From contig CALVSH010000021.1 in NCBI GenBank assembly GCA_944358945.1, positions 1 to 44,239 on the forward strand: 44,239 nt of DNA. Reading direction: 5' to 3'. This DNA is from an uncultured Bacilli bacterium (GTDB lineage: Bacteria; Bacillota_I; Bacilli_A; RF39; UBA660). Of the stretch, positions 1 to 44,239 are shown piece after piece. Both the position numbers and the translations under genes were made by a program. Under the pieces are notes generated by a model. The model worked only from the letters and a program-made list of their open reading frames with translations, did not search any database and had not been told where the DNA came from. Within the stretch, counting starts at the first letter, position 1. Each line of letters begins with the position of its first letter.

Positions 1-112
1 TAATTTGTGTTACTACATTTGGTTCAACTTCAATTACAGTAACTGGAATTAACTTACCGTTCTTAGTGAACACTTGAGTCATTCCAACTTTTTTACCTAA
101 GATTCCTTTCAT
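1..112 (-). CDS. rplC: 50S ribosomal protein L3, 5' part (runs off the window)
   Basis: Manual translation [37 protein letters not shown]; AGGAGG RBS; directly downstream of rpsJ. Confidence 0.97.
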
Positions 113-128
113 TATTATTTCCTCCTAA

Positions 129-440
129 TTATTTTGTTTTGATTTCAATGTTAACCCCGCTTGGTAAATCTAAACGAGCTAATGCATCAATAGTTTCCTT
201 GCTAGGATTTTTGATATCAATAAGTCTTTTGTGCGTACGCATTTCGAATTGTTCACGTGAATCCTTATATTTGTGAACAGCTCTTAAAATTGTGAATTTT
301 TCAATTTCAGTTGGAAGTGGTACTGGACCAGAAATTTCTCCACCTGTTCTTTTGATAGTTTCAACAATTTTAGTCACTGCATTATCAAGAATTCTGTGAT
401 CATATGATTTTAATCTAATACGAACTTTTGATGTTGACAT
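129..440 (-). CDS. rpsJ: 30S ribosomal protein S10
   Basis: [13 protein letters not shown]...GPVPLPT...[21 protein letters not shown] signature. Confidence 0.99.
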
Positions 441-556
441 TAAAAATCCTCCCTTCGCCTATATCTAGTATAGACTTGCTCCGTGCAAATAACCCGATAC
501 GTAGTTAACAACTTAACCTGGTGTATCGACAACCTCGCACATCTAAGCAGTCACAC
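441..556 (-). ncRNA. Structured 5' leader of the S10 operon (putative cis-regulatory RNA)
   Basis: About 115-nt, relatively GC-rich UTR with a nested hairpin CGATAC..GTTAA-GTTG-TTAAC..GTATCG (495-528); GAGGTTG and CACGGAG motifs resemble the Bacillales rpsJ leader as I recall it. Confidence 0.65.
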
Positions 557-563
557 GTACTTA

Positions 564-592
564 ATTATAACAAGTAATATCAACAAATGCAA
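564..592 (-). promoter_or_regulatory. sigma-A promoter of the S10 operon
   Basis: TTGCAT-N17-TATAAT with extended TG. Confidence 0.8.
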
Positions 593-611
593 GCAATTTT
601 TTACTTTTTTT

Positions 612-643
612 AAAAAAAATTCTCAGTTTTTCTGAGAACTTTT
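612..643 (-). terminator. Rho-independent terminator after ORF 673-1161
   Basis: TTCTCAG-N5-CTGAGAA stem followed by a T run on the minus strand. Confidence 0.7.
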
Positions 644-672
644 CTTATTATCATCTAAACAATTTTGAATGA

Positions 673-1161
673 CTAGATTTTCTTTTTTTGGGATTGCATT
701 CGACTTTGATACTTTATGTCATTAAAAATTAGGCTATAAGATACTTTATCATCGTTATTACTATTATATCCTCCCTCTGATTCTAAATATTTTTTTAATG
801 GTACTAAAACATTATCTCTATCATATAAAATCTTACCATTTGGTAATTCTTTTAAATCTATCGCACTAACGTTTGTACACCCTACTTTAATCATCTCACT
901 TGGTAAACCAATCTTTTGGCAATTCTGTTCGCTATCGATATTTACATATTTAGTATCTTTGGATACATTATCATCATGTATTTCTACAAATTTGAATGTA
1001 ATATCTCTTTCTGGAGTTAGTGGTGTAACAACATATATTCCAACTACTTCCTTGGCTTTCCATGGATCCCTTTTTATTTTATCAATTTCCTCACTTGCAA
1101 TTGTTGAAATATCATCCATTGCTTTTTTATAAAGTTGATAAGTTCTGTCTTCACTTTCCAT
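673..1161 (-). CDS. Hypothetical protein, possibly a degenerate Pol-beta-like nucleotidyltransferase fold
   Basis: 162-aa ORF with RBS; VVGIYVV strand and GKILYDRDN motif typical of minimal NTases, but no GS or DxD catalytic motif. Confidence 0.55.
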   Translation of the reverse strand: MESEDRTYQLYKKAMDDISTIASEEIDKIKRDPWKAKEVVGIYVVTPLTPERDITFKFVEIHDDNVSKDTKYVNIDSEQNCQKIGLPSEMIKVGCTNVSAIDLKELPNGKILYDRDNVLVPLKKYLESEGGYNSNNDDKVSYSLIFNDIKYQSRMQSQKKKI

Positions 1162-1272
1162 TTTCTTTTCCTTTGCATATATTTTTTGTGTCGATTATTG
1201 TTTTTTTATCCTATTATATATGCCTTTCCTTTCTCTTTTTGGCTTGTATTATAACATATTTTATTTTTTATT

Positions 1273-2502
1273 TCAATCTTTTTCATTTCTTTTGGATTTT
1301 GGAGCTCCTATAATTTTTAAAGATGCAGGAGCAACAATACTTTTTCCAAACTTTTGATTGATGTCATCGATTGTTTTTTGAATTTCTTCTTCTTGTGTTT
1401 CTTCTTCATTATCTGCATCATCAAAGAGACTTATTTGTTTTTCTTTTGTTTCTTTTAAATCTGCTAGTCTTACCCCAATTAGACGAATTGGGTCTTTTTT
1501 GTAACTAGTTTCAAATATTTTTATGACTAGTTTATAAATCTCTTTTGTACTTTTTGTCAAATATGGTAACTTGGCTTGTGCTGAATAATTTTGAAAGTCA
1601 TTATTTTTATATATGATAGCTACTGTCTTAGCATATTGTTTTTGTTTTCTTAACTCTCTTGTCACATCTTCTGTTTGTCTAAATAATATTTCTTTTAATT
1701 CGTCTTCGTCTGTAACATTGTGATTTAGTGTCTCCGTCGTGGAAATACTGGTTGTCTTGGAACTTCTTGGAGCTACCTTGGTGTTATCGATACCGTGAGA
1801 AGCTTCTTTTAAATACTTGGCCTGACTTTTAAACTTTCTTTCTAGTAGTTTGTCGTTTGCAAAAGCTAAGTCTTTAATCGTATAAATATTTAGTTTATTT
1901 AGCTCTTCCTTGGTTCTTTTTCCTACCATAAATAAATCCCCTACGTCTAAAGGCCATAGTTTTTCTTCGATTTCCTCTTTTAAAAGGGTATGAACTTTAT
2001 CTGGTTTTTCAAAATCTGATGCCATCTTGGCACACAATTTGTTATTTCCTATTCCAATATTAACGGTAAAGCCAAATTTATTTTTGATATCATCTTTTAT
2101 TTTTAGAGCCAGTTGATAATAATCCTTATATAAATATTTGGTACCTGTCATATCTAGAAAGCATTCATCGATAGAAAATTGTTCTAGTACAGGTGAATAT
2201 CTGGATAAGTATTGAAATAAGGCTTTTGATTGTTGATAATACCAATGATAATTTGGAGGAAACATTTGTAGTGATGGACATTTTTTCTTAGCTTGATAGA
2301 TGGTTTCTGCCGTTTTTATACCATACTTTTTAGCAACTGGGGACTTAGCAAGAACGATACCTCGTCTTTCTTTTTCAGAACCTCCTATTATAGATGGTAT
2401 TGTTCTGATATCTGTTTTATAACCTTGTTTTAATAATAAAACAGCAGTCCATGATAAAAAGGCATTGTTTACGTCTATGTGAAAAATCAATCGTTCTTTC
2501 AT
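1273..2502 (-). CDS. dinB: DNA polymerase IV (Y family)
   Basis: FHIDVNNAF, SIDECFLD, AKMASDFEKPD motifs; C-terminal clamp-binding QISLF. Confidence 0.95.
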   Translation of the reverse strand: MKERLIFHIDVNNAFLSWTAVLLLKQGYKTDIRTIPSIIGGSEKERRGIVLAKSPVAKKYGIKTAETIYQAKKKCPSLQMFPPNYHWYYQQSKALFQYLSRYSPVLEQFSIDECFLDMTGTKYLYKDYYQLALKIKDDIKNKFGFTVNIGIGNNKLCAKMASDFEKPDKVHTLLKEEIEEKLWPLDVGDLFMVGKRTKEELNKLNIYTIKDLAFANDKLLERKFKSQAKYLKEASHGIDNTKVAPRSSKTTSISTTETLNHNVTDEDELKEILFRQTEDVTRELRKQKQYAKTVAIIYKNNDFQNYSAQAKLPYLTKSTKEIYKLVIKIFETSYKKDPIRLIGVRLADLKETKEKQISLFDDADNEEETQEEEIQKTIDDINQKFGKSIVAPASLKIIGAPKSKRNEKD

Positions 2503-2515
2503 ACTATCTCCTCAA

Positions 2516-2555
2516 GAACATTATAAAATACTTTTATTTGTGTTGCAATCGAACA
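2516..2555 (-). promoter_or_regulatory. dinB sigma-A promoter with TGTTCGATTG motif over the -35 and a second GTTC after the -10
   Basis: TGTTCGA-TTGCAA-N17-TATAAT-GTTC. Confidence 0.7.
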
Positions 2556-2583
2556 TTGAAAGATAAGTGTAGTCTTTTGGTTT

Positions 2584-2614
2584 ACATATTATTTTTTAAA
2601 ATTTGGGCATACTA
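2584..2614 (+). promoter_or_regulatory. Candidate sigF/sigG-type promoter of the XRE regulator
   Basis: ACATA-N16-GGGCATACTA; the -10 fits GGnnAnAHTR and CATACTA. Confidence 0.4.
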
Positions 2615-2629
2615 AATCCAGGTGATACT

Positions 2630-2929
2630 ATGGATAAAGAAGAAAGAAAAGAATATGAAAAGTTTTTTAAGAAAGTAGTTATTGAACATATCAGAGAAGC
2701 TAGAAAAGAAAAGGGCTGGACGCAGGCACAACTAGCAGAAGCGGTTTGTGTTTCTCATGAGTTTATACGTAATTTAGAATCTCAAAAGGGAGATGATCAT
2801 TTTTCAGCTTTTACAGTATGGTTAATTGCTCGAGCATTAGATGTTGATTTAAATGATTTATTAGATTTTGATATGGAGGCATTTCGTTCTGTTATAGAAA
2901 AAGCAATGCAAAAGAAGCATCGTCCTTAA
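2630..2929 (+). CDS. XRE-family helix-turn-helix regulator, divergent from dinB
   Basis: IREARKEKGWTQAQLAEAVCVSHEFIRNLE HTH; start moved to ATG 2630 after AGGTGA RBS. Confidence 0.85.
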   Translation: MDKEERKEYEKFFKKVVIEHIREARKEKGWTQAQLAEAVCVSHEFIRNLESQKGDDHFSAFTVWLIARALDVDLNDLLDFDMEAFRSVIEKAMQKKHRP

Positions 2930-2937
2930 GCATTGCT

Positions 2938-4440
2938 TTATTTTTCTATTAAACTTTCTCCTGTCATTTCACTTGGTTTTTCTAGACTCATTAAATCTAG
3001 TATTGTTGGAGCAATATCTCCTAATTTACCAGGATGAAGTTTTAATCCATTCTCGGTAATGATAAAAGGTACTGGATTGGTGGTGTGTGAGGTTACAACG
3101 TTATTATTGTCATCTAACATTTCTTCACAGTTACCGTGATCAGCTGTGACAATTAGTATTCCTCCTAATTCCATTACTTTATCATAAATTTTTCCTAAAT
3201 TTTTATCTACTGTTTCTACTGCTTCAATAGCAGCTTCTAATACACCTGTATGCCCTACCATATCCCCATTAGCAAAGTTAAGTATTACTAGGTCTTGTTC
3301 TGGTAATTCTTTTAATAATGCTTCTGTTACTTCATCGGCACTCATACTTGGTTTTAAATCATAGGTTGCGACCTTTGGCGATGGTATTAATAATTTCTTT
3401 TCCTTCTTATAATCTACTTCTTTTCCTCCATCAAAGAAGAAGGTAACATGAGCATATTTTTCAGTTTCTGCAATTCTTAGTTGTGATAAATCTTGCTTTT
3501 CAATGTATTCTCCTAAAATATTTGTTAATACTGGATCTGAAAAAGCATGTGGTGCTTTTACCGTATTTACTACAGGCATCATGGTAACTGTTTTTACATT
3601 AGTAAATTTTACAGTTTCCATGTCTACTTCAGTAGGATTCGTAATTGCTGTAAACAATTCACGTAATCTATCTTTTCTAAAGTTAAAGGCAATTACTCCA
3701 TCATTTTCTTCTAGTGAACCATTTTCTGTAAATTTTGCTGGTAAAAAGAATTCATCTGTTATATTTTCTTGATAACTTTTTTCTATATATTCTCTTGGAG
3801 AGTTTTGTACTTCTCCTAAATTATTAACAATAACATCATAGGCCTTCTTTAATCTGTCATAGTTATTGTCACGGTCCATAGCATAATATCTTCCACTAAT
3901 AGATGCGATTGTTCCGATTCCTAATTCACTTATTTTTTCTTCTACCTTTTCTATATAGGTGTAGGCACTCCTTGGCGGAACATCTCGACCATCGGTAAAT
4001 AGATGAAGATAAACATTATTTATTTCTTCTTCTTTACACATATCTAGTAAAGCTAGTAAATGATTGATATGTGAATGAACTCCTCCATCGCTTATAAGTC
4101 CCATTAAGTGTAGTTTAGAACCATTTTCTTTTACATGATGCATTACTTTTTTTAGTTCTTCATTATCAAAAAACTCCTGATCTTCGATTGCTTTATTAAT
4201 TAGTTCTAATGGTTGGTAAACAATTCTTCCAGCACCTATGTTCATGTGACCTACTTCACTGTTTCCCATTTGTCCTTCAGGAAGTCCTACTAATCTTCCT
4301 GATGCAGTTAATGTTGTGTGAGGATATGTTTCCCATAGTTTGGTAAAGATTGGATTGTTTGCTAGTTTTACAGCATTCCCATGAGTCTCTTCCCTTAATC
4401 CATATCCATCTAATATTGCTAATACAATTGGTTTTTTCAT
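2938..4440 (-). CDS. gpmI: 2,3-bisphosphoglycerate-independent phosphoglycerate mutase
   Basis: LAILDGYG, GQMGNSEVGH, AETEKYAHVT, DMVGHTG, TADHGN motifs. Confidence 0.98.
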   Translation of the reverse strand: MKKPIVLAILDGYGLREETHGNAVKLANNPIFTKLWETYPHTTLTASGRLVGLPEGQMGNSEVGHMNIGAGRIVYQPLELINKAIEDQEFFDNEELKKVMHHVKENGSKLHLMGLISDGGVHSHINHLLALLDMCKEEEINNVYLHLFTDGRDVPPRSAYTYIEKVEEKISELGIGTIASISGRYYAMDRDNNYDRLKKAYDVIVNNLGEVQNSPREYIEKSYQENITDEFFLPAKFTENGSLEENDGVIAFNFRKDRLRELFTAITNPTEVDMETVKFTNVKTVTMMPVVNTVKAPHAFSDPVLTNILGEYIEKQDLSQLRIAETEKYAHVTFFFDGGKEVDYKKEKKLLIPSPKVATYDLKPSMSADEVTEALLKELPEQDLVILNFANGDMVGHTGVLEAAIEAVETVDKNLGKIYDKVMELGGILIVTADHGNCEEMLDDNNNVVTSHTTNPVPFIITENGLKLHPGKLGDIAPTILDLMSLEKPSEMTGESLIEK

Positions 4441-4452
4441 AATTTGTCCTCC

Positions 4453-5730
4453 TTACATCCTGTTATCGTTTAAACAAAACATTGCATAGATAGGAATATA
4501 TCTTACTCCTTTTTTTGTTGCAAAATTGTTTTCTGTTACTCGATATGCTTCTGTTACTGTAAATTTTTTCATAAATACAGAAAGTGATTTTGCCTTTGAA
4601 TCAGCTTTTGTAATTAATTCTATCGGTATTATTTTACCCATTCTGTTTTGAATTACAAAATTTACCTCTGCTTTTCCTTCTGATTGATAGTAATAAAGAG
4701 CATATCCGGCTTCCGCTAATGCTTTAGCGATACTATTTTCATATAATATCTCTTTTACTTTTTCATCACTAAGTAATTGTTTTGAGGTTACATGAAGCAT
4801 TGAAAATAATAAGCCGTCATCAGGTAAGTATAATTTAAAACTGTCTTTTTGTCTACAACTACTTAGTGGAGATTTTATTGTTTTTACTTTATAACTTCTG
4901 TAAACAATCTGATTATTTACTAAAAAGTTAATGGTACTTTCATATTCTTTAGCTCTTCTTCCTGTTCCAATTACTCCATATTGAAATTTCTTGTTGTCTT
5001 TTTTTAATTGTTCTGGTAGAGATTCTATTACCTCTAATCCTCTTGGAATATCAATTAGATTTTTGCATGAGAATAGTTCTTTTTCATAAACTTCTAATAT
5101 CTTTTGTTTAATAATATCTATTTCTTGTTCACTTTTTCCTTGTAGGTTTGCCGATACTACTTCTGGTAGACCTCCGGTCATTAAGTATTCTTGAAATAAT
5201 TCTAAAGCAAGTTTATGAAAAGGACACGTCTTATGTTTTGTAAAGGATTCTCTAATTAATTCAGATAGAGCCTTCTCATTATGAGACCATAAGAATTCTT
5301 CGAAGTCCATGGCATTCATACTTTTAAACTGTAGTTCTTCTCCTTTAAATACATTTAGGTTTTCTCTACGAGAAGTAATTGCAATAATATGATATTTACT
5401 ATGTTCACTACCAAATAATTTTAAACCTTTTACTATTTCTACACTATCTACATTATCAAAGATTATTAAAGTATCTCCTGGTAGAATAGTTTCTCCTGAT
5501 AATAAAGATAAATTTAGTATTATACGTTCTGTTGATTTTTCTTTTTTGAATAATTCTTCTAATGGTTTATTATTACTGGTATTGAAATAAATTGTATTTT
5601 TGTAATTTGTTTTACCAAATTTTAAGGCAGAATAACTTTTTCCTACTTGTTTAGGGCCATATAAAATTAGTGGTTTTCTAATGATGTCGTTTTGCCATTT
5701 TTCTAGGAATTTATCTATTTTTCGTTCCAT
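4453..5730 (-). CDS. AAA_14/DUF4143-type ATP-binding protein with degenerate catalytic motifs
   Basis: GPKQVGKS Walker A, MDFEEFL, YLMTGGLPE, FKLYLPDDG; Walker B reads FDNVD; C-terminal EVNFV..PIEL. Confidence 0.85.
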   Translation of the reverse strand: MERKIDKFLEKWQNDIIRKPLILYGPKQVGKSYSALKFGKTNYKNTIYFNTSNNKPLEELFKKEKSTERIILNLSLLSGETILPGDTLIIFDNVDSVEIVKGLKLFGSEHSKYHIIAITSRRENLNVFKGEELQFKSMNAMDFEEFLWSHNEKALSELIRESFTKHKTCPFHKLALELFQEYLMTGGLPEVVSANLQGKSEQEIDIIKQKILEVYEKELFSCKNLIDIPRGLEVIESLPEQLKKDNKKFQYGVIGTGRRAKEYESTINFLVNNQIVYRSYKVKTIKSPLSSCRQKDSFKLYLPDDGLLFSMLHVTSKQLLSDEKVKEILYENSIAKALAEAGYALYYYQSEGKAEVNFVIQNRMGKIIPIELITKADSKAKSLSVFMKKFTVTEAYRVTENNFATKKGVRYIPIYAMFCLNDNRM

Positions 5731-5800
5731 TATCTGTACCCTCCTAACACAATTTCTAAATTAAGTATACTTATTTTTGTAATGAAAGTCAACGATTCCG

Positions 5801-5829
5801 AAAAAAAAGGCAGACCTTTTTGTCTGTCT
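5801..5829 (-). terminator. Terminator after spo0A
   Basis: AGACAGAC-N6-GTCTGCCT plus T run on the minus strand. Confidence 0.7.
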
Positions 5830-5838
5830 AAGTTCGTA

Positions 5839-6612
5839 TTAGTTAGCTAATGGTTTAGAAAATTCTAGTCTTAATTTGTCAGCAACCGTTACAATAAATT
5901 CCGAGTTTGTTGGTTTCGCTTTGTCAATATCTACACTGTGTCCAAATATTTCTTCCATTAGTTGCCAGTTACCTCTATTCCAACTTACTTCTATGGCATG
6001 ACGTATTGCTCTTTCTACACGAGATACTGTTGTATTAAATTTCTTTGCAACTTCTGGATATAGTTCCTTAGTAATTCCGCCTACCATCTCGGGATTTTCA
6101 TATACTAAAGTAATACTTTCTCTAATATATTGATAGCCTTTTATGTGTGAGGGTACTCCTAGTTCGTGTAAGGTCTTGGTGATTGCAATTTGTAAATTAT
6201 TGTGATACACATCTACTTCTTTTCCACCAAACTTTACACCTTCGGCTACTTCTAAAATTCTTTTTTCTAAATCTTCTAATTCAAAAGGTTTTAGAATAAA
6301 GTAACTGACACCTAATTCTGATACTTTACGTATCATATCTTGCGTATTATATGAAGTTAGAACAATTACCTTTTTATCAATTGCTTTCTTCTTCATATAT
6401 TCCAGTACTGCAACTCCGTCTTTATTAGGCATGATCAAGTCTAATAGAACTATGTCATACTCATCCTGTTTCTTTTCAATCAAGCGAATTCCCTCTGTAC
6501 CATCATAAGCTTCTAGCGAAATTGTGACATCGGGACGCTCTGTGAAGTATTCCTTAATCATCTCTACTAAACTCTTATTATCATCTACTACTAATACTCT
6601 TGTCTTTTTCAT
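5839..6612 (-). CDS. spo0A: Sporulation master regulator Spo0A
   Basis: Receiver domain (VDD, LLDLIMP, LKPF) plus Spo0A_C signature [44 protein letters not shown]. Confidence 0.98.
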
Positions 6613-6675
6613 TTATTCTCCTCTCAGTACTGCACGTATTTTCATTATATACTGCTTTTCGAAAAAATGATAGAG

Positions 6676-6707
6676 AAAAAAAAGACAAGTTTTGTCGAAA
6701 CTGTCTA
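6676..6707 (-). terminator. tpiA terminator hairpin containing a perfect Spo0A box (TGTCGAA, 6693-6699) upstream of spo0A
   Basis: AGAC-AGTTT...AAACT-T-GTCT stem plus T run; TGTCGAA read on the + strand. Confidence 0.6.
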
Positions 6708-6713
6708 ATTTGT

Positions 6714-7415
6714 CTAATTTTTTAATTTTTTTAAGAAAATTTTTAATTGTTCTGGTTTTAAACTTAGTCCACCAACTAAATATCCATCAAGATTTGGAAT
6801 ACTTTTTAATTCGTCTATATTTTTTTCATTAGCACTTCCTCCATACAATACCTTGTTATGTGGATATTTTGTTTTTATAAATTCTATTATTTCACTTATT
6901 TCTTCTGTTGTTGGTATGATACCTGTTCCAATTGACCAAATTGGTTCGTAGGCGATTACTATTTTTTGTTGTTCAACTGGTGTTAATTCTTGTAAGACTT
7001 CTTTTAAATCTTTTTCTATTACTTGTTTTTCTTGGTGAGAATTTCTTTCTTGTTCTGTTTCACCAATACATAGTATAGGTATTATATTGCAGGATAGCAA
7101 CCTTTTTACTTTGTCTTTTATTTGTTCGTTAGTCTCTTGTTGATATAGTCTTCTTTCAGAATGTCCTACTAAGCAATATAAGACATCTAGTGATTTTAGT
7201 TGGGAAGCAGATACTTCTCCTGTATAAGCACCACATTCTTTATCACTGACATTTTGTGCACCAAGTTTCATATTTGTTAAGTTTACTTTATCTAAATATA
7301 TATTACTAGGACAAAGTATTAAATCAATATCTGTTTTTATTTCTTGTAATTGTTGTTGGTAGATTGTGAACTCTTCTTTATTTAAATTACATTTATTGTT
7401 TAATGCTACTATCAT
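6714..7415 (-). CDS. tpiA: Triosephosphate isomerase
   Basis: GAQN, GAYTGE, GHSERR, AYEPIWSIGTG, YGGS, LVGG motifs. Confidence 0.97.
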   Translation of the reverse strand: MIVALNNKCNLNKEEFTIYQQQLQEIKTDIDLILCPSNIYLDKVNLTNMKLGAQNVSDKECGAYTGEVSASQLKSLDVLYCLVGHSERRLYQQETNEQIKDKVKRLLSCNIIPILCIGETEQERNSHQEKQVIEKDLKEVLQELTPVEQQKIVIAYEPIWSIGTGIIPTTEEISEIIEFIKTKYPHNKVLYGGSANEKNIDELKSIPNLDGYLVGGLSLKPEQLKIFLKKLKN

Positions 7416-7433
7416 TTTATCAATTCCCCTCTT

Positions 7434-7925
7434 TTAAATTTGATGAGAAAAAGATTTCTGGGTAGGTTTTGATTTTAAGTATATTTGTAAACTACCTTCT
7501 TTTCCTAAATTATCAAATCCTTTGTTTTTAAAATAATTAGATGATATACGACTACCTTCATCTTGTAGAATCATAATTTCTTCCATACCCAGGTTAAAAG
7601 CATATTGTTCTGCTGCTTGTAATAGTTTTTCTTGAAGTTTGGCAGTAGATGTATTATCTATATTTATTCGACAGACTTTTCGATCTTTTTCTCCTAGTAA
7701 ATGAACTGCTGTCATAATCTTTTCCTCTTGTTGTAGAAATAGTGTTTTTACTATTTCAGGTTTTTCTTGTTCTAATTGTTTATAATCTACTTCACTCATT
7801 AAGCTCATGGCCTGTTTTAGATATTCTGATGTTGCATGCGTTAAGTTATTTTCTTTTTCATATTGTTCTAGTAATTTTATATGTTCTTCTTTATAGGGAT
7901 TGGCAACTTCTATTATTTGTTTCAT
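7434..7925 (-). CDS. Hypothetical protein, GNAT-like fold (degenerate)
   Basis: LLQAAEQYAFNLGMEEIMI...NYFKNKGF resembles the GNAT C-terminal half; starts 1 nt after the pgk stop. Confidence 0.6.
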   Translation of the reverse strand: MKQIIEVANPYKEEHIKLLEQYEKENNLTHATSEYLKQAMSLMSEVDYKQLEQEKPEIVKTLFLQQEEKIMTAVHLLGEKDRKVCRINIDNTSTAKLQEKLLQAAEQYAFNLGMEEIMILQDEGSRISSNYFKNKGFDNLGKEGSLQIYLKSKPTQKSFSHQI

Positions 7926-7926
7926 G

Positions 7927-9099
7927 TTATTTTATTGCTTCCAACCCTGGTAGTTTTTTACCTTCTAAGTATTCTAAGGTTGCTCCTCCACCAGTTGAGG
8001 CGTGATATACTTTTTCTTTATAACCAGATTGAGAAGCTGCAGCAACGATATCTCCTCCACCTAAAATTATTTTAATGTTATTATCTACTACGAATTTTAG
8101 AATATGGTCTGTTCCTTGTTTATACTTTTCAAATTCGTAGACACCAAGTGGGCCATTCCAAACAGCAATACTTGCCTCTTTTAGATAGTTTTCAAATAAT
8201 TTTTCTGTACTTGGTCCAATATCTAATCCCATTTCGTTATATTCTAAATCACTAATATCTTTTACTTTATAATCTTCTTTTTCACTATACTCTGTTGTAA
8301 CAGCAACATCTACTGGTAAGACAATTTTGTCTGGATGTTCTTTTATTACTTTTTGACAGAATTCTATATTTTCTTGGTCTAATAGAGAATTACCTATTTC
8401 ATATCCTTCTGCTTTTAAAAAAGTAAAAGCCATTCCTCCACCAATTAATATTTTGTCTGCTTTTTTTACTAAGTTTTCAATGACACCAATTTTGTCTGCT
8501 ACCTTAGCTCCTCCTAATACTACTACAAAAGGATGTTTTGGATTATCTAGTTCTTGTAGCGCTGTCAATTCTTTTTCGATTAAGAAACCTACGCAAGAGT
8601 TTAAGTGAGAAGCAATTCCTACATTAGAAGCGTGAGCTCTATGAATTGTTCCGAAGGCATCATTTACAAATACATCTCCTAAAGAGGCCCAGTATGCACC
8701 TAGTTCTGGATCGTTTTTACTTTCTTTTTTGCCTTCTAAATCTTCATATCTAGTATTTTGTACTAAGATAATATCCTTTTCTTTCATGTTGTTGATAGCG
8801 TTTTCTAATTCTTCTCCACGGGTCTTATCTATGAATGTTACTGGTTGTCCAAGTAATTCTTCTAATCTCTTGGCAACTGGCGCTAGATTGTTTTTTTCTA
8901 GGTCACTTGCTTCTTTTACTCTACCTAGATGGGAAAATAAAATTACCTTGGCATTTTTTTCTAGACAATATTTTATCGTTGGTAATGCTGCGGTAATTCT
9001 GGTGTCGTCGGCAATTTTCCCTTCTTTCATTGGTACATTAAAGTCGCAACGAATTAATACTTTTTTATTTTCTATATTTATATCTTTTAGTGTTTTCAT
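7927..9099 (-). CDS. pgk: Phosphoglycerate kinase
   Basis: RCDFNVP, SHLGR, NDAFGTIHRAHAS, GGAKVADK, WNGPLG, STGGGA motifs. Confidence 0.99.
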   Translation of the reverse strand: MKTLKDINIENKKVLIRCDFNVPMKEGKIADDTRITAALPTIKYCLEKNAKVILFSHLGRVKEASDLEKNNLAPVAKRLEELLGQPVTFIDKTRGEELENAINNMKEKDIILVQNTRYEDLEGKKESKNDPELGAYWASLGDVFVNDAFGTIHRAHASNVGIASHLNSCVGFLIEKELTALQELDNPKHPFVVVLGGAKVADKIGVIENLVKKADKILIGGGMAFTFLKAEGYEIGNSLLDQENIEFCQKVIKEHPDKIVLPVDVAVTTEYSEKEDYKVKDISDLEYNEMGLDIGPSTEKLFENYLKEASIAVWNGPLGVYEFEKYKQGTDHILKFVVDNNIKIILGGGDIVAAASQSGYKEKVYHASTGGGATLEYLEGKKLPGLEAIK

Positions 9100-9167
9100 G
9101 TCTATCCTCCTATCTCTTTCAGTATAACATTTTTCAGAATGAAAAAAAAGAAGTGGTTCTCCTTTTT

Positions 9168-10172
9168 TTATTGTTCCATTAAGTATTTAGCAGTTCTAAC
9201 CATTTGAGCAGTGTAGCTCATTTCATTATCATACCATGATACTACTCTAGCTAGTTGCTTTCCGTCTACTTCTAATATACTAGTAGATAATCCGTCTACT
9301 AATGATCCACAGTGTCTACCGATTACGTCACTAGATACAATAGGGTCATCTGTATATTGAAGAGTTTCGTTTTGTGCTCCTTTTAATACGCCATTGATTT
9401 CTTCTACCGTCGTATTCTTTTTAAATTCAAGTACTAAATCAATTACTGATCCAGTAGAAACAGGAACACGCATTGCAGCTCCATCTAGTTTTCCATCTAG
9501 GTTTGGACATACTTTGCCGATAGCTGCTGCTGCTCCAGTTGATGCTGGTACAATATTAGCAGCACAAGCTCTTCCACGACGAGCTTTAATTCCTTTTTTG
9601 TGTGGAACATCTAGTGTAGCTTGGTCATTAGTGTAAGCATGAACTGTTGTCATATATCCTTTTTCTATACCAAATGCTTTATCTAGTACATCTACTACAG
9701 GTGCTAGACAGTTTGTTGTACAGCTAGCGGCTGAAATAATTTTTTCTTCTCCTGTTAATATCATATGATTTACATTATAAACAATTGTCTTGATATCTCC
9801 TTTAGCTGGAGCTGAAATAATCACTTTTTTAGCTCCGGCATTGATATGAGCCATTGCCTTTTCTTCTGATGTAAATCTACCAGTACATTCAAGTACTACA
9901 TCAATATTTAAATCTTTCCATGGAAGATTGTTAGGATCTGTTTCAGCATATACTTTAATGCTTCTATCTCCTACTACAATTGTATCTTCCTCATTATGAA
10001 TTTCGTCTATTCTATAATTTCTATGATTTGTGTCATATTTTAACAAATATGCTAATGTCTCAGCATCTGTTAAGTCATTAATAGCAACAATTTCAAAATC
10101 TGGATCTTCTTCCATTAAACGGAAAGCAAGTCTTCCGATTCTTCCAAATCCATTGATTGCGACTCTTACCAT
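9168..10172 (-). CDS. gap: Glyceraldehyde-3-phosphate dehydrogenase (type I)
   Basis: INGFGRIGR, ASCTTNCLAP, WYDNE motifs. Confidence 0.99.
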   Translation of the reverse strand: MVRVAINGFGRIGRLAFRLMEEDPDFEIVAINDLTDAETLAYLLKYDTNHRNYRIDEIHNEEDTIVVGDRSIKVYAETDPNNLPWKDLNIDVVLECTGRFTSEEKAMAHINAGAKKVIISAPAKGDIKTIVYNVNHMILTGEEKIISAASCTTNCLAPVVDVLDKAFGIEKGYMTTVHAYTNDQATLDVPHKKGIKARRGRACAANIVPASTGAAAAIGKVCPNLDGKLDGAAMRVPVSTGSVIDLVLEFKKNTTVEEINGVLKGAQNETLQYTDDPIVSSDVIGRHCGSLVDGLSTSILEVDGKQLARVVSWYDNEMSYTAQMVRTAKYLMEQ

Positions 10173-10194
10173 AAATCATTCCTCCTTTATTTTC

Positions 10195-10258
10195 ATTATA
10201 TAGTGTTCTTTTTTTTGTTTCAATATATTCAAAAAAATTTTGACACTTACTTGTCGAA
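10195..10258 (-). promoter_or_regulatory. gap promoter with upstream inverted pair of Spo0A boxes
   Basis: TTGAAA-N17-TATAAT; TTTGACA (10239-10245) N6 TGTCGAA (10252-10258). Confidence 0.6.
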
Positions 10259-10285
10259 AAAAATATCCACAGATTTTGTGGATAA
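10257..10285 (-). terminator. Terminator after the nucleoside kinase gene whose stem is two inverted DnaA boxes
   Basis: TTATCCACA-AAATC-TGTGGATAT-T run on the minus strand. Confidence 0.6.
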
Positions 10286-11941
10286 TTATTCATTAAAATA
10301 GCTATTTCCAATAAACTCTCTTAAAATAGAATCCTGTGGGATTACATCCGCTGGTATTGGTAGAAATAATCTTAAGAATTCAATTAGTCTTTTTGCTTCT
10401 TCATAACATGGAGAGTCTTGATGAACTGAATATAATAATGGTTCTACATAAGTTTTTAACACTCCTATTTCATAGATTAATGCAGAATTAAAAGTAAAAT
10501 CTGCTTCATCTTGGTATGGGAAAATATACTTTTCTTCTCCATGCCTTACATCATCCCAGGTCATTAATGTGTGTTCTACATTGTTATTTCTCGTTCTATT
10601 ATCGCGAATAATTCTTCTTAACAGGCGATTATCTGTTGTAGCTACTCGGTTGTGATTATCAATATTTATTTCTGTTAAGGCAGATATATAAATCTTATAT
10701 TTTTTATTTCTTGGGATGTTTGTTAGAATTTTGTTATCTAGAGCGTGAATTCCTTCAATTAATAAAATATCTTCATCTTCTAATTTTATTTCATGATTAA
10801 ATTCTTTTTTGCCTAATGGGAAGATATATGTTGGAATTTTTACTGTTTCTCCTTTTAACAATGCTTCTACTTGTTTATCAAATAATTTTAAGTCAATAGC
10901 TTCTAAGCATTCATAATCTGGTTTACCATTTTTATCTACTGGCGTAATTTCTTTTTCTACAAAGTAATCATCCATTGATAATACTTTAGGATGTAGACCA
11001 AAACTTTCTAAATACATTCTTAATTTTTTTGATGTTGTAGTTTTACCAGATGAAGATGGTCCGGCCATTAAAACAATTTTTATCTCTTTTCTTTTCTTAT
11101 TTATTTCTCTTGCTAGATTTAGAAGTCTATTACTTTGTAAGGTCTCATCTATTTTAATTAAATCTCCTATTTTTCCTAATGATACTATTCTATTTAAATC
11201 TACGGCATTTTCTACCCCTATTAACTTTGCCCAGTCTCTACATTCCTGGAAGACCTCAAACATGTGTGGATGGTGTTTGTATGTAGGTATTTTAACTGAT
11301 TGATAGATAGTTGGGAATTGTAGTACAAATCCGTTTTCTTTTACCATGGTTATATCAAAGTCTTTTACTTTTCCGGTAGATGATGGCATTAAATTATAAA
11401 AATAGTTATAATAATTTCCTAGACGATATAGTGAAATGTAACCATTGGTAATATAGGTCATCACCCCTACCTTGGCTTCATCATTTTTACTTTCAAAATA
11501 TTTGATTGCCTCTTTTCTATCTACTGTACTTTTTATAATAGGAATATCGGCTGCGATAATTTTGTTCATTGTTTCTTTGATATTTTTTACTCTGTTTTCT
11601 GTTAGACGGAAAGTTGTTTCAATATAGATTCCTTTGTCTAATGAGTGTTGAACAATAATATCTGCTTCTTCTCCAAATAACTTTTTAATCGCATATAATA
11701 ATACATATGTAAGCCCACTGATATGTGTTCTGTTTCCATCTCTTGTTGTTAAGTCTATAAATTCAATCTTTGATGGTTTTTCTAATTTTTTACTTAACTC
11801 TTTTAGACGATTGTTTACTTTTGCTAATAAAATAGGATATTTATATTCTTTTTGGAATTCCTTGGCTATTTCTTCTAGAGTCATGCCCCTGGTCATTTGG
11901 TATTTTTTACCTTTTATTTCAACTTCCATTGTTTCCATCAT
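10286..11941 (-). CDS. Nucleoside (uridine) kinase family protein with N-terminal ThrRS-like domain
   Basis: N-terminal TGS/ThrRS-like segment; AGPSSSGKTT P-loop, MDDYF, IEGIHAL, RRIIRD, GEEKYIFP. Confidence 0.88.
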   Translation of the reverse strand: MMETMEVEIKGKKYQMTRGMTLEEIAKEFQKEYKYPILLAKVNNRLKELSKKLEKPSKIEFIDLTTRDGNRTHISGLTYVLLYAIKKLFGEEADIIVQHSLDKGIYIETTFRLTENRVKNIKETMNKIIAADIPIIKSTVDRKEAIKYFESKNDEAKVGVMTYITNGYISLYRLGNYYNYFYNLMPSSTGKVKDFDITMVKENGFVLQFPTIYQSVKIPTYKHHPHMFEVFQECRDWAKLIGVENAVDLNRIVSLGKIGDLIKIDETLQSNRLLNLAREINKKRKEIKIVLMAGPSSSGKTTTSKKLRMYLESFGLHPKVLSMDDYFVEKEITPVDKNGKPDYECLEAIDLKLFDKQVEALLKGETVKIPTYIFPLGKKEFNHEIKLEDEDILLIEGIHALDNKILTNIPRNKKYKIYISALTEINIDNHNRVATTDNRLLRRIIRDNRTRNNNVEHTLMTWDDVRHGEEKYIFPYQDEADFTFNSALIYEIGVLKTYVEPLLYSVHQDSPCYEEAKRLIEFLRLFLPIPADVIPQDSILREFIGNSYFNE

Positions 11942-11999
11942 AGTTTCACCCTCTTTATTTTCTCTTATTATTGTATCATACTTTGTCGTTTTAGAATAT

Positions 12000-12029
12000 G
12001 CATATTTTGATTGCTTTACACCTATACTA
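12000..12029 (+). promoter_or_regulatory. Candidate sigG/sigF-type promoter of clpP
   Basis: GCATA-N18-TATACTA; no TTGACA-like -35 at the proper spacing and no CtsR repeat seen. Confidence 0.35.
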
Positions 12030-12045
12030 TGGATAGGTGATGATT

Positions 12046-12618
12046 ATGGGACTTGTACCAGTTGTTGTAGAAAGAGAATTAGATGGAGAAAGAAGTTATG
12101 ATATTTTTTCTAGGTTACTAAAAGAGAGAATTATTTTTATTAGCGGAGAAATCAATGATAGCCTGGCAAATAATGTTATTGCTTCTTTATTATACTTAGA
12201 TTCTATTAGTCATGACGATATTTGTATTTATATCAATTCTCCTGGTGGTAGTGTATCAAGTGGATTTGCGATATATGATACGATGCAACATGTATCTAGT
12301 GATGTTTCTACTATTTGTGTAGGAATGGCTGCTAGTATGGGAGCATTTTTATTATCTAGTGGAACTAAAAATAAAAGATATGCTTTACCTAATGCTGATA
12401 TTATGATTCATCAACCGTTAGGTGGTGCTGAAGGTCAAGCTAGCGATATAAAAATTGTTGCGGATAGAATTATACTTTTGAGAAAAAGATTAAATAAGAT
12501 ACTGGCTAAGAATACTGGATGCTCACTAAAAAAAATTGAAAAAGATACCGAAAGGGACTATTATTTAGATGCTGAAGAAGCCTTGGCGTATGGTTTGATT
12601 GATGGTATTATAAAGTAA
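12046..12618 (+). CDS. clpP: ATP-dependent Clp protease proteolytic subunit
   Basis: [30 protein letters not shown] (Ser), IHQP (His), DTERD (Asp); start after AGGTGA RBS. Confidence 0.97.
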
Positions 12619-12671
12619 AATGTTAATTTCACATTTTTTAGTTATAGACATTATTAAAAAGACATGATTTT

Positions 12672-13622
12672 TCATGCCTTTTCATTTTCTTTTTCTAGGT
12701 TTTTGAATTTTGTTGCGAGTTCTTTTATCTTTCTGAATCTATGGTTTAAACCTGACTTACTAATTGATTTTCCCGTTTCTAATGAGATGATTTCGCTTAA
12801 TTCTTTTAAGGAGGTTTCTGGATATTTTTTTCTATATTCTAAAGCTTCTAAAGTTTTGTCATCTAATAGACTAGTTCCTAAGTTTTCTTCTATTATCTTT
12901 ATATCATCTAGTTGAGCCGTGGCGGTTGCGATTACTTTGTCCATATTCGCTTGTTCACAGTTATTTAGTCTGTTAGCTTGATTTTTTTTGTTGCGATATA
13001 TTCTTTGATTTTCAAAGTATAATACGGCATTATTGGCTTTGATAATTTTTAGATAATCACTAATTTTATCAGCTTCTTTAATATATAACATATACCCTTT
13101 GTCTCTTGTTAGTATTTTTACATTTAAATCAAATAGGTTTAGTAGTTTTTGAACAAAGACTGCTTCTTCTGCTTGTTCAATTAGTAATTCCATATGATAC
13201 CTTGATGTTTTAGGGTCGTTAATACTTCCTGATGATAGAAAAACTCCTTTTAAATAGGCTCTTATTTCTTCGTTAGCTCCTACAATATATTCTGGTGGTC
13301 GGCCTAGATAGTTTCCCTCTTTGTCTTGATAACCTATATCTTCTAAGATAAAGTCTTTTTTTTCTTCAATTGTTAAGACTAGTAAGTCTTTTTTACTGAA
13401 GTTTAGACTGTCTTTTACTTCTTTTTTTACTTTTGTTTCATATAGTGTTTCGATTTGTTTTTCAATTCTTTCACAAATATACGGATTTTCTGTTGTTAGT
13501 TGAAAACCATGAGGTGTGTTGTGCCCATTATTTCTGATATAACCTGATAATTCAGCAATTGTTTCTGATTTAGAACTAATGTTTTTTGATATTTCTTCTT
13601 TGATTGTCGTGGTGTATGACAT
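12672..13622 (-). CDS. whiA: DNA-binding protein WhiA
   Basis: GSINDP..YHME, NRLNNCEQANMDK, SKSGLNHRFRKI motifs; downstream of yvcK. Confidence 0.95.
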   Translation of the reverse strand: MSYTTTIKEEISKNISSKSETIAELSGYIRNNGHNTPHGFQLTTENPYICERIEKQIETLYETKVKKEVKDSLNFSKKDLLVLTIEEKKDFILEDIGYQDKEGNYLGRPPEYIVGANEEIRAYLKGVFLSSGSINDPKTSRYHMELLIEQAEEAVFVQKLLNLFDLNVKILTRDKGYMLYIKEADKISDYLKIIKANNAVLYFENQRIYRNKKNQANRLNNCEQANMDKVIATATAQLDDIKIIEENLGTSLLDDKTLEALEYRKKYPETSLKELSEIISLETGKSISKSGLNHRFRKIKELATKFKNLEKENEKA

Positions 13623-13623
13623 A

Positions 13624-14577
13624 TTATTTCCTCATTAAATAATTGAATATTAATCCACTTAATTTTAGACTATTGTGTCTTAATATATTATCTTCTATAA
13701 CAATTAAATCATCTTCTATTAGTTCTGTTTTTAAACTTTCTATAGCTGCATAATCTATTTTTACTGGTGATTTTTGTTCATCCGTTTCATATTTTTCGGC
13801 TATCTTTTTATCTATTTTTGTATTACTAGCGATTACTACATCAATTTGTCGTTTATCTAGATATTGATTTAGTAGTTTTATGTGATCACTTACTGTGAAA
13901 TTGTCTGTTTCTCCTGGTTGTGTTACTACATTACATAAATACATAATTGGTGCTTTTGTTCTATTTAGAGCATCTTGTACTTCGCTACAAATTATATTAG
14001 GTAAAATACTTGTAAATAGACTTCCCATGCTAAAGATAACTAGATCAGCATCTAGTATGGCATTGATTACTTCTGGTAATACTTTTGGTTCTTCCTTGTA
14101 GAATATTTTTTGGAATTTTTTGTTTGCATGAGTAATTTGTTCTTCTCCTTCTACTACATCTCCATCTTTACCTAGTCCCATTAAGGTTAGGGATGAGTCT
14201 TCAGAAATTGGTAATACTGTTTGCTTTACATCAAATAACTTGCTTAAATAAGCAATCGATTCTTTTAGGGAACCAGTGATATCTAACATAGATGTTAAAA
14301 TTAGATTTCCCATGGCATGACCATTTAGATCACTAGATGTATTGAAACGATATTCCATCATTTCTTTGATTGGTTTATCAATATTTGATAATGATGTGAT
14401 AACCTTTCTAATATCTCCTACAGCTGGAGTATTAAATTCTTTTCTTAATTTTCCCGTTGAACGACCATTGTCTGATACTGTAATTACTGCCGTAATATCA
14501 ATTGGAAAATCTTTTAAACCTCTTAATAGATAAGAAATTCCGGTTCCTCCACCAAATACAACAACTTTTTTATTCAT
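13624..14577 (-). CDS. yvcK: YvcK/GlmR (UPF0052) gluconeogenesis and UDP-GlcNAc factor
   Basis: GGGTG, VSDNGRSTG, GDIR, GHAMGNL, GSLFTSILPN, TQPGET, RHNS motifs. Confidence 0.93.
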   Translation of the reverse strand: MNKKVVVFGGGTGISYLLRGLKDFPIDITAVITVSDNGRSTGKLRKEFNTPAVGDIRKVITSLSNIDKPIKEMMEYRFNTSSDLNGHAMGNLILTSMLDITGSLKESIAYLSKLFDVKQTVLPISEDSSLTLMGLGKDGDVVEGEEQITHANKKFQKIFYKEEPKVLPEVINAILDADLVIFSMGSLFTSILPNIICSEVQDALNRTKAPIMYLCNVVTQPGETDNFTVSDHIKLLNQYLDKRQIDVVIASNTKIDKKIAEKYETDEQKSPVKIDYAAIESLKTELIEDDLIVIEDNILRHNSLKLSGLIFNYLMRK

Positions 14578-15370
14578 TTTTACCTCCTAATTTATGTACA
14601 ACATTCTTATTTTTCAAACTCTTTATTATTATTAGAGTAAGACCTGATATGACGAAGATGATGGATACTAGTTGTGCTATCTTGATAGGACCTAACATTA
14701 GAGAGTCTGTTCTCATAGCTTCTATCATAAAACGAATAATTCCATACCAAATTAAATAGAAGCCCGTTAGGTATCCTGGTTTTAATTTTTTATACTTACG
14801 TAATAATAACATTATAATAAAGCCAATTAAACACCAAGTTGATTCATAGAAAAAAGTGGGATGGTGATATGCACCTGAAATGTACATTCCCTCTATGATA
14901 AAGTTGGGAAGAAATAGAGATGTTAGATTCTCTTTTGTAGTTATAGGTCCGTAGGCTTCTTGGTTGAAGAAATTTCCCCAGCGACCGATTGCTTGTGCTA
15001 CTATTAGTCCAACTACTACCATATCTAATATTTTGTATATATCCACTTTGTATTTTTTACAGTAATATATGATAAATAGAAGGCCAGCAATGATTCCTCC
15101 ATGAATTGCTAGGCCTCCATTCCAGATTTTTATTATTTCTATAGGATTTGATAAGTAATAAGATAAATTAAATATTATATAGTAAAGTCTTGCACCTAGT
15201 ATTCCTATTAATATAGTATAAAAAGTTAAGTTTATCAAGAACTCTTCGTCTATCTTATTTTTTTTTGCTTCTTTGTATATCAAAATGCAGGCTACTAGTA
15301 TTCCTGTAAATATACAGATAGAATACCAGCGTATTTGAAGTGGTCCTAATTCTAGAGCTATTTTATCCAT
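14570..15370 (-). CDS. lgt: Prolipoprotein diacylglyceryl transferase
   Basis: IRWY, GARLYY, GGLAIHGG, QAIGRWGNFFNQEAYG, HPTFFYES motifs. Confidence 0.97.
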   Translation of the reverse strand: MDKIALELGPLQIRWYSICIFTGILVACILIYKEAKKNKIDEEFLINLTFYTILIGILGARLYYIIFNLSYYLSNPIEIIKIWNGGLAIHGGIIAGLLFIIYYCKKYKVDIYKILDMVVVGLIVAQAIGRWGNFFNQEAYGPITTKENLTSLFLPNFIIEGMYISGAYHHPTFFYESTWCLIGFIIMLLLRKYKKLKPGYLTGFYLIWYGIIRFMIEAMRTDSLMLGPIKIAQLVSIIFVISGLTLIIIKSLKNKNVVHKLGGKNE

Positions 15371-15380
15371 AGGCTACCTC

Positions 15381-18200
15381 TTATCCTTGTAATATTTTCT
15401 TTAAGAATTGACCGGTATAGGATTCTTTTACTTCGGCTACTTCCTCTGGTGTTCCAGTTGCGACAATTTGTCCACCTTCATCTCCACCCTCTGGTCCTAA
15501 GTCAATAATGTGATCAGCCACTTTGATAACATCTAAGTTGTGTTCAATCACTACTACGGTATCTTTATTATCTACTATTTTTTGTAAAATTGCAAGTAAT
15601 CGCTTGATATCATGAGTGTGAAGTCCAGTCGTTGGTTCATCTAGAACAAATAGAGTTTTTCCTGTTGCTTTCTTTTGTAGTTCTTTCGCTAATTTTACAC
15701 GTTCCGCTTCTCCTCCTGATAGAGTTGGAGCTGGTTGACCTAATTTAATATATCCTAATCCAACATCTTCTATTACTTGAAGTTTCTTTTTAATTCTTGG
15801 CACATTTGAGAAAAATTCTAAAGCTTCTGATACTCGCATATCCAACACTTCGGCGATATTTTTCCCCTTATATTTTATGTTTAGAGTTTCTCTATTATAC
15901 CTTGTTCCATGACATACTTCGCATGGTACATAAACATCTGGTAGGAAGTGCATTTCAATCTTTTTGACACCGTCTCCACGACAAGCTTCACAACGTCCTC
16001 CTTTTACATTAAATGAGAAACGATTCTTTTCAAAACCATACATTTTAGCTTCTTTTGTGGTAGTGAAGAGGGTACGTATGTCATCGAATACTCCGGTGTA
16101 TGTTGCGGGATTTGATCTTGGTGTTCTTCCAATTGGATTTTGAGATATCGCAACAATTTTATCAATGTTATTTAAACCTAAAATCTTTTTATGATTTCCT
16201 GGTTTTTCTTTAGAATGATATAGATTTTGTGATACTGCTTTACATAGAATTTCATTTATTAAGCTACTCTTTCCACTTCCTGATACTCCTGTTATACAGG
16301 TAAATGTTCCAAGTGGAATGTCTACGTCGATATTTTTTAGATTATGTTCACTAGCTCCCTTTATTTTTAAGAATTTTTTATTGCCTTTTCTTCTTGTTTT
16401 CGGAATTTCTATACATTTCTTACCACTTAAGTATTGTCCAGTTAAACTGTTCTCATTTTTCATTACTTCCTCTGGTGTTCCTGCTGCGACGATTTGTCCT
16501 CCGTGGTCTCCAGCACCTGGACCAATGTCTACTAGATAATCACAAGCTAACATTGTATCTGTATCATGTTCTACAACTACTAGGGTATTACCTAAATCTC
16601 TCATTTCTAACATAGATTTTATTAATTTTTCATTATCCCTTTGATGTAGTCCAATACTAGGTTCATCTAATACATATAATACCCCTGTTAAATGAGAACC
16701 AATCTGGGTTGCTAGACGGATACGTTGTGCTTCTCCTCCCGATAGGGTTCCCGCACTTCTACTTAGTGTTAAATATTCTAATCCAACATTAGCTAGGAAA
16801 TGAAGACGGTCTTGAACTTCTTTAATCACTAGCTTAGCAATTTCTTTTTTCTCTTCTGATAATTTTAGATTATCAAAGAAAGGAATTAATTCTTTAATAC
16901 TCATCTGGGTTACTTCGTAGATATTCTTTCCATTTAACTTTACAGATAACACATCATCATTTAAACGAGCTCCATGACAAGTTTCACAAGTATGTTCAAC
17001 CATATAATTTTCTAACCATTCTCTAATCCAAGTAGAACTTGTTTCCATGTATCTTCTTTCTAAGTTATTGATAATTCCTTCATAATAATCTCTAGAATTA
17101 TATTTGTTTCCACTCTTAGAAGAATACTGGAAGTGAATTATTTCATCTGAACCATAAAGAATTACATTTTGTTGTTTTTTTGTTAGAGATTTCCAAGGTT
17201 TTGTCATATCAATTTTATAGTGTTTACAAAGACATTCCAATTTTTGATAATCTAATCCTTCTTGGTCATCTGTTAGAGTCTTTATACAACCTGTCGCAAT
17301 AGATTTTGTTTTATCTGGAATGATTAAGTCTTCATCAATTTTTGACTTTATTCCTAATCCTTTACAGTCTGGGCATGCTCCATAAGGGGCATTAAAACTA
17401 AAGATTCTTGGTTCTAACTCTGGTAGGGAAAACTCACAGTAAGGACACGCAAATGATTCTGATAAAACTATTTCTTTTCTATTTTCTCCTAGGATATCAA
17501 TTACTACTTTACCTTCTGATAATTTGGTTGCGGCTTCGATTGCTTCAAATAGTCTAGATCTTGATCCTTCTTTGATTATTAACCTGTCAATTACTACATC
17601 AATTTTATGTTTTTTATTTTTATCTAAGGTGATATCTTCTGATAAGTCTTGCATTTCTTCATCGACACGAACTCGGATATATCCTTCTTTTCTTAAATGC
17701 TCTAGTAAATCTTTTTGTGTTCCTTTTTCCCCATGAACTACAGGAGACATAATAATAATCTTAGTACCTTCTGGATACTCTAATACTTTATTCGTCATTT
17801 CTTCCACACTTTGAGAAGATATTGGAATATGATGATTTGGACAATATGGAACTCCTACTCTGGCAAATATTAGTCTTAAGTAATCATAAATTTCCGTTAC
17901 TGTACCTACTGTTGATCTAGGGTTATTATTAGTAGTTTTTTGATCAATACTAATTGCAGGAGATAGTCCTTCAATACTGTCTACATCTGGTTTTTCACTA
18001 CCACCTAAAAATTGTCTGGCATAAGCAGATAAACTTTCTACATAGCGTCTTTGCCCTTCTGCATAAATAGTATCAAAAGCTAAAGAACTTTTTCCACTTC
18101 CTGATACTCCTGTCATAACAACTAATTTATTCTTTGGTATTTCTATATTAACATTCTTTAAGTTATTTTCTCTTGCACCTTTTACAATTATTTTATCCAT
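15381..18200 (-). CDS. uvrA: Excinuclease ABC subunit A
   Basis: Two ABC modules (GVSGSGKSS, LSGGE), zinc-finger CxxC pairs; ATG 18200 after AGGTG RBS. Confidence 0.99.
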   Translation of the reverse strand: MDKIIVKGARENNLKNVNIEIPKNKLVVMTGVSGSGKSSLAFDTIYAEGQRRYVESLSAYARQFLGGSEKPDVDSIEGLSPAISIDQKTTNNNPRSTVGTVTEIYDYLRLIFARVGVPYCPNHHIPISSQSVEEMTNKVLEYPEGTKIIIMSPVVHGEKGTQKDLLEHLRKEGYIRVRVDEEMQDLSEDITLDKNKKHKIDVVIDRLIIKEGSRSRLFEAIEAATKLSEGKVVIDILGENRKEIVLSESFACPYCEFSLPELEPRIFSFNAPYGACPDCKGLGIKSKIDEDLIIPDKTKSIATGCIKTLTDDQEGLDYQKLECLCKHYKIDMTKPWKSLTKKQQNVILYGSDEIIHFQYSSKSGNKYNSRDYYEGIINNLERRYMETSSTWIREWLENYMVEHTCETCHGARLNDDVLSVKLNGKNIYEVTQMSIKELIPFFDNLKLSEEKKEIAKLVIKEVQDRLHFLANVGLEYLTLSRSAGTLSGGEAQRIRLATQIGSHLTGVLYVLDEPSIGLHQRDNEKLIKSMLEMRDLGNTLVVVEHDTDTMLACDYLVDIGPGAGDHGGQIVAAGTPEEVMKNENSLTGQYLSGKKCIEIPKTRRKGNKKFLKIKGASEHNLKNIDVDIPLGTFTCITGVSGSGKSSLINEILCKAVSQNLYHSKEKPGNHKKILGLNNIDKIVAISQNPIGRTPRSNPATYTGVFDDIRTLFTTTKEAKMYGFEKNRFSFNVKGGRCEACRGDGVKKIEMHFLPDVYVPCEVCHGTRYNRETLNIKYKGKNIAEVLDMRVSEALEFFSNVPRIKKKLQVIEDVGLGYIKLGQPAPTLSGGEAERVKLAKELQKKATGKTLFVLDEPTTGLHTHDIKRLLAILQKIVDNKDTVVVIEHNLDVIKVADHIIDLGPEGGDEGGQIVATGTPEEVAEVKESYTGQFLKKILQG

Positions 18201-18242
18201 ATACTTCACCTGCCATATTTCTTTTTGTAAAATAACATCTAT

Positions 18243-18278
18243 ATTTTAATCACATTAGCTTTTTTCGTCAATCGAACA
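18243..18278 (-). promoter_or_regulatory. uvrA sigma-A promoter with TGTTCGATTG motif over the -35
   Basis: TGTTCGA-TTGACG-N17-TAAAAT. Confidence 0.7.
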
Positions 18279-18282
18279 AATT

Positions 18283-18307
18283 AAAATCAGAAGAAATTCT
18301 TCCGATT
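18283..18307 (-). terminator. Terminator of the uvrB - radical SAM - kinase-like unit
   Basis: AATCGGAAGA-ATT-TCTTCTGATT followed by T's on the minus strand. Confidence 0.6.
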
Positions 18308-18310
18308 ATT

Positions 18311-19387
18311 TTATTTTAATTGTTTTTCTATTCTTTTTTTAAGTGCCTTGGCGTTTTGTAGGACTTGATCTTGAATTTGATTACTTAACATATCTGGAGT
18401 AATGAAATGTTGGTCTAATACAGCTTCTAGAGCTTTGGCTTTTCTTTCATCATTTTCTTTCCATCTTGCTTGACCTATGTAAAAATTGGATGTATTAAAT
18501 GGAACTAGATAGTTGTAGTCTTCCATTTGGAATGGTGTAGTAGAAAAATCAGTAATAAAACGTTTTAGGTTTTCTAGGAATTCTATTGCTGTGGTTGGAT
18601 ATAAGGTCATAATTTTGTCTATATTTTTTCCTTCTACCTCTAATTTTTCTATATATAACATTTTTAAAATATCATCTGATGTGTGTTTTCTTGCTTCTCC
18701 ACTTATGCCTTCTAGTGATTCCTGGGTAGTGACAAATAGATTTTTATTTTTCTCTGGTTTATCTAGGTACATGAACATAGTAGAAAATTCATGATCTATC
18801 ATAGGGGCAATTTCTAGTCCTTCTTCTCCTTGATAGAATAAAACATTTTCATAATGATAGTTTTGATCTTGTCTTAAAACAGAACATAATATTTGTTTCA
18901 CAACGGATTCTGCAAGACCGGGATGTTGTTTCATAAATTCTGAGTCTAATATTTTAGTATAATCATAAAACACTTCACAGTAGTTGATATATGTTGAAAT
19001 ATCTGGTAATGTGTTTTTGTTTGCTTGACATAATTGATATAAGTTTATTAAGTTTTTCTTTTCTGTTCCTAATTTTTCTACTACTGTTCCATGATGATAT
19101 TTATTAGGATATTCTTCTTCTATATTTTGACATGTCGCTAAATGATATATAGGAGTTGTTGGATCAAAGTAGTTGTGAAATATAGTTGACCAAAACACTT
19201 CACTATACGCAAAAAAGGGAGTTGATAATGGCTTGGTTTTAGAAAGCGGCTTAAAAACCATTTCTTTTCCATTGTCCAAAAATACAGGGAAATGTTTTTC
19301 ACTTTTTACTGTTCCTTGAGCTTCTGATGTTAAATTCCCTATTCTTTGGTGATAATCATAATTATAAACCGTCCAATCAAAATTCAC
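18311..19387 (-). CDS. HipA/CtkA-like kinase-fold protein
   Basis: MVFK, AYSEVFWS, QDQNYHYENV, IAPMIDHE match the HipA-like K / SE / DxHxxN / APxxD layout; GTG start after GAGGAG RBS. Confidence 0.6.
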   Translation of the reverse strand: MNFDWTVYNYDYHQRIGNLTSEAQGTVKSEKHFPVFLDNGKEMVFKPLSKTKPLSTPFFAYSEVFWSTIFHNYFDPTTPIYHLATCQNIEEEYPNKYHHGTVVEKLGTEKKNLINLYQLCQANKNTLPDISTYINYCEVFYDYTKILDSEFMKQHPGLAESVVKQILCSVLRQDQNYHYENVLFYQGEEGLEIAPMIDHEFSTMFMYLDKPEKNKNLFVTTQESLEGISGEARKHTSDDILKMLYIEKLEVEGKNIDKIMTLYPTTAIEFLENLKRFITDFSTTPFQMEDYNYLVPFNTSNFYIGQARWKENDERKAKALEAVLDQHFITPDMLSNQIQDQVLQNAKALKKRIEKQLK

Positions 19388-19399
19388 ATTTATTCTCCT

Positions 19400-20236
19400 C
19401 TACTGGTATTTTCGTTCTTTAAAAGTACAAGACTGGCATAACTTTTCACTTGGTTTTCTATCTTGAAAAGATTTTTTTAGTCTTTGATATCTTTCTTTAT
19501 TTTGAATTTGTTCTATTGTTTCTTTGTAAATATTTCCTAAATTGATGATACCGTTGCAGTCAAGGCAACATGGTACTACAGTGCCATCTACTAATATAGC
19601 GACATGGGTCTTTAAAGCATAACAATATCCACAACTATTGTGATTTGTGATGCTAGGCCATAAAAATTCATTATCTTTATCCACATATATTGTGGAAGAA
19701 ATTTTTACGTTGTTTTCTGTTTTTAGTTTTTCCACTGTTTTTTTGGATAAATGGTAATGTTTTTTTAACTTTTCCACCGTTTTTGTGGATTGTTCATTCA
19801 GTTTACCATCTTTTAAAGTCCAAATTCGATAGATAATCACAGTATTAGTGGATAACTTTTCTACATTTTTGAATATTTCTTCTTCATAATGGGGATTATT
19901 TTGTTCACAATGAAGAGAGAAATTTATTTTATGTAACGAAGAACAGTCTTTTAGTTTGTCTACTAATTTAGGAAATAGAGTGCCATTGGTTGTTAGATTT
20001 ACTTGGAGTTGATATTTCTCGGCTAGTTTTAAGAAGTTGATTATTTTAGGATGAAGTAAAGGCTCTCCTTTTACGTGAAGATATATTACTTTTGTTACCT
20101 GGGATACTTCTTTTAGAATGTGTTCAAATTCTTGTTCTGTCATAAATCTTTTTTCTTTTGTTACTTCAGAACAGAATGAGCAAGCTAAGTTACAACAATT
20201 TGTTATTTCTATATATACTTTTTTGTACTTATGCAT
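19400..20236 (-). CDS. Radical SAM protein with SPASM/twitch domain
   Basis: CNLACSFC motif, GEPLLHP, TTNG, C-terminal C..VVPCC...LGNI...CQSC. Confidence 0.9.
   Translation of the reverse strand: MHKYKKVYIEITNCCNLACSFCSEVTKEKRFMTEQEFEHILKEVSQVTKVIYLHVKGEPLLHPKIINFLKLAEKYQLQVNLTTNGTLFPKLVDKLKDCSSLHKINFSLHCEQNNPHYEEEIFKNVEKLSTNTVIIYRIWTLKDGKLNEQSTKTVEKLKKHYHLSKKTVEKLKTENNVKISSTIYVDKDNEFLWPSITNHNSCGYCYALKTHVAILVDGTVVPCCLDCNGIINLGNIYKETIEQIQNKERYQRLKKSFQDRKPSEKLCQSCTFKERKYQ
19625..19865. repeat. Intragenic DnaA-box cluster (about 9 boxes)
   Basis: TTATCCACA 19677; ATATCCACA 19625; TGTGGAAGA 19691; TTTTCCACT 19728; TTTGGATAA 19742; TTTTCCACC 19770; TGTGGATTG 19784; AGTGGATAA 19847; TTTTCTACA 19857. 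Confidence 0.65.
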
Positions 20237-20237
20237 A

Positions 20238-22190
20238 TTAAGACCCTGATTTCATTTCAAATAAAATATCACGTAGTTCCATAGCGCGTTCGAAGTCTAA
20301 TGCCTTGGCAGCTTCTCTCATCTCTTGTTCGATAGCGTCTACTGTCTTAGCAAACTCTTTCTTAGTCATCTTCTTAGGTTTTTCAGTAGCCTTTTCATCC
20401 ACATTACTGATAACTTCTCTGATTTCTTTTTGAATTGTCTGTGGAGTAATTCCATGTTTCTTATTATATTCTTGTTGGATTTTTCTACGTCTTGCAGTCT
20501 CTTCAATAGTTTCTTTCATAGAATCCGTAATCTTGTCTCCATACATAATAACATGACCATTGGCATTTCTAGCACAACGTCCGACTGTTTGAATTAGACT
20601 TCGACTACTACGTAGAAAACCTTCTTTATCAGCATCTAATATGGCAATAAGAGATACTTCTGGAATATCAATTCCTTCACGTAATAGGTTAATTCCTACT
20701 ACTACATCATATTTTCCAACACGTAAATCATGAATAATTTGAAGTCGTTCTAGGGTTTTTATCTCAGAATGAAGATACGCTACTTTGATATCTAATTCTT
20801 TTAGATAGTTTGTTAATTCTTCTGACATACGAATAGTTAGTGTTGTTACTAGGACTCTTTCATTTTTTTCTATTCTGTCTTTGATTTCTCCTACTAAATC
20901 ATCAATTTGTCCTTCTGTTTTTCTTACTTCAATCGTTGGATCTAATAGTCCAGTTGGACGAATAATTTGTTCTACAAATTTTCCACCAGTATGTTCTAAC
21001 TCTAGGTCTCCTGGTGTTGCGGATACGTAGATAGCTTGATTTATTTTTTTCTCAAACTCATCATATTTTAAAGGTCTGTTATCAAGGGCACTAGGAAGAC
21101 GGAATCCATACTCTACAAGATTCATTTTTCTAGCTCTATCTCCATTATACATTCCTCTAACCTGTGGTAGAGTAACATGAGATTCATCCACTACTAATAA
21201 ATAATCCTTGGGAAAGAAATCCATTAGTGTCGTTGGTGTTTCCCCTTTTTTTCTTCCGGCCATAGGAGCAGAATAGTTTTCAATTCCAGAACAGAAACCA
21301 GTCTCTTCTAACATTTCAATATCATAATTGGTTCTTTGTTCTAGACGTTCTGCTGCTAAAAGTTTGTTGTTATCTTTTAATTCTTTTAGACGGTCTTTTA
21401 ACTCTTCTTTAATACGAACGATGGCGGCTTTTAATTTATCATCACTTACTACGAAGTGGCTGGCTGGAAAAATGCTTACGTTCTTCTTATTAGAGATGAT
21501 TGCTCCTGTTAATGTATCAATTTCACTAATTCTATCTATTTCGTTACCAAAGAACTCTACTCGATATCCTGTAGTATTTTGGTAAGCAGGGATGATTTCT
21601 ACTATATCTCCTCTAACTCTAAAAGTACCACGCTTAAAGTCTAGGTCGTTTCGCTCATACATCATTTCAATTAGTTTTGTTAGTATTTCGTTTCGTTCTA
21701 CTTCTTGTCCTATTGATAAAGTTAACATCTTGTTGCGGTATTCTTCTACTTCTCCAATACCATAAATACAAGAAACACTGGCTACTACAATAACGTCTCT
21801 TGTTGATAGAAGGCTACTGGTTGCGGCATGACGAAGTTCATCAATCTCATCATTAATAGATGAGTCCTTTTCAATATATGTATCCGTTGATGGAACATAT
21901 GCTTCTGGCTGATAATAATCATAGTAAGAGACAAAATATTCAACACGGTTTTCAGGAAATAACTCTTTCAGTTCTGAATAAAGTTGACCGGCTAAGGTCT
22001 TGTTGTGGGCTAAAACTAAAGTAGGTTTATTTACTTCTTTTATGACGTTTGCAATGGTAAATGTCTTTCCTGTTCCTGTTGCCCCTAAAAGTACTTGTTC
22101 TTTTTTTCCTTCTTTGATACCTTCTACTAATTCTTTAATTGCTTCCGGTTGATCTCCAGATGGTTTGAATTTTGATACTAATTTGAACAT
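20238..22190 (-). CDS. uvrB: Excinuclease ABC subunit B
   Basis: [32 protein letters not shown]-terminal UVR domain; ATG 22190 after GGGTGA RBS. Confidence 0.99.
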
Positions 22191-22263
22191 ATATATCACC
22201 CTTTTACAGAATTTTTTGTTTGTGTAATATTAGATTACTAGATGTTCTAGGCATTAATTTCAT

Positions 22264-22304
22264 GAACTATTCTATCATTTTTTCCCGTTATAAACAATAG
22301 AACA
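22264..22304 (-). promoter_or_regulatory. uvrB sigma-A promoter with TGTTCTATTG motif over the -35 and GTTC after the -10
   Basis: TGTTCTA-TTGTTT-N17-TAGAAT-AGTTC, with extended TG. Confidence 0.65.
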
Positions 22305-22421
22305 TAAAGAATACTAATTTTTAAAAAATAAAAAGACTATTAACAAAATTTACTTTGTCAACAGTCTAGAAAACGATATTTGATGTACAGATATCGTTTG
22401 TAAAATGTTTAAGTAAATATT

Positions 22422-23675
22422 TTAATTACTCTCAGTTAGAATTGTAATTGCTTTCATAACAGCTATTTTACCATACGAATAAGTTAAACTTCCTTGTTGG
22501 TATGCTATATAAGGTTCTCTTATTGGTCCATCACAGGAAAGTTCAATTGATGATCCTTGCGTGAACGAACCAGATGCCATAACAACTTTATCATCATATC
22601 CAGGCATATCCCATGGCGATGGTTTTGCAAATGAATCAACTGGTGATGCACCTTGAATACCAATACAATACTTAACTAAATCACTTTCATTTCCAAAAGT
22701 AATATTTTGAACAATATCTGCTCTTTTTTCGTTATATAAAGGCTCCACATCATAACCTAAATCCCCTAAAACTTTACTTGTTAATACTGCCGTTTTTAAG
22801 GCCGATGCAACAACAGAAGGAGCCATAAATAAACCTTGAAGAATTGACTTGTTAATACCAAGAGTTGGGCCAACTTCTCTTCCCTCACCAGGAAGTGTCA
22901 ATCTTTCTCCAGCCAAATCAACTAACTCTTTTTTACCAGCTATATATGCCCCATTAGGTGCAATTCCACCGCCTAAATTCTTAATTAAAGAACCCACGAT
23001 TATATCTGCTCCAACTTCTAGTGGAGTCTTATCTTCAACAAACTCACAATAACAATTATCAATCATGATAATAACATCTTTATCAACACTTCTTATTTCT
23101 TTAATTACTTTTTCTACTTTTTCTATAACTATACTCTTTCTTTTAGAATATCCTTTACTTCTTTGTATTTCAATTAACTTTACTTTATTATTTCTTAAAT
23201 ATTCTTTTATTTTTTCATAATCAAAGTCATTATCTATTAATTCTATTTGATCATATCTAACTCCAAAGGATTTTAAAGAACTTTTATTTTCTTTTATTCC
23301 TATTACCTCATGAAGGGTATCATAAGGAGTTCCCGTTATACTAAGCATTAAATCTTTCGGTCTTAAATAGGCAAATAATGCAACACAAAGAGCATGAGAT
23401 CCTGATATAAACTGAGACCTTACTAGAGCGTCTTCTGCTTTCAAGACACTTGAGAAAACACGTTCTATCGCATCACGACCAATATCATCATAACCATAGC
23501 CAGTAGTACTTCCAAAGTGTGCTTCAGATATATTATTTTTATTAAAAGCATTAAGAACCTTTAAACTATTTACATCGCATAATTCATCTATCTTTTTAAA
23601 TTCTTCTTTTAAGTTTTCTTCTGCATTTAAAACTAAATCTTTAGCTTTATTGCTTATTCCAAATTCATTATACAT
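22422..23675 (-). CDS. YnbB / aluminium-resistance family PLP-dependent protein (methionine gamma-lyase-like)
   Basis: TGYGYDDIGR, SGSHA, QRSKGY, DNCYCE, GSLIKNLGGG, GSSIELSCDGP motifs. Confidence 0.9.
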   Translation of the reverse strand: MYNEFGISNKAKDLVLNAEENLKEEFKKIDELCDVNSLKVLNAFNKNNISEAHFGSTTGYGYDDIGRDAIERVFSSVLKAEDALVRSQFISGSHALCVALFAYLRPKDLMLSITGTPYDTLHEVIGIKENKSSLKSFGVRYDQIELIDNDFDYEKIKEYLRNNKVKLIEIQRSKGYSKRKSIVIEKVEKVIKEIRSVDKDVIIMIDNCYCEFVEDKTPLEVGADIIVGSLIKNLGGGIAPNGAYIAGKKELVDLAGERLTLPGEGREVGPTLGINKSILQGLFMAPSVVASALKTAVLTSKVLGDLGYDVEPLYNEKRADIVQNITFGNESDLVKYCIGIQGASPVDSFAKPSPWDMPGYDDKVVMASGSFTQGSSIELSCDGPIREPYIAYQQGSLTYSYGKIAVMKAITILTESN

Positions 23676-23729
23676 AATAACCTCTTTCTATTTATTTCTA
23701 TCTATTTTTAACTAATTTACCTTAACGTG

Positions 23730-24470
23730 TTATTGATGACTTGCTCCACCGTCTACTCTTAAAACTTCATTGTTTATATAACTTGCATCATCACTTGCTA
23801 AAAAGTATATCGCTTTAGCTATTTCTTCCGGTTCTGCAAATCTTTTTAAGTAAATACTATCACATTCCTCAGCTATATAATCTTCGTCTAGTTCTTTATT
23901 CATTTCTGTATTTACCCAGCCAGGAGCAACGGCATTTACCCTTACGTATGGGGAATAATACTCTGATAAGTTATGAGTAAGAGAAATTAACGCAGCTTTA
24001 GAAGCATCGTAATCTAGGCTATATTCATAATATGTATCTATTCCATTTGTAGATGAAACATTTACAATGGAACCACTTTTTTGCTTTAGCATATATTTAC
24101 CAACTTCTTTAGAAACTATAAATGATCCAATTAAGTTAACGTCTAATATTTTTCTAAAATTTTCTACATTTTTGTCCTCAAACATTGTATCAATTGCAAT
24201 ACCAGCATTATTAACAAGTACGTCTATCTTTCCAAAGTAATCAATTATATTTTTTACCATTTCTTTTACTTTGTCTTCTTTTGATACATCACACTTACAA
24301 ATCATTACGTTGACATTATAGTTTTTTGTTAGTAAACTTTTTAAATTTTGAGCAGCACTATCGTCTGATACGTAGTTAATTACCACGTTATAACCTTTTT
24401 TTGCAAATTCTATTGCAGTAGCTCGTCCTATTCCTCTTGATGCTCCCGTTATCAGAACTGTTTTATTCAT
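23730..24470 (-). CDS. Short-chain dehydrogenase/reductase (FabG-like)
   Basis: TGASRGIG, NNAG, YDASK, VNAVAPG motifs. Confidence 0.92.
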   Translation of the reverse strand: MNKTVLITGASRGIGRATAIEFAKKGYNVVINYVSDDSAAQNLKSLLTKNYNVNVMICKCDVSKEDKVKEMVKNIIDYFGKIDVLVNNAGIAIDTMFEDKNVENFRKILDVNLIGSFIVSKEVGKYMLKQKSGSIVNVSSTNGIDTYYEYSLDYDASKAALISLTHNLSEYYSPYVRVNAVAPGWVNTEMNKELDEDYIAEECDSIYLKRFAEPEEIAKAIYFLASDDASYINNEVLRVDGGASHQ

Positions 24471-24705
24471 AAAAACTCTTCCTTTCTATATATATATTAT
24501 AACACAATATTAATCATGTCCTATGCTGGTTACAAAATCATAACATGCTATTTCCAATTTAAACTTATTATATTTTGTTTTCGTCTTGATTTTCTTTGAC
24601 AATTTCAATGATATTTTAGTTTCTGTCATAGAGTTTGTCAATCTTTTATGATTTTTTAGATTTAATAACCCTAAACATAGTCAAATTTCTAGAGCAATTG
24701 CCACC

Positions 24706-24738
24706 AAAAAATAAGTTGACTTTTAGCAACTTATTTTG
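24706..24738. terminator. Bidirectional terminator after the transglutaminase-like gene
   Basis: AAAATAAGTTG-N8-CAACTTATTTT inverted repeat. Confidence 0.6.
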
Positions 24739-24824
24739 ACCTTTTCGTACCACTTTAAATATATTGAAATTTTTTTAAAATAGCTAGTTTGTCAACACTT
24801 TAAAAAACACCTTTACTTCTCTTG

Positions 24825-25922
24825 TTATTTTTTCAATAGCATAGTTTTTGTAGACACTTTCTTTATTATGAAGGCAGGAATGGATGCAATTGATAAGAAT
24901 TCTATCATTCTTGCAGGATTTGACCTTCCATATTTTTCATATAAAGACTTTTCATCTTCTGTTTCTTTTATATCTTCCACTAATTTTTCTGGAATTATTA
25001 CTTGGTCACTATCATAGGAAGAAGTGGCAGATAAAAGATGATTGGATGGAGATGTCATGTAAGCGAGACCTGTGTTTAAATTTTCTAATAAATAGTTTGA
25101 TACCAATGGAAGAACATTGATATTAGTTGTGTCTATGTAATAATATTTGTTATCTATATTTACTATATTCCAGGCATGATTATCGCTCTCTACAATATAT
25201 GATTTAATACCTGATTTTTGGAGAAGGATATTTGTTAGATAAGAAAAACTTCTACAAACACCTTTCTTCTCTTTTAACATTGTCGTTAGGGGGAGTTCAT
25301 TTGATTCTGCTTGTAAGTTTTCATCATAAGAATAGTTTTTTATTACATAGGAAGTAATTGTTTGTATTTTTTCTTGGTCGGTCATATTGGGCCTTATTAT
25401 TTTTTTAATTATATCATCAACTTCTTTAGAAATATCTATCATTTCTGGAGTAATATTATGACGAATATTATTACTGTCTAAATAATTTACTAATTCTTCT
25501 GTAACGTATGCAGATTCCCTTATAAACACATATTCTAAGTCTTCTAATTGATAAGTAAATGATAAGTCTGATACTGCTGGACAACAATCTAGGGTTAAAT
25601 TTTCTAAATTGGGACATTTTTCAGTTATGATATCTATATCTTCTATGTAGTTACAATAATCAAAAGCGATATCTTTTACATTTGCATTTAAGTTAATTAA
25701 GTCTTCATCACATATATTGGCATATCTATAGGATACTTCTTCTGATGTACTTAATTCCTTTTTATAATCTTCGGGTGACAGTTGTTCTGCATTTTCAATC
25801 GCTTTAGAACACCCCGTTAATGATAAAACTAATATTGTTCCTATTGTTGCCAGTGACTTTGTTTTTGATATTCTTGTTTTTCTTTCTTTTAAGTTATTAA
25901 TATTGATATTTGTTAATCTCAT
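24825..25922 (-). CDS. Lipoprotein with LRR-like segment and transglutaminase-like domain
   Basis: Lipobox LSLTGC; CPNLENLTL LRR-like stretch; GVCRSFS / HAWN / YIDTT Cys-His-Asp triad; ATG 25922 after AGGGGAG. Confidence 0.8.
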   Translation of the reverse strand: MRLTNININNLKERKTRISKTKSLATIGTILVLSLTGCSKAIENAEQLSPEDYKKELSTSEEVSYRYANICDEDLINLNANVKDIAFDYCNYIEDIDIITEKCPNLENLTLDCCPAVSDLSFTYQLEDLEYVFIRESAYVTEELVNYLDSNNIRHNITPEMIDISKEVDDIIKKIIRPNMTDQEKIQTITSYVIKNYSYDENLQAESNELPLTTMLKEKKGVCRSFSYLTNILLQKSGIKSYIVESDNHAWNIVNIDNKYYYIDTTNINVLPLVSNYLLENLNTGLAYMTSPSNHLLSATSSYDSDQVIIPEKLVEDIKETEDEKSLYEKYGRSNPARMIEFLSIASIPAFIIKKVSTKTMLLKK

Positions 25923-25950
25923 CCAGTTCTCCCCTTTTTCGCTGAACAAT

Positions 25951-25978
25951 ATTATATCATCTTAAAACTTATTGTCAA
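25951..25978 (-). promoter_or_regulatory. Consensus sigma-A promoter of the transglutaminase-like gene
   Basis: TTGACA-N16-TATAAT with extended TG. Confidence 0.75.
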
Positions 25979-26099
25979 TTTTATTTAAATTTTGACTAAA
26001 TATCATTTCTTCTTTTGCTTGATGCTGTTTCTCCTTTTTAAGTAAACTAAAAATTATTATAATAAATAACTTCCATTATATATTCTATACATTCCCTTC

Positions 26100-26879
26100 T
26101 TACAAACATTTTTGATCATTTATTTTACTTTCTTTTTCTAAAACTTTGCTTATGTATTCAAACCCTTTATTTATTTTATTTTCTATTTTAATGTCTTCGC
26201 TGTAAATTTTTCTAAGATTATCCATTACTAATATTTTGCCATCATACATATTATAAAAACTATCGTATCCATATTCTTGAAACGGAAACATATCAGAAAA
26301 AGGTTTATTATTTAAAATTGGATCTGTTACCATCTCACTATACTGCCAAGTAATGAATGGAGAATCATATTCTCTTCTTGGAGTTTCTGGATACATTTTT
26401 TTCCATTTTTCAAACCATAAAAAATGTAGGGTTTCATGAGCACATGTTTCTATTAACTTCCAATCTTCTACTCCAGTTGAAATAGAAAAACTAAAACTAT
26501 CTAAATATCTTGGAAATACAGGAATCAATCCTACTTTAGCATCAATGGTATTTAAATCCTTTGGCCAGTTAACACATAAATAATTTTCTAATGTATGAAA
26601 ATAAACATCATTATATTTTTTCCATAAATTATTATATCGTATTACTTCTTGTTCAATCCTTTTTTCATACTTCTCATAATCCTCTTTCACTACTTTCTCT
26701 ATTATTTTATAAACTTCTTTCTGAGAAAGATTTTTATCTATATTTGCTAGTTGTGGGAAGTATTGAATGGTAAAATCGTGAACACCTAAAATACCAATAT
26801 CTTCATAATACGCCCATTTTATTGTATCTACATTTTCTTTCAAAGTCATTTTTCTAAACTGTAATTTTGGAATATTCAT
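26100..26879 (-). CDS. Hypothetical protein with HEXXH zinc-metallopeptidase-like motif
   Basis: CAHETLHF plus downstream WQYSEMV (candidate third ligand Glu). Confidence 0.6.
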   Translation of the reverse strand: MNIPKLQFRKMTLKENVDTIKWAYYEDIGILGVHDFTIQYFPQLANIDKNLSQKEVYKIIEKVVKEDYEKYEKRIEQEVIRYNNLWKKYNDVYFHTLENYLCVNWPKDLNTIDAKVGLIPVFPRYLDSFSFSISTGVEDWKLIETCAHETLHFLWFEKWKKMYPETPRREYDSPFITWQYSEMVTDPILNNKPFSDMFPFQEYGYDSFYNMYDGKILVMDNLRKIYSEDIKIENKINKGFEYISKVLEKESKINDQKCL

Positions 26880-27018
26880 ATATTACTCTCCCACTTTTAA
26901 AAGATTTATTACTATCTATCATATTATTGTCTATTGTTATTTTTTCATTATAGTGTTTTTATTAGATTTATAGTTCAAAGGGCTAAAACATCTCTATTCA
27001 TACAATAATCATAATATT

Positions 27019-27147
27019 TTATACTATCTTGTTTTTTTGTGAATTATTGTTGGATGGTGGTGCCTTTTTTCCAACTTGTTTTTGAATTTCTGTATTTGTT
27101 GTATTAAGACTTTGATAATTATTTGATCCATTATAATCTTGATTCAT
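27019..27147 (-). CDS. Small 42-aa N/Q-rich ORF (small protein or truncated remnant)
   Basis: MNQDYNGSNNYQSLNTTNTEIQKQVGKKAPPSNNNSQKNKIV*; GGAGTG RBS; upstream ATGACT-N17-TACAAT promoter. Confidence 0.5.
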   Translation of the reverse strand: MNQDYNGSNNYQSLNTTNTEIQKQVGKKAPPSNNNSQKNKIV

Positions 27148-27292
27148 TATTTATCACTCCGCCTACTTTATATCATTGTACCAACTTTCTAGCTAAAAGT
27201 CATTAGAATTAAATATAAAATATGATATTATAAAACCCTATAAAACAAATCTCTTTTTAAGAGAATACTTTATAGGGTATTATCAATTTTAT

Positions 27293-29773
27293 TTAATTTC
27301 TTGTGTTTTGGTATTCTTTTGTCTTTGTAGACATATTTTTATTATTTTCTATTATAAGATAACTTGGTATATAGCCATTTTGACTATTTAATTTTTCTAA
27401 TAGTGTCGTTGCCTCTTCCACAATAAAATCTTGATTATACATTTCATCACTGACTGAATTTATAGCATTTAGCATATAAACTCCTTCTTCTGTTTTAGGA
27501 CTTAATTTTAATTTTCTATCTTTTGTTTTTTTAAGAGAATAATAAGTAATATCGTCTTTTGTATCTAAGATATCAAATATTTTATTGGATAGTTGTTTAT
27601 CTTTTACTCTAGATAAAATATGACTTGTTTCCATATGATTATTGAAAACTAATAAATCTTGATCTTTTAAATGACTTTGGTAAATTAACGGAACTGATTG
27701 GGTTCTAGGGGAAGTTTCCATTACTTTCATGACATAAGAATCAATAATCTCTATTGGTGTATTTGATTTTATTTTGTTCTTTCTTTCTAGCTTAGCTAAA
27801 AAATCTATAAAATCTTCTATTTCCCTTGGTTGGAATTGGTTTTTTAAATCATCTTTTGTGTAATATTTATCTATTTTTATATTAGCAGGTGTGATGTCTT
27901 TATGAACAATATCTTGTTTTTTAAAGCCATTAATAAAAGCAATTGTAGGATAAACGTTATCTTCTTCCAAGGTAGAGAAATTTAAATCATAGTCTATTAG
28001 TTGTTGTTTTACGGAATCTAATTCATTCTTAATACTACTGTTATCTAATATATGGATATTCATGTTAATTTTTTTATTTCCTTCATACACTATCGAAAAT
28101 GCATATTGATCAAATCCTTCTACTTGAAATGTCTTTATTTTTGAAGATGGTAAGTACTCAGAGTACCCTTTTATCTTGTTTGTTTCTACTTTTCTTTCCA
28201 AATTATATAAATATAATGATTCTTTTTCTGATTCTGATAATGGCTTTATCTCTTGTTGTTCTTTTAGATTTAAGCCTGCTTGTAGTTGTTCAATATCTCT
28301 AATTACTGTTTGAGAAGAAGCATAGCTTTTATTTATTATGAAGTCTTTAAACTCTCTTAGTTTTGTGTTATATACTTCTTGTTCATTAGGATTTAACTTT
28401 GTATGATTGTTCATAAATAGTTTAAGGATTTCTTTATAATAACCAGGTTCTATATAGTAATTACCTTGATTTAAAAGTTTTACTTTGTAATTATATATAA
28501 ATTTATCTAATATTGATAATACAATGTGTTCTTTTTCTGTTTTTACTACTGTCTTATTATTGTGATGTTCTTTTTTACGAACTTTTGCTCTTGCCTTTTT
28601 AAATTCTTCTATCTTTAATAGTCTTTTAATATATTCATAATTTCTATCATCATCTAATAACTTTTCTAGTATGTGATAATAAGCACTTGTATCTTCTGTA
28701 TCTTCATAGACCATAGGACGACTTCTTTCAAACTCGTTACCTACCATCTTTAAAAACTCACGTTCTCTATCTCCTTCTATACTTTCTCCGTATCTAATAC
28801 TTTTTCTTTTATTTTTAATGATATCAACCGCTAATATAATTAACTCTTCTATTTCAGATATTGTTAATTTATTCAGTTCTTTTAGTAAATCTTGTATTTC
28901 TCTTGGAATAGAATTTTCATCATTATTTTTACTTGTTAAATACTCACCATTACTTATTTTTATTAGAACTTTTTGATAGTCTTTTTCTACCTCATTTTTT
29001 GGCTCAATAAATCTGTTCTTATCTATTAAATCTTCATTTGTTAGTTCTAATCTATTTGGTGTTTTTTTGTTTGTACTTTCTATTTTTTTAAGTCTTTTTA
29101 AGTCTTGCAGTACCCTATATATCTTTCTATTTTTATTGGTAACTTGAGATAGTTCTGTATGATACTTTTTATATTTTTCCGTGTTTAAGTGGCTAAAGAT
29201 TAGTTTTTTTGCGGTACTTTTCCTTTCTCGTATATTTTCTCTTTTTACTATCATCTTGGTTATTTCTTCTTCTTTTTGTCTATACTCAGTCATTGTCTGT
29301 TCTTCATAGTTTGTATATTGTTGGATTAGATAATCTAATAATTCCATTTTTTCTTTTGTTATTCTGCTTTCTTTATATTGATTGAATACCTCTTCTGCTT
29401 CTGGAGTTACCCAGTAGTTTAGTTTAGATATTTCCATTAAAATACTTTGTATTCTATTATATTGTTTTAAAGAAGTTGAATCATTTTGATCATCTGTTTT
29501 TATTTCTCGTAATTTTCTGTATGTTTCTTTGATTCTTTCTCGTTTTAATCTTAATCCAAGTGATAAATCAAAATCTCCTCTTGTGTTGTGTTTGGTTATT
29601 AATCTTGATGTCTTTTTATTTAGTAGATTTAATTCTTCTAATAATTGTTCCTGGGTACTTGGTGTCCATTTTTCACCTAGAATTTTTTCTAGATCTTCTT
29701 GTGTCTTAATTTCCTCAATTATGCTTATAATACTTTCTAATTCTTCTTTAAATATTTCTTTCTTTTCCTTCAT
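27293..29773 (-). CDS. Large coiled-coil protein with degenerate RNB (RNase II/R-like) C-terminal region
   Basis: 826-aa ORF; ordered motifs TFQVEG..YAFSI..IHILDNS, STLEED..PTIAF, ITPANIKIDKYYT, VPLIYQSH, YYS..LSP parallel the RNB motifs. Confidence 0.55.
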   Translation of the reverse strand: MKEKKEIFKEELESIISIIEEIKTQEDLEKILGEKWTPSTQEQLLEELNLLNKKTSRLITKHNTRGDFDLSLGLRLKRERIKETYRKLREIKTDDQNDSTSLKQYNRIQSILMEISKLNYWVTPEAEEVFNQYKESRITKEKMELLDYLIQQYTNYEEQTMTEYRQKEEEITKMIVKRENIRERKSTAKKLIFSHLNTEKYKKYHTELSQVTNKNRKIYRVLQDLKRLKKIESTNKKTPNRLELTNEDLIDKNRFIEPKNEVEKDYQKVLIKISNGEYLTSKNNDENSIPREIQDLLKELNKLTISEIEELIILAVDIIKNKRKSIRYGESIEGDREREFLKMVGNEFERSRPMVYEDTEDTSAYYHILEKLLDDDRNYEYIKRLLKIEEFKKARAKVRKKEHHNNKTVVKTEKEHIVLSILDKFIYNYKVKLLNQGNYYIEPGYYKEILKLFMNNHTKLNPNEQEVYNTKLREFKDFIINKSYASSQTVIRDIEQLQAGLNLKEQQEIKPLSESEKESLYLYNLERKVETNKIKGYSEYLPSSKIKTFQVEGFDQYAFSIVYEGNKKINMNIHILDNSSIKNELDSVKQQLIDYDLNFSTLEEDNVYPTIAFINGFKKQDIVHKDITPANIKIDKYYTKDDLKNQFQPREIEDFIDFLAKLERKNKIKSNTPIEIIDSYVMKVMETSPRTQSVPLIYQSHLKDQDLLVFNNHMETSHILSRVKDKQLSNKIFDILDTKDDITYYSLKKTKDRKLKLSPKTEEGVYMLNAINSVSDEMYNQDFIVEEATTLLEKLNSQNGYIPSYLIIENNKNMSTKTKEYQNTRN

Positions 29774-29908
29774 AGTCTCCCACTTTTCTATTTTAGTTTT
29801 ATTTGGTAGATATTAAGATACATCCTCTCCTTTTGCCCTTATTCTACCACAGATTAGTCTTTTCTTAAATGTTTATTTTCTTTAAAAACAAAAAAAGAAT
29901 GAAATCAT

Positions 29909-30487
29909 TCATTCTCTTAGTAAGCTTTTCGCAAGATATCCTGCTCTTAGTATTTGAATTTTGTCATTTTCTACTTTGATTAGTGTTGATGATGCTTTAT
30001 TTATCGTACCTCCATCTACAATATAGTCAATCTTTTCTCTCATTCTTGGTTCTATTTGATTGGTGTTGGTAATTACTTCATGAGAAGAGATGTTGGCACT
30101 GGTAGAAATTAAAGGCTTGTTTAAAGTGTTCATAATGTGAATTAGTCTTTCATCATTAGGTATTCTAATGGCTATATATTCTGAGTTAGCTGTTAGAAGA
30201 GGAGATACTTTATCTGTTTTCTTAAATAGAATGGTTAAGGGACCTGGCCAATAATCATTCATTAACTGTTGAATACGATCTGGTATTTCTGTTACAAGTT
30301 CTTTTAACATTTTTTCATTGGATACTAATATCAATAATGGTTTTTCATAGCTTCTTTCTTTTATATCATATACCTTTTTTATTACCTTCTCATCCGTGGC
30401 ATCTCCAATGATTCCATAGATAGTATCCGTTGGCATAATGACTAAGTGACCTTTTTTTAATTCTTCTATTATTTTTTCTTCTTCCAT
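29909..30487 (-). CDS. tsaC: L-threonylcarbamoyladenylate synthase (YrdC/TsaC type)
   Basis: PTDTIYG, KERSYEKP, WPGPLT, STSANIS motifs; no Sua5 C-terminal domain. Confidence 0.9.
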   Translation of the reverse strand: MEEEKIIEELKKGHLVIMPTDTIYGIIGDATDEKVIKKVYDIKERSYEKPLLILVSNEKMLKELVTEIPDRIQQLMNDYWPGPLTILFKKTDKVSPLLTANSEYIAIRIPNDERLIHIMNTLNKPLISTSANISSHEVITNTNQIEPRMREKIDYIVDGGTINKASSTLIKVENDKIQILRAGYLAKSLLRE

Positions 30488-30488
30488 A

Positions 30489-31892
30489 TTATTTTCTCTT
30501 TTCTAATTTATTATTTGCGATTTGTTTCGATAAGTTCCAATCTCTAATATCATTGGTTTTAAAGTTTTGTTCTTCTATGTAATCTGTTAATATCCCATCT
30601 ATATCATCATCTTCTACTTCTTCTAAGAAATCCACTAATTCTGGGATATTGTCAGCATGATTATTCATCAAATAGTACAAATCGATATCTTTTTTCTTTT
30701 CATACCTATCAATATTTCTTACGGCGATTAATTTATCTATATTGATAAAGTTTATTATCGTATAGATGGTAATGATGATAATTAAATAACTTTTTACGAT
30801 TGAGAACTTTTCCTTTATTATATACATAATTGTTGGGATTAAGCAAATCGTTTCTGTAAATAAGGTAATATAGACAAGTAATCTTAGTAATGTATAACCA
30901 TACTCTTGTTCATATAGATACATTCTGTAGAAAGAAGAAATAATAATTAGAAAGGTTGATAACACTAAACATAATGTTAGGGCTTTTATTTTTTTACTAG
31001 GTTTATATTTTTTAGTATATAGAATTACACATAAATTAATAAAAGATACGATTAGTAATTGAAAAAATCCTCTTCTAGCATATTCTGCATAGGTAAAGTT
31101 TGAGTCTAGTGAGTGAAAGAATAAAGACTTTATTTGAATAATATCAAATACTAAGTAAATTATATTTAATGAAATTAATAATATTTGAATAGAATCTGGC
31201 TTCTTTTTACTTATTTTTTTGACATCATATCTTTCTTCTTTTTCATAGTTTGTTATTAAGTAAAATAAACTGGCAGAAAAATAGAAGAAAAATAAGATTA
31301 TCATAATGATTCTTAGTATGAATTCTTTGAAATCCAATCTACTTGTAAGTTGAGTTGGAACTTCTAAAATTTTATCAATTAATTGATAAAAAACTTGATC
31401 TGCTGATGATAAAAGTATGATTACTATAATTATTATAGGAATTATTAGTAGGTAACTTTTTACTTTTTGAAAGGTTTGACTTTTTATTTTCAATTTTTTT
31501 GTTATGAATTCTTTTACTTTTGTTGTGATGTCTTTTATATGGTCCATAGGGCTTAATAGAATACAAACACAATCTGCGATGATATCATATAAATGAAATG
31601 TTGGTCTTATTGTCATGATATAGAATAATAGAAATAAACCTGTAATAACAAAAATATTTAATATCTTGAAAAACATATTATCAAATAAAAAATAGGTTGT
31701 GGATAATAATAGTATTGGTAGTAATAGAATCAAACCTTTTTTGTTATTTAATTTGTTGTTTTTCTTTAATGTTTTGTAAACTACAAATATTAAGGGAATC
31801 ATGAATAATATTACTGATAGACCAAGTTTTGTTCCATAAAACAGGATACAAAAATAGATTGCTAGTAATAGAGTATATAATAGATTAATCAT
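30489..31892 (-). CDS. DUF4153/DUF4173-type polytopic membrane protein
   Basis: LLSSADQVF, TYAEYARRGFFQL, RMYLYEQEYGYTLLR motifs; many TM segments. Confidence 0.85.
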   Translation of the reverse strand: MINLLYTLLLAIYFCILFYGTKLGLSVILFMIPLIFVVYKTLKKNNKLNNKKGLILLLPILLLSTTYFLFDNMFFKILNIFVITGLFLLFYIMTIRPTFHLYDIIADCVCILLSPMDHIKDITTKVKEFITKKLKIKSQTFQKVKSYLLIIPIIIIVIILLSSADQVFYQLIDKILEVPTQLTSRLDFKEFILRIIMIILFFFYFSASLFYLITNYEKEERYDVKKISKKKPDSIQILLISLNIIYLVFDIIQIKSLFFHSLDSNFTYAEYARRGFFQLLIVSFINLCVILYTKKYKPSKKIKALTLCLVLSTFLIIISSFYRMYLYEQEYGYTLLRLLVYITLFTETICLIPTIMYIIKEKFSIVKSYLIIIITIYTIINFINIDKLIAVRNIDRYEKKKDIDLYYLMNNHADNIPELVDFLEEVEDDDIDGILTDYIEEQNFKTNDIRDWNLSKQIANNKLEKRK

Positions 31893-32103
31893 TTTCATTC
31901 TCCTTTTCATAGTCTAGAATATCCCCTGGTTTACAATCTAGTACTTCACATAATTTATTTAAGGTTGAAAATCGAATTGCTTTTCCTTTATTTGTTTTTA
32001 ATATAGATAGATTGGCCTGGGTAATTCCTATTTTTTCGGCTAATTCTTGTGATGATATTTTTCTTTTAGCCATCATAACGTCTAGATTTACAATGATTGC
32101 CAT
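31885..32103 (-). CDS. XRE-family HTH regulator (YozG-like)
   Basis: IIVNLDVMMAKRK..LAEKIGITQANLSILKT..AIRFSTL..CKPGDIL; follows a DUF2975-type gene. Confidence 0.93.
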   Translation of the reverse strand: MAIIVNLDVMMAKRKISSQELAEKIGITQANLSILKTNKGKAIRFSTLNKLCEVLDCKPGDILDYEKENEND

Positions 32104-32114
32104 AGGTACCTCCT

Positions 32115-32582
32115 TTAAATTGTTAAATCATTTTCTTCTTTATATTCCGTTGCTTGTCTAAATAATTCTGATAATAAATATAAAGCAATTCCTACTCCAA
32201 GGAATAATATAAAGAAGAAGGTTAAAGATATTTTTACTGCTATTGTATATGTTGGATAGACTATTATTGATAAAATTAAGGCTATCGCAATTATAATATC
32301 AATAATAAAACTGATTATCATTGAGTTTTTTAAATATTTTACTGTTTCTTTTGAGAATGGTTTTTCTAGTTTTAATTGATTAAATAGCTTAATGAATATG
32401 TAGATAAATGCTAGAAATAAAATGATACATGGATAAATTAGAAAGGTTAATAGATCTTGTTTGATATTTAGTTTGTCTAGAATACTATTTAACAGTATTA
32501 GTATGATTACTCCTATTGGTATACTTATTTTTAACAATGTAGTTATAAAATTTACAATTATTTTGGTCTTTGATTTTTGCAT
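32115..32582 (-). CDS. DUF2975-type membrane protein
   Basis: Four TM segments, PFSKETVKYLK, C-terminal LFRQATEYKEENDLTI. Confidence 0.88.
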   Translation of the reverse strand: MQKSKTKIIVNFITTLLKISIPIGVIILILLNSILDKLNIKQDLLTFLIYPCIILFLAFIYIFIKLFNQLKLEKPFSKETVKYLKNSMIISFIIDIIIAIALILSIIVYPTYTIAVKISLTFFFILFLGVGIALYLLSELFRQATEYKEENDLTI

Positions 32583-32668
32583 TTTTATGCCTCCTTTTAC
32601 TACTATTATATGTTATAAATATTAAAAGTCAATATATTTTTATTGTTTTTCGATAATTTTATGATATT

Positions 32669-32693
32669 AAAAAAAAGGACTTTTGTCCTTTTT
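32669..32693. terminator. Bidirectional terminator after ftsEX-M23
   Basis: AAAAAGGAC-TTTT-GTCCTTTTT. Confidence 0.75.
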
Positions 32694-32699
32694 CATAAA

Positions 32700-33926
32700 C
32701 TATTTACTGTACCACCATGAATATAGTCCACTTGGGAATCCAATGTAATTTCTAGGATTTAGGGTACTATTTTGATATTGTGCCCAGGTACATCCTCCAC
32801 CTCTATTCCAATCACATGTTGTGATTTCTAAGTGAAGATGTGGTCCTGATGAATTACCAGTTGATCCCATACGACCAATTACGGTATCTGGCGTTACGAT
32901 ATCTCCTACATTTACATACCATGCTGATAAATGAGCGTAGGTTGAATATAGATATCTTCCATTTACATAGTGTCTAATCTTTAATACTAAAGCTCCAGCA
33001 CTATCATAGTATTTAGCAAATACTACACCCGTTGCGACTGGATAGATTTCAATATTTGTATAATTTCTATTTCCAAGGTCTATACCTAAGTGACCATAAT
33101 TCATCCAGTTTTGTGTTACGTATCCTGTTACCATTGGTCTATAGAATCCACTTGCTGATGGTGGAATTACATTTCCGGCTCCGCCGCTTCCACCACTTCC
33201 ACCGCCACTACTTGCATGTGCTTGGTCGTAACGAATTTGACAACTGAAAATGTTTTCATTTTCTCCACAGCCAATGGATTCATAATATTCTACGTTTTCC
33301 TTGGCAGAGTCAATTTGTTCTTGAATGGCAGGCATTGCATCTTTTAGAGCCTGAGTATCAGCATTAATTCTTTCACGTTCACTTTCTAGTTCTTTTTGAA
33401 GATCTTGTTGTTGTTTTTGCTTGGTTGTTAAATCTTTTTGTTGCTGTTTATTTTTAGCAATTAACTCATCTAACTCATTCATTACCTTATCATTATACTC
33501 TGTTAACTGCTCTACTACTGACATACGGTAAATCATATCAGTAATATCGGTTGCTCCAAAGGCATACTCTAAATAAGCATTTTCTCCGTTTGCAACTTGA
33601 TAATATTCTATAATCTTTTTACTCTCTTCACTTTTTTCTTTTATTTCTTGATTACTTTTATCTATTTCTACTTGAAGAGTACCAATTTCTTCTACAATTG
33701 TATCTAACTCATTTTCAATCTCTGAAATTCTTGCTTTTATTTCTGCGACTTCTTGATCATTTTTAGCTACTTTATCTTGTTTTTCTTGTAGCTCAGCTGT
33801 ATATTGTTCTACTTCAGCTCTGAATCCTGCTAAAGTAGAGGAATCTGCATAGGCATCCATAGGTAGTATTATATAGGATGCAATGATAGAAGTTATAACT
33901 GAGAGTGCTATTATCTTTTTCTTCAT
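32700..33926 (-). CDS. Coiled-coil M23 peptidoglycan hydrolase (FtsEX-regulated, EnvC/CwlO-like architecture)
   Basis: Signal peptide, long coiled coil, Gly/Ser linker, HLGID, YAHL, GSTGNSSGPHLH. Confidence 0.9.
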   Translation of the reverse strand: MKKKIIALSVITSIIASYIILPMDAYADSSTLAGFRAEVEQYTAELQEKQDKVAKNDQEVAEIKARISEIENELDTIVEEIGTLQVEIDKSNQEIKEKSEESKKIIEYYQVANGENAYLEYAFGATDITDMIYRMSVVEQLTEYNDKVMNELDELIAKNKQQQKDLTTKQKQQQDLQKELESERERINADTQALKDAMPAIQEQIDSAKENVEYYESIGCGENENIFSCQIRYDQAHASSGGGSGGSGGAGNVIPPSASGFYRPMVTGYVTQNWMNYGHLGIDLGNRNYTNIEIYPVATGVVFAKYYDSAGALVLKIRHYVNGRYLYSTYAHLSAWYVNVGDIVTPDTVIGRMGSTGNSSGPHLHLEITTCDWNRGGGCTWAQYQNSTLNPRNYIGFPSGLYSWWYSK

Positions 33927-34831
33927 TATATCTTCAAATACTTTCTTACGGCTCCGGCACTACCAACCATACCGACTAAGATACCAATTATTACAACAAT
34001 TCCAGCAGTTGAATAGATAAATGGTTCTGGTTCTATTAATTCAATTAACTGTGTAAATAGATATCCATCAAAATGTTTGTAGAATGCTAAATATCCATAG
34101 GTTGTAAATATTACTGGAACAATGGATCCTAATAAACCTAGAATCATACCTTCTACAATGAATGGAGTTTTAATTGTAAAATTACTTGCTCCTACTAATC
34201 GCATAATTCCAATTTCTCTACGTCTTGCAGAAATCGTTAATTTAATGGTATTGATAATTAAGAATACTGTTACGATTACTAAAGCAATTACTACTCCATA
34301 GGTTACTTTTTCGATAGATGAGAATGCAGAAATCATTTGATCTACCATTCCTTCTCCATATCTAACTGTATTTACTTGATTTATCTTTTCTATTCTTTCT
34401 GCAGTATCTGAAATTTTTTCAACATTTTTTACTTTTACTTGGAATGTGTCTTTTAACGGACTTTCTGTATCATCCCATTCGTCTAAAACTGTATCAAAAA
34501 CTTCTGATTCTTGTTGCATTTCTTCTTTTACATCTTGTTTAGAGGCAAAAACAACACTATCTTGATCAACATTTGGAATTTGTTTTATCTCTTCTTCTAC
34601 TCTTGTAATATCTTCGTCTGTTACTTCATTATTTAAAAATATTACTATTGTCAAATCTTTTTCAATCTCTTGTGTAAAGTTTTGAACATTGAATGAAGCC
34701 ATAATAGCGATTGCTACTATGATTAGAGTAATGGTAATACAGGAGATAGATGCTAGTGATAAGCTGAAGTTTCTGATTACACTTTTGAAGGCGTCTCTTA
34801 TACTTCGCCCTAACATTCTAATTATTCTCAT
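33926..34831 (-). CDS. ftsX: Cell division permease FtsX
   Basis: NTIKLTISARRREIGIMRLVGA, PFIVEG motifs; follows ftsE. Confidence 0.96.
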   Translation of the reverse strand: MRIIRMLGRSIRDAFKSVIRNFSLSLASISCITITLIIVAIAIMASFNVQNFTQEIEKDLTIVIFLNNEVTDEDITRVEEEIKQIPNVDQDSVVFASKQDVKEEMQQESEVFDTVLDEWDDTESPLKDTFQVKVKNVEKISDTAERIEKINQVNTVRYGEGMVDQMISAFSSIEKVTYGVVIALVIVTVFLIINTIKLTISARRREIGIMRLVGASNFTIKTPFIVEGMILGLLGSIVPVIFTTYGYLAFYKHFDGYLFTQLIELIEPEPFIYSTAGIVVIIGILVGMVGSAGAVRKYLKI

Positions 34832-35516
34832 CTATATATGTTCCTTTCTTCTTAAAGTTAACCAAGTGACCATCTTTTAGAGTTACTACTTGTTTTTTCA
34901 TACTATTAACTATTTCTTTATCATGGGTTGCCATTATAATTGTCGTTCCTCTTGTCTTATTAATGTTATCTAATACTTTCATGATTTCCATACTTCGCTC
35001 TGGATCTAGGTTTCCAGTTGGTTCATCACACAATAATAATTTAGGATTATTTACAATTGCTCTTGCTATGGCAACACGTTGTTGTTCTCCTCCAGATAAT
35101 TGGTCTGGGTAATTATGAACTTTATTTTTTAATCCTACTTCCTCTAGTGCACGTAAAACATTTCTCCTTGTAACTTCTTTTGTTGCTCCAATTACTTCCA
35201 TGGCAAACGCAACATTTTCGTATACCGTTAACTTTGGTAATAGGCGGTAGTCCTGGAAGACAATACCAAGTTTTCTTCTTAATTTATATACCTTAGTATT
35301 TCTAAGCTTCGCTACATCAAGTCCACCAACTATAATTTGTCCTTTCGTTGGTCGTTCTTCTCTATATAACATTTTAATTAATGTTGATTTTCCACTACCT
35401 GATCCACCAATTACGAAAGTAAACGAACCTTTTTCAATGGCTAAATTTAAGTCATAGATTGCTGTTACGCCATTTTTATATTTTTTTGATACATTTTTTA
35501 ATCTAATTAAGTCCAT
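34818..35516 (-). CDS. ftsE: Cell division ATP-binding protein FtsE
   Basis: GGSGSGKST, VFQDYRLL, LSGGEQQR, DEPTGNLD; start ATG 35516 after GGAGG. Confidence 0.96.
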   Translation of the reverse strand: MDLIRLKNVSKKYKNGVTAIYDLNLAIEKGSFTFVIGGSGSGKSTLIKMLYREERPTKGQIIVGGLDVAKLRNTKVYKLRRKLGIVFQDYRLLPKLTVYENVAFAMEVIGATKEVTRRNVLRALEEVGLKNKVHNYPDQLSGGEQQRVAIARAIVNNPKLLLCDEPTGNLDPERSMEIMKVLDNINKTRGTTIIMATHDKEIVNSMKKQVVTLKDGHLVNFKKKGTYIDENN

Positions 35517-35541
35517 ATTTACCTCCATCCTAGTATATTTA

Positions 35542-35570
35542 ATTATACCATATATTTCGACATAACAAAA
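35542..35570 (-). promoter_or_regulatory. ftsE promoter with a perfect Spo0A box in the spacer
   Basis: Extended -10 TGGTATAAT; TGTCGAA at 35556-35562 on the minus strand. Confidence 0.65.
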
Positions 35571-35600
35571 GAGGGGTTTTGTGAAATTTCCCCTCTTTTG
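35566..35600. terminator. Terminator after the yitT pair
   Basis: CAAAAGAGGGG...CCCCTCTTTTG inverted repeat. Confidence 0.75.
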
Positions 35601-35604
35601 GACA

Positions 35605-36474
35605 TTATTTTCCTCCTTGGACTTCATATGCATCTTCTACAACAAAAAATACTTCAGGATCAATTAATTTTATTCCTTCTGTTACTTTATAATAATCTCT
35701 CGTTGGTACAACAGTAAATAACACCTTTTTCTTCTTGGCTAAAAATGCACCTTTTACATCAAAAATGGTTAGTGTATGATGTAGTTTGTTAACAATATAT
35801 TCTTTTATTTCTTTGTCTTTCTTGGTAACAATATAGAATGCCTTGTTTTTAGAAATTCCTAATAAAACTTTATCAATCATTAGATTATTGATAAATATTA
35901 ATATGATTGCATACATCATCATGGAGAAACCAAGGAAGATACTTCCGATGAGAATAATAACACCATTTATTATCATACTAGATTTTGCGACTGGTATTTT
36001 GAAGTATTTATATAATATTTGACTAATAATTGGTAATCCTCCATTACTGTAACCTGTTTTATAAATAAATCCATTGGCTAGACCACCGATTACTCCAGCA
36101 AAAATAATCATTAAGAACGTATCTTCATAGTTCAATGTTATATTTTGTGTCAATATAGCTGTTATTTTTACAAATAGCGGATAAAGAAAGGTTGCTAGTA
36201 TGGAGCCAGTAGTTCTTTCTTTTCCTAAGTACATAGCACTAAAAAATAGACATGAAAGTGAGACTAAGAATATCATAAGAGAAGAATCAATTTCATAAAC
36301 ATAATTGGTAATTAGGGCAATACCATTTACTCCTCCGGCTACTAGTCCACTTGGGAGAAGAAATAAATTATATACTAGTGCTAAGATAAATAAAGATATT
36401 ACTAAGATAATTATTCGACGGGTATGACTTTTTCTTTTGACTTTTTCTATTATCTCTTCAAAAAAATTTTCCAT
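35605..36474 (-). CDS. YitT family membrane protein (paralog 2)
   Basis: LVAGGVNG, GYSNGG, C-terminal DUF2179-like IDPEVFFVVEDAYEV.G. Confidence 0.9.
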   Translation of the reverse strand: MENFFEEIIEKVKRKSHTRRIIILVISLFILALVYNLFLLPSGLVAGGVNGIALITNYVYEIDSSLMIFLVSLSCLFFSAMYLGKERTTGSILATFLYPLFVKITAILTQNITLNYEDTFLMIIFAGVIGGLANGFIYKTGYSNGGLPIISQILYKYFKIPVAKSSMIINGVIILIGSIFLGFSMMMYAIILIFINNLMIDKVLLGISKNKAFYIVTKKDKEIKEYIVNKLHHTLTIFDVKGAFLAKKKKVLFTVVPTRDYYKVTEGIKLIDPEVFFVVEDAYEVQGGK

Positions 36475-37355
36475 TATTCACCTCCAAAGACTTCATATGC
36501 ATCTGTTACTACAAAGAAAGAATTGGGATCTATTTCATGTATTCCTTCTTTTAGTTTGTAGTAGTCTTTTGTTGGTAATACACACATTAATACTGTTTGG
36601 TTTTCCTTGGCATAGCCTCCTTTGGCATTAAATACAGTTACACCATGATTTAAATATTTAATAATGTATTCTTTTATTTTTCTTTCTTCTTTTGTAACGA
36701 TATAGAAAGCTTTACTATCGGACACTCCTAGTATTACCCTATCAGAGATGAAACTAATTACGTATAAAACAATGATTGAATACATAAAGTGAGTAGGTCC
36801 AAATACAAAGGCCGTTAATAGGACAATAGTACCATCACAATAGAGCATACTTTTTCCAATGCTTGTTTTGAAATATTTAGATATAATTTGATTAATGATA
36901 TCTGTTCCTCCTGTTGTAAAACCTGCTTTATAAATCATTCCAGCACCAAAACCATATACAACTCCTCCAAACGCTGATAATAACAGTAGTTGATCTGTGT
37001 TTATATCGATGATAGAGCTAATGCTACTCGTTAAGTTTACAAATATAGGAAATAGTATGGAACCTAACATGGTGGCTTTTGTTTTTTTCTTCCCTAGTAA
37101 AAAATAACTTAGTATTAGTAAAAAAATGTTTGCTACTAAAATGAAAATAGAATTATCTAACTTAGTTAAGTAATTAATTATAATAGCAAGTCCGCCAACT
37201 CCTCCAGCTACTATATTATTGGGCGCTAGAAATAAATTATATGATATTGCTATTAATAGGCAGCCTAAAACAAACTGAATATGTCTTTTAACTGTTGATT
37301 TTGAATAGATTTGTTCTAATATTTTTAAGTCTTTTGTTTTAAAAAAAATATCCAT
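36474..37355 (-). CDS. YitT family membrane protein (paralog 1)
   Basis: IVAGGVGG, GFTTGGTDI, AKGGYA, IDPNSFFVVTDAYEVFG. Confidence 0.92.
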   Translation of the reverse strand: MDIFFKTKDLKILEQIYSKSTVKRHIQFVLGCLLIAISYNLFLAPNNIVAGGVGGLAIIINYLTKLDNSIFILVANIFLLILSYFLLGKKKTKATMLGSILFPIFVNLTSSISSIIDINTDQLLLLSAFGGVVYGFGAGMIYKAGFTTGGTDIINQIISKYFKTSIGKSMLYCDGTIVLLTAFVFGPTHFMYSIIVLYVISFISDRVILGVSDSKAFYIVTKEERKIKEYIIKYLNHGVTVFNAKGGYAKENQTVLMCVLPTKDYYKLKEGIHEIDPNSFFVVTDAYEVFGGE

Positions 37356-37376
37356 AATTACCCCTCACTATTATTC

Positions 37377-38475
37377 TTATTTTTGTTGTTTTAAATTCGC
37401 TTCTATAAATATGTCGATATCTCCATCTAGTACTTTTCCTACGTTACTGGTTTCTACATTCGTTCTATGGTCTTTCACTAAGGAATATGGGTGTAGAATG
37501 TAACTTCTAATTTGAGATCCAAAGTTTATATTCATTTGGTCTCCTTTTATTTCGTTTAGTTCTTTTTCTTGTTCTTCTAGTTTTTTTATTAAAAGTTTGT
37601 TTTTTAAAACTTTTAAAGCTTGTTCTTTATTTTGTATTTGACTTCTTTCATTTTGGCAAGTTACTACTATCTTAGTTGGTAGATGAGTGATTCTTACGGC
37701 AGAATCTGTTGTGTTTACTCCTTGCCCACCAGCTCCTGTTGAGCGATAAACATCGATCTTTAAATCTTTTTCATCTATCTCAATCGTATTATCTTGTTCT
37801 ATTTCTGGTGTTACTTCGACTGATGCAAAAGAGGTATGGCGTCTATTGTTAGAATCAAATGGAGATAGTCTTACTAAACGATGTACACCTTTTTCATTTT
37901 TTAAGTAACCATAGGCATTTTGTCCCTTTACTCTGATTGCCACACTCTTTATTCCAGCTTCTTCACCATCTTGATAATCTAAAAGTTCTACTTTGTATTT
38001 CTTTTTTTCACACCATCTAGTATACATACGATATAACATTAAAGCCCAGTCGCAAGATTCTGTTCCACCGGCACCTGGATGAATTTCTAGGATACAATCA
38101 TTTTTATCATATGGACCTGATAACAAGAGCAATAAACTTACTTCTTCTACTTTCTGAGTTGTTAATACAGTTTCTTGTTCTAATTCTTGAATGGATGACT
38201 CATCATTTTCTATTTCTAACAAATTAGTTAGTTCTAAATTATCAGATATTCCTTTTAGTAATTGTTCTATACTGTCTACTATATTTTTTTCTTCATTTAA
38301 TTCTTTGATTGTTTTTTCGGCCTGAACTCGATCATTCCAAAAATTGGGTTCATTTGTGATTTTTTCTAGCTGATTAATTTTCTCTTTTTTGGAATCAATG
38401 TCAAAGTGACCTCCATAATTCTTTTAATTTTTTTTCATTTTGAGTTAATACTTCTTTTATTTCTCTTAATTCCAT
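37377..38475 (-). CDS. prfB: Peptide chain release factor 2 with programmed +1 frameshift (join 38475-38404 and 38402-37377; 365 aa)
   Basis: GAGGTES, SPF and GGQ motifs; 24-codon first ORF ending ...WRSL then CTT TGA C. Confidence 0.97.
38400..38415 (-). promoter_or_regulatory. RF2 +1 ribosomal frameshift site
   Basis: TGGAGG-TCA-CTT-TGA-C: internal SD 3 nt before the slippery CTT-T. Confidence 0.95.
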
Positions 38476-38616
38476 AGTTCTCTCCTTTTTAGTTTGTTCT
38501 AAAATTTATTTTCTATTCTTTTCTAAAGTCAATCATAAAATAACATATATTTATATTTTTCTCAAATCTTTTTTATTATTTTGTATATTATTTTTTTACC
38601 TGCATATATTATTTAT

Positions 38617-38680
38617 GAGGAAGGTTCACTGTTACGTGTGAAGATCCTCTGTAAATAGATTTAGGAGTTTTGCTCCTTTA
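38617..38680 (+). ncRNA. Candidate small RNA with two hairpins
   Basis: GAGGA..TTCAC-N8-GTGAA..TCCTC and AGGAG-N5-CTCCT stems in AT-rich spacer DNA; preceded by GTATATT-N13-CATATATT (sigE-like). Confidence 0.35.
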
Positions 38681-38737
38681 AAAAAAAGTATTGCCTATGA
38701 TGTAAGTATTTTAAACATCATACTAGCAATACTTTTT
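38681..38737. terminator. Long bidirectional terminator-like inverted repeat
   Basis: AAAAAGTATTGC-C-TATGATGT...ACATCATA-CTA-GCAATACTTTTT. Confidence 0.65.
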
Positions 38738-39785
38738 ATTTTATATATTTTAATTCTCCCATACGTGATGTTGGTATAAAGCCAGATTCTGAGGCTATCA
38801 CATCTGGTATTCTATTTACCACGGTTGCACAAGTAAGTTCTACTGTATTCGGTTTTTCAATTACCATAGTAGTATTTGGTTCTCCATAAACAGTCCATTC
38901 ATTTCTATCAAATTCATCTTTATTGTATACTTTTCCAATACATTCTGTCTCTAGAGTGATACCTTCTTTTGTTTCAGTAGTAACTACGGCACTCATTCCT
39001 GTTGCCATACCTGCTTTTACAGTCATACCTAATGTAGATGATTCAATATCATAATCATTGAATTGTGGTACACATTTTTGTCTTTGACTAATTACTGTTA
39101 ATCCTAATTTATCACAAAGCCAACCATTTACATTCCACATATATGATGGGGCATAAGCACCACTTTCAATAACTTTTTGTCTTTCTTCATCAGATATTTC
39201 GTCGGCACTTGCGACATCACGAGCAAATTTTTCTGCCGTTAGTCCGGCACCATGAGCTTTCGCTAAGGCAATACCGTAATCTTCTACATTATAAGAAGAA
39301 CTTCCTTTTATTTTAGTGATGTTATGACTTGCTCCTACTAGAGTGGTAATTAAATTTCCCCAGAAGGCATCTTGATAACCACTACCTGTAATAGTACAAT
39401 TATTTTCTTTTGCCAACTTATCAATTTTTTCTGTAAGTGTTGGATTAGAATTCATTGGGAAGAATGCTTCTTCACAAGTAGTAATTGCATTAATACCACA
39501 TTTTGCACATACCATTAAAGCATCTTCTACATCTGCAAGTAAACTCATTGTTGTTATAATTGTGCAATCTGGTTTTAAAGTTGTTAAAAGATTTTCTACT
39601 TTCGTAACATCTTCTACTACAACTCCAATTTTATCAGTACCCATGATTTCTCCAACATCTTTCCCTATTACTGCTGGATTATTGTCTACGGCTCCTACTA
39701 TTTCTCCACCGTTTTCGATAACATAGCGCATGGTGTAAACGCTCATCTTTCCACAGCCATATTGAAATATTTTTAGTCCTTTCAT
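38736..39785 (-). CDS. DapB-like NAD(P)-dependent oxidoreductase (2,4-diaminopentanoate dehydrogenase-like family)
   Basis: YGCGKM Rossmann start, GINAITTCEEAFFP, TGSG, TCATVVNRIPDVI motifs. Confidence 0.8.
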   Translation of the reverse strand: MKGLKIFQYGCGKMSVYTMRYVIENGGEIVGAVDNNPAVIGKDVGEIMGTDKIGVVVEDVTKVENLLTTLKPDCTIITTMSLLADVEDALMVCAKCGINAITTCEEAFFPMNSNPTLTEKIDKLAKENNCTITGSGYQDAFWGNLITTLVGASHNITKIKGSSSYNVEDYGIALAKAHGAGLTAEKFARDVASADEISDEERQKVIESGAYAPSYMWNVNGWLCDKLGLTVISQRQKCVPQFNDYDIESSTLGMTVKAGMATGMSAVVTTETKEGITLETECIGKVYNKDEFDRNEWTVYGEPNTTMVIEKPNTVELTCATVVNRIPDVIASESGFIPTSRMGELKYIK

Positions 39786-39902
39786 ATTTCCCTACCTTTC
39801 TTTTTTATTATAACACGTAAATTAAAAATTATTTTTAGGTTGAAATAGAAAATTAATTACAGTAGACATTTTAGTCAATATATTTACACTGTTGGTACTG
39901 TA

Positions 39903-41150
39903 TTATTTTTTATTCATAGGTTTTAGGGATAAAGATAATTGTTTAGGAGTGTCGGTATTTCTATTTTGATAAAATCTTCTTCTGTTTCTTACTTCTTTAC
40001 AAATTGTCATTACTTCTTTTGTTTTATCACGTCTTTCTTCAACCGCTTGTAAGAACACATCACCTTGTTTAAATTGTTTTTGTTTATAATATTCTTGGGC
40101 ATATAATAAATTTAATTTATCAATTGCATCTTGAGGAATTCCAAGCTGTGTACAAGCAGTGGTGACATCAAGTCCGGAGTTGATAATATACTCATTCAGT
40201 TTTTCAAATTCCTCATCTATAGAACTATTCGTTTCAAAGTCTGTTAAATTCATACTAACTTTTGCCTTGGGTTCCAAATAATTTTTTCTATTAAATATAG
40301 ATTCTAATATTTTGCCTGTATTATTTTTATATTTTCTATTAGTGGCGATTGCGTAATAAATATTTAAATATTTGATATATTCATCTTCCTTCTTTATTTT
40401 AGAAAATAAATATCCTAGAGAAAAAATAATGTTTTCATCTAATGTATCTGCGTTTTGTAGTAATATTAGATTGTTTTTAATACTGTCATGATATCTTTTT
40501 TGTTTTGAGGCTAATTTAGCTTCTTTTAAAACCTCTTTTTGGTTTATATCCTCTTGATTATGATATTTTAAAACAATCATTTCTTTTGTGATACCCTGTA
40601 TAACAAACGGTAATATATCAGAATAGTTAGATGTCAAATCTAACATAATATCTTTATCTTCTTTTTTCATATCATCTACTAAGATGACACCTTTGTCTTT
40701 TATTAACTTGTTGTGTGATTCAGCGATATATTTTTCTAATTCTTGTTTTCTTTTTTCTATCATTTTATCTTTAACGAAATCTTTTTCTAACTGACATATT
40801 TTGGTTAATAATATGTATAGTGCATTTGTTTCTGGTTGTTCATTTCTTTTTTTCAAAGATAATATCACATTATCTAATGCAGTCATGTAATCATTGTTGT
40901 CAATTGCTTTATAAAAATTGTCATTTGTGTCTTTATTCACTTTTTTAGGAATTTCATTCGTTTCTTGCATAGCAATTATCTGTTTTGCTAACTTAAGTGA
41001 AGATCTGTTATATTTACTTAAGTCTGCTTTTTTTGATTGTTCTTCTAGATAGTCAATTATCTTTTGATACTCTTCTTGACTAGAAAAATCAGTTATTGTT
41101 TTTCTTATGTTACTCTCTATTTCAAATTGATATATTTTATCTTGTTTCAT
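39903..41150 (-). CDS. Hypothetical alpha-helical (TPR-like) protein
   Basis: 415-aa ORF with GGAGG RBS; TPR-like segments FSLGYLFSKIKKEDEYIKYL and LLYAQEYYKQKQFKQGDVFL. Confidence 0.65.
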   Translation of the reverse strand: MKQDKIYQFEIESNIRKTITDFSSQEEYQKIIDYLEEQSKKADLSKYNRSSLKLAKQIIAMQETNEIPKKVNKDTNDNFYKAIDNNDYMTALDNVILSLKKRNEQPETNALYILLTKICQLEKDFVKDKMIEKRKQELEKYIAESHNKLIKDKGVILVDDMKKEDKDIMLDLTSNYSDILPFVIQGITKEMIVLKYHNQEDINQKEVLKEAKLASKQKRYHDSIKNNLILLQNADTLDENIIFSLGYLFSKIKKEDEYIKYLNIYYAIATNRKYKNNTGKILESIFNRKNYLEPKAKVSMNLTDFETNSSIDEEFEKLNEYIINSGLDVTTACTQLGIPQDAIDKLNLLYAQEYYKQKQFKQGDVFLQAVEERRDKTKEVMTICKEVRNRRRFYQNRNTDTPKQLSLSLKPMNKK

Positions 41151-41222
41151 ATAATACCTCCTCTAACACATTTATAAGGATATAGTAACATATAAATGTT
41201 TTCGTAACAAGAATAACAAAAG

Positions 41223-41248
41223 AAAAAGCTGTTTATTTCAACAGCTTT
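41223..41248 (-). terminator. Terminator downstream of the HAD nucleotidase gene
   Basis: AAAGCTGTT-N6-AACAGCTTT inverted repeat with T run on the minus strand. Confidence 0.6.
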
Positions 41249-41402
41249 CATAATAATATACTTTAGAGATGAGTTATGTTTATGAATTATATATAAATTA
41301 AGAGGGAAATAATTCTTTTAATTTTTTCTTTTCTTTAAATTGTTGCTATTTCTATTCTTTTCTAGAAGTGTATTAATATTCTAATTTAAAAATATTAGTT
41401 AA

Positions 41403-42041
41403 TTACTTATTATAATTACATTGGATATAGTGATATATATCTTTCCAAGTCTTAAAAGTTGCTAAATCATTATTACTTCTTTTGTTACTTATTCTTATCG
41501 CCTTTATACCAGCACTTTCTACTGTTAGGCAGTTAGATTCACTGTCATCAATAAATAAATCTATATTTTCTTCTATACATGCTTTTTTCTTATCTCTTTT
41601 GTTTACTACTAATTTATCATAGTAAATATTATTTTTATCTAGCCATTCTTTACTATATTTATAAGGGTCATCATGAAACTCGCTATCTCTTGCTGTTATA
41701 ATTATAATTTCATTTCCATCTTTTTTTAGTTTTTGTATAACATCTACCACACCTTCTCTTGGGACTGCTTTATTTGTAATTTCTTCTTGTATTTCTTTTA
41801 AAAAATATTTTAATTCTTGGTAATCAAAGTGGAAAACTTCTTGCCATTTATTACCATTATTGTTTTTGTCTTCAAAATTATTTATTGACTCAATTTTCTT
41901 TCCTAGAGTTGTGGCATAGTTTGTTGCTGCTTGATATAGTTCATCTTTAATATCCGTTAAAGTATCATCTATATCTATTCCTATTCTCGTATACTTCACC
42001 CTCTCATACCTCTTGTTTCTTGTGATAGCTTTATTATTCAT
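41403..42041 (-). CDS. HAD-superfamily 5'(3')-deoxyribonucleotidase-like protein
   Basis: IGIDIDDTL, IITAR, K, FIDD motifs. Confidence 0.85.
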   Translation of the reverse strand: MNNKAITRNKRYERVKYTRIGIDIDDTLTDIKDELYQAATNYATTLGKKIESINNFEDKNNNGNKWQEVFHFDYQELKYFLKEIQEEITNKAVPREGVVDVIQKLKKDGNEIIIITARDSEFHDDPYKYSKEWLDKNNIYYDKLVVNKRDKKKACIEENIDLFIDDSESNCLTVESAGIKAIRISNKRSNNDLATFKTWKDIYHYIQCNYNK

Positions 42042-42129
42042 AATTAATTATCAAGAATAGTGGCTAGTGTTTAATCTTTGTTTAAATAATTAATATATAG
42101 ATTTTTTTATACTTTTTAGCACAAAATCA

Positions 42130-42489
42130 CTATTTAAAGATTAATTTCTTTGGTTCTTGACTGTTATTTATATTATGACGATTTTGGATATTTAAATTAT
42201 TTCTCATTTCTAGATTTAAAAGAAACACTTCTGATGTAGTATCATATATTTTTAAACCCTTTATTCGTGGGCGAATGTCACCAGAGTTACTTAGCAATGA
42301 TTGACTATATTTTCTTCCAATTTTAAATCATTCTTTTATTTTCTATTTTAGTGCTTCATTAATTTATAAGTTCTTTCCTAGCACGTTTATAACTACAAAT
42401 TGTGAAACATTGTCTACATCGTTATTTAATTTAAATATATCATATTTCACTGTTTTATAAAATGTTGTTAACACATTTATTACTAACAT
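42130..42489 (-). pseudogene. Decayed orphan gene with three in-frame stops
   Basis: One 120-codon frame: MLVINVL...GKNL*INEALK*KIKE*FKIGRKYS...SQEPKKLIFK*; the last roughly 65 codons are open. Confidence 0.45.
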
Positions 42490-42496
42490 TTTATTC

Positions 42497-43057
42497 TTAT
42501 AACCTGGTTTTGCTTTCATGCATATATAAATTTTTAAAGTGTTCTTTTGTCATGATTGTTGTGTATGTTGTAATTGGTACACCGTTTTTTTGCCAAGCAC
42601 TTGGTTCTACTTTATATGGCATAAATCCTATTTTCTCTCCAATATTTTTCGACTTTATATTTCCTTCATCGTATCCACATAAAATTTTTTCATATCCTTG
42701 ATTAAATAAAAACTTCATAATTTCTATTAGGGCTTCTACTGTATAACCATTTCTCCAAAAGGTTGGATGGGTATTAAAAGCAAGTTCAATACCCTTTATA
42801 TCTTTCTGTTCTCTATCTGCAACAATGTTTCCGATTGGTTCACCAGATGATTTAAGATAGAGAATCCAATCATATGATTCAGGATACACTTTTTCATACC
42901 CTTCTATCTTTTTTGGATCTTGTTTTATAAACTCAAACTCTCCATTAATATCTCTTAGTTTTGTAAAATCATACTTATATACTTTTTGATAGTCTTCTAG
43001 TGTCCCTCTTTTTAATATTAGTCTCTCAGTCTCAATGATAGGTGTTTCATATTCCAT
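42497..43057 (-). CDS. RimJ/RimL-type GNAT acetyltransferase
   Basis: IETERLILK, FWRNGYTVEAL, NIKSKNIGEKIGF motifs. Confidence 0.9.
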   Translation of the reverse strand: MEYETPIIETERLILKRGTLEDYQKVYKYDFTKLRDINGEFEFIKQDPKKIEGYEKVYPESYDWILYLKSSGEPIGNIVADREQKDIKGIELAFNTHPTFWRNGYTVEALIEIMKFLFNQGYEKILCGYDEGNIKSKNIGEKIGFMPYKVEPSAWQKNGVPITTYTTIMTKEHFKNLYMHESKTRL

Positions 43058-43193
43058 AATTTTATTTCTCCTTTTTATAAATTATCGTAATAATATAATG
43101 TTTTTCTAATTAAATTACTTCTTTCTAACCTTAATAACTGAAAAAAGTGTCTATATAAACATATAGCACTTTTCATAAAATACAATTCTATTT

Positions 43194-43408
43194 TTTTCCA
43201 CAACATTGTTTATATTTCTTGCCACTTCCACATGTTATTTTGGTTAAAGGATTATAAAGATTTACAATATTTATAATATTATGTGTTCACGTTGGAATAT
43301 AAGGTCAAGTTGCTTTTTATATTTATAGTATTTATTGTATTAATAATATTATAAAGATTGCTGTTTTGTGAACAAATTGTGGATAATGTCTACATTCCGT
43401 TTTACACA
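43194..43408. repeat. Intergenic DnaA-box cluster flanking an AT-rich tract
   Basis: TTTTCCACA 43194, ACTTCCACA 43224, TGTGAACAA 43367, TGTGGATAA 43378, TTTTACACA 43400. Confidence 0.55.
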
Positions 43409-43446
43409 TAAAATCAACAATTTTAACCTTATTTATTGTTAATCTT

Positions 43447-44226
43447 TTATTTATCACAGCTCTGTTTTATATAGTTATTGGCCTTATTTCTTATATCTTC
43501 CATTTGTATTTTGGCAATGCTATTTTTATAATTGAATCTATCAACTAAAATATTTATATAATCCTTATTTCTCACTACCTCAAGACTTTCCTTGAAATAA
43601 AATCCAAAAATAAACGCAATATAAGATACCCAAATATCTAGTCCAGTTTTTCTATCCTTACTTAATATTGTTTTTTCATTCATAAAGTCATTATATATCT
43701 TATCTGAAATTACACTGTATTCTATATCTTTTCTTGTAATATTTGCCATTGTATAAACATCCGATACCGTTTTTGCTCTAAATGAATCTAATTTATCAGC
43801 ATCCCTTATTATTTTGCAGTGTAATATTTCATCTTTTGTCATATTTGCTGTGTCTAATATATATTTGCTATGATTTTCAATAGCTTTTTTCATGATACTA
43901 TCGTATTTTCTATTATCAATAAAGTTTTTTATTAAATTATCATTAAATAGAAGTTTAGCACCTAAAGTCGCATGTTCCATTTTATGCAAATCTTCCCTAA
44001 AACTTTGATAATCCCTTGCTTCATAAAATCTACCAAAATCATGAAATAAAGCTATTAATTTGGCAAGTTCAATTTCTTCTGCATTTAAACCTAATTTTTT
44101 TGATAAATATTCAGCATTGTCAACAACATAGAAAGTATGTTGTAATTTATGTTTTACTTTGTCATCATTAATATCAAAGGTTTCTTTTATAAATAAAATT
44201 AATTTTTCTTTCGCGTAATTATACAT
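43447..44226 (-). CDS. HD-domain phosphohydrolase
   Basis: KLQHT, LFHDFGRF, EHA, IENH, IRDADKLD motifs. Confidence 0.9.
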   Translation of the reverse strand: MYNYAKEKLILFIKETFDINDDKVKHKLQHTFYVVDNAEYLSKKLGLNAEEIELAKLIALFHDFGRFYEARDYQSFREDLHKMEHATLGAKLLFNDNLIKNFIDNRKYDSIMKKAIENHSKYILDTANMTKDEILHCKIIRDADKLDSFRAKTVSDVYTMANITRKDIEYSVISDKIYNDFMNEKTILSKDRKTGLDIWVSYIAFIFGFYFKESLEVVRNKDYINILVDRFNYKNSIAKIQMEDIRNKANNYIKQSCDK

Positions 44227-44239
44227 ATTACCTCCTGTT

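Follow-up and report, generated by a model that had tools for sequence, protein, structure and literature searches.

In a 44,239-nt stretch of DNA from an uncultured Bacilli bacterium (hereafter the window), the genes dinB, uvrA and uvrB are each preceded by the element TGTTC(G/T)ATTG, in which a LexA half-site is followed, after a 1-base gap, by the −35 hexamer of a TTGNNN-N17-TAnAAT promoter (3/3). From comparative analysis of sequences we think it probable that this element is a LexA operator pared down to a single half-site, which would block RNA polymerase at the −35.

The fused element in the window

Read on the minus strand, the three promoters are TGTTCGA-TTGCAA-N17-TATAAT (dinB), TGTTCGA-TTGACG-N17-TAAAAT (uvrA) and TGTTCTA-TTGTTT-N17-TAGAAT (uvrB). 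An earlier sequence-only reading had described these motif–promoter fusions at the positions listed below, with the motif at the same offset from the −35 in all of them and the GAAC half of the LexA box missing, and each of these claims was borne out: the gap is 1 base in every case, and no GAAC partner stands at N4 at the three sites (CTTT, TTTA and TTCT instead). It was also right that the other promoters of the window are without the element, as judged by a motif scan of the window with TGTTCKATTG. That pattern has 4 matches in the window vs. 0.32 expected, and at least four matches arose in 0/100 shuffles. A consensus scan called the dinB and uvrA promoters and missed that of uvrB, because TTGTTT fits the −35 consensus at 3/6 positions only. 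The features of the three loci are as follows.

1273 to 2502, minus strand: dinB, encoding Y-family DNA polymerase IV (Pfam IMS, IMS_HHH and IMS_C)
2516 to 2519, minus strand: GTTC directly after the dinB −10, unconserved (0/20 orthologues) and taken as chance
2520 to 2548, minus strand: dinB promoter, TTGCAA-N17-TATAAT (consensus scan)
2546 to 2555, minus strand: TGTTCGATTG, the perfect LexA half-site TGTTCG plus 1 base plus the TTG of the dinB −35 (strand reading, motif scan)
2603 to 2929, plus strand: divergent XRE-family HTH gene (HTH_3), probable ATG at 2630, with its own palindromic operator near 2570–2592 (Pfam and locus comparison)
15381 to 18209, minus strand: uvrA (UvrA Pfam domains); the listed ORF begins with GTG, probable ATG at 18199
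18243 to 18271, minus strand: uvrA promoter, TTGACG-N17-TAAAAT (consensus scan)
18263 to 18267, within the uvrA promoter: CGAAA, remnant of the canonical box CGAACAAATGTTT, which is intact in 10–11 congeners
18269 to 18278, minus strand: TGTTCGATTG fused to the uvrA −35
18285 to 18307, minus strand: terminator-like hairpin that sets the uvrA promoter apart from the ORF before it
19509 to 19518, plus strand: fourth copy of the 10-mer, within a radical-SAM ORF; taken as chance and outside the system
20238 to 22199, minus strand: uvrB (UvrB Pfam domains), probable ATG at 22190
22269 to 22297, minus strand: uvrB promoter, TTGTTT-N17-TAGAAT, with a weak −35 (strand reading; outside the consensus scan calls)
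22295 to 22304, minus strand: TGTTCTATTG, which has the AGAACA variant of the half-site, fused to the uvrB −35; same layout at uvrB of two relatives (G128, G144)
22334 to 22367, minus strand: terminator-like hairpin 5' of the uvrB promoter

Position, gene content and turnover across the family

Across 121 family genomes, TGTTCG lay exactly 1 base 5' of the −35 in 31/70 promoter-type matches, and its opposite orientation was found at gap 1 in 0/25. Gaps other than 1, 8 and 9 took ten values, with 14 matches altogether, and a reversed-pattern control gave 42 matches spread across 13 gaps. The hexamer TTGACA served as the −35 in 1/31 promoters of the fused (gap 1) class vs. 11/25 of the gap 8–9 class. 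Column conservation in the fused sites is confined to the 10-mer and the −10: no conserved sequence was found upstream of the half-site in 30 dinB-type and 28 mixed sites, and a second half-site was absent, at any spacing, from 28/28 sites inspected with their flanks. Candidate partner halves at the upstream N4 position, inside the −35 or spacer, as an everted repeat, or as a direct repeat with TTGTTT were all rejected, none being consistent. The fused layout was present in 4/34 own-family genomes plus the source genome vs. 7/266 genomes of other families, where all seven matches are single and at about the control level; raw counts of ACANNTGTTCG do not discriminate (8 in the source genome vs. 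8 in the control).

Across the family, no fewer than 10 different genes have the fused element before them at the same offset. In the source genome these are dinB, uvrA and uvrB, together with a toxin-like peptide gene and, upstream of mutS, a truncated Y-polymerase paralogue; in relatives they include ruvA, dinB, uvrB, dnaE, nrdD and a UvrD/PcrA-like gene. This gene set is that of an SOS response. The motif recurs at other repair genes in relatives. In the source genome lexA, recA, ruvA and recX have canonical boxes (CGAACA-N2-TGTWY) and rarA an ordinary LexA box; taken as a whole, the regulon is not the non-canonical one that had been proposed. What stands of the earlier interpretation is that the element, in promoters of DNA-damage genes, is real, non-palindromic, fixed in position and no chance match.

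Orthologous loci record how the two kinds of site replace one another. At the dinB loci of relatives (n = 80), 37 have the canonical box only, 10 have both forms, 20 the fused form only and 13 neither; 30/80 loci carry the same 10-mer, TGTTCGATTG. At uvrA within the genus (n = 21), both forms are present at 10–11 loci, the fused form only at 7, the canonical box only at 2 and neither at 1, and the element is retained in 18/21 congeners despite diverged flanks. The source genome has a canonical box at ruvA and a congener (G014) the fused form, and in one further promoter of the source genome (C5) a canonical box stands beside the half-site. At orthologues the half-site and the canonical box thus stand in for one another, and the fused layout is conserved across genera. 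The dinB and uvrA series form an unusually clear natural record, from the canonical box through both forms to the half-site alone, and offer material for how the site of a dimeric repressor can shrink without loss of control.

LexA and its operators

A lexA gene is present in the source genome (C55:3866-4483; PF01726, 78.4 bits) and encodes DNA-binding and S24 self-cleavage domains; the closest solved structure is LexA 3k2z. Across 30 genomes LexA retains the Ala-Gly cleavage site, the Ser/Lys pair and the helix SSPATIHFHL. The recognition helix, which the sequence-only reading had proposed to inspect, is unremarkable, and a residue comparison found no LexA residue that separates motif-positive from motif-negative genomes. 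In the family, lexA was detected in 114/121 genomes, including 10/10 of those with A-variant fused promoters. In an underpowered comparison, five genomes without lexA have 0 intergenic TGTTCKATTG promoters and 4 matches, all antisense in ORFs. In G142 lexA was not found (assembly 90% complete, 180 contigs), yet three TGTTCGCTTG promoters are present; contig ends there cut the upstream regions of both ruvA and dinB.

The operator of Gram-positive LexA (DinR) is the Cheo box, CGAAC-N4-GTTCG. The form cited in PMC4234289 is GAAC-N4-GTTC. The fused sites share with the Cheo box the gene set, the half-site sequence down to its flanking bases, a LexA with its cleavage residues, and canonical boxes elsewhere in the genome; they differ in having no second half, in being fixed to the −35 in position and orientation, and in being missed by standard matrices. 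The family LexA consensus, CGAACAATTGTTCG, was built from 57 sites in the lexA promoters of 29 relatives; TGTTCG is its strong half, and the fused sites have it in perfect form, including the flanking T. Of the intergenic occurrences of GTTCNATTG in the genome, 5/5 have a T before them, although the search did not demand one. The symmetric LexA matrix gives the three window sites 3.7, −3.9 and 0.8 bits (960th, 14839th and 3094th in the genome) and finds no canonical box in the dinB, uvrA and uvrB promoters of the window. Under the usual model, LexA binding to these sites would be unexpected.

Rearranged LexA operators have precedents. A single half-site locked to the −35 at core SOS genes is most likely still a LexA site, and would then be a variant of the LexA operator layout. 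The alphaproteobacterial LexA operator is the direct repeat GTTC-N7-GTTC and the Verrucomicrobia motif is TGTTC-N4-GAACA; these likewise indicate that operators made of the GTTC word can be rearranged in evolution, but theirs consist of two half-sites at fixed spacing, while no second half-site was found here.

Explanations of the element

We think it probable that TGTTCG(A), one complete half of the Cheo box, was set directly before the −35 of SOS promoters and retained there by selection. A LexA dimer would be anchored through one DNA-binding domain on the perfect half-site, which lies at about −43 to −37, a location corresponding to the proximal UP-element/alpha-CTD contact beside sigma region 4. 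The second domain of the dimer would lie non-specifically on A/T-rich DNA further upstream, and in this position LexA would impede RNA polymerase at the −35. DNA damage would then free dinB, uvrA and uvrB through RecA-stimulated self-cleavage of LexA. The layout would be a lineage-specific operator variant that originated beside canonical boxes and, in the source genome, took their place at dinB and uvrA. We favor LexA because the fused sites carry its perfect half-site sequence, LexA is present and looks intact, the genes behind the motif are of SOS type, half-site and canonical boxes interchange at orthologues, the offset to the −35 is fixed, other candidate binders (XRE, WYL) fit poorly, and there is a precedent in Bacillus thuringiensis, whose LexA shows specific, if weak, binding to a lone half-site (PMC4551915).

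That precedent is dinBox1b of phage GIL01, where LexA binding is weak, unstable and minor in vivo and needs the phage protein gp7, which strongly stabilizes LexA on the half-site without touching DNA; its authors proposed one specific and one non-specific LexA monomer (PMC4551915). dinBox1b shares with our sites the single recognizable LexA half-site, but it lies downstream of the transcription start beside a strong canonical box, whereas our sites are solitary half-sites 5' of the −35 of chromosomal core SOS genes and are shared by several genera. Nor does an accessory role of the dinBox1b kind match the window promoters, which are without an adjacent canonical box, although such a box is present in C5 and at 10/80 dinB and 10–11/21 uvrA loci. 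The weak and unstable binding, the small effect in vivo and the need for a phage co-factor in this case, the only one tested in a Firmicute, count against the LexA reading (PMC4551915). A host counterpart of gp7 could supply the help, the half-sites then forming a second regulon tier with its own timing; confinement of the layout to one family fits a lineage-specific helper, but the sequence demands none, and we regard such a co-repressor as quite unlikely.

Several observations sit uneasily with LexA. So strict an orientation and position would be expected of a factor in contact with RNA polymerase, whereas a simple repressor does not need them, and the poor −35 hexamers of the fused promoters have the look of activator-dependent promoters, although many of the 31 are related toxin-type promoters; the symmetric matrix fails on the three window sites, no LexA residue sets motif-positive genomes apart from motif-negative ones, and G142 has its three promoters. 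Most of these points would suit a separate, non-LexA regulator that reads TGTTCGA beside the −35, as a monomer or asymmetric dimer, and touches sigma region 4 or the alpha-CTD, activating or repressing on damage. In its favor, the element is locked to the −35 and not to a neighboring canonical box: the nearest CGAAC lies 5 nt from TGTTCG at uvrA, but 11 nt from it at dinB and C5. Mycobacterial PafBC, part of the PafBC/RecA-NDp DNA-damage system, binds a RecA-independent promoter motif, and class II activators such as MarA/SoxS occupy an asymmetric site beside or in place of the −35; the fused element resembles theirs in its asymmetry, its fixed distance and orientation at the −35 and its DNA-damage genes, but is unrelated in sequence. 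We hold this regulator to be rather unlikely, since the motif would have to copy a full LexA half-site by coincidence, an activator would require its own damage sensor and is a less parsimonious idea than LexA using a perfect half-site of its own, and no cognate protein co-occurring with the motif was found among the XRE, WYL and Peptidase_M78 candidates. The XRE protein (2630–2929), which had been put forward as a binder, is disfavored: its gene has a separate palindrome further upstream and lies beside dinB at 23/37 motif-free loci. The sole WYL regulator of the genome is short, adjoins an Abi-like gene and does not track the motif, with homologues in 30/121 genomes and in only 2/10 A-variant motif-positive ones; the source genome, 69% complete as assembled, yielded no Peptidase_M78 (IrrE-like) gene. 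It is doubtful that the element is no LexA operator at all and that a novel damage-responsive factor, a monomeric reader of TGTTCGA docking RNA polymerase at the −35, took core repair genes from LexA as a Firmicute counterpart of PafBC/RecA-NDp, or, in a milder form, that LexA itself acts via a sigma region 4/alpha-CTD contact and not via a second half-site.

An element intrinsic to the promoter, such as an upstream −35 extension read by RNA polymerase, or a functionless remnant would explain why it always touches the −35 and has only ~7 specific bases. We judge this very improbable given that it is restricted to SOS-type genes, identical to the LexA half-site, absent from the other window promoters and kept at uvrA while flanks diverged. 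The sequence-only reading had also suggested a LexA variant that would bind spaced direct GTTC half-sites bracketing the promoter, before the −35 and after the −10. A GTTC does follow the −10 at dinB and uvrB as that reading noted, but it is missing at uvrA and lies within 12 nt after the −10 in 0/20 fused-only dinB orthologues, and sites 35–36 nt apart would be too far for one dimer; bracketing is barely credible, and this part of the earlier proposal falls away.

If LexA does control core SOS genes through a lone, −35-locked half-site, regulon predictions based on palindromic matrices would miss part of the SOS network, as here they miss dinB, uvrA and uvrB entirely. These uncultured Bacilli are abundant in the gut, and how they induce error-prone polymerases bears on mutagenesis there. 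A limited literature search turned up nothing on LexA half-sites fused to a −35, nor on the SOS response of RF39-like Bacilli. For RNA downstream of the C36-type promoters, Rfam gave no match, and the region contains a 30-aa ORF.

The fused motif in the window and its genome

The sequence-only reading had placed a TGTTC(G/T)ATTG motif against the −35 boxes of dinB, uvrA and uvrB, and this was confirmed by reading the minus strand and by a shuffle count; TGTTCKATTG occurs four times in the window (vs. 0.32 expected; 0/100 shuffles reach 4), the fourth copy lying within a radical-SAM ORF. The claim that these sites lack a GAAC half was also borne out, as no such partner is found four bases upstream at any of the three.

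2546-2555, minus: motif of the dinB promoter, read as TGTTCGA-TTGCAA-N17-TATAAT
18269-18278, minus: motif of the uvrA promoter, read as TGTTCGA-TTGACG-N17-TAAAAT
22295-22304, minus: motif of the uvrB promoter, read as TGTTCTA-TTGTTT-N17-TAGAAT

Pfam confirmed the identities of dinB, uvrA, uvrB and the divergent XRE gene. A consensus promoter scan called the dinB and uvrA promoters and missed that of uvrB, whose −35 is weak, and terminator-like hairpins lie upstream of the uvrA and uvrB promoters. Between uvrB and uvrA (18311-20236) lie a radical-SAM/SPASM gene (19400-20236) and a 358-aa ORF without a Pfam match (18311-19387); uvrA, separated from uvrB by these two genes, therefore has its own terminator-insulated promoter, in contrast to the uvrBA operon usual elsewhere.

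The assembly (1.30 Mb, 102 contigs, 69% complete, ~30% G+C), in which the window is contig C21, has as closest named records uncultured gut Bacilli, Tenericutes and Mollicutes MAGs and "Candidatus Faecimonas", a genus that NCBI places in Bacilli incertae sedis and that we take to belong to GTDB order RF39. It carries 16 copies of TGTTCNATTG, six of them non-coding and promoter-like (vs. ~1.5 expected from the 9% non-coding share); three of the six are the window sites, and the others, by contig, are:

C5:28199: upstream of a truncated Y-family polymerase paralogue, then mutS
C36:1886: upstream of a 30-aa hydrophobic ORF
C15:445: upstream of a MurJ-like flippase, without a good −10 and doubtful

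At the C36 locus (L212, 1886-2200), the fused-motif promoter precedes the 30-aa ORF (1987-2079), and the long leader starts with sequence complementary to its 3' end, immediately ahead of a T-run; beyond it lies a convergent promoter-like block that is conserved. This locus type is multi-copy in relatives (L063, L064, L067, L070-L072, L074), had no match in an Rfam search, and resembles a type I toxin-antitoxin locus under SOS control.

Position, orientation and distribution

We scanned the 121 family genomes for TGTTCG-N{0,12}-TTGNNN-N16-18-TATAAT and counted gaps by hand. Among the 70 matches listed, 31 had a gap of one base (A 18, C 9, T 3, G 1), 25 a gap of 8-9 bases, and 14 were shared by the remaining ten gap values; the 8-9 gap is the arrangement at the organism's own recA, to which the other such matches are presumably orthologous. 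A reversed-pattern control gave 42 matches spread across all 13 gaps, and with the half-site inverted (CGAACA ahead of the −35) a one-base gap occurred in 0/25 matches. The fused layout is therefore specific in position and in orientation.

Outside the family, it appears at noise level (7/266 genomes of other families, all single matches); within the family sample it was found in 4/34 genomes plus the organism's own, which, like relative G024, has three matches. Behind the relatives' fused sites lie ruvA (3), dinB (4), uvrB (2), the toxin-like peptide (7 loci), a Y-polymerase paralogue, dnaE, nrdD and an AAA/DUF4143 gene. The fused element is a genuine, conserved feature, specific to this family.

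The LexA regulon and operator turnover

Whether the genome has lexA, a check posed by the sequence-only reading, was settled by a gene at C55:3866-4483 (PF01726, 78 bits), with two upstream boxes common to 30 family genomes:

First box: TTGACA-CGAACAATTGTAT, within the promoter of a small membrane-protein gene that diverges from lexA
Second box: (C/A)(G/A)AAC-N4-GTTTGACA, overlapping the −35 of lexA itself

From 57 lexA-upstream sites in 29 relatives (consensus CGAACAATTGTTCG) we derived a symmetric matrix, which in the organism's genome recovers lexA (twice), recA, rarA/xerD, ruvA, recX, the second site of the C5 promoter and two IS605-OrfB/TnpB genes, but scores the dinB, uvrA and uvrB window sites at 3.7, −3.9 and 0.8 bits (ranked 960th, 14839th and 3094th). 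The organism thus has an ordinary LexA regulon with TGTTCG as its perfect half-site, but at the three window sites there is a half-site only.

The divergent 66-aa membrane-protein ORF (L256, C55:3400-4600; 163-363, minus) has no Pfam match; its promoter, in which a canonical LexA box comes immediately after TTGACA, is kept in 30 family genomes (L093-L122), and by analogy its location corresponds to that of the SOS cell-division inhibitors YneA/SosA. Canonical boxes in the promoter spacers of two IS605 OrfB/TnpB N-termini (HTH_OrfB_IS605; L252, C74:1-330, and C100 near 211) suggest SOS control of these mobile-element genes. Five paralogous promoters, TTGACA-N3-TGTTCG-N7/8-TATAAT, carry the half-site alone within the spacer, ahead of four genes without a Pfam match and one encoding a beta-lactamase-fold protein; C10:7614 is similar.

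C22:2266, C78:12992, C88:1148, C95:22820, C96:13912: spacer half-site promoters (L213-L215, L254, L255)

At 80 dinB loci chosen by protein similarity, independently of the motif, the canonical box CGAAAAAATGTTC stood alone, abutting the −10, in 37; 10 had both elements in constant register (TGTTCG 1-6, box 18-30, −10 at 31), 20, the closest relatives, had the fused half-site alone, and 13 had neither. This comparison did not support the earlier suggestion that GTTC half-sites before the −35 and after the −10 bracket the promoter. At uvrA, TGTTCGATTG occurs in 18/21 genomes of the genus, 10-11 of which also have CGAACAAATGTTT, beginning within the −35, while its right half is lost in 7/18, the organism's own among them; two of the 21 have the canonical box only and one has neither, and the fused site is absent at 9/9 loci outside the genus. 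The ruvA spacer holds a canonical box in the organism's genome and the fused form is found in congener G014. TGTTCG lies 5 nt from the canonical box at one promoter vs. 11 nt at another, at a constant distance from the −35, and we therefore infer that the functional partner of the half-site is the promoter rather than the other LexA site.

At uvrB, the motif is confined to the organism's own genome among 30 relatives compared; the fused uvrB sites of G128 and G144 came from the pattern scan. Most congeners have a different uvrB promoter, TTTCTTGTTTTAT-N12-TGTTAAAAT, without a recognisable LexA half-site (L004-L027), and uvrB may lie outside SOS control in them.

Candidate binders

We consider it reasonably probable that the fused element is a LexA operator cut to a single perfect half-site that is locked against the −35, because the match to the half-site is exact, the genes are those of an SOS response, fused sites interchange with canonical boxes, and LexA, intact by residue comparison, is found in 114/121 family genomes and in all 10 with fused promoters bearing A in the gap. 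LexA so bound would occupy the proximal upstream region, where it would hinder sigma region 4 and alpha-CTD and so repress. Also in favour, a Firmicute LexA has been shown to bind a lone half-site specifically (PMC4551915). A co-factor-dependent mode of LexA at these promoters seems to us quite improbable. Counting against LexA are the weakness and co-factor dependence of that published binding, the very low matrix scores of the window sites and the poor −35 hexamers of fused promoters (TTGACA in 1/31 gap-1 vs. 11/25 gap 8-9 matches, hand count). The lock in orientation and position is likewise sooner expected of a factor that touches RNA polymerase, and a separate factor of this kind instead of LexA is an unlikely but not negligible alternative. 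A further difficulty for LexA may come from relative G142 (90% complete, 180 contigs), in which lexA was not found and three TGTTCGCTTG promoters occur, one of them ahead of a gene that by its sequence reads as UvrD/PcrA-like (L257-L259, L262, L281). The recA box of G142 is degenerate, but the LexA-like ACAC-TTTT-GTTTG persists in its uvrA promoter. The assembly may have a gap here, or G142 may be a real counter-example. In the open-access literature covered, we found no description of the −35-fused layout or of an SOS response in these organisms.

The XRE neighbour, put forward for a binding assay by the sequence-only reading, fits worse than LexA, being beside dinB in 23/37 canonical-only loci and having a palindrome of its own. 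This TGTAAAC-N7/8-TTTACA-like palindrome (window 2570-2592, as read on the minus strand) is conserved at dinB loci L130-L209 and shares bases with the −35 of the divergently transcribed XRE gene, for which it probably serves as operator; XRE and dinB are paired in many relatives (52/80 loci). An IrrE-like protease was not found in the 69% complete genome. A WYL regulator also fits worse, with homologues in 30/121 genomes but in only 2/10 of those positive for the A-gap motif; the sole WYL regulator adjoins an Abi-like gene. This short HTH-WYL gene (L282, C99:6542-9099; 1063-1698) has an AIPR-like abortive-infection gene, named by sequence reading, immediately upstream of it and looks like a defence-island regulator.
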